From: Candidatus Krumholzibacteriota bacterium
GTDB taxonomy: Bacteria > Krumholzibacteriota > Krumholzibacteriia > LZORAL124-64-63
Assembly (NCBI GenBank): GCA_039714075.1
Contig: JBDLKA010000019.1
Span: forward strand, 1-46,346
DNA: 46,346 bases
Direction of reading: 5' to 3'
Shown here: in pieces, positions 1 to 46,346 of the stretch
How the letters are laid out: the number at the start of each line of letters is the position of its first letter
How positions within the stretch are numbered: the stretch's first letter is position 1
The notes under the pieces: generated by a model
Seen by the model: the letters and a program-made list of their open reading frames with translations, nothing else
Told to the model about the DNA's origin: nothing
Databases searched by the model: none
Position numbers and translations under genes: made by a program

Positions 1-1194
1 ACGAATCTCACCAACCATGACGATATTCGGATCCTGGCGCAGGAACGCCTTCAGGGCCGAAGCAAAAGTCAGGCCCACGTCGTCACGGACCTGGACCTGG
101 TTGATCCCGTCGATGTTGTACTCCACGGGGTCCTCGGCCGTCATGATGTTCCGCTGCGAGTCGTTGAGCTTGGAAAGGCATGAATAGAGCGTGGTGGTCT
201 TGCCGGAACCGGTGGGCCCGGTGACCAGGACCATCCCGAAGGGCGCGGCGATGGCCTCGTAGATGTCATCGATGGCTTTCTGTTCCATCCCGAAATCGGC
301 GAGATCCAGGTTCAGGTTGCCCTTGTCCAGGATACGCATCACGACTTTTTCCCCGAAGATGCAGGGCAGGGTCGAAACACGGAGGTCGACCTTCTTGGCG
401 CCGATCTTCAGCTTGATGCGGCCGTCCTGGGGGATGCGGCGCTCGGCGATGTCCAGCTCGGACATGATCTTCAGCCGGCTGGTGATCGCGTTCTTCAGCT
501 TGACCGGCGGCTCCATCACTTCTGACAGCACGCCGTCGATCCGGTAGCGGACCCGCATGTTCCGCTCGTAGGGTTCAATGTGGACATCGCTGGCGCCCAG
601 CTTGACCGCTTCGGCCAGCAGGGTGTTGACCAGCTTGACGACCGGGGCGTTCTGGCCTTCCTCGCCCGTGATGTCGTCGTCGTCCATCTCCTCGACCAGC
701 TCGATGTCGTCCTCGATGCCCTCCATGATCGTGGCCAGCGAATCGGTGGTCGCGTAGAACTTGTCGATGTTCTTCTTGAGGGACATCTCGCCGGCGACCG
801 CGGGCTGCACGTCCAGGCCGGTGATGAACTTGATGTCGTCGATGGCGAAGATGTTGCTCGGGTTGGCCATGGCCACGGTCAGGACACGACCGGCGCGGCA
901 GATGGGCAGCACCTGGAATTTCCGGGCGACGTCGCCGGGAATCATGTCGATGCATTCCATCTCGATGTCGGTTTTTTCCAGGTCCAGAATGGGCAGGTTG
1001 TAGATCTTGCCGACGAACCCGGAAAATGTCGTCTCGTCGATGAGGCCCAGCTTGACCAGGGCCTGACCCAGGGACCCGCCGTCCTTCTTCTGGATTTCCC
1101 GGCCTTTGGCCAGCCCCGCTTCGTCGACGAGTCCCGCCTCCAACAACTGGCTGGCAATCTTGTCCTTGTTGGCAGTCGTGGAACCTGTATTCAT
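1..1194 (-). CDS. pilB: Type IV pilus assembly ATPase PilB (GspE/PilB family), 3' part runs off the window
   Basis: Not in the ORF track because it is truncated. Manual translation from ATG 1194 (GGAG upstream) gives an N-terminal MshEN-like region, SDVHIEP, LDIAERRIPQDG, Walker A GPTGSGKTT, TAEDPVEY and LRQDPNIVMVGEIR at the window edge. Confidence 0.93.
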   Translation of the reverse strand, partial: MNTGSTTANKDKIASQLLEAGLVDEAGLAKGREIQKKDGGSLGQALVKLGLIDETTFSGFVGKIYNLPILDLEKTDIEMECIDMIPGDVARKFQVLPICRAGRVLTVAMANPSNIFAIDDIKFITGLDVQPAVAGEMSLKKNIDKFYATTDSLATIMEGIEDDIELVEEMDDDDITGEEGQNAPVVKLVNTLLAEAVKLGASDVHIEPYERNMRVRYRIDGVLSEVMEPPVKLKNAITSRLKIMSELDIAERRIPQDGRIKLKIGAKKVDLRVSTLPCIFGEKVVMRILDKGNLNLDLADFGMEQKAIDDIYEAIAAPFGMVLVTGPTGSGKTTTLYSCLSKLNDSQRNIMTAEDPVEYNIDGINQVQVRDDVGLTFASALKAFLRQDPNIVMVGEIR

Positions 1195-1345
1195 GTTGCG
1201 ATTTCTCCGCTCTTGTAAATCCACATATCCGGATCCAAACCGGCCCTTGAGCCGGATTTCAGACGCCTGGCCCGCCTCCCCCTGGACCTGACGGCCCCGG
1301 CGGTTCACTGGTACCACCTCTTTTTCGGAAGGGAACCTGCCGACT

Positions 1346-1774
1346 TTACCTAGTTTTATGGGAATCTTCAGAAAGGGAGTCGGCGGGGGCCAGGACGGCA
1401 AAGTCGACCAGGGGGGCCAACCGTGCCGAAAGCATCGGTCCGATACCCTTGACCCGGCGTAAATCCTCGGCAGTACGGAAAATGTGGCCTTCGGCCCGCA
1501 CTTCCTGGATTCGTTCGGCCAGGACCGGCCCCACCCCCGGCAACAGCGTCAGGCTGTCGACACTGCAGGTATTTACGGGCAGCGGAGTGGTCAAAACGGG
1601 CTTGGGAGCCTTCTCGGCGGCTGCGGCGTCGGCGGGGGTCAGAACGATTTCATCCAGCCAGAGGTGGTCGCGCCACTGCCCGTCGGGGGTGATGAGCATC
1701 TTGTGGCGGATCAGGCGCCCGGTCATCAGCAGGGTGAAGGCCAGCAGGATGCCGGCGGCATGACGGCGGGTCAG
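1346..1774 (-). CDS. comEA: ComEA-family helix-hairpin-helix DNA-binding protein with N-terminal membrane anchor
   Basis: C-terminus VNTCSVDSLTLLPGVGPVLAERI...FRTAEDLRRVKGIGP is a tandem HhH. Hydrophobic segment AAGILLAFTLLM. Start uncertain: CTG 1774 overlapping the upstream TGA, or a slightly later ATG. The track's extension to 2119 lies inside the upstream gene. Confidence 0.8.
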   Translation of the reverse strand: MTRRHAAGILLAFTLLMTGRLIRHKMLITPDGQWRDHLWLDEIVLTPADAAAAEKAPKPVLTTPLPVNTCSVDSLTLLPGVGPVLAERIQEVRAEGHIFRTAEDLRRVKGIGPMLSARLAPLVDFAVLAPADSLSEDSHKTR

Positions 1775-4320
1775 TAGCGGAAATCCCAGTGAAGCCTTAG
1801 ATCGAGTTCCTGGCCCGGACTGAGGGCCCCCGCAGTCATCCGGGTCCTGTCGCCGGTCAGGTTGCGGAAGGCCAGGGACAGGTTCACTCCGACCAGGCGG
1901 AAGCCCACCAGCAGATCGTGGACCGTCCGCTGGGGCAGCCGGTAGGCGCGGGTCACGTCCCAGGGATCGGCCATCTCCGACTGCCGGGTGCTGAACAGGG
2001 CCAGTTGCAGGATCCCGTCCTCCCGGAAGAAGTGGTTCTCCCACATCAGATGAAGGCGGAGATACCTTGCGGGGGGCAGATAACTCGCCCGCCCCTTCTT
2101 CTCGTCGAAACTTTGCCACGTTCCCTCCAGCCGCACCCGGCCCCAGCCCAGGAATCGTCCCTCCCGGCCCAGGCTTCCGGTCACCCTGGCGGCGTCCATC
2201 TCCAGACCGTTGGCCCAGGTCCCGCGGTCCGCGCCGGGGGCCTCGGCCTGCCAGGAAATGCCCTCGGTCAGGCGCCGCACACTGCCGTCGATTGCAAGAT
2301 CGATTCCCAGCAGCCGGCGTTGCAGGAACAGGCCCGCCCGGACGGTTTTCTCCCTTTCCAGGTCCTGATTCGGCAGCAGCGAAAGACTCCGGCCGTCGAC
2401 AACATGCAGGATGGGCGTCAACAATTCGTCACTGCGGGGGGCCCGGCCGCCGTAGGTGAGATCGAGGCTCCACCAAGGTGCCGACCCGGCGGATCCCCAG
2501 GCCAGTTCCATCTCCGGCCCGAAGCCGGCGTGGTGGTCCCACTGGCCCCCGGCACCCAGAACCAGGCGGGTGGGTCCGGCCCGGACACCGGTCCGCGCCA
2601 CCATCAAGGCATTGTTGCCCCGGCCCTGCCCGTCGCCGACGAGCCCGTCCGCCCAGGCGGCGGCGGTTCCGCTGTCGTAAACGGACCAGCGTGAAAAGCG
2701 GACCGTCAGCCCGGTCAGGGGTCGTTGTCCTTCCTGGTCCCGGTCCGGGACACGGTCCAACTCGAGGCTCAATCCCTCCCGGCCGGTTTCGATCTTCCGT
2801 CTTTCGCTGTCCACTGCGAGCGTGTCCCGGTCGCCCCATTCGAGATCCCGGTTTTTCCAGAACAGGGAAGATTGCCAGCGCCAGGAACCGGTGTGGGTTG
2901 TCATGGTCGCGGCGATGCCGTCGTCCCAGACCTCCTGCTGGTCGGCACCCAGAACCGGCAGGCTGTCCTTGGTCTTGCGCCCGTTGGAATATTCCACCGC
3001 CAGCCTGTTTTCATCATCGAGGTTGCGGAACAACCGGGTCCGGCTCTGGCGGACCTTGCCGTGGCCCGGGAAACCGTCGGGCCGCGAGTTCAGGAAAAGG
3101 TCATCGGGATCTTCGGTGAAATTGTAACCCTCGTTGTCAACGGATTCCTCGAATTCGAAGGCGGCCCGCCAGGCGGCCGCCGGAGTCAGGACATGGACGG
3201 CCCGGAAATAGGATTCGTGGTTGCCCTTGATGCCCCGGTAGGCGGAAACGGCCTTGCCCGGGTCCGGGTCCATGGTGGTCAGGTTGACGAGCCCCCCGGT
3301 TCCGCCCCAGCGGTCGGTTCCCATGCCGTCGAGTTGCTGGACAAGGCCCTCGGTCGGGACCAGCACCGGGTCGTCGGCCAGCACGTGCCCGGTGCCCACC
3401 GGAATCCCGTCCCGCACAAACATGGGCGAGCGGCTGGTTCCGGCTTCGCCGATGACCATCGCCGAAGCGCCCAGCCCCCCGTCGCTGAGGGCGACCCAGG
3501 GCGAATACCAGGCCATCCGGGTCAGGGACGTGGGCGCGAAGGGAGTCCACAGGGGGCGCTCCCAGCCCATGGCCTCGGCGGCCCTCCGGGAGGAGGCGGG
3601 CAAACGGGGTCCGGAATCAGCCACCGGAGCTGTCAGGGAATCGGGCTCCTGGGTGGCCTCTTCTGCAGGTGTCTGGGCCGGGGACCCATCGGCACCAACC
3701 AGGGTCAGCAGGAATACGACGGGCATAATGGACGCGCCGGCCTTGCCGGCGGCCAGGGGGGAACGTCCCAGGTGCGCCAGGCGAGGCAACAGGACGGGCA
3801 TCAGGACGGTGAAGATGGCGGTATTGACCCCGGCATGGATCAGGAAAAAGGGAATGGCGCCCGCCAGCACCACCGCCGCGGACAGTTCAAAAGCCTGGAC
3901 GATGGCCAGATTGGTGAACAGATCGTAAACCAGGGTGGCGGAAAAACCGGTGGCGGCCGCCAGGATCAGGGCCGTCATGCGCCCGCCCTGTCGGAGGGCC
4001 CCGGCCAACTGCCGTGAACCCAGGTTGCCGATTACGCCGGCCAGTCCCAATCCGCAGATCTGGGCCAACAGCAGAAGCGGATGCGGAAGACCATAAGGGG
4101 AACCAAGGGAGTAGATGGCGGCGGCCAGAGCGCCCGCCAAAAAGCCCTTCCGCGGCCCGAGAACGGCGCCGGCAAGGGCAATGACGAGGGTCATCAATTC
4201 CACGTTGGGGACTCCGGCCAGCAGATAGCCCACCCCCACTGACGTACCCGTAAAAAGGCCCAGCAGCACGGGCTGCCGGACCGGGGATGTTTTCGTCTTG
4301 CCGTTTCCCGGTTTATTCAT
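1771..4320 (-). CDS. Fusion: ECF transporter S-component (CbrT-like, ~aa 1-190) + internal signal-like segment + TonB-dependent-receptor-like beta-barrel (~aa 216-849)
   Basis: About six hydrophobic helices with the GVPNVELMT motif and GAVLGPRKG. Then RSPLAAGKAGASIMPVVFLLTLVGADGSPA-Q. Plug-like DGIP...GGTGGLVNLTT, amphipathic beta-strands, and a TBDR-like end FRNLTG...PGQELDLRLHWDFRY. One uninterrupted frame. Confidence 0.75.
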   Translation of the reverse strand: MNKPGNGKTKTSPVRQPVLLGLFTGTSVGVGYLLAGVPNVELMTLVIALAGAVLGPRKGFLAGALAAAIYSLGSPYGLPHPLLLLAQICGLGLAGVIGNLGSRQLAGALRQGGRMTALILAAATGFSATLVYDLFTNLAIVQAFELSAAVVLAGAIPFFLIHAGVNTAIFTVLMPVLLPRLAHLGRSPLAAGKAGASIMPVVFLLTLVGADGSPAQTPAEEATQEPDSLTAPVADSGPRLPASSRRAAEAMGWERPLWTPFAPTSLTRMAWYSPWVALSDGGLGASAMVIGEAGTSRSPMFVRDGIPVGTGHVLADDPVLVPTEGLVQQLDGMGTDRWGGTGGLVNLTTMDPDPGKAVSAYRGIKGNHESYFRAVHVLTPAAAWRAAFEFEESVDNEGYNFTEDPDDLFLNSRPDGFPGHGKVRQSRTRLFRNLDDENRLAVEYSNGRKTKDSLPVLGADQQEVWDDGIAATMTTHTGSWRWQSSLFWKNRDLEWGDRDTLAVDSERRKIETGREGLSLELDRVPDRDQEGQRPLTGLTVRFSRWSVYDSGTAAAWADGLVGDGQGRGNNALMVARTGVRAGPTRLVLGAGGQWDHHAGFGPEMELAWGSAGSAPWWSLDLTYGGRAPRSDELLTPILHVVDGRSLSLLPNQDLEREKTVRAGLFLQRRLLGIDLAIDGSVRRLTEGISWQAEAPGADRGTWANGLEMDAARVTGSLGREGRFLGWGRVRLEGTWQSFDEKKGRASYLPPARYLRLHLMWENHFFREDGILQLALFSTRQSEMADPWDVTRAYRLPQRTVHDLLVGFRLVGVNLSLAFRNLTGDRTRMTAGALSPGQELDLRLHWDFRY

Positions 4321-4326
4321 GGCCGC

Positions 4327-4355
4327 ATCTTAAGTTAACAGACGCGGTCGATCAA
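4327..4355 (-). promoter_or_regulatory. Sigma70-like promoter, probably giving a leaderless mRNA for the ECF-TBDR gene
   Basis: TTGATC-N17-TAAGAT, then 6 nt (gcggcc), then ATG 4320. No Shine-Dalgarno. Confidence 0.55.
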
Positions 4356-4396
4356 GAATTCCCGAAAAAACGAATGTCGTTGCCCGGACGCGGGGA

Positions 4397-5875
4397 TCAG
4401 GCGGAGGCCAACTCACGCAGACGGTTGCCGACGTCCAGGAAATTGGGGGCCTTGGCCTGGATATCCTCGTAGATCTCCAGGGCGGCGTCGGGCCGGTCGG
4501 CCGCCTCGTGGGCCATGCCCATGTGATAGCGCAGGCCGAGATATTCCCGGGAATCCACTTCGGCAAACTGCAGGCCGGAATTCAGGACCGTGACGGCTTC
4601 GTCGGGATTGCCCGCCCGCTGCAGGGTGACGCCCCACATTTCGTGGGCGCGGATGGTGTAGTCATCGTCGGCGGCGGCGGTCTCGAAGCTGTCGCAGGCC
4701 TTGTCGAAAAGCCCCATTTCCAGATAGACCAGGCCCATCTCGTAGAGGCGGTCCGCGTCGTCATCGTCGCCGCCGCCCCCCACCACGCTGCCGATTTCCG
4801 CGGCAATGGTATCGACCTGCTTGGATTCGTCCCCCAGGACGGCGCTGGAATCCTCGGCCAGGATCTGGGAAAGCAGATCCACGGACTCGGCCGGTTCCTC
4901 TTCAGCGGGGGCCTCGGCGGATTCAACCGTTTCGGTGGCCTTGTCCGCTTCGCGTGAGGCCGCGGCGATGAGATCGGCCATGTCGGGACCGTCGTCCGAG
5001 TCGATGACCAGACACCCATCTTCGTCCTTGGCATCATCTGTGGATGACGGGGTCTCGGGAGCCGAGGCGGTATCGGCCGCCACCTCAGGACCATCAGCCG
5101 CGTCGGCGGCCGGAGTTTCTTCCGCGGCAACCTCGTCGGCGGCGTCTGCCTCGGCCGCGGGCTCTTCATTGTCGGCGCCCAGGCTGACGGAATTGTAATC
5201 CGCCATCTCGCCGGGGGTGGCCTCGCCGGGATTGATTTTCCTGTTCCAATTGCCGAATTCGGGATAGTTCCTGATTTCCGGCGTCCCCGCCAAAAGACCG
5301 TCCACCATTTTACAGGCGGCGTCGGGATCGCCCGCGTCGAACATCAGACACGCCTGCAGGCAGCCTGCGCGGCCGGCTTCCAGTTTCTTGTCGAAGGTCC
5401 GGAAAATCTGGCCCAGCGGTTCCAGGATCCTCAGGCTGGTGGGATAGAGTTCCAACAGTTTCAAACAGCGCTTCTGGAAGATCTCCTGGATTTCCCCACT
5501 CATCTGGCTGCCGCTCTCCAGGAAAGCGGTGGCGTGGGTCTCCCCTTCCACCACCAGGTCCTGCGAAGACCGGATTTCGGCCAGGTACCAGTGCGCGTGC
5601 ATGTTTTTGTCTTCGTGGCGGAGAATCTTCTTGCAGATGGCGACGGAATTATTGAGCAGCCCGGTCTTGCGATATTTGGTGGCGGCGGACAGGAAATGCT
5701 TGATGGCCTGCCGGGTATCCCCGGATTTCAAAAACAGGTCACCGAGTTCGTTGATGACCGTCGGATTGCTCTTTTCCACTTCGAGTATCTGCTCGTAAAT
5801 GGAGATCGCCTGTTCCCAGTTCCGGTCTTTCCCGGCCTGATAGGCTTTCTGCTTCAATTGGCTCAGCTTGGACAA
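4397..5875 (-). CDS. Cytoplasmic tetratricopeptide-repeat protein with acidic disordered linker, possibly pilus/polarity associated
   Basis: N-terminal TPRs (WEQAISIYEQILE, ELGDLFLKSG), Ala/Glu/Asp-rich low-complexity middle, C-terminal TPRs (YEMGLVYLEMGLFDKA, LRYHMGMAHE...FLDVGNRL). TTG start, no signal peptide. Confidence 0.75.
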   Translation of the reverse strand: MSKLSQLKQKAYQAGKDRNWEQAISIYEQILEVEKSNPTVINELGDLFLKSGDTRQAIKHFLSAATKYRKTGLLNNSVAICKKILRHEDKNMHAHWYLAEIRSSQDLVVEGETHATAFLESGSQMSGEIQEIFQKRCLKLLELYPTSLRILEPLGQIFRTFDKKLEAGRAGCLQACLMFDAGDPDAACKMVDGLLAGTPEIRNYPEFGNWNRKINPGEATPGEMADYNSVSLGADNEEPAAEADAADEVAAEETPAADAADGPEVAADTASAPETPSSTDDAKDEDGCLVIDSDDGPDMADLIAAASREADKATETVESAEAPAEEEPAESVDLLSQILAEDSSAVLGDESKQVDTIAAEIGSVVGGGGDDDDADRLYEMGLVYLEMGLFDKACDSFETAAADDDYTIRAHEMWGVTLQRAGNPDEAVTVLNSGLQFAEVDSREYLGLRYHMGMAHEAADRPDAALEIYEDIQAKAPNFLDVGNRLRELASA

Positions 5876-5980
5876 GAGGCAGACCCCCGCTCTCAGCAGT
5901 CGGCATAACGATGAAAATTCCGTAAGCCGGGCACCAATCCCGACTTCTCCTGCATATTCATCGTCGAATGTCGGAGCGGG

Positions 5981-7315
5981 TTAAGGATTAATCTTCTTTC
6001 CGCCCAGGAAAACCTCGGCCACCGGGTTGTGGCCGGCCCGATAGGGCACCAAACGGTAGTCAGGACCGTCCAGAATGATAAAATCGGCGTATTTTCCGGG
6101 CGCCAGGGAGCCCACATCCGCCGCCCGTCCCAGGGCCCAGGCCGCGTTCAGGGTGGCGCCCACCAGGCTCTCGGCAGGAGTCAGACGCATTTGCGTGCAG
6201 GCAATGGCCATGATCAGGGGCACCGACAGGATCGGACAGCTTCCCGGGTTGAAGTCCGAAGCCAGGGCCACGGCGCAGCCCTGGTCGATCATGCCGCGGC
6301 CGGGAGCGTAGTGTTTGAGTCCCAGGGTGAACACCGTTCCGGGCAACATGACCGCGACGGTGGCGGACCCGGCCAGGGCCTGGCGGCCCTTGTCGTCGAT
6401 CATGATCAGGTGATCGGCGGAATGGGCGCCCAGGCGAGCGGCCAATACCGCCCCTCCCATGGGTTCCAGTTCATCCGCGTGAACGGTCAGGGACATACCC
6501 AGGTCTCGGGCCCGGGTCAGGATGATCAGGCTTTCCTCCAGTCCGAAGACCGAGGGTTCGCAAAAAATATCACAGCGTTCCGCCAAGCCATCGCGGACCA
6601 CAGCGGGCAAGATTTCCTCGGTGATCAGCCGGACGTATTCCTGCCGTTTCTCCCGGTATTCGGCGGGGACCTCGTGGGCGGCCAGGCAGGTGCGGACCGA
6701 CCTGATGCCGATCTCCCCGGCAGCGGTCGCCGCGGCGCGCAGCATCTTCAACTCCGACTCCGGACTCAGCCCGTAACCGCTCTTGATTTCCACCGTCGTG
6801 GTCCCATGGGCCAGCATTTCGCGCAGCCTGACGGCGGCCAGTTCGGCCAGATCCTTTTCCGACCTTTCCCGCAGGTCGGCGACCGATGCGTGGATCCCGC
6901 CCCCGGCCGCGGCGATTTCCAGGTAGGTCTCACCCTGGATGCGTCTTTCGTATTCGTCCTGCCGCGTGCGGCCGAAAACCGTATGGGTGTGGGGATCGAC
7001 AAAGCCCGGGATCACGCTGCAACCCATGGCGTCGACCACTTCCACGCCCGCCGGAATTTCCGCGCCCCCGAACAGGGCGGACAGGACCTCCACCTCGGGT
7101 CCGCAGGCAATGATCTTGCCGCCACCGACAGCCAGGGCCGCCCCGGTGAAGATGCCCAGATTAGACATGCCCTCCCGCCGCCGCGGTCCCGCTCCGTCCC
7201 GGTCGTCCAGACCGGGATCGTGAACGGTGCAAAGCTGGCCGATGCCCGTTACCACCAGGTCAACGGTGAAGGAACCATCCGGGTTTTCCGGTGCCAGGCG
7301 GGCGGATTCGTTCAT
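5981..7315 (-). CDS. hutI: Imidazolonepropionase
   Basis: PGFVDPHTHTVF, GGGIHASV, GTTTVEIKSGYGL, HADEL, SADHL and ALASDFNPGS amidohydrolase motifs. Adjacent to hutH. Confidence 0.95.
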   Translation of the reverse strand: MNESARLAPENPDGSFTVDLVVTGIGQLCTVHDPGLDDRDGAGPRRREGMSNLGIFTGAALAVGGGKIIACGPEVEVLSALFGGAEIPAGVEVVDAMGCSVIPGFVDPHTHTVFGRTRQDEYERRIQGETYLEIAAAGGGIHASVADLRERSEKDLAELAAVRLREMLAHGTTTVEIKSGYGLSPESELKMLRAAATAAGEIGIRSVRTCLAAHEVPAEYREKRQEYVRLITEEILPAVVRDGLAERCDIFCEPSVFGLEESLIILTRARDLGMSLTVHADELEPMGGAVLAARLGAHSADHLIMIDDKGRQALAGSATVAVMLPGTVFTLGLKHYAPGRGMIDQGCAVALASDFNPGSCPILSVPLIMAIACTQMRLTPAESLVGATLNAAWALGRAADVGSLAPGKYADFIILDGPDYRLVPYRAGHNPVAEVFLGGKKINP

Positions 7316-7342
7316 GATGACTTCCTCTTTCGGTTCCGGTGG

Positions 7343-8938
7343 TCAGGTATCCATCTTCAGCGAGTCCAGGGGCGCCCTGGTCACGGCCGGCAACTTCCCG
7401 CCGCGGACCCAGGCGCTCAGGCGCTCCACGTCTTCGCTCAGCGACCTGTCCGCGGGATCGGGCCGGGAAATCTTTTCGATTTCGGCCAGAAGGGCGTTCA
7501 GGGGTGCGGACAACCCCAGGGGCTGGCGGCCGGCGCGGGACGCCAGGTCTTCCCGGGTGATGAACTGCAACGCCCGGGACGCGGCCAGCATTTCCAGCGC
7601 CACCACCGTCTCTGTCCGATCGAGCACGCCGGCCAGTTTCAAGGCCGCGACGCTGCCCATGCTCACGTGGTCCTCCTGCCCGTCGGAGGTGGGCACCGAA
7701 TCCACGGCCGCGGGAAAGGCCTTGGCCTTGTTCTCCGTCACCAGGCCCGCGGCCAGGTACTGGACAATCATCAATCCCGATTCCAGGCCGGGTTCCGCCG
7801 CCAGGAACCGCGGCAAGCGGCCGCCGTTGCCACCCAGAAGAAGATTGATCCGGCGCTCGGCGATATTGGCGATCTCACTGACGGCCTGGTAGAGAAAATC
7901 CAACTGGTGGGCCAGGGGCTGGCCGTGGAAATGACCTCCGGTGACCACCAGTTCGCGGTCCGGAAACAGAACCGGATTGTCGGTCACGGCGTGCGCCTCG
8001 CGCAAGAACACCTCGCCGGCGGACCGGGCCACGCCCAGGCTCGAGCCCAGGACCTGGGGACTGCAACGCAGCGAATAGGGATCCTGGACGCGGGCGCAGT
8101 CGTGGTGAGCCGACATGATCTCACTGCCGTCCAAAAGGGCCCGGAAACAGGCGGCGACATCCTCGATGTCCTCATGAGGCCTGAGGCGGTGATACTCCTG
8201 TGCGAAAGGGAGGGCGCTGCCTTCGAGGGCCTCCAGCGAAAGGGCCGCCGCCAACGTGGCGCGGCCGATAAGATTCTTGGCCCGGGACACGGACAACAGT
8301 CCGATGCTGTTCATCAGCTGGGTGCCGTTGATCAGGGCCAGGCCTTCCTTGGCCTCCAGTTCCAGGGGCTTGCGTCCCCGGGCGTCCAGGACGGGCCCCG
8401 CGTCGATCTTTTTTCCTTCTTCATCCACCAGATGCCCTTCGCCCATCAGCACCAGGGCCAAATGGGACAGGGGCGCCAGATCTCCGGAAGCGCCGACCGA
8501 TCCGCGGGAAGGAATCCACGGGTGCAGATCAGCCTCCAACAGCCACAAAAGCTGCTCCACGACATCGACCCTGGCCCCGGAAAACCCGTGGGACAGGCTC
8601 ATGGCCCGCAGCAGGATCATGCCCCGCGCTTCTTCCCGGCTCAGGGCGGAACCCGAACCGACCGCGTGACTGCGCACGAGGTTTTTCTGCAGTTGCACCT
8701 GCTGGGCCGGCGGAATCACGGTGTCGGCCAGGCGCCCGAAACCGGTATTGACGCCGTAGATGCGTTGGTCGGAATGCGCCAGCTTCACCCGGAATTCGTT
8801 GCACTCGTCGATTTTTTCCCGGGCGGTATCCCCCAGCCGGACCGCGGCCCGGCCCCGGCAGACAGCCATGAACATGGCCAGGTCGAGATCCTGGTCTCCG
8901 ATGACGAAGGCGGGGTTTCCACTGGGACTCACAACCAC
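7343..8938 (-). CDS. hutH: Histidine ammonia-lyase
   Basis: YGVNTGFG, LVRSHAVG, MIO-forming GSVGASGDLAPLSH, KEGLALINGTQ, QDPYSLRC, QEDHVSMG. Confidence 0.95.
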   Translation of the reverse strand: MVVSPSGNPAFVIGDQDLDLAMFMAVCRGRAAVRLGDTAREKIDECNEFRVKLAHSDQRIYGVNTGFGRLADTVIPPAQQVQLQKNLVRSHAVGSGSALSREEARGMILLRAMSLSHGFSGARVDVVEQLLWLLEADLHPWIPSRGSVGASGDLAPLSHLALVLMGEGHLVDEEGKKIDAGPVLDARGRKPLELEAKEGLALINGTQLMNSIGLLSVSRAKNLIGRATLAAALSLEALEGSALPFAQEYHRLRPHEDIEDVAACFRALLDGSEIMSAHHDCARVQDPYSLRCSPQVLGSSLGVARSAGEVFLREAHAVTDNPVLFPDRELVVTGGHFHGQPLAHQLDFLYQAVSEIANIAERRINLLLGGNGGRLPRFLAAEPGLESGLMIVQYLAAGLVTENKAKAFPAAVDSVPTSDGQEDHVSMGSVAALKLAGVLDRTETVVALEMLAASRALQFITREDLASRAGRQPLGLSAPLNALLAEIEKISRPDPADRSLSEDVERLSAWVRGGKLPAVTRAPLDSLKMDT

Positions 8939-8960
8939 TCCCGGATCCCGGCCGGCGGGA

Positions 8961-13728
<4,768 letters not shown>

Positions 13729-15639
13729 TCAAAAGGTTTCCAGAAGGGTGACATGCAATTTGGCCTGATCGAAATCCACCGTGCCCGGAAAACCGACAGC
13801 CAGCGAGATATCCCCGGCGGGGGTCACCGCCAGAATACCCAGCCCGTAACCCCGGGGCCAATCGCGGATCTGCAACAGTTCCGCCGGATCCGCGGCCAGT
13901 GGATCGAGGGTCCAAAATTCAAAGTACCCCAGGTCGTAGAAGGTGTAAAGACGGGACCCGCCGGGACGGCCGATCAGGGCCTCCACACTGCCCCAGGCCG
14001 CGACCGAACCATGGAATTCACCCTCGCGATAACCCCGCAGCGAGGCGGCGCCCCCGAACCGGAATTGTTCGGACAGGGGGACGTTGAGGTCACCCCCGGT
14101 CAGTTGCCGGAACGAAGCCCGGCCCGCCAGACTGAGGGTCCGGCCCAGCCAGAGTTCTCCGGCCGCGTCCCCCTCGAAAATGCGCTGGGTCACCGCCTCG
14201 CCCAGTTGGGAAGATACGGTTGTTTCACTTTCCGGGGCCGGACGCAGGGCCGCCGACCTCCAGGCCGTTTCGATGGCGAACACGCCTTCCCATCCGCTCC
14301 TGGTCCGGTCGCCCCTGCGGTGCAGCACCGCGCCCCTGGCCCGCACCCGGCTGGTTCGTTCCAGGCTCCCGGTAGGATAGGTCACACGGTCCCAACCAGC
14401 GCCCAGTTCGATACCCCAGAGGGACACCACCGGCAGGCGCCAGGCGTTTTCCAGACGGAAACGGGTGTAGGCCTCCTCCTCGACCTCGTTGTCCAGGGCA
14501 ACCACCATATCAAGGGGCGTGCCGAAAGCCAGGGGTTCCAGGTACGAGAAACCGAAACGGGACCGCTGGTTGCCGTCATCCCGCCAGCCGACCTGCAGGC
14601 TGCGGCCGGTGCCGGCCATGTTCGGCAGGCGCAGATCCACCTCGCCGCTCAACCGGCTCCCCGTGTCGTCCTGACGGCGGCTCAGTCCCAGAACGACCTG
14701 CAGGCGATTGATCTTGCGCCTGGGCACGACGGGAATGTGGACGCCCACCGTGTCACCCGCCGATGTCAGATAGACCCGGGGTTCGCCTACCGTGGTGTAC
14801 AGATCCCTGGCCAGAAGTCGCTGCCGCGCCCTGTCCAGGTCCGAGTGCCGAAAGACTGCTCCCGGTTGGAGGCCCGAACTGCGGGCCAGGAAGTGCGCCG
14901 CCCGTTCTTCAGCCAGATCGCTGGTGACCGGCCCGAGATAGGCCGGGTTCCCCGGCAGTAGCATGGCCCTGACCGTGACGCTGTGGTCTGCGGGTACAAG
15001 TTCCACTTCCCGGGTGACCCAGCGAGGGAATGGATAACCCGCTTCCCCGGTGCCCATCAGGACCATGTCGATCCCCAGGTTCCATTCCTCCGGCTTGAAA
15101 CGGTCCCCGGACCGCGGCAGCCAGGTCGCCAGCAGATGGCTGCGGCCCGGAAAATCGTCGCCGCCGATTTCCAGGGTTCCGATGGTCCAGACAGGTCCGG
15201 GATGGATCACCACCGAATCACCCCGCACCTCGACCTCCGTGGTCAGGAATCCGCGGTCCAGCCAGCGGTCCCGCAGCCTCGAGGCAACGGGGCGCACCAT
15301 GGATGTGGTGTCGCCTCCCGCGGAAGCAGCGGCCACCATTTCGCGTAACCTTTTCAGATCCTCGGGATCCATTTCGGCGCCGGAAATGGAATCCAGGCTC
15401 GCCGGGATGGAGTGGATCAGTTTATCCGCAGCAGGCAGGGAACCGAACCAGGAACTGTCCTGATCCAGCCAGTCCTGCTCCTGTCCGGTTGGATTCCGGT
15501 CGCGGGCGAATACGATCACCGGATCGGTGGCCGCCGGCAGGGCCTGTCCGGGCGACAGCACGAGCGCCACAACGGCCAGGGCGGTCCCCGCCGAACTTCT
15601 CCTGCTAGAACCGCGCAGTAGTTTCCAGACGAACGTCAT
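13729..15639 (-). CDS. BamA/TamA (Omp85) family outer-membrane protein with POTRA domains
   Basis: Signal peptide after MTFVWKLLRG (ATG 15639). POTRA-like repeats (DRGFLTTEV, GYPF), NMAGTGRSL, FGGAASLRGYRE (VRGY-type loop 6 motif), GYGLG, terminal Phe. Confidence 0.85.
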   Translation of the reverse strand: MTFVWKLLRGSSRRSSAGTALAVVALVLSPGQALPAATDPVIVFARDRNPTGQEQDWLDQDSSWFGSLPAADKLIHSIPASLDSISGAEMDPEDLKRLREMVAAASAGGDTTSMVRPVASRLRDRWLDRGFLTTEVEVRGDSVVIHPGPVWTIGTLEIGGDDFPGRSHLLATWLPRSGDRFKPEEWNLGIDMVLMGTGEAGYPFPRWVTREVELVPADHSVTVRAMLLPGNPAYLGPVTSDLAEERAAHFLARSSGLQPGAVFRHSDLDRARQRLLARDLYTTVGEPRVYLTSAGDTVGVHIPVVPRRKINRLQVVLGLSRRQDDTGSRLSGEVDLRLPNMAGTGRSLQVGWRDDGNQRSRFGFSYLEPLAFGTPLDMVVALDNEVEEEAYTRFRLENAWRLPVVSLWGIELGAGWDRVTYPTGSLERTSRVRARGAVLHRRGDRTRSGWEGVFAIETAWRSAALRPAPESETTVSSQLGEAVTQRIFEGDAAGELWLGRTLSLAGRASFRQLTGGDLNVPLSEQFRFGGAASLRGYREGEFHGSVAAWGSVEALIGRPGGSRLYTFYDLGYFEFWTLDPLAADPAELLQIRDWPRGYGLGILAVTPAGDISLAVGFPGTVDFDQAKLHVTLLETF

Positions 15640-18600
15640 GCTGCCACCTCCCTTCGGTCTTCTTGCGTGTGAACCAGCTGGCCGACACGGCCAGGAACTC
15701 CGTCGGATCCCAGGCCAGGCGTAGCGAGGATTCAACGTTGCGGCCGGGAAAGGAGAAGAACCAGGGCCGCACCGCACCCGGCGGCTCATCGCTCTTCACA
15801 TCGGAAATGCGCACTTCCCCCAGCAGGGTCCAGGACCGCCGGAAACGGCTGCGCACGGTGGGCCGCAGGGCCAACTCCTCCTGGGAAACCCCCGAAACCT
15901 CGTCGTTCCGGGTCAGGAACTCGCCCTGCAGACCCAGCCGCAGATTGGTGGTGGGCGTGTAATTGTAGCCCAGTTCGTAGCGCCGGGTCAGGACAACGAA
16001 ACTGCCACGGGCGCTGGCCGACCCTTCCTGGCTGTAACGACGCTCGTCCTGGCGGCCCCACAGCATGGTGACCGCCGACCTCCGGGACAGGTTGAGGTTG
16101 GCATTGGCCTGCCAGGTGCGGTTGATCCTGTCTTCGGGATGGTCCGCGAACTGCCGGTCCAAGGCCTGCCGAAAGTCGAATTTACCACGCACGTCCAGGG
16201 TGCGGACATTCTGCAGGAAGGTCAGTTCGTGGGTGTAGATCAGATCGCCCAGGACGGTCGTGGACGGATCGAAAAGGACCTTCGGATCCAGGGCCAGCAG
16301 CCCACCTATGTCCTCGGTCGTGCTGCGGCCTTCGACCGATGCCAGAACCAGGCTGGACCAGGCGCCATACCAGCGGTCGGCCCCCAGGAACCGGAACCCC
16401 TGCCGCCAGTTCAAATCCGCCCGGACCGACGTCGTGGCCACCAGGCTGTCGGTGGCGGCCAGGATCACGGTGTAGGCGCCCTGACCCTTGCCCACGAATT
16501 CCCCATCCTGGTTGTAGTCCCCCTGGCCCTCGCCCACGAACAGGATCTGCCGGTCCAGGACCGCCGTGCGGCTGTTGTCCACCCGGTAACCAAGGGCCCA
16601 GTCGCTGAAGATCCTGTCCCAGTCACCCGACAGGTTGAGCCGCGCCAGCCGGGTGGTCTGTTCGGGTTGGTCGGGCTGAAGGATCCGGCGATACGTCCCC
16701 TCGCCGACCAGTCGCATGCCCGCGAATCGGCCCGTGGTCAGTCCGGACCGGACGGTGCGGCTGTCCCGCTGCAATTCCCACGTGCCGGCGTAAAGGGAAT
16801 CGGCCAGGCCCCGCTCGAAATCGACCTGCCAGGTCAGGACCCGGCTCGGCGCCGAACCCAGGCCCACCGAGGTTTCTTCCAGGCGGAATCCCGAGGCCTG
16901 CCCCTGGGTGGCGGCACCATTGCGCCAGCGGCGGAAACCGTACCCGGCCCGGGGAACCACCGGCCCGACCTCCCAGCTGATCTCATGGGTGCGCAGGTCC
17001 CGCCGGATTTCCAGGGGGTCCTGCCCGTCGGTGGCTTCGGCGGTCTGAAGCACATGGTTTCCCCGGCCGCCCCACAATTTCCAGTCGGCGCTTCCCGCCA
17101 ACTGGTCGGCCTTCAGTGAAACCCCATGACGGAGGGAACCCAGGTTTCCTTTCATCGTCAGACCCGTTTTGGGACCGCCGGTTGCCCAGGCTGCCTGAAC
17201 TCCGGATTCCCGATCGTCCTGCTCCAGAAAGCCCGGCCGGCGCGCCCGGTCGGCCAGCCCCCAGTGATCGTAATCGAATACGGTCTTGTGCACCTGGAAG
17301 GGTTTGAACTCGGCATCCCGGCTCTCCCAGAACCCCATCAGATCCAGACGGCCGAACGACATGTCACCCAGGGCCAGGGGCAGCTCCCGCAACCCGCCGG
17401 TGAATCGTCCCGCGGCCCCCGAGTTGTCCTCATTGTCAAGGTCCGACAACTGGTTGAGATCCCGGTTCCCCGCATTCCATTCACCGGTCATGAAGACACC
17501 CGTGGTGTCTCCCATGACGGCCGTCAAGGTGGCGATGCTGTGGGATTCGGGCATGGGCAGGGGCCGGCCGATGAGGTAGCTGCCCTGCAGATCCCCCTTG
17601 TGGACAAAAACCTTGCGGCCGGTGGCCGTCAAACGGTCCAGATCGTAATCGCCCCGGCCCGGTCCGGCGTAGAACAGGGTCAGGTCGAAGCCTCCACCGA
17701 CGGGATTGTGGACGTAGATGATCTTGCCGCCCTCATCCTGCTGATCGTACAACCCCTCCCCGGGAGCGGTGGCGGTGACCCCGTCGGCGATGGCCCGCAG
17801 GGGATCGTCTCCAGCCGCGGCCAGGATGGCCTCATCGTCTTCCCCCAGTTCGCCGGTGCGCAACCGGGCCGGGTCATCCTTTTCGCGAATCACCCGGGCC
17901 TTGAAATCGACGGGCAGGTCCACCAGGGGCAGGTGGAAGGCTGCGCCACCGCCCCCGCCGACCACGGTGCGACCGTAGGGGCCCTCCCCCTCTTCGTATT
18001 CGATGACGATGGTGGATTCGGCGGTGATCAGGCGACGGTAGGTGAAGGTCACCGTGCCGGCGACGTAGTCGATGACGTAATCCCGGTCCGCACCCCGGAC
18101 CAGCGGCTGCCCGTCCAGGGTCACCCGTTCGGACCCGGCAATGACGAAAAGATTTCCCTTCGCAGCACTGCCGCCCAGGTAATACGGACCCTGGTTGGAT
18201 TCCTGGCCCCGGATCTGCAGCGTGCGATAGAGTCCCCGGGGCGAACCGGCCAGAACCTCGGCGCTGAAATTTCCCGGTTCCGCCTCCAGGGAAAAACCCT
18301 GCAGCTTGCGCCGGTAGTTCCCGAAGGCCGTCCCGGTGCGGCCGGCCACGAAATCGCCCAGGGTGGCCTTCCAGTCGGGGGCCTCCATCTCCACCAGGAC
18401 CTTGTCGATGTCGCGCAACTCTTCGGTATTGCCTTCGGGCACCACGGGCAGATTGTCGTCCGACAGGTAGGCGCGAACCGAAATATCACGCGTCAGTTGC
18501 CCCACGATGCTCAGGCGCAGGTTCTGGTCGACGGTCATTTCCCGGCGCGAGCCCGATGAAACCTGGACGGTCTTGCTGCCTGACACCTGAAGATTGCCAC

Positions 18601-19087
18601 TGCGCCAGGCCTCCTGTTCCGCAGGCGCCGTGAACAAGGGCGCCGCCTCTGCCGCCGTCCCCGCGGCAGGAGCTGACCCGATGGGACGCAGGTCCCGCCG
18701 CGGCGTTACCGGAACCGGCAGGAAGCGGTATTCCACCATGACCAGGGCCTTGCCGGCGGGTGAAGCATCACCTGCGGGCTCGGGAGCCCGCCAATCGCGC
18801 AGGGGAATGATGATGCCCGAGCGCGCGCGGACCTTGTAGTCCGTATCCATCCGCCACAACCTGCCGTCGACGAAAAGCCGGACCGAAGAGGCTTCCACGA
18901 ATCCGTGGGCCAGCTGGAGATGTCCGGATCCCGCAGGCATCAGCCTGAATTCGTTTTCGGTCAGCCGGGGGGCGGTGGCGGACCGGGGAGGATCAGCGGC
19001 CAGAGCTGTCCCGATCAACAGAGGGATAAGGAAGGTCAGACAGACCACACTCAGGGAACAGAGCCTGCCCCGCGGACAGCGCCGCAT
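15605..19087 (-). CDS. Very large outer-membrane beta-barrel protein of unknown function (contains SprA-like motifs)
   Basis: Signal peptide (..IGTALA-A). SGSKTVQV...LSDDNLPVVPEGNTEELRDIDKV and GSERVTLDG...DYVIDYVAGTVTF. Long run of amphipathic strands ending LETTARF. ATG overlaps the upstream stop (TAATG). Confidence 0.7.
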   Translation of the reverse strand: MRRCPRGRLCSLSVVCLTFLIPLLIGTALAADPPRSATAPRLTENEFRLMPAGSGHLQLAHGFVEASSVRLFVDGRLWRMDTDYKVRARSGIIIPLRDWRAPEPAGDASPAGKALVMVEYRFLPVPVTPRRDLRPIGSAPAAGTAAEAAPLFTAPAEQEAWRSGNLQVSGSKTVQVSSGSRREMTVDQNLRLSIVGQLTRDISVRAYLSDDNLPVVPEGNTEELRDIDKVLVEMEAPDWKATLGDFVAGRTGTAFGNYRRKLQGFSLEAEPGNFSAEVLAGSPRGLYRTLQIRGQESNQGPYYLGGSAAKGNLFVIAGSERVTLDGQPLVRGADRDYVIDYVAGTVTFTYRRLITAESTIVIEYEEGEGPYGRTVVGGGGGAAFHLPLVDLPVDFKARVIREKDDPARLRTGELGEDDEAILAAAGDDPLRAIADGVTATAPGEGLYDQQDEGGKIIYVHNPVGGGFDLTLFYAGPGRGDYDLDRLTATGRKVFVHKGDLQGSYLIGRPLPMPESHSIATLTAVMGDTTGVFMTGEWNAGNRDLNQLSDLDNEDNSGAAGRFTGGLRELPLALGDMSFGRLDLMGFWESRDAEFKPFQVHKTVFDYDHWGLADRARRPGFLEQDDRESGVQAAWATGGPKTGLTMKGNLGSLRHGVSLKADQLAGSADWKLWGGRGNHVLQTAEATDGQDPLEIRRDLRTHEISWEVGPVVPRAGYGFRRWRNGAATQGQASGFRLEETSVGLGSAPSRVLTWQVDFERGLADSLYAGTWELQRDSRTVRSGLTTGRFAGMRLVGEGTYRRILQPDQPEQTTRLARLNLSGDWDRIFSDWALGYRVDNSRTAVLDRQILFVGEGQGDYNQDGEFVGKGQGAYTVILAATDSLVATTSVRADLNWRQGFRFLGADRWYGAWSSLVLASVEGRSTTEDIGGLLALDPKVLFDPSTTVLGDLIYTHELTFLQNVRTLDVRGKFDFRQALDRQFADHPEDRINRTWQANANLNLSRRSAVTMLWGRQDERRYSQEGSASARGSFVVLTRRYELGYNYTPTTNLRLGLQGEFLTRNDEVSGVSQEELALRPTVRSRFRRSWTLLGEVRISDVKSDEPPGAVRPWFFSFPGRNVESSLRLAWDPTEFLAVSASWFTRKKTEGRWQHDVRLETTARF

Positions 19088-20127
19088 TACTCGTAGATGA
19101 TCCGGTAGACCAGAATCGCGGAACGGGCGCGGTCCGTGACGGCCAGGATATCGGCCGGACCCACCGCCACATCCACCGGGGCCGTGGGCGTGCCCCGTAA
19201 TCCGAAATCATCACCGATCGTGGGAACGGGCCGCAACCGACGGTCCAGGACATGGATTCTGCCATTGCCCTGATCGGCCACGAATACGTTGCCGAACTTG
19301 TCGGATGTCACGCCCTGGGGAAGAATGAAGGGGTTGTCGATTTCGAAGTCGCCGCCGACTGTGCCTTCGAAAAATCCCAGCCGGCCGTAATGGCACAGGC
19401 GGCGGTTGCCCCGGTCGGAAACGACAAAACCACCGTCGGGCAGAAAGGCGATTCCGCTGGGATCGGTGAACTGGTCGTCAAGAGTGCCCGGAGTCCCGAC
19501 CCGCATCTGCAGGTTGAAAAATGTATCCAGCAGCAGGACCTGTTGCTGGGACACGTCGGCGATCAGCATTCTGCCGTCGCGATCCAGGGCGAAGCTGGAT
19601 ACCTGCGGGATGTGGGAAGGATCCACCTGACGGATGTCCACCACCTGGTCGAGCCAAGCGCCGTTCAGGTCGAACCGGAACACCTTGTTGCTGCCCGAAT
19701 CCATGACCAGGACCTTGAAGCCGTCGACGACCACGTCCAGCGGCCGGTAGGGCCGGGCCGCCGGTATATCGAACTCGTACCAGACCAGCACGCCGGGATC
19801 GAGGCCGAAGACCTTGCCGCGCTTTTCGTCGCAGAAGATCAAGGTACCCTCCGGGCCGAAGGTGCAACCGGCCAGTCCCTCGAGGGGATAATAGAAAGCC
19901 GTCCGTTCGTTTTCGTAGGCATACATGAATTCGAGGTCGACCACGGTGGTCCCCGGACGGGGCGCGGCCGGCCTGTCCGCGGGGCCTGTATCCTGGGCCT
20001 GGCGGACCTGGGATCCCGATCCGGTGCCTGAAGAACAGCCCGCCAGTACCAGTAGCACGGCCAGCGACAACAAACCCCACCGGGGTGAATTGGTCCAGGA
20101 GCGGCCGTTTCCCCGGGGAAAAGTCAT
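19087..20127 (-). CDS. NHL-repeat beta-propeller lipoprotein
   Basis: Lipobox LAG-C. Repeats such as FTDPSGIAFLPDGGFVVSDRGNRR and PQGVTSDKFGNVFVADQGNGRI. Confidence 0.85.
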   Translation of the reverse strand: MTFPRGNGRSWTNSPRWGLLSLAVLLVLAGCSSGTGSGSQVRQAQDTGPADRPAAPRPGTTVVDLEFMYAYENERTAFYYPLEGLAGCTFGPEGTLIFCDEKRGKVFGLDPGVLVWYEFDIPAARPYRPLDVVVDGFKVLVMDSGSNKVFRFDLNGAWLDQVVDIRQVDPSHIPQVSSFALDRDGRMLIADVSQQQVLLLDTFFNLQMRVGTPGTLDDQFTDPSGIAFLPDGGFVVSDRGNRRLCHYGRLGFFEGTVGGDFEIDNPFILPQGVTSDKFGNVFVADQGNGRIHVLDRRLRPVPTIGDDFGLRGTPTAPVDVAVGPADILAVTDRARSAILVYRIIYE

Positions 20128-20987
20128 CAGAAGCTCCGGGAAACGACCCAGCGCGCGCCGGGATCCCTGAACGATGGCAGCATTTCCAGACCGACGTTCA
20201 TGCCCAGGACCTCCGTCTCCAGGATTCCGTCATCCGGACCGGCGTTCAGAACGGCATCCACCACGGAAACCGCGCGGTTGACCACCGCGAACAGGATCAT
20301 GAAATCGCGCCGGTCGTAGGCGCTGTTGCCGTCGGCCCGCAGCTTGGAATAACCGTCCTTGCGGTCCTCGTTGACCCATTGCCAGGCATCGGCGGAACTG
20401 ATCGGGTCCGGCGGGGCCTCACCGAGGGCCCGGGCCTCCCGCGCCTGCGACTCCCAGTAGGCGTCACTGTCCATGTAATGCCCCACGTCCTGCCAGTAGG
20501 AATTTTGGTGCTCCCCGCTGGTTCCGGCGTAGATGCCCGCCCATTCCTCGGCTGAATCCATGCGCGCGTCGCCCTGGGCGTCGAAAACGAAATACGCGGT
20601 CCAGATGCCGACCTCGATGCCGCCCATGATGTAGGCCTTGGATTTCTGACCGTTGTAGAACTGGCCGGCGCCCGGCAGGACGGCCGACAGCAGGCCCGAC
20701 TTGACCTTGTCCCCGAGGTGGGATGATCCCTCGGCCTCGGGCTTATCCTCCTCGGCGGCGGCGCCGCCCCCGAATTCGTCACTGAGCCCGTCGCCCCCGA
20801 TCTGGCCGGAAGCCAGTCCCGTTCGGGCGCCGAGAATCAGATACTCGGCGCGCAGAAGGGAATCGTCCGCAGGCCGGGGGTTTTGCGCCTGGGCCGACGA
20901 AGGCACGCCCAAGGCGGCCAGGAACAGGACCGTCAGAACCGACAGTTTGATCGTCATCCGTATTCCGCCTGCAACTTCCTTCAACAT
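20127..20987 (-). CDS. Exported envelope protein (DUF5683-like), paralog of the next gene
   Basis: AGGAGG before ATG 20987 (alternative ATG 20957). Signal peptide (..PSSAQA). SAVLPGAGQFYNG motif, NRAVSVVDA, C-terminal beta-hairpin ending in Phe. Confidence 0.65.
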   Translation of the reverse strand: MLKEVAGGIRMTIKLSVLTVLFLAALGVPSSAQAQNPRPADDSLLRAEYLILGARTGLASGQIGGDGLSDEFGGGAAAEEDKPEAEGSSHLGDKVKSGLLSAVLPGAGQFYNGQKSKAYIMGGIEVGIWTAYFVFDAQGDARMDSAEEWAGIYAGTSGEHQNSYWQDVGHYMDSDAYWESQAREARALGEAPPDPISSADAWQWVNEDRKDGYSKLRADGNSAYDRRDFMILFAVVNRAVSVVDAVLNAGPDDGILETEVLGMNVGLEMLPSFRDPGARWVVSRSF

Positions 20988-21034
20988 CGGCCTCCTAGAT
21001 TGGCCAGGGGTATGTAAGTGGACAAACAACCCGG

Positions 21035-22006
21035 TCAAAACGACACCGCCGCGCCGACGGCCCCCTTGTCCCAACCTCCGGGCTGGGCGAAGACCTGAAC
21101 CTTGTGTCCGGCGACTTCCAGATCCTCGGCGGGACTGCCGCCCAGCAATCCGGAGAGATAGGCCGTCTGCACGACGCTGAACACCCGCAGACCGATGTTC
21201 ACGTACAACCACCGGTCCCTGGTCTTGTAGGCGTCGTTGGAGGCGTCCCGCATCAGGCGGTAGGCCTCACGGTTCCGCGAAACCCAGGGGTGGTGCAGGT
21301 CCGCCGTGGTCCCGGTGGGCACATAACCATCCGGGGCATCGGGATTGTTGGGGTCGCTCGCCCTGGAATAATCGTCCCAGCCGAAAATGAACTGGTCCCA
21401 CTTGCCCAGGTTTTCGTAGTACTCCCGGAAGTCATCCTCCTTGGTCACGAAAAGCGGAAGAAAGTGGAGATCGTCCAGGGTGATGAAATTGTGCCCTTCG
21501 GTGAACGAATTGAAGTAGGTATCCCCTTCACCCTGCCGGACAAAATCAGTGCTCACGTCCTTGTAAGCTTCCAGTAGATCCTCGTCCGAATAATGTTCGT
21601 CGGCGAAGGCGATGTATTCGTCCCTCAGGTCGGCGCCGTCACTGTGGTATTTGGAAACCTGGGTCCAGGCGAAGATATCGGCGGCCATCATGAAGTAGCC
21701 GCGGGTATAACCCATGTAGGCCTCGCCCGCGCCCGGCAGGACCAGGGAGAACAGAACCGGCCAGCCGCTTTTCCTGGAACCACTCGACTCGGAGATTTCC
21801 GCGATTTCAACGGAACCGGCTCCTCCGCCGATTTCACCCTGTTCGAAACGCTCGCCGGTCAGGGCCAGGGCTTCCCGCCCGTCCCGATTCAGCAACCAGG
21901 CCATCCTTTCGGCGCCGGAAGACTGGGCCAGAACAGGAACCGCGCACAGGGTGCAGGCCAAAACACATCCCAAAGCGATCATTCGAAATTTGGTCTGGAA
22001 AGGCAT
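21035..22006 (-). CDS. Exported envelope protein (DUF5683-like), paralog of the previous gene
   Basis: GGGAGG RBS before ATG 22006 (alternative ATG 22036). Signal peptide (..VPVLA-Q). SLVLPGAGEAYMG motif, EYYENLGKWDQF, terminal AAVSF. Confidence 0.65.
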   Translation of the reverse strand: MPFQTKFRMIALGCVLACTLCAVPVLAQSSGAERMAWLLNRDGREALALTGERFEQGEIGGGAGSVEIAEISESSGSRKSGWPVLFSLVLPGAGEAYMGYTRGYFMMAADIFAWTQVSKYHSDGADLRDEYIAFADEHYSDEDLLEAYKDVSTDFVRQGEGDTYFNSFTEGHNFITLDDLHFLPLFVTKEDDFREYYENLGKWDQFIFGWDDYSRASDPNNPDAPDGYVPTGTTADLHHPWVSRNREAYRLMRDASNDAYKTRDRWLYVNIGLRVFSVVQTAYLSGLLGGSPAEDLEVAGHKVQVFAQPGGWDKGAVGAAVSF

Positions 22007-22032
22007 TGTATCCTCCCGGAAAAAACCGGCGG

Positions 22033-25000
22033 TCATTTTTCCACCGCCAGGGTCAAAGTCCTGATCTCGACGCCGCTGCCGGCATCGTATTCCAACCGGG
22101 CCAGGTACAAGCCGCTGGCAATCCCCGGTATGGGCAGCATGAATTCGTTGATGGAGCCGGGCGTGACCGGGATTTCCGCCTGGGCCACGCTTTCCCCTTC
22201 GAGGTTGTAGATCCAGATGTGGGCCGCACGGCTGCCGGCGCTGTAGAACCGCACCGTCACCTCGTCCGAAACCACGGGATTGGGGTAGAGAATCACCCGG
22301 TCGGTTTCCGCCGCTATCGGAGCGGCGGCGCCCAGACTGTTGGCCGTGCCCGCCGAACCACGCCGGTACGAACCGCCGCCGGGACCACGCCACTCGCTGG
22401 TCCGGGAATCCTCGGGTGCCGCGTTGAGCAGGTGGTAGGCCGCCAGACGGCCGTTCACGAACTGGCGCTCCAAAGGAGGCCCGGTATAGCCGCCGGGCGA
22501 CACCAGCCACAACACGCGGCCGTCATCCGGACCGCCGACCGCCAGGGCGCCGGTCTTGCGGTCCCCCCAGCGCAACGGCATTTGGGGCAACAGACGCCCG
22601 GTGGCGTCAAGACCCACCAGGTGGCCGCCGTCGGTATTGAAATGGATCTCGTTGACGCCGTCGCCCGTGGCGTCCGCGACAACGATCGGTCCGGCGATCC
22701 GGGTCATGTCCGGCAACGGAAACAGATCATAGAAGCGCACAGGGAAACCGCGCAGGGCCACGCCGTCGGGCCGGAAGGCCAAAATTCGTTTTGCCGTCGC
22801 CAGCACCAGGTCGTCGTTCCCGTCGCCATCGACATCGGCGACGGCGGGGTCGGTTACCAGAGGTTCCACCACGCCGAGGACCGTGCCCGCATCGGCAACC
22901 GCCCCGTCCGGCTGAATCCTCCAGCATCCCAGTTCACCCGCGGAATCGAACACATGCAGTTGATGGCCGCCGGCGACCGCCACCACCGCGGTCCGGCAGG
23001 GCAATTCCAACGCTTCACGAACGAAGGGATGGAAGGCGGGCAGGGAACCCAGCCCATCCTCCAACTGGCGCACCAAATGCCAGCCTCCCCGGGAGATGAC
23101 CGGAACCATATCGGTGCCGTCGGTGCCCGGGATGGGCGTCGCCACCTGCAACCCTGATCCCAACGTGGTGATCCTCAAGGAACCAAGCACGGCATTCCCG
23201 GATTCATTGAGAACATACAGACTGTCCGGATCAACAGGACACAGGATCCGTCGCGTATCGGTTCGCCAGACAAGTGGAACAGGTCCGCCGGCCAGGTTTT
23301 CCCCGACCTTAAAAGGCTCTGTTGCCGCCGGCGCTTCGTATTCGGGGAGATAGGTAACCCCAACCTTGCCGTCGGTGGTGCCCCAAACCAGATCCACGCC
23401 GTCATCGGCTCTGTCCCGCACGAAGGGAGATCCGCTCAGGGGAGCACCCAGGCTCTGAAAGGCGCCGGACCCTTCGGGTTTCCCCGGCACATCCGGCCAC
23501 CCACCGCGAAACCCATTGGCCCAGACATGGAACAGGGCGGCCCGGTAATCGCCGCCGGACCAGTTTTCAGGCGCCGCCTCGGCGAAGATCAGGGCTTGTT
23601 GCTGGGCCCCGTACAAGGTTACCGGAGTCAAGGATTCCGGATCGATGGCCCTGGGTAACGTTTCCCGTTCCCCCCCTGACCCCAGGGACTCAAATTCACC
23701 AATTGGAGGCAATTCATGGGGAAAGCCCCGGCCGACCGCCCCCAGATCGCCCTTGAACTTCATCACGCTGGAGGAAAAAACCGTGCGCGGCCCGATCTCG
23801 CTGAGGGACAGGCCCGACCAGGATCGATCGAAATTGCGGCTCGAGGGGAATCCCTCCACGTGGAGAGTCTCGTAACCGGTCGGATTCCCGTTCAGGTCGA
23901 AACCGCCGAAGGGATCACGATGGGACCCGTACCACCCCAACACGTAGGCTTCGAGCACGCCGATGTCCTGGATGCCGTCCGCCTCGACCAGCTTCAACCC
24001 GTCGTTGAAGGAATTGATGGTGTTGTCTGGCAGTTGCTCCTCGATCCGGTCGGCGTTCACGTGCCAGACCAGCAGGCCTCCGGGGGGCATGAAATAATCG
24101 TACAGTCCGGAATTATCCCATTCCTCCAGCCGCTGACCGGCCAGGTAAAGCACAACCCCGGTGGTCTCATCCCTTTCAAAGCGGATGTCGTCGAAAGGGG
24201 TTTCACCCACATCAAATGGCACCCACCGGTTTTCCAGCAGGAACCACTCCCGCGGGGACAGCCCCGCCCGGTAGGCCTGGGGATAATCCGGATTGAAATC
24301 CCCCACCTGGTCGTACAGCCAATACTGGTCACGAGGCACGCCCACGGCCGGCAGGAGATAATCACCTTCCCGCCCGTCGAGTTCCCCCATTTCCAGCCAG
24401 CCGAGGAACCACTTGTTCCAGGCCGACAGCGAAGGCGGCAGAACACCCGTGGCCGAAATGATGAAGGTGTCGTTTTCAGCGGTGATGGTCCCCATGGTCA
24501 CCGGCAGGTTGGTCCCCGAATCCATCAGGTCCCAGATACCCACCGAGGGCAATCCCGTGGAGGTGCTGTAGACATCCGGCAGCCCCAGCGCGTGGCCGAA
24601 CTCGTGATAGAAGGCCGCCGCGATACTGCCGGGAAAATCATCCTGGTTGGTGGTCTCGGGAATGATGGAGCATTCGCTGAGCTTGCCCGGCTGGCCCTCC
24701 GGGTCGGTGCCGATCAGGTCGATCGGCTCGCCCAGGGTCACGAAAAAGGTGGGAATGTCGTTGGGCGAATCCCCGTTGATGTCGCTTTGCCAGTCGCTGC
24801 CCGCATGGACGAAAATGACATAGCCGAAGTCGTTGCTGTCACCGTATTCCGCCAGGTTGACACTGCCGTCGGCCTGGGTTTCCTGGTCCGCCTTGACCAT
24901 CATGTCCTGCACCAGGCGTTCCAGGCTTTCCAGGGTCCAGAAATCGTCGGCGCCCGGTCCGTAATCGGCGACATCGGTCAGTTTGTAACTGGCGTCGTTT

Positions 25001-25632
25001 TCCTCGGGCAGGACCCGGCCCTCGATATGCAGCCGGCCGCCGGACATGAAGCGGTAGTACTCCGAAAGTCCCTGCAGATGGGCTTCGAAATAAGCCTTGT
25101 TCCGGGGCGGCGGATCCACTTCCAGGGGTTGGGGATCGGCCAGGGGTTCCAGAACGAAGTCGCCGCTCGGGTCGATCGTGGTCAGGTGGGGGTCGCGGTT
25201 GGTCTCGAAACCGATCCGGATGATCAGCACCCGCAAGGTGTCGTCGACCGCCTGGGCGCCCGCGGCGGATTTGTCCAGCAAAGCCTCGCCCAGGCCCCGG
25301 GAACGCAAGCGGTCCCGGCTCCTGGTGGACATATGCTGTTTCCCCACCAGATGGTGAATGATGTTCCAGCGGCGGGAATATTCACCCTGGCGCCGGAGTT
25401 CCCTTTCGATCCGCTGTGGTCCGTCGGGCAGGGCGCGGATCTCGTCCGTGGTCCAGCGCCGGGCCGGAATGTTTTCGTACCGTCCCGCTTGCTCCACGGC
25501 AAGGCACGGGACCGCACCGGCCGCAAGGATCGTCACGAGCACGAACACCGCGACCAGCGAATGATCGGCGAACACGAACCGGATCAGCCGGTCTCTGATG
25601 GATTTTCCAGGCTGCAAGGCCTTTCTCCTCAA
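22033..25632 (-). CDS. Secreted M6 (immune inhibitor A-like) metalloprotease with FG-GAP-like repeats and T9SS C-terminal sorting domain
   Basis: Signal peptide. IFVHAG, zinc motif HEFGHALGLPD, WDLMDSG, WNKWFLGW, FLLENR, LLVWHV. Repeats ADVDGDGNDDLV and ADATGDGVNEI. CTD LYPNPV...IYNLEGE...ASGLYLARL...TLAVEK. Confidence 0.88.
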   Translation of the reverse strand: MRRKALQPGKSIRDRLIRFVFADHSLVAVFVLVTILAAGAVPCLAVEQAGRYENIPARRWTTDEIRALPDGPQRIERELRRQGEYSRRWNIIHHLVGKQHMSTRSRDRLRSRGLGEALLDKSAAGAQAVDDTLRVLIIRIGFETNRDPHLTTIDPSGDFVLEPLADPQPLEVDPPPRNKAYFEAHLQGLSEYYRFMSGGRLHIEGRVLPEENDASYKLTDVADYGPGADDFWTLESLERLVQDMMVKADQETQADGSVNLAEYGDSNDFGYVIFVHAGSDWQSDINGDSPNDIPTFFVTLGEPIDLIGTDPEGQPGKLSECSIIPETTNQDDFPGSIAAAFYHEFGHALGLPDVYSTSTGLPSVGIWDLMDSGTNLPVTMGTITAENDTFIISATGVLPPSLSAWNKWFLGWLEMGELDGREGDYLLPAVGVPRDQYWLYDQVGDFNPDYPQAYRAGLSPREWFLLENRWVPFDVGETPFDDIRFERDETTGVVLYLAGQRLEEWDNSGLYDYFMPPGGLLVWHVNADRIEEQLPDNTINSFNDGLKLVEADGIQDIGVLEAYVLGWYGSHRDPFGGFDLNGNPTGYETLHVEGFPSSRNFDRSWSGLSLSEIGPRTVFSSSVMKFKGDLGAVGRGFPHELPPIGEFESLGSGGERETLPRAIDPESLTPVTLYGAQQQALIFAEAAPENWSGGDYRAALFHVWANGFRGGWPDVPGKPEGSGAFQSLGAPLSGSPFVRDRADDGVDLVWGTTDGKVGVTYLPEYEAPAATEPFKVGENLAGGPVPLVWRTDTRRILCPVDPDSLYVLNESGNAVLGSLRITTLGSGLQVATPIPGTDGTDMVPVISRGGWHLVRQLEDGLGSLPAFHPFVREALELPCRTAVVAVAGGHQLHVFDSAGELGCWRIQPDGAVADAGTVLGVVEPLVTDPAVADVDGDGNDDLVLATAKRILAFRPDGVALRGFPVRFYDLFPLPDMTRIAGPIVVADATGDGVNEIHFNTDGGHLVGLDATGRLLPQMPLRWGDRKTGALAVGGPDDGRVLWLVSPGGYTGPPLERQFVNGRLAAYHLLNAAPEDSRTSEWRGPGGGSYRRGSAGTANSLGAAAPIAAETDRVILYPNPVVSDEVTVRFYSAGSRAAHIWIYNLEGESVAQAEIPVTPGSINEFMLPIPGIASGLYLARLEYDAGSGVEIRTLTLAVEK

Positions 25633-25658
25633 TCAGGGGTTAGGTTTGGCAGCCTAAA

Positions 25659-26693
25659 TCAAAAACGGTAGCCGAAGGACAGCCTGCTGACCTTGGGCAA
25701 TCCCCGGGCCTGCGGCACCGAGGCGAAGTCGAAGGTGATCGCCTGGCCGACCCAGCGGTCCATGTCCACGCCGAACCCGAAGGTCGTGTCGCGGATATCG
25801 CCGTAGGCGGCGCTCTTGTAACCGAACCTCACGTACAGGGAGCGCAAGTAGTTCCACTCGACACCGTACCCGAATTCCTCCTGGGCGGTGTCCAGTCCGA
25901 AACCGTAGTCCTCCTGGTCGTTGTCCCACTTGTAGAGCGGCGCCAGATAGTCCGCAACCACCAGAAGCCCCATGAACTCGCTGTGGTACAGGCTGAAGGC
26001 GATTCCCAGGGTGGCCTTGCGCGGCATGGGATCGCTCTGGTCGGCATCCACGTGCTTGATATCCGGACCCAGGTTGGCGACGGCCAGGCCGATATTCGAA
26101 CGCAGGGAAGGGACCTTCCACAGCAGACCCACGTCCACCCCGAAGCTGTCGCCGCTGCCGCCGCCCTGGGGATCCTGGATCATCGAATCGTCGGACAGCT
26201 TGTCCCGGAAATATTTGACACCCAGACCCACACCGATGTTGCGCGTGACACGGACCCCGTAGTTCGCCCCGAAGGCAAACATGTAGGAGCTGAAAAGGCC
26301 TTTGGGATCACCGTTTTCGTCGGTGGCCTGCTGGTCCCCCATGTCCAGGTAGTTGAAATAGGCACCGATCGCCCCGGTGGAACCCATGGGGGCCGCGTAC
26401 CCGAGCCAGGTTAGGCCGATGTCGTCAGCCAGGCCTTCAGCGAGGCGGGAATACATGACGTGCACGTCATGATCCTTGGGCCGCTGCGGCAGGAAGGCGA
26501 GTCCGCCGGGGTTCCACCACATGGACGTCGCATCCTGGGACAGGGCCGTGCCCGCTTCCCCGAGGGCGTTGTAACGGGCGCCGACCGGGAAACTGAGGTT
26601 GATGGCCCCGGCGCCGGAACCGGCCAAAGCCGCACCGGCCATGCCCATGACGAGAACCGCCAACAGGGCGGCCACCACAAAGATCCTTCTCAT
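25659..26693 (-). CDS. porV: PorV/PorQ-family T9SS outer-membrane beta-barrel
   Basis: Signal peptide. LSFPVGARYNALGEAGTA...MWWNPGGLA (FadL/PorV N-terminus), DVGLLW, NLGP, terminal SFGYRF. Directly downstream of the porU-like gene. GGAGG RBS. Confidence 0.85.
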   Translation of the reverse strand: MRRIFVVAALLAVLVMGMAGAALAGSGAGAINLSFPVGARYNALGEAGTALSQDATSMWWNPGGLAFLPQRPKDHDVHVMYSRLAEGLADDIGLTWLGYAAPMGSTGAIGAYFNYLDMGDQQATDENGDPKGLFSSYMFAFGANYGVRVTRNIGVGLGVKYFRDKLSDDSMIQDPQGGGSGDSFGVDVGLLWKVPSLRSNIGLAVANLGPDIKHVDADQSDPMPRKATLGIAFSLYHSEFMGLLVVADYLAPLYKWDNDQEDYGFGLDTAQEEFGYGVEWNYLRSLYVRFGYKSAAYGDIRDTTFGFGVDMDRWVGQAITFDFASVPQARGLPKVSRLSFGYRF

Positions 26694-26753
26694 TTCCGAA
26701 TACCTCCGGTTTTGTTGACGCCGCCGGCCCGAAGAAGCCCCGCGGCGGCGGTA

Positions 26754-29700
26754 CTACCGCATGATGACGAGCTTGCCCGTCCTGGTTATATCCCTGCCCT
26801 GGCTTCCACCGCCAAGGCCTCTCAAAACAAACAGATAGGTACCATTGGCGATTTCATCGCCATGGTTGTCGCGGCCGTCCCACTCGAGAATGCGGGGACC
26901 CGCCTGGGAAAATTGCCGCCGCAGGGTTTTCAGCCTGTTTCCCGCCAGGGTATAGATCTCCCACTGGACCTCCATCGGGTCGCTGAGTTCGAATATCAAT
27001 CGGCAGGGTCCGGCAGTCGGGTTAGGGAAAAGGGTGATCCGGTCGATTTCCGGAACCAGCGCCGGAACCACCTCGAAACTGAGCGTATCGGTACCCACGT
27101 TGCCCAGGGCGTCGCTGGCGTACAGGGACACCAGGTGGAGTCCCATTTTGAGATCGCCCGGCAGGGGGATGGACACCCGCCCCTGCACGTAGCTGTTGGC
27201 ATCGTACGCGAAAGACCCGGTGACATCGGTCATGAACCCCGATTTGTCGAATTCCATCAGCAGCGAGTTGCCCGGCGTGGTTCCCAGGATGGAGATGCCG
27301 CTGGTGTCGGCCAGGGTCGCATTGAGGAGGGTGCCCGGGGATACCTTGAACCGGTTGTCCTCGAAGGCCAGGCCGATCTCGGGCCCGGTGACGTCATCGC
27401 TTGGACCGGTCGCCGAAACCACCGCCGGAACGTACTGCACGGCCGCGTGCATATCGTCCGGACTGCCGACCAGGGTGCGCAGACGGGCATCCTCGCCGTA
27501 CCTGATCTTGGTCGGGACCTTGAAGTCGACCTTCAGGTCCCCCGCCCCCGCCACGCCCGTGCCGATGAAGACCGGCGAGCCCGCGGCGACATACGTGTTC
27601 CAGCGGGGAACCTTGACCGACCCGCCACCCGCGATCGAGCTGTCCCGCAGGGAATTAATGTAGCCCTGATCAAATCTCGCGTCTTGAGCCAGAAGATCGT
27701 AGTTGTCCCCGGGGCCGTACAGGAACTTGCTTCCGGCGGCACCCACGACGACCGATTGCAGGGCGCCCGCCTTCAGCGTATCGAGGCTGGCGGCGGCGTA
27801 GACCAGGTCGTCCTCCGGATTGGGCAGCCGCAGACCGGGATCCCCGAAGAAATTGTAACGCTGCGAATTGGACCGACTGATGACGTATGTGTTTTTCGCC
27901 AGCATCAGCGCCTCGGCTGGGGTGACTGTCGCCAGGACATGGCGATCCGGATAGAGGTTCGAGAAAAAGGCGTTGGACAGATGTTCGTTCGGGGTGATGA
28001 AACTGACCTGGCTGGCACAAATGGCGCCGATGCCGCCCCCGTTCCCGGCCAGGACGAACTGCTCGGCCATGGACAACCGGCTGGTGCTGTCGAAGACCCC
28101 CACGTCGCAACTGAAGGCGATGAAGACCGGACGCTTCATGCCGTTGGTCAGGTTCGTGATATCGCTGGACTGGAAGATCTGTTCGTCCGCAAGGTTGTCC
28201 TCCGCGCCGTGACCCACGTAATAGTAGATGGTGGCGCCCCGGCTCAATTCATTGTTGATATCCCCCCGCATGGCGGGTTTGACCCGGGACGAAGGAGGAA
28301 AATCGTAGGCCACCCCGTACACTTTCTGCACATCGAGGGAGACAGGCAGCAGGTTGTTGCTGAGAACCTCGGCCTGGACCGTATGTTGATCCTCTCCCAA
28401 AACAGGGTCGGGCCAGGTGCTGAACTTCACACAATCGTCCGCGGTGAACAGGACCCGGTTGCGCCACAGCCCTTCCTCCGGCGAACGTGAGTACCGGATG
28501 GCCCGATCCACCAGGTCCCGGGCTTCGCCCAGGGAGCTCGCGGGAAGACGGCCACAGGCAAGATCCGGAAGGTCGGGAGAAACCCAGGTGCCCGATTCGA
28601 ACGAAACCAGCCCGTCATCCGTCGCATAGGCCATATCGCCATAGGAGGAAGGAATAACCGGGTAATTCGTGCGCAAAACCGTGGGCAGGAAATCAAAGAG
28701 TTCAAACGCGGGATCGGGATCCCTGTAGTGGCGGAAATCCCGGCTGGTGTTGCCCAGGAAGCAGACGAACCGCAGGCGGTGCCCGCCCTGCTCGAACACA
28801 TGCTTCAGGTAATTGCGGATCGCGTGGACGTCCTTCTGGCCACCTGAAAAATTGTCGTAGATGTCGTTGGCCGAAACATGGGTCGCACGGGGCGAAGCCA
28901 CTCCCGGCAGATTGGTGGAATGGAAATCCGCCAGATCGCGGGCGGGGTCTTCGAACTGGCCCGCATGGACAACGATGTAGTCCCAATCCACGGGGTTGCT
29001 GCGCAGGGAGACGGGGTTGGTGCGCCGTCCCGAATCCACATTCAGCAGGTCGCCGGGCACCGCGGCCACGAAATGGCGGTCTGTCTCCGGTTCCCGGACG
29101 AAACCGTAGGTGAAGATCGCCGGGGCTTCGGTGTCCGCTGTTCCCGTATAGGCCGTGGCCGCAGCGGGGTCGGAAACCTCCCACATCAGGGGGGTGACGC
29201 CCGCCGGCGCGGTGAGTTGCAGATCCACCGCCGTACCGGGCACCGCCACGTGTTCCCCCCAGTGGGCGAATTCCAGCTGTCCCGGCCGGTCGGTCAGGTC
29301 CAGACCCGCCCAATAGAATATGTCGTAACTGTCCAGGGCCAGCGCCAGGGTGGTCGCACCCGCGTTGTTGTTGATGTTCTTGAGGGTGATGCGATTCAGC
29401 CCGGCTGTGACCGACTGGGAATCGCCGATGATCCGCAGGCGCAGGGAATCGTTCTGCGCGGACCTGTTGAAGGTAACGGTCCCCTGATTGGCCTGGTCGT
29501 CATTCAGCCAGCCGGCCGCTTCAAACACGTAGGACCAGGTCGTCCGCGGATAAACACCCGCCAGATCGATTACGAAACGTGCGCTCGACCCGGGCACGGG
29601 CGTCCGCAGCGTAAAGGATTCGGGACGAGACGAGGTGATTGTGTTGTCCCAGGCCCAGTTGTCTTCGAAATACCCGGCGGTGTCCCGGACCTGACGTTCC

Positions 29701-31229
29701 TGGTGCAGACGCAACAGGGCGTCCGGTACGGCTTCGCCTCCGGTGGGCACGGCCTCGACGGCCGGCACCCTGCGGGGGGCGCCGGGTAGGGGCGACGGCG
29801 TGGCCGCCGCCTCCCAGGTCAACCAATAGGTCGCATGGCCGGCGAAGGGATGATCGTAGTGGGCGTCCCTTCCCGCTTCGGGATCCAGCCGGTCGGTCCA
29901 GGCGCTGGTCGGAACACCGTAGAAGCGGATTTCATCGTCCAGGTTCCACTCACCGTCGCCGCCGTCCCGGACTTCGATGGCCACTTCGTTCAATTCCACA
30001 CGTTCGCTCTGGAGGGAATCGGGCAGGCCCGCATCCGCGGCCAGGGCCAGGCCGCCGCCCCGGTAGAGGCGCAGCTTGTCGGGATCGATATCGCTGGTGG
30101 TAACTCCGTAAATGAGCAGTTGCTGTCCCGTCAGCCGGTACAGGCCGCTGCGGGAGACATCGAGTTTGACCCAGTGCGCCGTCAGGGCGAAAGGATCAAA
30201 AGCCTGGGCCTTGGCAACGTTTCGACGGGCCAGGGCGGCCTGGCGGCCACCCCGGGCCAGGGCCCGGAACAATTCGGCATTCAGGAGGCCGGCCGGAACG
30301 ACTTCGTTCCAGCGATCCTCCTGGCCGGAGGCTTCGAAATCACGGGCCAGGTTCAATTGCCGGCGTTGGGCGGCGCTGGACGGGTGGCTGATTTCCACGG
30401 TGATGCCGGCCAGGACACCGCCCTTGACTCCGAGGGAAACCATCCCGCCCACGAGGGGCACGGACCGGTGGACCGCGGGGTCCCCCATCGTCACCAGGTC
30501 GCCTTCGACCAGGGCCTCGCGCGGTTCGCGCCACCATGTGACGTCGAACACCCTGGCGAAAACCGGCTGCCGCGTGGGCACGGCCAGGGACAGGCTGAGA
30601 CCGGGAGGCAACAGGCGCGGATTCTCGGAAAATTCATCTTCCACGCGCCGGGGCAGGGCCCACTTCAGATCTTCATCGGCAAGGGACTGCCAGTCGGCCG
30701 GAGACTTCAGGACGGGGAAATCGATCCGCACCACCGATTGCTCGGAGCTGGACGAAAGGAGACGGACACGGGGCGTCCCCATTTCCGCGGACTGCCCGAC
30801 CGGCTCGGCGGCCATGGCTGCGGCCGGCGAGACCACGGACAGGACGACGAAACAGCCGACAAAAATCGCCACCTGCCAGACCAGGGTTTTCGGACCCAAC
30901 TCGCGTCCGTGCGGCAGAAGGCCGGTGTGGGTGGGAAACAGGAATCGATCGCGGCCCATCCGGCCGAGTTTTTGAAATAGATTTTCCAAATCGGGAATCA
31001 TGCCGAATACTCCTCCGACCACGGCCGGCCAACTGGAAAAAGGCATCAATAACAGAATGACAAGGCTTGCCAGGCCGCCCCCCAATTCCAGCCGCCAATC
31101 GGGATGGTCGTAATGGGGAACGACATCCAGCACGGCGTGGGAAGCCAGGCCCGCCGCCGCGCCCAGGTAGACGTTGCCCGTCACACCGCCCGCCAGGGCA
31201 CCCGCAGCGAAATGGGTGAACAGGCACAT
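26754..31229 (-). CDS. porU: PorU-like C25 (gingipain-family) T9SS sortase with N-terminally fused ~140-aa membrane His/Asp hydrolase-like domain
   Basis: AAGGAG RBS before ATG 31229. WVKLDVSRSGLYRL, IYDNFSGG, CGRLP, WRNRVLFTADD, catalytic dyad YVGHG...FSCDVG, FFGDP, D..GP.I, CTD/FlgD-Ig LFPNP...WDGRD...ANGTYLF...KLVIMR. Confidence 0.85.
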   Translation of the reverse strand: MCLFTHFAAGALAGGVTGNVYLGAAAGLASHAVLDVVPHYDHPDWRLELGGGLASLVILLLMPFSSWPAVVGGVFGMIPDLENLFQKLGRMGRDRFLFPTHTGLLPHGRELGPKTLVWQVAIFVGCFVVLSVVSPAAAMAAEPVGQSAEMGTPRVRLLSSSSEQSVVRIDFPVLKSPADWQSLADEDLKWALPRRVEDEFSENPRLLPPGLSLSLAVPTRQPVFARVFDVTWWREPREALVEGDLVTMGDPAVHRSVPLVGGMVSLGVKGGVLAGITVEISHPSSAAQRRQLNLARDFEASGQEDRWNEVVPAGLLNAELFRALARGGRQAALARRNVAKAQAFDPFALTAHWVKLDVSRSGLYRLTGQQLLIYGVTTSDIDPDKLRLYRGGGLALAADAGLPDSLQSERVELNEVAIEVRDGGDGEWNLDDEIRFYGVPTSAWTDRLDPEAGRDAHYDHPFAGHATYWLTWEAAATPSPLPGAPRRVPAVEAVPTGGEAVPDALLRLHQERQVRDTAGYFEDNWAWDNTITSSRPESFTLRTPVPGSSARFVIDLAGVYPRTTWSYVFEAAGWLNDDQANQGTVTFNRSAQNDSLRLRIIGDSQSVTAGLNRITLKNINNNAGATTLALALDSYDIFYWAGLDLTDRPGQLEFAHWGEHVAVPGTAVDLQLTAPAGVTPLMWEVSDPAAATAYTGTADTEAPAIFTYGFVREPETDRHFVAAVPGDLLNVDSGRRTNPVSLRSNPVDWDYIVVHAGQFEDPARDLADFHSTNLPGVASPRATHVSANDIYDNFSGGQKDVHAIRNYLKHVFEQGGHRLRFVCFLGNTSRDFRHYRDPDPAFELFDFLPTVLRTNYPVIPSSYGDMAYATDDGLVSFESGTWVSPDLPDLACGRLPASSLGEARDLVDRAIRYSRSPEEGLWRNRVLFTADDCVKFSTWPDPVLGEDQHTVQAEVLSNNLLPVSLDVQKVYGVAYDFPPSSRVKPAMRGDINNELSRGATIYYYVGHGAEDNLADEQIFQSSDITNLTNGMKRPVFIAFSCDVGVFDSTSRLSMAEQFVLAGNGGGIGAICASQVSFITPNEHLSNAFFSNLYPDRHVLATVTPAEALMLAKNTYVISRSNSQRYNFFGDPGLRLPNPEDDLVYAAASLDTLKAGALQSVVVGAAGSKFLYGPGDNYDLLAQDARFDQGYINSLRDSSIAGGGSVKVPRWNTYVAAGSPVFIGTGVAGAGDLKVDFKVPTKIRYGEDARLRTLVGSPDDMHAAVQYVPAVVSATGPSDDVTGPEIGLAFEDNRFKVSPGTLLNATLADTSGISILGTTPGNSLLMEFDKSGFMTDVTGSFAYDANSYVQGRVSIPLPGDLKMGLHLVSLYASDALGNVGTDTLSFEVVPALVPEIDRITLFPNPTAGPCRLIFELSDPMEVQWEIYTLAGNRLKTLRRQFSQAGPRILEWDGRDNHGDEIANGTYLFVLRGLGGGSQGRDITRTGKLVIMR

Positions 31230-31236
31230 GGGCGCC

Positions 31237-31425
31237 CTACTCCTTGTCTTCGCCGGAGGTGGAAATCTTTTCGGCTTCTTCGGGAAGCATGATGGGGATG
31301 TTTCCATCTACCCGATAGCGCACCGAGCAGGCTTGGCAATAGAGCCAGGTGTGTTCGTCGTCGGGCGTCACGGAACCGCGGCACACGGGACAGGCCAGGA
31401 TCGCAAGCAACTTCGGGTCGAGCAT
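31237..31425 (-). CDS. Trm112/YcaR-family small zinc-ribbon protein
   Basis: LDPKLLAILACPVCRG...LYCQAC...YRVDGNIPIMLPEEA. CAGGAGG RBS. Confidence 0.9.
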   Translation of the reverse strand: MLDPKLLAILACPVCRGSVTPDDEHTWLYCQACSVRYRVDGNIPIMLPEEAEKISTSGEDKE

Positions 31426-31463
31426 CAACCGCCTCCTGAGGGGATTGCCAGCATTACGACACT

Positions 31464-31485
31464 ATTCGGGCGCTAATTCGGGCGC
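31464..31485. repeat. 10-bp direct repeat just downstream of the -10 element
   Basis: ATTCGGGCGC at 31464-31473 and 31476-31485. Confidence 0.6.
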
Positions 31486-31486
31486 C

Positions 31487-31514
31487 ATTGTAATACGTCC
31501 GGGAAAGGTTGCAA
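31487..31514 (-). promoter_or_regulatory. Proximal sigma70-like promoter of the Trm112-porU-porV operon
   Basis: TTGCAA-N16-TACAAT on the minus strand. Confidence 0.5.
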
Positions 31515-31615
31515 ACAGACCATCGCTGTCGGGCAAAGAAATACCGGCCCCATCGCCTGGCATGACCGGGTCGGCTTAGGTGAGAATACGGGTTGTCGAA
31601 GAGGTTGGCATGAGG

Positions 31616-31644
31616 ATAGTACAACATTTCCACCCCCAAGTCAA
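31616..31644 (-). promoter_or_regulatory. Distal sigma70-like promoter upstream of the Trm112-porU operon
   Basis: TTGACT-N17-TACTAT on the minus strand. Confidence 0.6.
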
Positions 31645-31679
31645 CCCTGCGAGCATCCCTCCAAGCATTCCGCCAGAGC

Positions 31680-32660
31680 TCAACCCTTGCCGGATTCCTC
31701 GAAAACGCCGATATCCAGGAATTTCTGCAGCCTGTGGTCGAGCAGTTCCTGCGTGGGGAATTTCTCGAGTTCGGCCAGGGTGTCGAGGATGACCTTCTTG
31801 ATTTCCAGGCTCATGCCCTGGTGATCCCGGTGGGCACCCCCCACGGGTTCATTGATGATGAGATCCACGACCCCCAGCTTCACGGCGTCGGCAGCGGTCA
31901 GCTTCATGTTCTTGGCCGCTTCCTTGCTTTTGGCGCCGTCGCGCCAGAGGATCGCGGCGCAGCCTTCGGGGCTGATCACCGAATAGATGGAATTTTCCAG
32001 CATGAAGATGCGGTCGCCCACGCCCAGGGCCAGAGCGCCGCCGCTGCCGCCCTCGCCGGTGACGATGCAGATGATGGGCACCGGCATGTCGGCCATCTCG
32101 CGCAGGTTGCGGGCAATGGCCTCGGCCTGGCCTCTCTCTTCGGCACCCACACCGGGATAGGCGCCCGGAGTGTCGATGAAAGTCACGATCGGCCGTTCGA
32201 AGCGCACCGCCATTTCCATCAGGCGCAGGGCCTTGCGATAACCCTCGGGGTGGGCCATGCCGAAATTCCGGCGGATGTTGCTCTTGGTGTCCCGGCCCTT
32301 CTGGTGTCCGAGAATCATGAGTTGCCGGTCACCCAGGGTGGCCATGCCCGCGACGATGGCCTCGTCGTCCCGGAACATCCGGTCGCCGTGCAGCTCCACG
32401 AAATCGTCGAATATGTAGTGGATGTAGTCGTTGGTCGTGGGCCTGCGGGGATGACGGGCCAACTGCACCCGCTGCCACGGCTCGAGCTTGGCGAAAATCT
32501 CCTTGCCCAGCTTGCTGGCCTTGGCCCGCAGACGCTCCACGTCTTCGGCCACATCCACGCCGCGGACCGAGGCGGAATCCTGCAGGGTCTGGATCCGTTC
32601 CTCCAACTCCACGATGGGCATTTCGAAATCCAGCCAGAGTCCTTTTTTCTTCCAATCCAT
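31680..32660 (-). CDS. accA: Acetyl-CoA carboxylase carboxyltransferase alpha subunit
   Basis: LDFEMPI, WQRVQLARHPRRP, ELHGDR, NFGMAHPEGYRKALR, IDTPGAYPG, GEGGSGGA, YSVISPEGCAAILW. Confidence 0.97.
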   Translation of the reverse strand: MDWKKKGLWLDFEMPIVELEERIQTLQDSASVRGVDVAEDVERLRAKASKLGKEIFAKLEPWQRVQLARHPRRPTTNDYIHYIFDDFVELHGDRMFRDDEAIVAGMATLGDRQLMILGHQKGRDTKSNIRRNFGMAHPEGYRKALRLMEMAVRFERPIVTFIDTPGAYPGVGAEERGQAEAIARNLREMADMPVPIICIVTGEGGSGGALALGVGDRIFMLENSIYSVISPEGCAAILWRDGAKSKEAAKNMKLTAADAVKLGVVDLIINEPVGGAHRDHQGMSLEIKKVILDTLAELEKFPTQELLDHRLQKFLDIGVFEESGKG

Positions 32661-32786
32661 CTGGTTGCCTTTCAGCGGCCGGCAGGCCATTTCTGCGCAC
32701 GGTCCGTCCGGCGCGGAACCCTTACGGGGATGTGGGATTTAGGCACTTCGACCCTTCGGTGTCAAGATTTATGGGACCCGGCCCCA

Positions 32787-34160
32787 TCATCCATGGTCAT
32801 AAACATTTATGCCCTTTACGTTAACGAATTCCTTCAGGCCGTAATGGGACAACTCACGCCCCAGCCCGCTGTTCTTGACGCCCCCGAAGGGCATGCGCGG
32901 ATCCGATTTGGTGATACTGTTGACGAACAGGGTGCCGGATTCGACTTTTCGGGCCACCTTCTCCCCCCTGGCCAGATCCCGCGTCCAGACGCTGCCGCCC
33001 AGACCGAACTCGCTGGCGTTGGCCAGGGCAATCGCCTCGGCCTCGTCTTTCACGGTGATGACCGGGGCGATGGGTCCGAACACCTCTTCATCCACCAGGC
33101 GCATTCCAGGGCGGGTATCGGCCACCACGGTGGGCGGGAAGAAGCAGCCGGGGCCAGGCAGCCTTTCGCCGCCGCATAGGATACGGGCACCCATGGCCAC
33201 CGACTGGGCCAACTGTTCCTCGAGTTCGGTGACGGCGGCCGGGTTGACCAGGGAGCCCACCTGCGTGGCCTCGTCCAGGGGATCGCCCACCTTCATTTCG
33301 GTCATCAGCTCGGTAAATCGTTCGGTAAATGCTGCGGCGATTTCTTCGACGACGATGAAACGTTTCGACGCGATGCAACTCTGGCCGGCGGTGAGCATGC
33401 GACCGGTGACCGCGCCCCGGGCCGTGAACTCGATGTCCGCGTCCTCGAGCACGATGAAAGGGTCACTGCCCCCCAGTTCGAGCACGACCTTTTTCAGGTT
33501 CCGTCCGGCTTCGGCGCCGATGTGACGCCCCACCTGGGTGCTGCCGGTCAGGGACACGCCCTGCACGATGTCCGCGGCGATGAGGGCGGACACGGTTTCG
33601 TAGTCCGGCACGATGGTCCGGAAGACGTCGGCGGGGAAACCGGCCTGCACGAAGGCATCCTCGATGGCAAAGGCACAGCCGGTGACATTGCTGGCGTGCT
33701 TCAGCAGGCTGGTGTTGCCCGCCAGCAGACCCGGCACCGCAAAGCGCAGCGCCTGCCAGAAGGGGTAGTTCCAGGGCATGATGGAAAAGACGACGCCCAG
33801 GGGCTGAAAGGTGACCGTATGCCTCAGGCCGTCGGCCTTTACGGTTTCGTCCGCCAGCCAGGCGGCCGCGTTGGCCGCGTAAACCTCGGTCATCCAGGCG
33901 CACTTTTCGATTTCCGCCCGCGCTTCGGTAATGGGCTTGCCCATTTCGGTGGTGATCAGAGCGGCCCAGTCATCCCCGTTGTTCCGCAGGACCGTGGCCA
34001 GCTTCTCGAAGAAAGGCACCCGCTGGACGACTGTCCGTTCGCGCCAACCGCCAAAAGCCGTGTGGGTTTTCCGGGCCGTCTCCCACACCTCTGCTGAAGC
34101 CATGGTCTGCCAGGCGCGGATGACTTCGCCGGTGGCCGGGTTGACCGTCTTGAATTCCAT
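32787..34160 (-). CDS. NAD(P)-dependent succinate-semialdehyde dehydrogenase-like aldehyde dehydrogenase
   Basis: NPATGE, IMPWNYPFWQ, LLKHASN, LTGS, ELGGSDP, GQSC (catalytic Cys), EEVFGP, PFGGVKNSG.GREL. AAGGAG RBS before ATG 34160. Confidence 0.9.
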   Translation of the reverse strand: MEFKTVNPATGEVIRAWQTMASAEVWETARKTHTAFGGWRERTVVQRVPFFEKLATVLRNNGDDWAALITTEMGKPITEARAEIEKCAWMTEVYAANAAAWLADETVKADGLRHTVTFQPLGVVFSIMPWNYPFWQALRFAVPGLLAGNTSLLKHASNVTGCAFAIEDAFVQAGFPADVFRTIVPDYETVSALIAADIVQGVSLTGSTQVGRHIGAEAGRNLKKVVLELGGSDPFIVLEDADIEFTARGAVTGRMLTAGQSCIASKRFIVVEEIAAAFTERFTELMTEMKVGDPLDEATQVGSLVNPAAVTELEEQLAQSVAMGARILCGGERLPGPGCFFPPTVVADTRPGMRLVDEEVFGPIAPVITVKDEAEAIALANASEFGLGGSVWTRDLARGEKVARKVESGTLFVNSITKSDPRMPFGGVKNSGLGRELSHYGLKEFVNVKGINVYDHG

Positions 34161-34207
34161 GACGTCTCCTTGACGGGGCCGGAAAACACGACCCGCGGCT
34201 GGACTGC

Positions 34208-37200
34208 CTAGCCCCGACCCATGAACCGTTTCTTGCGTTCGATGGGCGCCGGCAGCACGGTCCCCAGGCAAAGTTTCTCGGCGCCGGGCACCTGGCGCAG
34301 CAATCGCAGGCTGTCCAGGGTCAGGGCGATGTTCCGGTCTCCTGATTTCAGGAGCCAGGACTTCCCGTCCCGTTCGACGGATATGACCAGCGGCACCGGG
34401 CGTGCCAGCGTGGGCTCAGGAGCCATTTCCGGGTCCGGGGCATCGGGGTCCACCTCGCCGGTCTCCTCGACGGGGGCCTCCTCCTCCTGGCACAGGGGCC
34501 GCAGCGGCGTGGGCTCGCCGTATTCCTCGAACAGACCGGCCAGCCCCTCCATGCCCGAACGCCCGGCGCTGTCGAGATCGATTTCCAGGAAGATGTCCCG
34601 GACCCAGGTTCCCAGGACCTCGTCGATGCGGGTCATCCGGTCGACGACGATTTCCCGGCTGCCGTCGCTGCGCACCTGGACGCGTCCGCCGACCACCAGG
34701 ATGGAATCGCTTTCGACCAGGTCGGCGGCCTCTTCGTAGAGCCGGTTGTAGACCGTCAGGCTGATGACGCCGCTGGTGTCCTCGAAGTTCGCCCGGGCGT
34801 ACACGCGTTTGTGCCGGTCGCGGTGCTTGGTGTGGGCGGTGATCACACCCACCAGATCGACCCAGGTGCCCTCGCCCCGCTGGTGGGCGCCGGCGGCGGA
34901 TCCGGTCGGCAGGCTGTCGATGAGTTCGCCGTACTCCTGGAAGGGATGGCCGGACAGGAAGAAGCCCACCGCCTGGCGTTCCTTGCTCAGCTTGTCCAGG
35001 GGGTCGAAAGGTTCGCAGTCCTGCAGGACGGGCTTGAGCACTTCGGCCACCGCGGTGCCGCCGAACAGGGACGCCTGCCCCCCGGCCCGGTCGCGGGCGG
35101 CCTGTTGGCCGAAGGCCAGGGCACGGTCCAGGTTGGCCAGAAGCTGACAGCGGTGACCGGGCAGCCTGTCCATCGCCCCGGCGTTGATCAGGCCTTCCAT
35201 GACCTTGCGGTTGACCTTCTGCAGATCGACGTTTTCGCACAGGTCGAACAGGTCGGTGAAGTCCCGGTCGAGTTCACTGCGGCAGGCGGCGATCACGTCG
35301 ATGGCGGCCGAGCCGACCCCCTTGACCGCGCCCATGCCGAACACGATGTCGCCGTCGCGGACGCCGAACTCGCTACGCGGCCGGTTGATGTCCGGCGGGC
35401 AGATGCCCAGCCCCAGGGCCTTCACCTCGTCGATGAGCTGGGTGATGCGTTCGGATTTGCGCATCTCCGTACTCATCGTCGCGGCCATGAATTCGGCCGG
35501 ATGATGGGCCTTCAGCCAGGCGGTCTGGATGGAGAGCAGGGCATAAGCCGCACTGTGGCTCTTGTTGAAACCGTACTGTGCGAAGAACTCCATCTCCTCG
35601 TAGATTTCCTGGGCCGTGCGCAGGTTGTACCCGCCCGCCTTGGCGCCGTCGAGGAACTGGACCTTCAGTTCGGCCATCATGTCGAGCTTCTTCTTGCCCA
35701 TGGCCTTGCGCAGGGTGTCGGCCTGACCCATGGTGAAGCCGCCCATGGCCGAGGCGATCTGCATCACTTGCTCCTGATACAGGATGACCCCGTAGGTATC
35801 CTTCAGGATGGGCTCGAGACAGGCGTCCTTGAACTCCACCTTCTGCCGGCCGTGCTTGCGTTCGACGTAGACCTTGTCCATGTCCGCGCCCAGCGGCCCG
35901 GGCCGGTAGAGCGCGCAGATGGCGGTGATGTCGTCGTAGCCGGTGGGCGCCATCTTGCGCACCAGTTCCTGCATGCCGCTGCTTTCCAGCTGGAAGATGC
36001 CGACGGTGCGGCCCTCCTGCAGCAGCTTGAAGGTGGCGGGGTCGTCGGTGGGGATCTCCTCGGCCTTCATCCGCGTGCCGGTCTCTTCGGCGATCAGGTT
36101 GAGCGCCTTGTCGATCACCGTCAAGGTGCGCAGGCCCAGGAAATCCATTTTGAGAAGGCCCAGCGCCTCGCTCATGTTCATGTCGAACTGGACGGTGATG
36201 TCGCCCTTGGTGCTCTTGTACAGCGGCGCGTGTTCGATCAGCGGCGACGGCGTGATCAGCACCCCGGCGGCGTGGATACCGGTGTTGCGGTTGAAGCCCT
36301 CCAGGACCTGGGCGTTGCGCATCAGCATGGCGTGTTCCTCGGACTCGCCGGCGACGTCCTTCAGCCCCGGCGCGGTATCGAGGGCCTTCTGCAAAGTGAT
36401 GCCGATCTCCTCGGGCACCATCTTGCTGATGCGGTCGCTTTCGGGAAAACTGAAGTCCAGGACGCGGGCCACGTCCTTGATCACCGCGCGGGCGGCCATG
36501 GTGCCGAAGGTGATGATCTGCGACACGTTTTCCCGGCCGTACTTCTTGGCCACATATTCGATGATGTCGCCGCGCCGCTCGTAGCAGAAATCCACGTCGA
36601 TATCCGGCATGGAAATGCGCTCGGGATTCAGGAATCTTTCGAACAGCAGTTGGTGCCGGATGGGGTCGATGTCGGTGATGCCCATGCAGTAGCAGACCAG
36701 GCTGCCGGCGGCTGAGCCGCGCCCCGGGCCCACGGGGATGTTCATACGGCGCGACGCGTCGATGAAGTCCCAGACGATCAGAAAATAACCCGCGTACCCC
36801 GTTTGCTTGATGACACCCAACTCGTAAGCCAGGCGTTCCTCAAGCTCGGGCGTGATGCTTTCGTATCTGTCCTTGAGGCCTTCCCGCGCCAGGTGCTCGA
36901 CGTACTGGTCCGGGTTGTCGAACCCCTCGGGCAACGGAAACTTCGGCAGCAACAGGTTCCCCAGCTGCATCTCGAAATCCACCATGTCCGCCACCCGCAG
37001 TGTATTCTCTACGGCTTCGGGCCAGTCCTGGAACAGGGCCAGCATTTCCTCGGTGGATTTGAAATAGATTTCGGGCGTATTGCTGCGCCAGCGGCTGGGA
37101 TCGTTCAGCGTCTTGCCCGTCTGCAGGGCCATCAGGATGTCGTGGGCTTCGTGGTGGTCGCGGTCCAGGAAGTGGCAGTCGTTCGTGGCGATGATTTGGC

Positions 37201-37810
37201 AGCCCACCTCCTTTGCGACTTCGGGCATGAGCTGCCGGATGCGCGCCTCTTCCTCTATGCCGTGGTTCTGGATTTCCAGAAAATAGTTGTCCTTGCCCAG
37301 GATGTCGCGGTAGGCGGCCGCGGCTTCGACGGCAGCTTTCACGTTGCCGGTGCGGAGGTGGAAGTTGGGTTCGCCGCTCATGCAGGCCGACAGCCCGATG
37401 ATGCCCTCGCTGTGCTGGCTCAGAAGTTCACGGTCGATGCGCGGCCGGTAGTAGAACCCCTCGAGATACCCCTGGCTGGACAGCTTGACCAGGTTCCGGT
37501 AACCCGTGGCGTTTTGCGCCAGCAGGATCATGTGGTAGCTCTTGTTGCGCTTGTCGCTGGTGCGGTTGTGGCGGTCGCCGGTGATGTAGGCCTCGGTGCC
37601 GATGATCGGCTTGATGCCTTCCTTCTCGCAGGCCTTGTAGAACTCCACGGCTCCGAACATGTTGCCGTGGTCGGTCAGCGCCAGGGCGGGCTGCCCCAGG
37701 TCGGCGGCGCGCCTGGCCATGGCCCCGGTCTTCATGGCGCCGTCGAGCAGGGAATAGTCCGAATGGTTGTGCAGATGGACGAAGTTGTTCGGTGGTGCGT
37801 TGGCTGCCAT
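34208..37810 (-). CDS. dnaE: DNA polymerase III alpha subunit
   Basis: PHP domain FVHLHNHSDYSLLDG, TDHG, TNDCH. GPGRGSAAGS, FERFLNPER.SMPDIDVDF, HAAG, KMDFLGLRTL, YGFNKSHS. OB fold. Confidence 0.98.
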   Translation of the reverse strand: MAANAPPNNFVHLHNHSDYSLLDGAMKTGAMARRAADLGQPALALTDHGNMFGAVEFYKACEKEGIKPIIGTEAYITGDRHNRTSDKRNKSYHMILLAQNATGYRNLVKLSSQGYLEGFYYRPRIDRELLSQHSEGIIGLSACMSGEPNFHLRTGNVKAAVEAAAAYRDILGKDNYFLEIQNHGIEEEARIRQLMPEVAKEVGCQIIATNDCHFLDRDHHEAHDILMALQTGKTLNDPSRWRSNTPEIYFKSTEEMLALFQDWPEAVENTLRVADMVDFEMQLGNLLLPKFPLPEGFDNPDQYVEHLAREGLKDRYESITPELEERLAYELGVIKQTGYAGYFLIVWDFIDASRRMNIPVGPGRGSAAGSLVCYCMGITDIDPIRHQLLFERFLNPERISMPDIDVDFCYERRGDIIEYVAKKYGRENVSQIITFGTMAARAVIKDVARVLDFSFPESDRISKMVPEEIGITLQKALDTAPGLKDVAGESEEHAMLMRNAQVLEGFNRNTGIHAAGVLITPSPLIEHAPLYKSTKGDITVQFDMNMSEALGLLKMDFLGLRTLTVIDKALNLIAEETGTRMKAEEIPTDDPATFKLLQEGRTVGIFQLESSGMQELVRKMAPTGYDDITAICALYRPGPLGADMDKVYVERKHGRQKVEFKDACLEPILKDTYGVILYQEQVMQIASAMGGFTMGQADTLRKAMGKKKLDMMAELKVQFLDGAKAGGYNLRTAQEIYEEMEFFAQYGFNKSHSAAYALLSIQTAWLKAHHPAEFMAATMSTEMRKSERITQLIDEVKALGLGICPPDINRPRSEFGVRDGDIVFGMGAVKGVGSAAIDVIAACRSELDRDFTDLFDLCENVDLQKVNRKVMEGLINAGAMDRLPGHRCQLLANLDRALAFGQQAARDRAGGQASLFGGTAVAEVLKPVLQDCEPFDPLDKLSKERQAVGFFLSGHPFQEYGELIDSLPTGSAAGAHQRGEGTWVDLVGVITAHTKHRDRHKRVYARANFEDTSGVISLTVYNRLYEEAADLVESDSILVVGGRVQVRSDGSREIVVDRMTRIDEVLGTWVRDIFLEIDLDSAGRSGMEGLAGLFEEYGEPTPLRPLCQEEEAPVEETGEVDPDAPDPEMAPEPTLARPVPLVISVERDGKSWLLKSGDRNIALTLDSLRLLRQVPGAEKLCLGTVLPAPIERKKRFMGRG

Positions 37811-37883
37811 GGGTGGATGTCGCGTTTCTGTGATTTGTTATGGCTCAAGCCGGACCGGGCCGGGCGAACTGACGCTAGCCGAC

Positions 37884-37912
37884 AGGATAACCCGGATCAG
37901 GGGCAAGCTCAA
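37884..37912 (-). promoter_or_regulatory. Candidate sigma70-like promoter for dnaE
   Basis: TTGAGC-N17-TATCCT, with an AT-rich tract upstream. Confidence 0.35.
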
Positions 37913-38055
37913 CCTGTTGGGTAAAAATTGGTGAAATGGGTGCGAATTGGGGCTGGGATTGAGGAAAAGTCAGGATATCCGGGGTTGCCCTCGGATTTCT
38001 CTCCAAATAATCAAATTCCTGAAGGGGTCTATGCAGGAATGAAGCCGGAGGGCTT

Positions 38056-39945
38056 CTACTCCCGGCAGTCGATCATGACTTCAGCCTCGGCCTCGTTTTC
38101 GGCCCCGTCGGCGGCCTTCAGATGCAGGACATGGCGACCGGTCCCCAGGGCGTCGGGCAACTCGACAAGGATCCGGCTCCGCGGCATATCCGGTTCCACG
38201 ATGATGGCCTGCCCATCCAAGGTGGCGGAAATGGTTCCCGCAGCGATCCCGGAACCGAGATCCAGCAGATCCACCGGAAAAATTTCCCAGCGCGGAAGGG
38301 TCACGCCGTGGGCCTTGCCACGAGGATCGGCCGCCACGACGATCACCGTGTCGGCCGGAAAAACCAGGGGTGCGGCCACATCGCGAAACACGGCGTGCAA
38401 CCCGGGACTGGACAAGGCAAACCTTTGGTAGGCCCCCTCCATTTCGGCAGCCATGATTTGCGCGGCCGGTCTCCATTTACCCCGGCTCCACCGGTAGACC
38501 CCGACCGCGGGATCCTTCTCCGGGGGCAAGGTGTCGGCCACCGCGATCACGGGGCCCGTCAGTTCGACGAGAACCGCCGCGTCGATGGGCCAATCGGCGG
38601 CCAGGTAACGGGCGGCGGGCCCGACAAGCTCCAATCCCTGGCGTCGGGCACGCTTCTTCTGGTCCTCACCCAATTCCTCCGCGACAGTGGCCAAGGTGGT
38701 CGGGGCCAGGACCGGATCTCCCTGCCCCGCATCCAGGCGGCGCACCAATACGCCATCACAAGTAACATCAATCAATGGACGCAAGTTGTTACTGGACAAT
38801 GAATCAACGACGACAATAACCGGGTCAACCACCCAGGATCCACCATTGGAAGACTGGGCAGATTCCATTTCCGCCGCCAACAGGGGAATCTGGACCGAGG
38901 TGGTGTTGCCGGCGAAGTCGGAGGCCGTAATTTCCAGTTTGTGGGGGCCGGCGGCAAGCCCCACCCCATCCGCACCCAGATACCAAGGGTCACCTTGACG
39001 ACCGGTCAGGGAATTCCCGGCCCGCCGGTGCAGCCAGCGGTCCCGGATCCCCGGCACCTCCAGCCACTCCAGGCGCTGCAGGCTGTTCTCGGAAAACTCG
39101 TAGCGATCATTGCGGCAACTGTAGACCACTTCGCCGTCCAGTTTCACCTCGATCAACCAAGGCTCCAGTTTGTGGCCGCGGACATCACTCGCATCGATGA
39201 TCTTGGCGGCGAAAGCCACCGGACCGGAAATCCGAAGCGGCGGCTGCTCCCCGGACAACCCTCTGTTCCTATCCGGCTTCACCAACCGGGCATCAGGACC
39301 GCCGTCTATCCTGCTGCGAACATCCGCCGGCACGGCGCGCACCGCATGAATGACGGGGGCAAAGGTGTCGGGCACAGCGAATCCCATGGCCAACGGATTG
39401 ACGGGACCATTGACCGCATCCCGCACCTCGAAATGCAGATGGGGACCATTGGTCCCGCTTTCTCCAGTTAGCCCCAGGACATCGCCGCGGCGTACCATCA
39501 GCTTGCCGGGGGCAAGATGCAGCTGCGCCCGATAGGTTCCACCGGCCGTCTGCTCGGCGCGGACCAGGGCCCGGATCGGATCATTGAACCGCGACAGGTG
39601 CGCGTAGACGTAGGTGCGCCCCGACTCCCCCAGCAGGTAGATCGCCCGCCCGTAGGCGTTGGACGTGGCCCGGACCCGCACGATGGAGCCGTCCTCGGCG
39701 GCGCGCGCCGCGAAACCTGTCTTCGATTGCGTCTTGAGATCCAATCCGGCGTGGAACCGTCCGGAACGGTATTCCATGAAATTGCTGGTCAGGTAGCGGG
39801 TGGGAAGATCGAGAGGCCACAAAGGGTCGGCCACTTCGGCGTCGGCCTCAACCCCGCCGGCGGGCCAGGCCGCGCAAGCCAGCCAAAGCCATAAACAGCA
39901 CCCTAAAGCCTTGCGTCCGGTATATCTGTTTCCGAGCCATTGCAT
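38056..39945 (-). CDS. Exported M23-family metallopeptidase with C-terminal Ig-like domains
   Basis: Signal peptide. HAGLD (HxxxD), YAHLS and GPHLHFE zinc motifs. GGAGG RBS. Confidence 0.88.
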   Translation of the reverse strand: MQWLGNRYTGRKALGCCLWLWLACAAWPAGGVEADAEVADPLWPLDLPTRYLTSNFMEYRSGRFHAGLDLKTQSKTGFAARAAEDGSIVRVRATSNAYGRAIYLLGESGRTYVYAHLSRFNDPIRALVRAEQTAGGTYRAQLHLAPGKLMVRRGDVLGLTGESGTNGPHLHFEVRDAVNGPVNPLAMGFAVPDTFAPVIHAVRAVPADVRSRIDGGPDARLVKPDRNRGLSGEQPPLRISGPVAFAAKIIDASDVRGHKLEPWLIEVKLDGEVVYSCRNDRYEFSENSLQRLEWLEVPGIRDRWLHRRAGNSLTGRQGDPWYLGADGVGLAAGPHKLEITASDFAGNTTSVQIPLLAAEMESAQSSNGGSWVVDPVIVVVDSLSSNNLRPLIDVTCDGVLVRRLDAGQGDPVLAPTTLATVAEELGEDQKKRARRQGLELVGPAARYLAADWPIDAAVLVELTGPVIAVADTLPPEKDPAVGVYRWSRGKWRPAAQIMAAEMEGAYQRFALSSPGLHAVFRDVAAPLVFPADTVIVVAADPRGKAHGVTLPRWEIFPVDLLDLGSGIAAGTISATLDGQAIIVEPDMPRSRILVELPDALGTGRHVLHLKAADGAENEAEAEVMIDCRE

Positions 39946-40138
39946 TGCGGTCCAACCTCCATGTTGCCGATTCGAGCCTTCAATCTACTCTTTCAATCAG
40001 AAGGCGACAAGGGCCCTCTGATCGGATACACTCCGAACAGGAAGGAACCTTGAATACCCTCTTTGCAAAAGAACGTTCCGGAACGCCCCGTTAGGACCAA
40101 CAAGAACGACACCAACGGGCCAACCTCTGGAGGGACAC

Positions 40139-41491
40139 ATGGAAGTGAACACCAGCCACTGGGTTGATGACCAGGGCAGCATCCCCACCCCCACCGGCCG
40201 CACTTTTCTCCTCGACACGAACGTCCTGCTCCACGACGCCGAAAGCCTTTCCGCGTTCGCCGAACACAATATCGTGTTGACGGTGGACGTGCTCGAGGAG
40301 CTCGATCGCTTCAAGCGCGGCAACGACGAACGGGGGCGCAATGCGCGCCAGGTCATCCGGACCATCGACTCCCATCGCGACGGCAAACCCCTGAGCAAGG
40401 GCGTGGATCTGCCCGGCGGCGGCAGGCTCTACGTTTTCGTCAAGAGTTTCACGGACTTCCTGCCCCGCGGCATGGACAAGAACCTGCCGGACAACCGGAT
40501 CCTGGCCGCCGCGTGCGCCCTGGTCAAGGCGGGCGCCGAGGTGTTTTTCGTCACCAAGGACATCAACGCGCGGGTCAAGGCCGATGCCCTGGGCATCCAG
40601 GCCCAGGACTACCTGAACCGGGTCGTCAATTTCGACGAGCTGTATTCCGGCTGGAGCGAACACGAGGTCCCCGACGAGTTCATCAACAAGTTCTACCAGG
40701 GGGAACCCGTCCAGATCGATGCTGAATGCTGCCCCAACGAAGGCGTGCTGCTCAAGGCCGCTTCCAATCCCAAACAGACCGCCCGGGGCTTGTTCCGGGC
40801 CGACTCGGGCATCATCGAACCCCTGCAGCACGGCGACAGCCACCCCTGGGGCCTGTCCGCCCGCAACCTGCAGCAGCATTTCGCACTCGAGCTTCTGTTG
40901 CGGGAGGACATCCAGCTGGTGACCATGCTGGGCCAGGCGGGTACGGGCAAGACCCTGCTCGCGCTGGCGGTCGGGTTGCAGCTGGTGGCCGAGGAGAAGC
41001 GCTACCGCCGCATCATGGTCTCGCGCCCCATCATGCCCCTGGGCAAGGACATCGGCTATCTGCCCGGCACCAAGGACGAGAAGCTCACCAGCTGGATGCA
41101 GCCGGTCTCGGACAATCTTCAGTACCTGGTGGATCCCAAGCTGGAGCAGACCGGGGACAAGGTGCAGTACCTGTACGATACCGGGGTCGTCGAAGCCGAA
41201 GCGGTGACCTACATCCGCGGCCGCAGCCTGCCCAAGGTCTACATCATCATCGACGAGGCGCAGAACCTCACGCCCCACGAAGTGAAGACCGTGGTCAGCC
41301 GCGCCGGCGAGGACGCCAAGGTGATCCTGACCGGGGACGCCTATCAGATCGACAATCCGTACCTGGACGCTTCGTCCAACGGACTGACCTACCTGGCGGA
41401 GAAGTTCAAGAATGAGCCGATCCACGGCCACATCACCCTGGCCAAGAGCGAGCGCAGCCCGTTGGCCAGCCTGGCGGCCGACCTGCTTTGA
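40139..41491 (+). CDS. PIN-PhoH (PhoH2/YlaK-type) protein
   Basis: PIN motifs LDTNVL, EELDRFK, DNRIL, TKDINAR. PhoH ATPase GQAGTGKT, IGYLPG, YIRGRS, DEAQN, GDAYQID. GGAGG RBS. Confidence 0.93.
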   Translation: MEVNTSHWVDDQGSIPTPTGRTFLLDTNVLLHDAESLSAFAEHNIVLTVDVLEELDRFKRGNDERGRNARQVIRTIDSHRDGKPLSKGVDLPGGGRLYVFVKSFTDFLPRGMDKNLPDNRILAAACALVKAGAEVFFVTKDINARVKADALGIQAQDYLNRVVNFDELYSGWSEHEVPDEFINKFYQGEPVQIDAECCPNEGVLLKAASNPKQTARGLFRADSGIIEPLQHGDSHPWGLSARNLQQHFALELLLREDIQLVTMLGQAGTGKTLLALAVGLQLVAEEKRYRRIMVSRPIMPLGKDIGYLPGTKDEKLTSWMQPVSDNLQYLVDPKLEQTGDKVQYLYDTGVVEAEAVTYIRGRSLPKVYIIIDEAQNLTPHEVKTVVSRAGEDAKVILTGDAYQIDNPYLDASSNGLTYLAEKFKNEPIHGHITLAKSERSPLASLAADLL

Positions 41492-41511
41492 GCGGGTCGT
41501 AAGGAAATAAT

Positions 41512-42291
41512 CTACTCGGAGTCCGGACTGCCGGCCTGATTGATGAACTCCTGGCGCAGCTGCCCCAACAGGCAGGCGTTGGCCCTCTTGACGGCCTTGG
41601 TCAGGTGTTCGTTGACCAGCTCCTGGTCCTGCCGCGCCGTCACCGTGACATACTTTTTGGCCTCGTATTCCCCCAGACAGGATTTCTGCCACAGGACGTT
41701 GCCGGTCTGGTCCTTGAGGGTCATGCGGACCTCGGCTTCGGCCCTGTTTTCGGTGGGCACCGGCACCGCCAGGATGGCCACCGCCGCCAGGGCCGCCGCC
41801 AGCTTGGTCCGATGGGACCCGTCGCTGCCCAGGGCCATGCCCGCGCCCGCGCCCAAGGCTCCGGTCAGCAGGACCGAGGCCTTCGAACGCTCCAGGCGGC
41901 AGGACATGGACAGGACATCCACCGACAGGATGTAGTCCGCCTGTGAATGCAGGGGCACCAGTTCCACCAGATGGGTCTGTTCCAGGTCCTGCGCCAAGGC
42001 TTCGGCGTAGATCTGAGTGGCCGGCACTTCCCAGGCCTCGTCGCTGGGATAGGTGATGCCGAAAAAATGACCCTGCCCCTGACGTTGCTCCAGGGGCCGC
42101 ATGTCGGTGACGGTGTCGATATACAGGCCGGGCATCTTCAGGTTGCGCAGCTGGAAATCGATGGCCTCGTCGGGATAGACGAAGGTGATCTTGTCCGAAC
42201 CGCAGGAAGAGACCCCCAGAACGACCATCAGGATCAACAGGGTGAAACCCGAGCGGCGAAACAAGGTATTCTGCGTCAAAAGACTGGTCAT
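41512..42291 (-). CDS. Hypothetical lipoprotein (possibly YajG-like fold)
   Basis: Lipobox VSS-C, VTDMRP motif, internal Gly/Ala-rich hydrophobic hairpin. AGGAG RBS. Confidence 0.6.
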   Translation of the reverse strand: MTSLLTQNTLFRRSGFTLLILMVVLGVSSCGSDKITFVYPDEAIDFQLRNLKMPGLYIDTVTDMRPLEQRQGQGHFFGITYPSDEAWEVPATQIYAEALAQDLEQTHLVELVPLHSQADYILSVDVLSMSCRLERSKASVLLTGALGAGAGMALGSDGSHRTKLAAALAAVAILAVPVPTENRAEAEVRMTLKDQTGNVLWQKSCLGEYEAKKYVTVTARQDQELVNEHLTKAVKRANACLLGQLRQEFINQAGSPDSE

Positions 42292-42380
42292 TCGGTAACT
42301 CCTGGAACTAATCCGACCATCAAGGCACGTGGCATAATATTACGGTCCCGCTGGCCCGCAAGCCAGCCCCGGCCCCCACT

Positions 42381-44078
42381 TTACGCAGTGACTTTCTTCC
42401 CGAACCGCCAGACCACGGCCACCACCGCCCCAACCCCGAACGCCAGGGACAGCCACGGCGAAAAACCGAATCCCACCGGCAGATACCCGCAAACAGCCGC
42501 AATCGCCGCCACGGTCACCGCGTAGGGCATCTGGGTCTTCACGTGGTCGACGTGGTCGGATCCCGAAGCCAGGGAGGACAGGATGGTGGTGTCGGAAATG
42601 GGTGAACAATGATCCCCGAAAACCGCCCCCGCCAAAACGGCGCTGACCGCCGCGAGATGAATATGCAGGGCGGTCGCCGCGGGCAGCCCCGCCTCCACCG
42701 GCAGCGCGTGCCCCAGCGGGTAGACCAGGGGCATCAGGATGGCCATGGTACCCCAGCTGGTGCCCGTGGCGAAACTGACGGCGGCCGCCAGGACAAACAC
42801 GACCAGCGGCAACAGGCGGGCCGACAGCACCTGCCGGCTGACCTCGACCAGGTAGTGCGCGGTACCCAGCTTGTCGCAGATGGCGCTCAGGGACCAGGCC
42901 AGCAACAGGATGGTCACGGCGATGACCATGGCCTTGACCCCGTCGATGAAACCGTCCAGGGCGTCGGAAAGGGAAAGCCGGCGCGAACCGACGACCAGAC
43001 CGATGGCCAACAGGGCGCCGATCAATGCCGCCCAGGTCAACACCGCAAAGCTGTCCGCGCTGTTCAGGATTTCCCGCAATGACGGAGATGCGGTCCCGGC
43101 GGCCCGGGCGACCATGCGGCCGTTGAAGAATATGCCCAGGGCCGTGGTCAGGATCACCGACAGGATGGGAATTCCGGCCAGCATGGGATGGGCGGGATCG
43201 CCCCCGTATCCGGGGACGAGTTCGTCATCCGGCAGGGGTACGTCACTGGCCGGACGCGCTCCGGGCCGTATGACCTGGCCCTTGTGGAAGGCCCGCAGTT
43301 CGGCCTGCCGCATGGGCCCGAAATCCCGGCCGGTGATCGCGACCAGGTAGACAAAAAGCAGGGTCAGGATGGGGTAGTAGCTGTAGGGGATCGATTGCAG
43401 GAAAAAGGTGTAGGCGTGCCCCCCCTGGCCCAGCCGGGTCATCGCTTCCTGGATCAACCCGACCTCGAACCCGACCCAGGTGGAGATGACCGCCACGGTG
43501 GCCACCGGAGCGGCGGTGCTGTCCACCAGGTAGGCCAGCTTTTCCCGCGAAATCTTCAAACGGTCGGTCCAGGGCCGCATGGTATTGCCGACCAGCAGCG
43601 TGTTGGCGTAGTCGTCGAAGAAGATGACCGTGCCCATGATGGCGGTGGAGGCCTGCCCGCCCCGACGGCCGGCGATCCGGGACGTGAGCCAGTGGACCAC
43701 GCCTTCGGTCGCGCCGCTGCGTGACAGCACCCCGACCATGCCCCCCAGGATCGAGGAGAACATCAGGATCGCAGCGTGGGAGTCATCGGCCAGGGCTCCG
43801 ACCAGGTAGGTGTCCCCCACCCTCAGGAAAGCGGAACCCGGATTCCCGGTGACGATCAAAGAGCCGCAATAGACGCCCAGAACCAGGGCGACGACGACCT
43901 GCCGCGTCACCAGCGCCATGCCGATGGCCAGCACGGGCGGAACGACCGACAGCCAGCCGAAATCCCGTGGTTCGTCCACGGCGGCTTCTTCCCCGGCGCC
44001 GAGAGCCGCCCCCATCACCGCAGGCAGGATCGCGGCCGCCAGGACCGCCAAAAGGACCAGCCGGGTCCGCCGCCTCAT
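42381..44078 (-). CDS. Na+/H+ antiporter NhaC-family transporter
   Basis: IFFDDYAN, SREKLAYLVDSTAAP, SFATGTSWGT, GAVFGDHCSPISDTTILSS, DHVKTQMPYA. ATGA overlap with the cutA stop. Confidence 0.92.
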   Translation of the reverse strand: MRRRTRLVLLAVLAAAILPAVMGAALGAGEEAAVDEPRDFGWLSVVPPVLAIGMALVTRQVVVALVLGVYCGSLIVTGNPGSAFLRVGDTYLVGALADDSHAAILMFSSILGGMVGVLSRSGATEGVVHWLTSRIAGRRGGQASTAIMGTVIFFDDYANTLLVGNTMRPWTDRLKISREKLAYLVDSTAAPVATVAVISTWVGFEVGLIQEAMTRLGQGGHAYTFFLQSIPYSYYPILTLLFVYLVAITGRDFGPMRQAELRAFHKGQVIRPGARPASDVPLPDDELVPGYGGDPAHPMLAGIPILSVILTTALGIFFNGRMVARAAGTASPSLREILNSADSFAVLTWAALIGALLAIGLVVGSRRLSLSDALDGFIDGVKAMVIAVTILLLAWSLSAICDKLGTAHYLVEVSRQVLSARLLPLVVFVLAAAVSFATGTSWGTMAILMPLVYPLGHALPVEAGLPAATALHIHLAAVSAVLAGAVFGDHCSPISDTTILSSLASGSDHVDHVKTQMPYAVTVAAIAAVCGYLPVGFGFSPWLSLAFGVGAVVAVVWRFGKKVTA

Positions 44079-44395
44079 GTCCTTTTCCCTTTCGCCCACT
44101 CCAGGTACGGCCGGTTCACGTACTCCGCGGGCCAGGAAATTATCTGGGGCACGTCATAGGGATGCTGGAGATCCAACTCGCCCTTGAACAGGTCGAAACG
44201 TTCCTGCAGCACCTTGAAGGTCACGGGCACTTCGGGGTCACGTTTCATGGCGCCGTCCCACCGGTAATACGACTCGATCGGCGCCCCGACCTGGGCGCAG
44301 ACGGCCAGGCCCGCGTCGACCATCAGTTCGGCCACCTTGGCCGCGGAATCGCGATCCGGAAACGTGGTTGCGACAACTTTCAGATCACTGCTCAT
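44075..44395 (-). CDS. cutA: Divalent-cation tolerance protein CutA
   Basis: GLAVCAQV, IESYYRWDG, HPYDVPQI, YLEW. ATG 44395. Confidence 0.9.
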   Translation of the reverse strand: MSSDLKVVATTFPDRDSAAKVAELMVDAGLAVCAQVGAPIESYYRWDGAMKRDPEVPVTFKVLQERFDLFKGELDLQHPYDVPQIISWPAEYVNRPYLEWAKGKRT

Positions 44396-45233
44396 CAGGC
44401 ACCTCGGGTGTCTTGTTGGCGGCTGCGAGGACGGGCGCCAGAAACTCCAGCATGCGCCCGTGCAATCCGGGCGCCGCCGCCACGATGTGTGCGGTGGGAA
44501 TGGGAATGTCACGTCCGGTGAAATCGGTGACCAGGGCGCCGGCTTCCCGGGCGACCAGGGTCCCGGCGGCGGTATCCCAGGGGCGCAGCCGCCATTCCCA
44601 GTAGCCGTCCAGCTTGCCGCAGGCCACGTGGACCAGATCGACGGCCGCGCTGCCGCCCCTCCGGACGCCGTGGCACCGGGCTTTCAGAAAATCCCGGGCG
44701 AGCCCCGCGTTCAGGTCGACGACCTCGTCCCGGACATAGGGAAAACCGGTGGCCAGAAGGGCGCGCTCCAGGGTCACCGGTTCACTCCTGTCCAGGGAGC
44801 GGGTCGTTCGGTGCCGGGGACGTTCCAGCCGGGCTCCCCGGCCGGCCTCCGCCAGATACAATTCGTCCAGGTAGGGCGCAAATACGGCCCCCAGTCGCAG
44901 GCCGTCACGGTCGCCGCAGGCGATGGAGACGGAAAAAAACGGGTAGCCGTGGGCGTAATTGGTGGTGCCGTCCAGGGGATCGACGTACCAGGTGCGGTCA
45001 CCGTCACCCGGCTTGGCGCCGGATTCCTCGGCCAGAATGGCTTCGCCGGGGAAACGCCGGTCCAACCCGGCAATCAGCATGTCTTCCACCCGGCGGTCCA
45101 CATCGGTGACGAACTCGGTGGCGGTCTTCTGCTCGACGCGTTCGATCTTTCCCAGGCTGTCCAACAGAATATCGCCCGCCTGCAGGGCGAGATCGCGCAC
45201 GGCGGTCAAGTCGGCGGACAAGGCCTCTTTCAT
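44385..45233 (-). CDS. suhB: Inositol monophosphatase family protein
   Basis: VTDVD, ILAEE, WYVDPLDGTTNYAHG, RRGGSAA, PWDTAAG. Start probably ATG 45233. Confidence 0.9.
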   Translation of the reverse strand: MKEALSADLTAVRDLALQAGDILLDSLGKIERVEQKTATEFVTDVDRRVEDMLIAGLDRRFPGEAILAEESGAKPGDGDRTWYVDPLDGTTNYAHGYPFFSVSIACGDRDGLRLGAVFAPYLDELYLAEAGRGARLERPRHRTTRSLDRSEPVTLERALLATGFPYVRDEVVDLNAGLARDFLKARCHGVRRGGSAAVDLVHVACGKLDGYWEWRLRPWDTAAGTLVAREAGALVTDFTGRDIPIPTAHIVAAAPGLHGRMLEFLAPVLAAANKTPEVPDEQ

Positions 45234-45344
45234 CGATTCGTCATCCTTTCCAATCGCGCGCAAAAAAGCGGCTGCGCCGGGAATTTCCTTCAAAGCTGGG
45301 ATCATAGGCGAGCTTCCGGCCCGGCACAACGACTAACCCGGAGG

Positions 45345-45372
45345 TTGACAACCACCGGGGGGAACTTAGATT
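45345..45372 (+). promoter_or_regulatory. Candidate sigma70-like promoter for the nfu gene
   Basis: TTGACA-N16-TAGATT. Confidence 0.4.
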
Positions 45373-45436
45373 TTTGAGGGGAAGCGGGGGTTTGCAAACG
45401 ACAGAACGGCCACTCCGGTCCGTTGAAAGGATTGTC

Positions 45437-45655
45437 ATGAGAGACAGGATCGAAGAAGTGCTGAACGAGATCCGCCCCACCCTGCAGGCCGACGGTGGCG
45501 ACGTTGAATTCATAGATTTCAACGAGGGCATCGTGACGGTCCGCATGCAGGGCGCCTGCGGCAACTGCCCCATGAGCATGATGACGCTCAAGCAGGGCAT
45601 CGAGGCCCGCATGAAGGCCCGCATTCCGGAAGTTCTGGCGGTCGAGCAGATCTGA
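45437..45655 (+). CDS. NifU-C/Nfu-family Fe-S cluster carrier
   Basis: IRPTLQADGGDVE...GACGNCP...TLKQGIE. GAAAGGA RBS before ATG 45437. Confidence 0.93.
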   Translation: MRDRIEEVLNEIRPTLQADGGDVEFIDFNEGIVTVRMQGACGNCPMSMMTLKQGIEARMKARIPEVLAVEQI

Positions 45656-45676
45656 CGGGAAGCACCGGGAATTTTC

Positions 45677-45722
45677 GCGGCGGTCACCGGTCCGGCAAGG
45701 ATCGGGGTCGCCGCTTTTTTTT
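45677..45722 (+). terminator. Intrinsic terminator after nfu
   Basis: Long GC stem GCGGCG...GGTCC-GGCAA-GGATC...CGCCGC followed by T8, between convergent nfu and rlpA. Confidence 0.85.
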
Positions 45723-45737
45723 GGCTTCAGAATGGCC

Positions 45738-46169
45738 TCAGAAATCCGAATCGGTGCGCAGAATCTCGACCCGGGCCTTGACGACCCCCGCTGAAATCAT
45801 GTCCAGATCGCCCGCCGCCTTGTAGGACAGATCGATGATGCGGCCCGCCACGAAGGGGCCGCGGTCGTTGATCCTGACCAGCACCTTTTTCCCGTTGGAC
45901 AGATTGGTGACCCGGACCCTGGTGCCGAAGGGCAGGGTCTTGTGCGCGGCGGTCATCTGGTTCTCATCGTAGATCTCGCCACTGGCCGTTTGACGCCCGT
46001 GGAACTTGTGGGCGTAATAGGAAGCGCCGCCTTCCTGGACCGACCCGGGGTCCGTGGCGATGTCACCGGACCCGCCCGCGCAACCGGAAAGCAGGATCAG
46101 GGCGCCGGCCAGCAGGGTCAGGGATAATCCCGGCGCCAAAAAAGGCCGCCTTGAATGGCTCTCCATCAT
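45738..46169 (-). CDS. rlpA: Septal ring lytic transglycosylase RlpA family lipoprotein (DPBB domain only)
   Basis: Lipobox LSG-C. GASYY..KFHGRQTASGE, TAAHKTLPFGT, VRINDRGPF, RIIDLS. Confidence 0.93.
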   Translation of the reverse strand: MMESHSRRPFLAPGLSLTLLAGALILLSGCAGGSGDIATDPGSVQEGGASYYAHKFHGRQTASGEIYDENQMTAAHKTLPFGTRVRVTNLSNGKKVLVRINDRGPFVAGRIIDLSYKAAGDLDMISAGVVKARVEILRTDSDF

Positions 46170-46346
46170 GCCTCCTGCGCGCCCAGCTTCAGCAGGGCGC
46201 GGCGCAGTTTGGTGTGTGCGTCGAACTTCAGGGTGAAATCCGATTCCCGGCGACCGCCCTTGGCCCGGATGACCTCGACCAGGGCCCGCTTCTCATCCTG
46301 GGGCCAGCCCTCCACCCCAGGCAGGATCATCACCAACGGAGCCCAT
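46166..46346 (-). CDS. 3' end of a hypothetical protein entering from beyond the window
   Basis: Open frame WAPLVMILPGVEGWPQDEKRALVEVIRAKGGRRESDFTLKFDAHTKLRRALLKLGAQEA*. Its TGA overlaps the rlpA ATG (ATGA). Confidence 0.65.
   Translation of the reverse strand, partial: WAPLVMILPGVEGWPQDEKRALVEVIRAKGGRRESDFTLKFDAHTKLRRALLKLGAQEA

Follow-up and report, generated by a model that had tools for sequence, protein, structure and literature searches.

Two fusion genes of an uncultured marine Krumholzibacteriota bacterium, each pairing an inner-membrane protein with one of the outer membrane or surface across a predicted internal signal peptidase site

FbcH of Bradyrhizobium japonicum is a cytochrome b-c1 precursor that is cut at an internal signal sequence, and its cleavage is proven, whereas cleavage of the two genes described here is predicted from sequence. 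These genes, ORF1 and ORF2, lie in a window of 46,346 nucleotides (positions 1 to 46,346 of contig JBDLKA010000019.1), the whole stretch of DNA that was analysed. Similar to FbcH, each combines in one frame a polytopic inner-membrane protein, a predicted internal signal sequence and, last, an exported protein, and each would give from a single gene two functional products of one pathway. However, both products of FbcH remain at the inner membrane in one complex, while the second product predicted for ORF1 and ORF2 would move on to the outer membrane or the cell surface. The partners are also different, being transport and secretion proteins here and respiratory proteins in FbcH.

In Staphylococcus aureus, cleavage restricts the activity of the polytopic protein LtaS. 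The signal peptidase SpsB is described as the enzyme that cleaves it (PMC12260438). A type I signal peptidase cuts LtaS after the last helix and frees a large extracytoplasmic domain, as is predicted for ORF1 and ORF2. LtaS is nevertheless one enzyme, whereas two unrelated, separately functional proteins would part here, and the organism has two membranes, in contrast to S. aureus. Flavivirus-type polyproteins processed by the host signal peptidase are similar in that membrane segments alternate with lumenal domains and cut sites are internal; they are viral products of the eukaryotic ER with many parts, unlike the two-part cellular genes of this bacterium.

The exported parts share fold or family with canonical proteins, since BtuB is the top fold match of ORF1 and the PorU model scores above its cut-off on ORF2. 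Split relatives in the same class or family bear ordinary N-terminal signal peptides, similar to canonical BtuB and to PorU of Bacteroidota, whereas in the fusions the export signal is internal and a whole membrane protein lies ahead of it. Unlike canonical TonB-dependent receptors, the receptor of the window is too diverged for Pfam. To our knowledge, no polyprotein of this kind has been described for outer-membrane barrels or T9SS components. A search of the open-access literature found none for either, and no paper devoted by its title to ECF-S/TonB-receptor fusions.

Architecture of the two fusion genes

The original prediction, made from the letters of the window, had described two ORFs with a polytopic membrane domain, an internal signal peptide and an exported protein. 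Both were present as described, and both junction peptides that it quoted were found in the translations. The coordinates are given in Table 1.

Table 1. Positions of ORF1, ORF2, their predicted parts and a neighbouring gene in the window
Feature	Position	Strand	Description
ORF1	1771..4320	-	849 aa; ECF-S-like domain, internal signal-peptide-like segment, linker and TonB-dependent-receptor fold in a single frame
ECF-S-like inner-membrane domain, six helices	3766..4278	-	ORF1 residues 15-185; from Pfam scores and predicted structure
Signal-peptide-like segment	3676..3780	-	ORF1 residues 181-215; basic stretch, short hydrophobic core, small-residue site
Low-complexity linker	3550..3675	-	ORF1 residues 216-257; bears Asp-Ser/Thr-hydrophobic motif, modelled as disordered
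Plug and beta-barrel, TonB-dependent-receptor fold	1774..3549	-	ORF1 residues 258-849; last residue aromatic; fold match
ORF2	26754..31229	-	1491 aa; small five-helix membrane protein joined to the T9SS sortase PorU
Small membrane protein, no known family	30810..31229	-	ORF2 residues 1-140; invariant or nearly invariant His/Asp/Glu
Last transmembrane helix and cut-site tail	30810..30893	-	ORF2 residues 113-140; helix 113-133, tail Ser-Pro-Ala-Ala-Ala-Met-Ala
PorU	26757..30809	-	ORF2 residues 141-1491; N-terminal domain, C25 peptidase, C-terminal T9SS-type domain; no signal peptide of its own
PorV/PorQ-family outer-membrane protein	25659..26693	-	directly downstream of the PorU fusion; NCBIfam NF033709 179.8 bits, cut-off 90

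The N-terminal domain of ORF1 was matched at residues 19-176 by the ECF-S Pfam models PF07155 (26.8 bits, cut-off 26.7) and PF12822 (26.7 bits, below the cut-off of 30.7), and the NCBIfam folT family scored merely 13.7 bits. Residues 15-185 form six long helices with high pLDDT in the predicted structure. The cut in ORF1 is predicted between Ala215 and Gln216 (nt 3676|3675), a position obtained through alignment of the orthologues. The aligned site reads Ser-Pro-Ala|Gln, and because Pro at -2 is disfavoured under the classical signal peptidase rule, the exact position of the predicted cut is less certain in this copy. The helix at the junction comprises only residues 198-207 (10 residues) between disordered flanks in the predicted structure and, as modelled, is too short for spanning a bilayer.

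The receptor fold was examined with an AlphaFold model of residues 258-849 (pLDDT 87.9). Foldseek against the PDB gave 194 matches at E <= 0.001, those listed all being TonB-dependent transporters, and the top match was E. coli BtuB (3m8d, E 7.9e-21, TM 0.77 on the target). Residues 230-849 matched no Pfam family up to E = 10, including Plug (PF07715) and TonB_dep_Rec_b-barrel (PF00593), and the C-terminal part of ORF1 had no sequence match in the PDB either. Among twelve distant fused homologues searched, the Plug model matched P0100, P0109, P0140, P0142, P0144, and P0151, and the barrel model P0100, P0142, and P0144. The earlier call of ORF1 as a TonB-dependent receptor is borne out by the fold and by distant fused homologues, with no receptor sequence model matching ORF1 itself.

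Asp-Ser/Thr-hydrophobic-x-hydrophobic motifs are enriched in the linkers of the fused receptors (40 observed vs 4.3 expected), and we take them to be similar to the TonB-box pattern. The genome contains nine TonB_C matches, and a single CbiQ/EcfT match of 24 bits, below the 25-bit cut-off, in an assembly that is 92% complete. Rfam at gathering thresholds gave nothing within the window, so no riboswitch clue to the substrate was obtained.

The frame of ORF2 is open from 31307, and its conserved start is the ATG at 31229, with AAGGAG about 9 nt upstream; the open frame of five orthologues starts just two codons ahead of MCLF. This ATG sits right after the stop of a small upstream gene, putatively Trm112-like as judged by eye. 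Twenty-two columns of the small N-terminal domain are invariant in a 20-row alignment, including His31, Asp35, His39, Asp41, Asp80, Glu82, His101, and His107, and His6 is nearly invariant. This set of His, Asp and Glu residues could be a metal site.

Neither Foldseek (best E 1.9) nor VIA-align over 48,161 chains (best Z 4.4) found a credible fold relative of the small domain. Pfam at E <= 10 gave nothing beyond a chance holin match, and none of 17 short homologues carried a Pfam domain. YdjM (PF04307) was considered and rejected, as its model did not match and a PF04307 scan of the genome gave nothing at E <= 10; the protein atlas placed the domain in unnamed clusters, with YdjM merely a weak lead (0.76).

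Ala140|Ala141 (nt 30810|30809) is the predicted cut in ORF2. The hydrophobic segment ahead of it is the small protein's own final transmembrane helix with an added Pro-x-x-Ala-x-Ala tail, and the original signal peptide of PorU is lost in the fusion. Of the internal signal peptides proposed in the original prediction, the cut-site anatomy was recovered at both junctions, while the segment of ORF2 is the last helix of the membrane protein. This segment is a full-length helix of about 21 residues, and helices of this length mostly act as uncleaved anchors. The identity of the exported part is given by the NCBIfam PorU model NF033707 (466.7 bits, cut-off 420), the C25 peptidase PF01364 (E 1e-72), and FlgD_ig at the C-terminal T9SS-type domain (27.8 bits, cut-off 27).

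Conservation, split relatives and cut-site patterns

ORF1 is a single stop-free frame in 16 out of 25 family genomes (G000, G002-G007, G011-G013, G015, G016, G018, G022-G024); in G001, G008, and G010 it is truncated by contig ends and otherwise consistent. The ORF2 junction lies in one frame in 17 of the 25. The PorU fusion was also present in 116 protein clusters (90% identity) drawn from NCBI, JGI, ENA, and Logan, on contigs of up to 4.7 Mb, and both halves of the fusions are conserved at the protein level. A contig assembled separately from run X1, possibly the sample from which the window came, covers ORF2 with zero differences, and contig pieces of a second sample of the same study, X2, pass the ORF2 junction without indels. 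With unbroken frames in many independent genomes and assemblies, the fusions are not assembly accidents. Some assemblies do contain errors, as shown by the relatives P0222, P0225, and P0231 of about 400 aa, which go out of frame past the junction. Nevertheless, the unbroken frame in 16-17 family genomes and 116 clusters, the conservation of both halves and the indel-free ORF2 junction in contigs from two samples leave an artefact of assembly, sequencing or gene calling a negligible probability.

The search of related genomes that the original prediction had proposed found the fusions family-wide, and split gene pairs in more distant relatives of the class. Short homologues of about 137 aa and about 400 aa were considered as split versions in close relatives and turned out to be contig-end fragments or out-of-frame sequence. 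P0041, a DUF4340 protein with a barrel, was set aside, its end looking out of frame. ECF-S/receptor fusions occur also in candidate division KSB1. In five genera of the family, the receptor begins at its own signal peptide, and no ECF-S part was located.

Genomes G036, G026, and G031 encode the small protein as a separate gene of 125-135 aa that ends right after the last helix, and porU begins at or beside its stop with its own N-terminal signal peptide. Similarly, in G036, G035, and G025 the ECF-S-like protein has a gene to itself, and the gene right after it encodes a receptor-like protein that bears a signal peptide of its own. As read from these gene arrangements, the ancestral state of both fusions is that of split genes. 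The features of an FbcH-type precursor were all found, namely a polytopic protein, a predicted internal export signal and an exported protein in frame, together with relatives that have two genes.

The original prediction had also suggested a lineage-level strategy from two instances about 25 kb apart, and within the genome this was not borne out: a crude scan returned no third protein that combines several helices with an outer-membrane part or a T9SS tail. The scan took in 3030 open frames of 250 aa or more that had passed a GC3 filter. Its rule required three or more helix-equivalents and, after them, 280 or more residues without a helix, by a crude hydropathy measure that could miss cases. 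Fifty-nine frames passed. Twenty out of the fifty-nine were sent to Pfam and corresponded to ordinary sensor kinases, sulfatase/LtaS-type enzymes, Fe-S proteins, FtsK, CNNM, and similar proteins; the other 37, the two ORFs aside, were assessed by eye only, at the junction and the C-terminus. Despite the lack of a third case in the genome, both fusions are family-wide and the ECF-S/receptor type recurs in another candidate phylum.

At the PorU junction, position -1 is Ala in 112 of the 116 clusters and Gly in 3, position -3 is Ala in 98 and Val in 12, and position -6 is Pro in 108. Position -2 varies freely (Ala 21, Ser 18, Gln 15, Arg 15, Leu 10, and others), and +1 is Ala or Gln. The -3/-1 rule is satisfied in one column by 114 of the 116 clusters, and the remaining two have a shifted Ala-x-Ala. 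By these residues, the PorU junction is a textbook signal peptidase I pattern, indicative of position-specific selection. All ECF-S/receptor fusions that were read, including distant low-GC ones, show by eye basic residues, a hydrophobic core of about 10-14 residues and a small-x-small site, and Gln was seen at +1 in 11 of 17 locus-derived ORF1 orthologues, likewise by eye. The evidence for a cut site of the ORF1 type is weaker than for the PorU type, because Ala-rich sequence readily offers small-x-small sites to the eye. The genome has two genes for signal peptidase I that score higher than the Pfam cut-off.

The distance from the site to the first folded domain differs among the fusions. 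A carboxypeptidase-regulatory-like domain begins about 2 residues from the site in the KSB1 protein P0144, and the plug about 10-25 residues from it in P0151, P0107, and P0136. In the PorU fusion, the spacer after the site is no longer than that after split PorU signal peptides. The fused receptors of the Krumholzibacteria type have a linker of about 35 to >100 residues, mostly disordered. Receptor-only relatives have 4-23 residues in eight out of the nine representatives with an N-terminus, and about 40 in P0029.

Predicted processing and function of the fused proteins

We consider it probable, at roughly 0.65, that both genes encode precursor polyproteins cut internally by signal peptidase I. 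This reading is supported because -3, -1 and -6 are conserved at the PorU junction and -2 is free. From the observed architecture, conservation, split ancestry and cut-site pattern we infer the membrane orientation, the cleavage, its protease and the functions of the pairs. The N-terminal inner-membrane domain would insert via the Sec/YidC route, and the following hydrophobic segment would pass from the cytoplasm to the periplasm, pulling the large C-terminal part across. Signal peptidase I would then cut after the small-x-small site, leaving a complete inner-membrane protein and freeing the exported protein. The released TonB-dependent receptor would reach the outer membrane through BAM, and the released PorU the cell surface through the T9SS. 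The processing claimed in the original prediction has in this way gained comparative support from the -3/-1 pattern and the split ancestry, and the cleavage itself stays a predicted step. Counting against cleavage are the long linker of the fused receptors, which a cleaved protein would not obviously need, the full-length helix at the PorU junction, and the Pro at -2 in ORF1.

Alternatively, the chains could stay uncut, with the hydrophobic segment and the linker holding the exported part to the inner-membrane domain, so that one polypeptide spans from the inner to the outer membrane. This seems unlikely and is most conceivable for the receptor fusion, where fused Krumholzibacteria-type receptors have long linkers and receptor-only relatives mostly near none, and where the repeated linker motif suggests that the linker has a role of its own. 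However, the roughly 2-25 residues between site and first folded domain in several receptor fusions are insufficient across the periplasm, and a core of about 10-14 residues is short for a stable anchor. PorU must get to the cell surface through the T9SS, and its fusion has no extra spacer; selection specific to -3, -1 and -6 would be needless for an anchor. It is quite improbable that an internal start codon before the hydrophobic segment makes most of the exported protein, with the full fusion being minor or tolerated. Candidate codons do exist: an in-frame TTG ahead of Gly-Pro-Lys in ORF2, an ATG at the beginning of the hydrophobic core of ORF1, and often a GTG, TTG or ATG nearby in ORF1-type orthologues. 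Furthermore, the segment of P0144 still opens with Met-Lys-Ser-His-Arg, and the receptors of the five genera mentioned above do begin at such a signal peptide. Nonetheless, internal initiation is not a conserved feature: in eight out of the fourteen PorU fusions, the 14 codons that lead up to and enter the helix include no ATG, GTG or TTG. The ATG at 31229 is preceded by a good match to Shine-Dalgarno, whereas none is evident by eye at the internal TTG. As no stop codon intervenes, the upstream start would still yield a full fusion that the cell must handle.

Cleavage by another protease is very unlikely in our assessment, whether by the small His/Asp-rich domain acting on its own tail, by a rhomboid or site-2-type protease, or, in a few copies with Cys, by lipoprotein signal peptidase. 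The invariant columns of the small domain with their possible metal site are in its favour, as are strings similar to Leu-x-Gly-Cys in the segment of P0026 and P0027. However, the conserved Pro at -6, Ala at -3, Ala at -1 and Ala or Gln at +1 are those of signal peptidase I, the small protein exists also as a lone gene with nothing attached to cut, and the ECF-S fusions have a similar site without the small domain.

Both fusions are derived from closely abutting gene pairs, and under the preferred reading of internal cleavage by signal peptidase I, fusion would set the two products at 1:1. That the partners of each pair are fused in one chain argues that they function jointly. The pair of ORF1 would be an outer-membrane receptor and an ECF-S-type inner-membrane carrier that serve one nutrient, and that of ORF2 would be PorU and an uncharacterised, possibly metal-binding membrane protein that acts alongside it.

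Public annotation names the fusions merely 'TonB-dependent receptor', 'C25 family cysteine peptidase', 'PorU' or 'hypothetical'. As public pipelines name them by one part or as hypothetical, signal-peptide predictors that consider the N-terminus only would therefore misplace them. As functional leads, which are hard to get in uncultured phyla, the fusions assign one particular TonB-dependent receptor to an orphan ECF-S-like carrier, and PorU to an uncharacterised His/Asp-rich membrane protein. If cut as predicted, they would be natural bacterial genes that each yield one protein for the inner membrane and one for the outer membrane or surface, at a fixed 1:1 ratio via an internal signal peptidase I site. 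Tentatively, polyproteins of this kind, processed by signal peptidase and hitherto undescribed, may be a recurrent means of assembling envelope machinery in Krumholzibacteria, KSB1, and related uncultured phyla, and would serve as Rosetta stones for it. They would show a two-membrane import route, in which a BtuB-like receptor passes its cargo on to an ECF-S-type carrier from the same chain and the linker motifs serve as multiple TonB boxes or as a handle that holds the halves together. They would also add to type IX secretion a hitherto undescribed protein of the inner membrane that partners PorU and may be a metal-dependent enzyme.

The two fusion genes and their parts

Both open reading frames, ORF1 and ORF2, and the two junction peptides quoted in the original prediction are present in the sequence as described. 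In ORF1, residues 19-176 give a borderline match to two Pfam models of ECF S components, and form six confident helices in the AlphaFold model. The remaining ~620 residues had no Pfam match and no PDB sequence match; this C-terminal part is modelled by AlphaFold at high confidence as a plug and barrel. The top structural matches in the fold search were all TonB-dependent transporters, with E. coli BtuB as the best (E 7.9e-21, TM 0.77 on target). Six out of twelve distant fused homologues possess Pfam Plug, three of these six also TonB_dep_Rec, and a carboxypeptidase-regulatory-like domain is additionally present in one of the twelve. The genome of the window also encodes a histidine kinase (L061, G000:C14:20005-21936) whose N-terminal membrane domain matches Pfam VUPS, 'vitamin uptake-like sensor' (E 7.5e-15), and which would be a further use of the ECF-S-like fold.

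Features of the fusion genes and their surroundings in the window
Feature	Position	Strand	Length or extent
ORF1, ECF-S-like + receptor fusion	1771-4320	minus	849 aa
Motif-bearing linker of ORF1	3550-3675		
ORF2, small protein + PorU fusion	26754-31229	minus	1491 aa
Small membrane protein	30810-31229	minus	ORF2 residues 1-140
Large M6-like metalloprotease relative with T9SS type A sorting tail, downstream of porU-porV	22033-25632		

The frame of ORF2 is open back to 31307. Its true start is the ATG at 31229; AAGGAG stands ahead of it at good spacing, and a small upstream gene has its stop just before this ATG. In several orthologues the frame opens just two codons ahead of a conserved Met-Cys-Leu-Phe start. 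Residues 351-1489 passed the NCBIfam model for PorU, the T9SS sortase. Downstream of ORF2 follow a PorV/PorQ-family gene and the T9SS-tailed M6-like protein, for which the best model was an 'inactivated' M6-like family with 199 bits, far below the cut-off of 600. Pfam and PDB fold searches revealed no family and no relative among solved structures for the small protein, which is modelled confidently (pLDDT 92.4). An alignment of 20 small-protein sequences contains 22 invariant columns, including a set of His, Asp, and Glu; these invariant or nearly invariant residues suggest a membrane-embedded metal site.

Conservation of the fusions and origin from split genes

The 41 genomes searched comprised the window's own, 24 others of the family, and 16 from other families in the class. 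ORF1 is one stop-free frame in 16 out of the 25 family genomes, and three more are consistent with the fusion, being cut at contig ends. In five genera (G014, G017, G019, G020, and G021) the ORF1 query detected the receptor but no ECF-S part; the receptor there begins with an N-terminal signal peptide of its own at the corresponding position. The small protein is single-copy in 20 of the 41 genomes (17 of the family, three of the other families), and every time adjoins or is fused to porU; in all 17 family genomes the frame continues into PorU. Wider sequence collections hold 116 clusters of this fusion at 90% identity, most of ~1480-1510 aa; the contigs that carry them reach 4.7 Mb. Among the 150 best representatives at 50% identity we count ~32 ECF-S/receptor fusions. 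One cluster is annotated as candidate division KSB1. An independently assembled contig of sequencing run X1, possibly the source sample, spans ORF2 with zero differences, and short contigs from another sample in the same study cross the ORF2 junction with substitutions only. The stop-free frames in 16-17 of 25 genomes, the 116 clusters, and the contigs across the ORF2 junction establish the fusions as real and not as assembly errors. PorU of genome G023 (L043, G023:C27:122600-130800) has its own signal peptide, preceded by in-frame residues reminiscent of the small protein's central part (the stretch Asn-Leu-Phe-x-Lys-Leu-Gly-Lys), apparently what a deletion left of an earlier fusion.

Split versions, for which a search in relatives had been proposed, were found for both pairs. 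A separate gene encodes the small protein in G036, G026, and G031; it ends 0-5 residues past the last helix, and its stop coincides with or adjoins the start of porU, which encodes an ordinary N-terminal signal peptide. Fused forms have a tail of the type Ser/Ala-Pro-x-x-Ala-x-Ala added to the last helix, and the signal peptide of PorU is gone. Internal signal segments had been proposed for both ORFs; in the alignment that of ORF2 is the last helix of the small protein, nearly invariant Gln included, and not the signal peptide of PorU. G036, G035, and G025 have an ECF-S-like gene that stands alone and stops after the sixth helix; the gene directly behind it (overlapping in G036) is receptor-like and encodes a separate signal peptide, so the extra seventh hydrophobic segment of ORF1-type fusions would be the former signal peptide of the receptor. 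In G027, of another family, the receptor part of the fusion is far more diverged, and the KSB1 protein differs in receptor architecture. From this we infer that the ECF-S/receptor fusion is either old or arose more than once.

The two cases had also been taken as a lineage-level strategy. A crude hydropathy rule gave 59 candidates in the window's genome, 20 of them checked with Pfam and the rest judged by eye, and none beyond ORF1 and ORF2 carried a multi-helix domain ahead of an outer-membrane barrel or T9SS-tailed protein. Both fusions are missing from five genera, and G023 and G024 lack the PorU fusion only, a distribution that suggests inheritance from a common ancestor more than a general mechanism; in this genome the broader claim is not upheld. 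At another locus of this genome (L074, G000:C164:2974-5109), one open frame encodes a four-helix holin-family domain (Phage_holin_4_2, E 9.7e-18) and a type I phosphodiesterase domain.

Evidence on cleavage and alternative readings

The strongest datum for cleavage is the position-specific conservation at the PorU junction, whose pattern is the signal peptidase I rule.

Residues at the PorU junction, counted from the predicted cut (116 clusters)
Position	Residues
-6	Pro 108
-3	Ala 98, Val 12
-2	Ala 21, Ser 18, Gln 15, Arg 15, Leu 10, others
-1	Ala 112, Gly 3
+1	Ala 90, Gln 12

At ~21 residues, the PorU-type segment is a full-length helix, which argues against a cut: such helices tend to remain uncut unless a good tail comes next. 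In the ORF2 model the tail after the last helix is disordered. All ECF-S/receptor junctions read by eye, from GC-rich Krumholzibacteria to low-GC lineages, combine basic residues with a hydrophobic core ~10-14 residues long, and all have a small-x-small site. The ORF1 model has a mere 10-residue helix (residues 198-207) at the junction, with both flanks disordered. In our reading, Gln occupies +1 in 11 of the 17 ECF-S/receptor orthologues derived from loci; according to PMC5837995, Bacteroidetes signal peptidase I substrates prefer Gln at this position. Also against a cut, Pro stands at -2 of the ORF1 site; the six other genus orthologues that were read all have other residues there. In the database representatives P0026, P0027, and P0138, a Leu-x-Gly/Ala-Cys string lies within the internal hydrophobic segment and would fit lipoprotein-type cleavage, not cleavage by signal peptidase I. 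The membrane orientation agrees with a cut: an Arg/Lys-rich loop precedes each junction segment and the C-terminus of ECF S components is cytoplasmic, so both segments should run from the inside to the outside of the inner membrane. Two signal peptidase I homologues are encoded in the window's genome.

The chain could also stay uncut, with the exported part tethered. The conserved pattern of the PorU junction would be superfluous in a simple membrane anchor, and in some ECF-S/receptor fusions ~2-25 residues separate the site from the first folded periplasmic domain, which rules out a periplasm-spanning tether in these proteins. We keep the tether as an alternative for the Krumholzibacteria-type receptor fusions, where a linker of ~35 to >100 residues follows the site, compared with almost none in most receptor-only relatives. 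An Asp-Ser/Thr-hydrophobic-x-hydrophobic motif occurs 40 times in the linkers of 34 sequences versus 4.3 expected after shuffling (~nine-fold), with one to three copies per linker and Pro often just before. Besides ORF1, motif-bearing linkers were present in loci L002-L011 and L025-L030 and in proteins P0018-P0040, P0100, P0109, P0140, and P0142; linker and motif are both missing in eight of the nine receptor-only relatives that include the N-terminus. The motif resembles the TonB-box pattern, and may represent multiple TonB boxes, or a handle or contact site between the two halves. Internal initiation, with the exported part started from an in-frame codon near the segment, is possible for ORF1-type genes; eight out of 14 PorU fusions lack any start codon in the relevant interval, so it is not conserved there.

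Signal peptidase I processing of both fusion chains is our preferred reading, with a probability of roughly 0.65. The existence of both fusions is confirmed, and the polyprotein reading originally proposed is partly supported: the architecture, the conserved cut-site pattern, and the split ancestors agree with it, and the processing itself is predicted.

Relation to known systems

The Bradyrhizobium cytochrome b-c1 precursor FbcH is reportedly cut at an internal signal sequence. LtaS of S. aureus is cut after its last helix by SpsB, according to PMC12260438, and viral polyproteins are described as processed by host signal peptidase. Common to these systems is the signal-sequence or signal-peptidase processing of a longer chain, here predicted. 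Unlike them, ORF1 and ORF2 pair an inner-membrane protein with an outer-membrane or cell-surface protein, and the partners differ. Our search of open-access text found no paper describing an ECF-S/receptor or small-protein/PorU fusion. The mechanism has precedents; what differs is the pairing and the partners.

Follow-up and report, generated by a model that had tools for sequence, protein, structure and literature searches.

PorU fixes type IX secretion system (T9SS) cargo onto the cell surface. Precursors that are cut at an internal signal combine a membrane-embedded upstream part with an exported downstream part, for which the last hydrophobic segment of the former acts as the signal. Such is the case of Bradyrhizobium FbcH, a cytochrome b/c1 precursor cut at an internal signal sequence. 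In viral polyproteins (PMC5402940), signal peptidase likewise cuts at an internal signal, for example at the core–E1 junction of hepatitis C virus. PorU itself is presented, in passages of PMC8545088 and PMC11285876, as a protein that works at the cell surface and is secreted by the T9SS. The window analysed here, a stretch of 46,346 nucleotides from a Candidatus Krumholzibacteriota bacterium, encodes a PorU that differs from the characterised ones at its N-terminus.

A membrane domain in frame with PorU

The open reading frame runs on the minus strand from the ATG at 31229 to 26754 (1491 aa) and encodes a PorU sortase with an N-terminal membrane domain (Table 1). Direct reading of the sequence places the start codon at 31229–31227 (minus strand), as a reading made from the sequence only had proposed on account of a ribosome-binding site; the AAGGAG lies at 31245–31240, and since the homologs share the starting methionine, this start is right. 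Another ATG, at 31307, was rejected because it falls within the Trm112-like ORF, whose TAG occupies 31239–31237. As for the downstream ATG 30959 (M91), which the sequence-only reading had itself raised as a competing start, the codons upstream of it are conserved, homologs begin at the methionine equivalent to 31229, and the M91 column holds M or L. In translation order the frame reads MCLFTHFAAGALAG...SHAVLDVVPHYDH...GMIPDLE...FPTHTGLLPHGR, continues through a hydrophobic helix to AAAMA/AE and then gives VRLLSSSSEQSVVRIDFP; the motifs are thus as originally described, and the frame runs on into PorU.

Table 1. Features of the domain–PorU locus, in positions of the window
Feature	Position	Strand	Basis or remark
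accA-like gene, upstream in gene row	31680..32690	-	named by reading the translation, no family scan
Trm112/YcaR-like small zinc-finger gene	31237..31428	-	PF03966, E 1.7e-10; 7 nt from porU start codon
Shine-Dalgarno-like AAGGAG	31240..31245	-	10 nt 5' of start codon, within 3' end of Trm112-like gene
Membrane domain, aa 1-134, five helices	30828..31229	-	alignment, AF2 model, ligand conservation
Last TM helix (aa 113-133) and c-region SPAAAMA (aa 134-140)	30810..30893	-	inferred internal signal
Mature PorU N-terminal extension, ~aa 141-350	30180..30809	-	precedes PorU-model region, no family match
PorU core, C25 peptidase and C-terminal domain, stop codon included	26754..30179	-	NF033707, PF01364, 6za2
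PorV-family outer-membrane protein gene, directly 3' of porU	25659..26693	-	NF033709, 179.8 bits, cut-off 90

Against the PorU model NF033707 (cut-off 420) the protein scores 466.8 bits, over aa 351–1489 and profile positions 5–1094 of 1095. Peptidase_C25 (PF01364) covers aa 751–1135 (E 9.9e-73), and PorU in the PDB entry 6za2 matches aa 788–1473 (E 2.1e-33). The ORF also contains YYYVGHGAEDN and IAFSCDVGVF, which we take to be the catalytic His and Cys motifs of C25 peptidases. The protein is therefore a PorU by its profile score, by its C25 domain with both motifs and by the adjoining porV-family gene; the ordinary cleavable N-terminal signal peptide is missing, and a five-helix domain of ~134 aa stands there. 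The stretch that follows the last helix had been called C25-propeptide-like, a name that Pfam does not back (at E≤1 only two families are reported over the full length); what does hold is that this stretch corresponds to the conserved N-terminus of mature PorU in relatives. For the extension at aa ~141–350, tblastn detects it in the PorU of 2/5 relatives that lack the membrane domain.

The aa 1–134 domain is a real, selected protein, with a similarity to its homologs far beyond chance. Residues 1–160 are matched by 230 representative proteins at E≤0.001; judged by sequence, these form a so far uncharacterised family, spread over several phyla and now defined by a sharp His/Asp signature. One apparent member, P0048 (537 aa, eight matching stretches), was discarded as a tandem-repeat false positive. 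Ten columns of a 114-sequence alignment of homologs are at least 90% conserved, four of them invariant (H31, D35, H39 and D80), and H6, E82, H101 and H107 are among positions conserved to at least 90%. With D41 these residues make up nine candidate metal ligands, all retained in 51/51 distinct fused sequences. In the AF2 model (pLDDT 96.4, pTM 0.90) a high-confidence fold spans all 134 residues, with helices at 3–17, 20–36, 45–61, 67–87 and 113–133, and every candidate ligand lies on one membrane face, at a helix end or in a loop of the N-terminal side.

The HMM search of the N-terminal domain that the earlier reading had suggested came back empty: the domain of the ORF has no Pfam match at E≤1 and matches no NCBIfam or PHROG family either. 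This lack of any family match would suit a degenerate long leader devoid of activity, or a PorU translated mainly from the internal methionine at 30959, and a start at M91, with charged residues, then a hydrophobic helix and A-x-A behind it, would resemble a signal peptide whose n-region is long. We nevertheless regard this explanation as highly improbable, in view of the nine His/Asp/Glu positions that all fused forms share with distant stand-alone homologs, the leucine that several homologs carry in the M91 column and the extent of the confident fold. Initiation at M91 may yield an additional product beside the full-length protein.

The last helix as a putative export signal

Within the N-terminal domain only the last helix and the A-x-A resemble a signal peptide, and comparison with relatives shows this helix to be the single hydrophobic segment ahead of the conserved mature PorU N-terminus. 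The features of a signal peptidase I substrate are present, namely a hydrophobic h-region (helix 113–133), a helix breaker and small residues at −3 and −1. Among the 51 distinct fused orthologs, P135 occurs in 48, position −3 is A in 39 and V in 7 (A/V 46/51) and position −1 is A in 49. The genome carries two signal peptidase I genes (TIGR02227, above cut-off). In split loci and in loci without the domain, PorU begins with an ordinary signal peptide, in line with what had been stated for PorU elsewhere, and the stand-alone domain proteins end 0–35 residues past the last helix. The proposal that the last transmembrane helix doubles as the signal peptide of PorU is thus borne out as far as the conserved P135 and A-x-A site can indicate: the helix is probably the cleavable export signal of PorU, and signal peptidase I would cut between A140 and A141.

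Alternatively, the domain might stay attached and tether PorU to the inner membrane, so that the sortase would act in the periplasm and not at the surface. The continuity of the fused frame is compatible with such an uncleaved anchor. However, the A-x-A site and the helix-breaking proline are conserved, the equivalent place in relatives is taken by signal peptides that look cleavable, and the full PorU C-terminal domain is kept, NF033707 being matched to 1094/1095. Moreover, PorU must leave the inner membrane if it is surface-acting and T9SS-secreted, as passages of PMC8545088 and PMC11285876 report for characterised PorU. A permanent tether therefore appears improbable.

The explanation that we favour, and consider reasonably probable, is a two-part precursor made of a cytoplasm-facing membrane hydrolase and PorU, split by signal peptidase I after A140. 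The first part (aa 1–134) would be a small polytopic inner-membrane protein in which the nine His/Asp/Glu residues (H6 to H107) most likely bind a metal together, on the side of the membrane that faces the cytoplasm. We take it to be a putative metal-dependent hydrolase, and probably one of the phosphoesterases, whose substrate would be a lipid or a lipid-linked envelope precursor. Its last helix would cross from the cytoplasm to the periplasm and, together with the conserved P-x-x-A-x-A segment, would serve as an internal signal sequence inserted by the Sec system. After cleavage, the small enzyme would remain in the inner membrane, and the second part, the T9SS sortase PorU, would use its own C-terminal domain to travel through the T9SS to the cell surface. 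As to the predicted topology, the one loop before the last helix has a mean K+R of 3.45 and the two opposite-side loops have means of 0.30 and 0.83; the charge rule is not clean, because the C-terminal tails of stand-alone proteins carry some K/R (mean 1.49).

Fused, separate and absent forms

The fusion is real and conserved within one family of Krumholzibacteria. Besides the 51 distinct sequences in which the domain is fused in frame to PorU, 101 further protein clusters (820–2610 aa) carry PF01364 behind it (101/101), so that the earlier claim of a translated, conserved domain fused before PorU stands. Within that family (f1), 52/90 genomes match, with open frames of about 1470–1620 aa where the contig permits, and 25/26 metagenome loci read through into PorU. 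Proteins of 136–137 aa that are 70–80% identical to the domain and appear to stand alone were considered as recent splits; they are probably truncations or frameshifts instead, because related metagenome loci are fused in 25/26 cases and one is frameshift-like. Gene callers and domain annotation have missed the fusion, the public records saying only ‘hypothetical’, ‘C25 peptidase’ or ‘PorU’.

Sister families encode the domain separately, in a gene of 134–137 aa immediately 5' of porU, and PorU there has its own signal peptide. The expectation that stand-alone homologs would be found between the Trm112-like gene and porU was confirmed in 22/23 loci from four families, the 23rd reaching the contig end. 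An accA-like ORF lies upstream in the same 22/23 proportion and in 5/5 domain-lacking loci (tblastn), and a porV-family gene follows porU in 17/17 loci that extend far enough. The gene row is accordingly accA-trm112-domain-porU-porV.

The most serious competitor of the two-part precursor is an accidental, tolerated fusion, which we hold to be quite possible though somewhat short of an even chance. The domain would then be a general envelope or lipid housekeeping protein that shares an operon with porU, with no functional coupling; one family would have lost the stop codon together with PorU's own signal peptide, a loss that would be harmless because signal peptidase parts both products. The tree can be explained by a single fusion or fission event. 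Across the phylum the domain matches in 98/208 genomes and is without a match in 110/208, and five of these 110, when checked, all keep porU and porV, with an ordinary PorU signal peptide. Distant family members occur in Limnochorda, in other Bacillota and in Patescibacteria. In 21 distant loci scanned, SpoIIP adjoins in 11 and 9 have a MurJ-family gene upstream, with a single locus counted for both; in 2/21 the domain gene sits between holB-like and frr genes. To our knowledge, Bacillota and Patescibacteria do not have a T9SS.

On the other side, the place immediately 5' of porU is kept in all but one of the 23 stand-alone loci, across four families; the stop and start codons of domain and porU overlap (ATGA / TGATG) in the two split loci that were read; and the fused form has been maintained across at least 51 distinct sequences. 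Kept adjacency and fusion are the usual signs of a functional link, not proof of it, and the tie between the domain and PorU may be one of co-expression only. A T9SS-specific role is unproven because family members sit in phyla without the system. For the same reason, and given the 110/208 genomes without a match, the suggestion that the domain is a T9SS accessory engaged in anchor processing is weakened and has become doubtful. In a limited search, no literature joining Krumholzibacteri and the T9SS was found.

Likeness to described systems

The domain had been described as YdjM-like. Like YdjM/YbcI (PF04307), Zn_dep_PLPC (PF00882) and DUF4184 (PF13803), which presumably belong to one clan, it is a small polytopic membrane protein, and as in these families helix 1 bears a His close to its N-terminus and the motifs H-x3-D and P-D-x-D/E are present. 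When the 114 homologs were compared with Pfam, NCBIfam and PHROGs, nothing rose above threshold, and PF04307 is absent from the genome at E≤10. Below the cut-offs, PF04307 matches 70/114 members weakly at E≤1 (best E 3.8e-5; among 16 members inspected, four matches at 13–18 bits against a gathering cut-off of 29 bits), PF00882 matches 28/114 (best E 0.0037) and PF13803 matches 6/114. In contrast to YdjM, the order of motifs differs, since in the weak matches residues ~53–127 of the domain family fall on positions 1–82 of the YdjM profile. An hhalign comparison of the 114-sequence alignment with 19 close, low-diversity YdjM sequences gave a probability of 10.3% (E 0.003) over 30 N-terminal columns.

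Structural comparison points in no particular direction. The family profile gave 0 matches at E≤10 in PDB sequences; the best Foldseek match in the PDB had an E of 1.7, which is noise level, and the best Z from VIA-align over 48,161 chains was 4.3. Zinc-dependent PLC or P1 nuclease chains were absent from the Foldseek and VIA-align matches listed, and the BFVD viral fold search gave nothing above noise. In the ESM Atlas the closest clusters are unnamed (0.92–0.94), the closest named one being YdjM (0.76). The YdjM likeness thus survives as weak matches in most members, all of them below cut-off, and found no counterpart among the folds searched; the assignment as a metal-dependent hydrolase, suggested by motifs and sub-threshold matches, is to be taken as putative. 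We found no experimentally known function of YdjM that could be carried over to the domain, and limited literature searches returned nothing that ties YdjM to type IX secretion or that names two among YdjM, YbcI, DUF457 and PF04307.

It is tempting to go one step further and to see in the domain an inner-membrane partner of T9SS anchoring, that is, a metal-dependent phosphoesterase that, at the cytoplasmic face, prepares or trims the lipid-linked glycan onto which PorU later transfers its cargo, supplied 1:1 with the sortase by the joint precursor, the same family serving other lipid-linked envelope pathways beside MurJ-family flippases and SpoIIP in Bacillota. We consider this extension unlikely; if true, it would provide the first function for the family, which counts some 230 representative clusters. 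The conserved fusion and neighbourhood do in any event make the domain a candidate partner enzyme for PorU.

The locus would also represent a clear bacterial case in which the last helix of a polytopic membrane protein is at the same time the export signal of the secreted enzyme behind it. The downstream part here is a secretion-system sortase, unlike in viral polyproteins and FbcH, and its cleavage is predicted from sequence. Compared with PorU of P. gingivalis (PG0026, T9SS sortase / C-terminal signal peptidase, 6za2), the protein shares the C25 core and the C-terminal domain, and a porV-family gene adjoins in both. It differs in its host, which belongs to Krumholzibacteriia and not to Bacteroidota, in about 200 added residues (aa 141–350) before the modelled part, and in the polytopic membrane domain found where an ordinary signal peptide would be.

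The fusion of a membrane domain to PorU

The long minus-strand protein P0001 is a PorU: NF033707 matches aa 351-1489 with 466.8 bits (cut-off 420), Peptidase_C25 lies at aa 751-1135 (E 9.9e-73), and the P. gingivalis PorU structure 6za2 aligns with aa 788-1473 (E 2.1e-33). Its frame is already open from ATG 31307, a codon rejected as the start since it sits within the Trm112-like gene. The sequence reads AAGGAG at 31245-31240, followed by TAG, the stop codon of the Trm112-like gene (31239-31237), and by ATG (31229-31227), and the Met of MCLFTHF is the first residue in all homologs, fused and stand-alone alike; the start is therefore 31229, giving 1491 aa, and the ribosome-binding-site-supported start of the sequence-only reading holds. 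The N-terminal extension of PorU, without a Pfam match, is common to the PorU of two relatives from the same genome family that lack the membrane domain (tblastn, 32% identity).

Features of the porU gene row in the window
Feature	Position	Strand	Remarks
accA-like ORF	32690-31680	minus	first of four genes in the row
Trm112/YcaR-like ORF, 63 aa	31428-31237	minus	PF03966, E 1.7e-10
Long ORF, P0001	ATG 31229, end 26754	minus	1491 aa from ATG 31229
N-terminal extension of PorU (aa 141-350 of P0001)	30180-30809	minus	~200 aa, outside the NF033707 match
PorV-family ORF	26693-25659	minus	NF033709, 179.8 bits (cut-off 90)

A profile search found the membrane domain in 98 of the 208 genomes available for the phylum, which the names of homologs assign to Krumholzibacteriia. 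In the window's own family (f1; 52/90 genomes) it is fused, with the open frame spanning about 1470-1620 aa on every contig of sufficient length. It is a separate ORF in f3 (34/43; about 134-180 aa), f7 (7/8), f8 (1/1) and f9 (3/13), and the same search gave no match in f2, f4, f5 and f6. The domain also reads through into PorU in 25 of 26 usable metagenome loci related to the window, the other diverging as if frameshifted (three of 29 were dropped, the match not running from residue 1 or being cut short). A further 101 proteins with the domain at their N-terminus (820-2610 aa) come from the 90%-cluster database, all with PF01364 and named, where named, 'hypothetical protein', 'C25 family cysteine peptidase' or 'type IX secretion system sortase PorU'. 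The fusion noticed in the sequence-only reading is thereby confirmed and conserved; it gives a familiar sortase an uncommon precursor architecture. In two relatives (loci L029, G119:C20, and L148), the fused frame breaks a short way past the signal-peptidase-like site, where Arg/Gly-rich nonsense takes over; these breaks look like frameshifts, arising from assembly errors or pseudogenes.

The stand-alone gene lies where that reading had suggested looking for it, between the Trm112-like gene and porU. Among 23 such loci (20 + 3), porU is directly downstream in 22, the 23rd stopping at a contig end; the Trm112-like gene and accA are upstream in 22, the remaining one being cut by a contig end; and porV follows porU in all 17 that extend far enough. 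Complete reading of two of these loci shows the small gene's stop codon overlapping the start of porU and a PorU that carries an ordinary signal peptide at its N-terminus, e.g. MKRYLLVGLAVLLIPVFSKA. The five domain-less genomes checked, which belong to f1, f2, f4 and f6, carry accA (5/5), the Trm112-like gene (4/5), and porU and porV (5/5), with a signal-peptide-like N-terminus on PorU. The row accA-like, Trm112/YcaR-like, (membrane domain), porU, porV (25659-32690, minus strand, in the window) is conserved across the class: it is kept at 22/23 loci with a stand-alone domain, and 4-5 of the 5 domain-less genomes retain the rest of it. T9SS attachment genes are constantly accompanied by a gene of fatty-acid synthesis and one for a Trm112-like zinc finger. 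In a tree of 51 domain sequences picked from the examined loci (21 fused, 23 stand-alone, 7 from Bacillota), the stand-alone Krumholzibacteria form one clade (100/100), and the fused or stand-alone state needs to change only once or twice; therefore, a single fusion or fission suffices.

An uncharacterised membrane-domain family

Residues 1-160 of P0001 matched no Pfam or NCBIfam family. HMMER against 1.84 billion representatives returned 230 homologs at E<=0.001 (54 at E<=1e-10, 12 at E<=1e-30), most of them stand-alone proteins of 130-145 aa and a few of ~1500 aa matching at the N-terminus. In an alignment of 114 of the 230, H31, D35, H39 and D80 are invariant, and H6, G10, G27, P38, G72, P79, E82, P99, H101 and H107 are at least 90% conserved. 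AlphaFold2, also proposed earlier as a check, gave with this alignment a confident model (mean pLDDT 96.4, pTM 0.90) with helices at 3-17, 20-36, 45-61, 67-87 and 113-133 and a short one at 99-102. The domain is real and conserved. P0048 (537 aa), with eight matching stretches, was rejected as a member; it consists of tandem ~52-aa repeats, is unrelated, and came up in the representative search as a false positive.

The label 'YdjM-like' given to the domain is a fair lead, but membership did not stand. PF04307 is touched at E<=1 by 70 of the 114 homologs (best 3.8e-5), Zn_dep_PLPC by 28 (best 0.0037) and DUF4184 by six (best 3e-5). Only 4 of 16 members inspected singly matched YdjM, with 13.4-17.8 bits against a cut-off of 29, and residues ~53-127 aligned to profile positions 8-82 only. 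At E<=10, PF04307 finds nothing in the window's genome; true YdjM genes occur in only 3 of 41 relatives, elsewhere in the genome; and hhalign against 19 true YdjM proteins, an alignment of low diversity, gave 10.3% probability over 30 N-terminal columns. Searches of the domain by PDB sequence, Foldseek, VIA-align and BFVD returned nothing above noise, PHROGs matched 0/114 homologs, and NCBIfam gave three single chance-level matches on the 114. The Atlas held only unnamed clusters (134-146 aa) at 0.92-0.94, the nearest named one being YdjM at 0.76. With sub-threshold profile matches and no fold match, the family is thus uncharacterised, and the fusion offers a handle on this unannotated, sharply conserved group of membrane proteins. 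H-x3-D-x2-P-H, P-D-x-E and two further His form what would be expected of a metal site; the H-x3-D element presumably resembles the zinc phospholipase C/P1 nuclease motif, and the enzyme class is a reasoned guess. In one relative, a weak YdjM match (L024, G025:C1:248691-248885; E 5.4e-4; open frame of 134 aa; porU not nearby) seems to be a disrupted copy of that genome's true YdjM gene, L021, with the same stretches of peptide recurring in two frames.

Members beyond type IX secretion

By their names, distant stand-alone members come from Limnochorda and other Bacillota, and a species-genome scan found 39 loci, mostly in Bacillota MAGs and some in Patescibacteria. These organisms are not known to possess a T9SS; the family is therefore not specific to that system. 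Neighbours were scanned at 21 of the 39 loci (65 proteins): a SpoIIP gene adjoins the homolog in 11, a MurJ-family flippase gene is directly upstream in nine (both in one), and in two, from Patescibacteria, the homolog has a holB-like gene on one side and frr/M50 protease genes on the other. Bacillota loci L085-L114 have the homolog directly after spoIIP (gpr-spoIIP-X-lepA or -hrcA rows) or after the flippase gene; in four, an extra ORF of ~107-112 aa without a Pfam match lies between spoIIP and the homolog. These neighbours may weakly hint at general envelope or lipid-linked precursor metabolism. The domain may be a T9SS accessory, as the sequence-only reading speculated, an idea that is improbable in its strong form; a competing reading of comparable weight makes the fusion a tolerated accident of operon neighbours. 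The limited literature collection searched held no paper tying YdjM-like proteins to T9SS and none describing the T9SS of Krumholzibacteria.

Topology and the putative internal signal sequence

PorU must be periplasmic; therefore, the last helix of the domain would run from inside to outside and the preceding loop (aa 88-112) would be cytoplasmic. Across the 114 homologs this loop averages 3.45 K+R, versus 0.30 and 0.83 in the two opposite-side loops, which fits the positive-inside rule despite 1.49 K+R in the short tails of stand-alone forms. Every conserved His, Asp or Glu maps to the N-terminus of helix 1, to the C-terminus of helix 2 or 4, or to a loop that comes next, positions that would put the candidate ligands on the cytoplasmic face.

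The junction was compared in 51 distinct fused sequences, taken from 65 fused ORFs that are each 200 aa or longer. All 51 retain the nine candidate ligands (H6, H31, D35, H39, D41, D80, E82, H101 and H107) and fit a P/G ... small-x-small pattern after the last helix: P at position 135 in 48, A (39) or V (7) at 138 (-3), A at 140 (-1) in 49 and A at 141 in 44. Stand-alone proteins end 0-35 residues past the last helix, mostly within 10, without this segment. Only one hydrophobic segment precedes the conserved N-terminus of mature PorU (...RVRLLSSS..VVRIDFPV) in the fused protein; it sits where PorU of domain-less relatives has its signal peptide. In this genome, two genes for signal peptidase I exceed the TIGR02227 cut-off. 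The junction thus supports the earlier suggestion that the last transmembrane helix doubles as the PorU signal peptide. From the junction motif, the single hydrophobic segment, the peptidase genes, the surface site and T9SS export of P. gingivalis PorU, and the C-terminal part retained by the window's PorU, we infer that this helix would act as an internal signal sequence, that signal peptidase I would cut after A140, and that the membrane domain and PorU products would separate.

In P. gingivalis, according to two reports (PMC8545088, PMC11285876), PorU is bound to PorV, active on the cell surface, and itself exported by the T9SS via an uncleaved C-terminal domain. Like P. gingivalis PorU, the window's PorU retains its C-terminal part.
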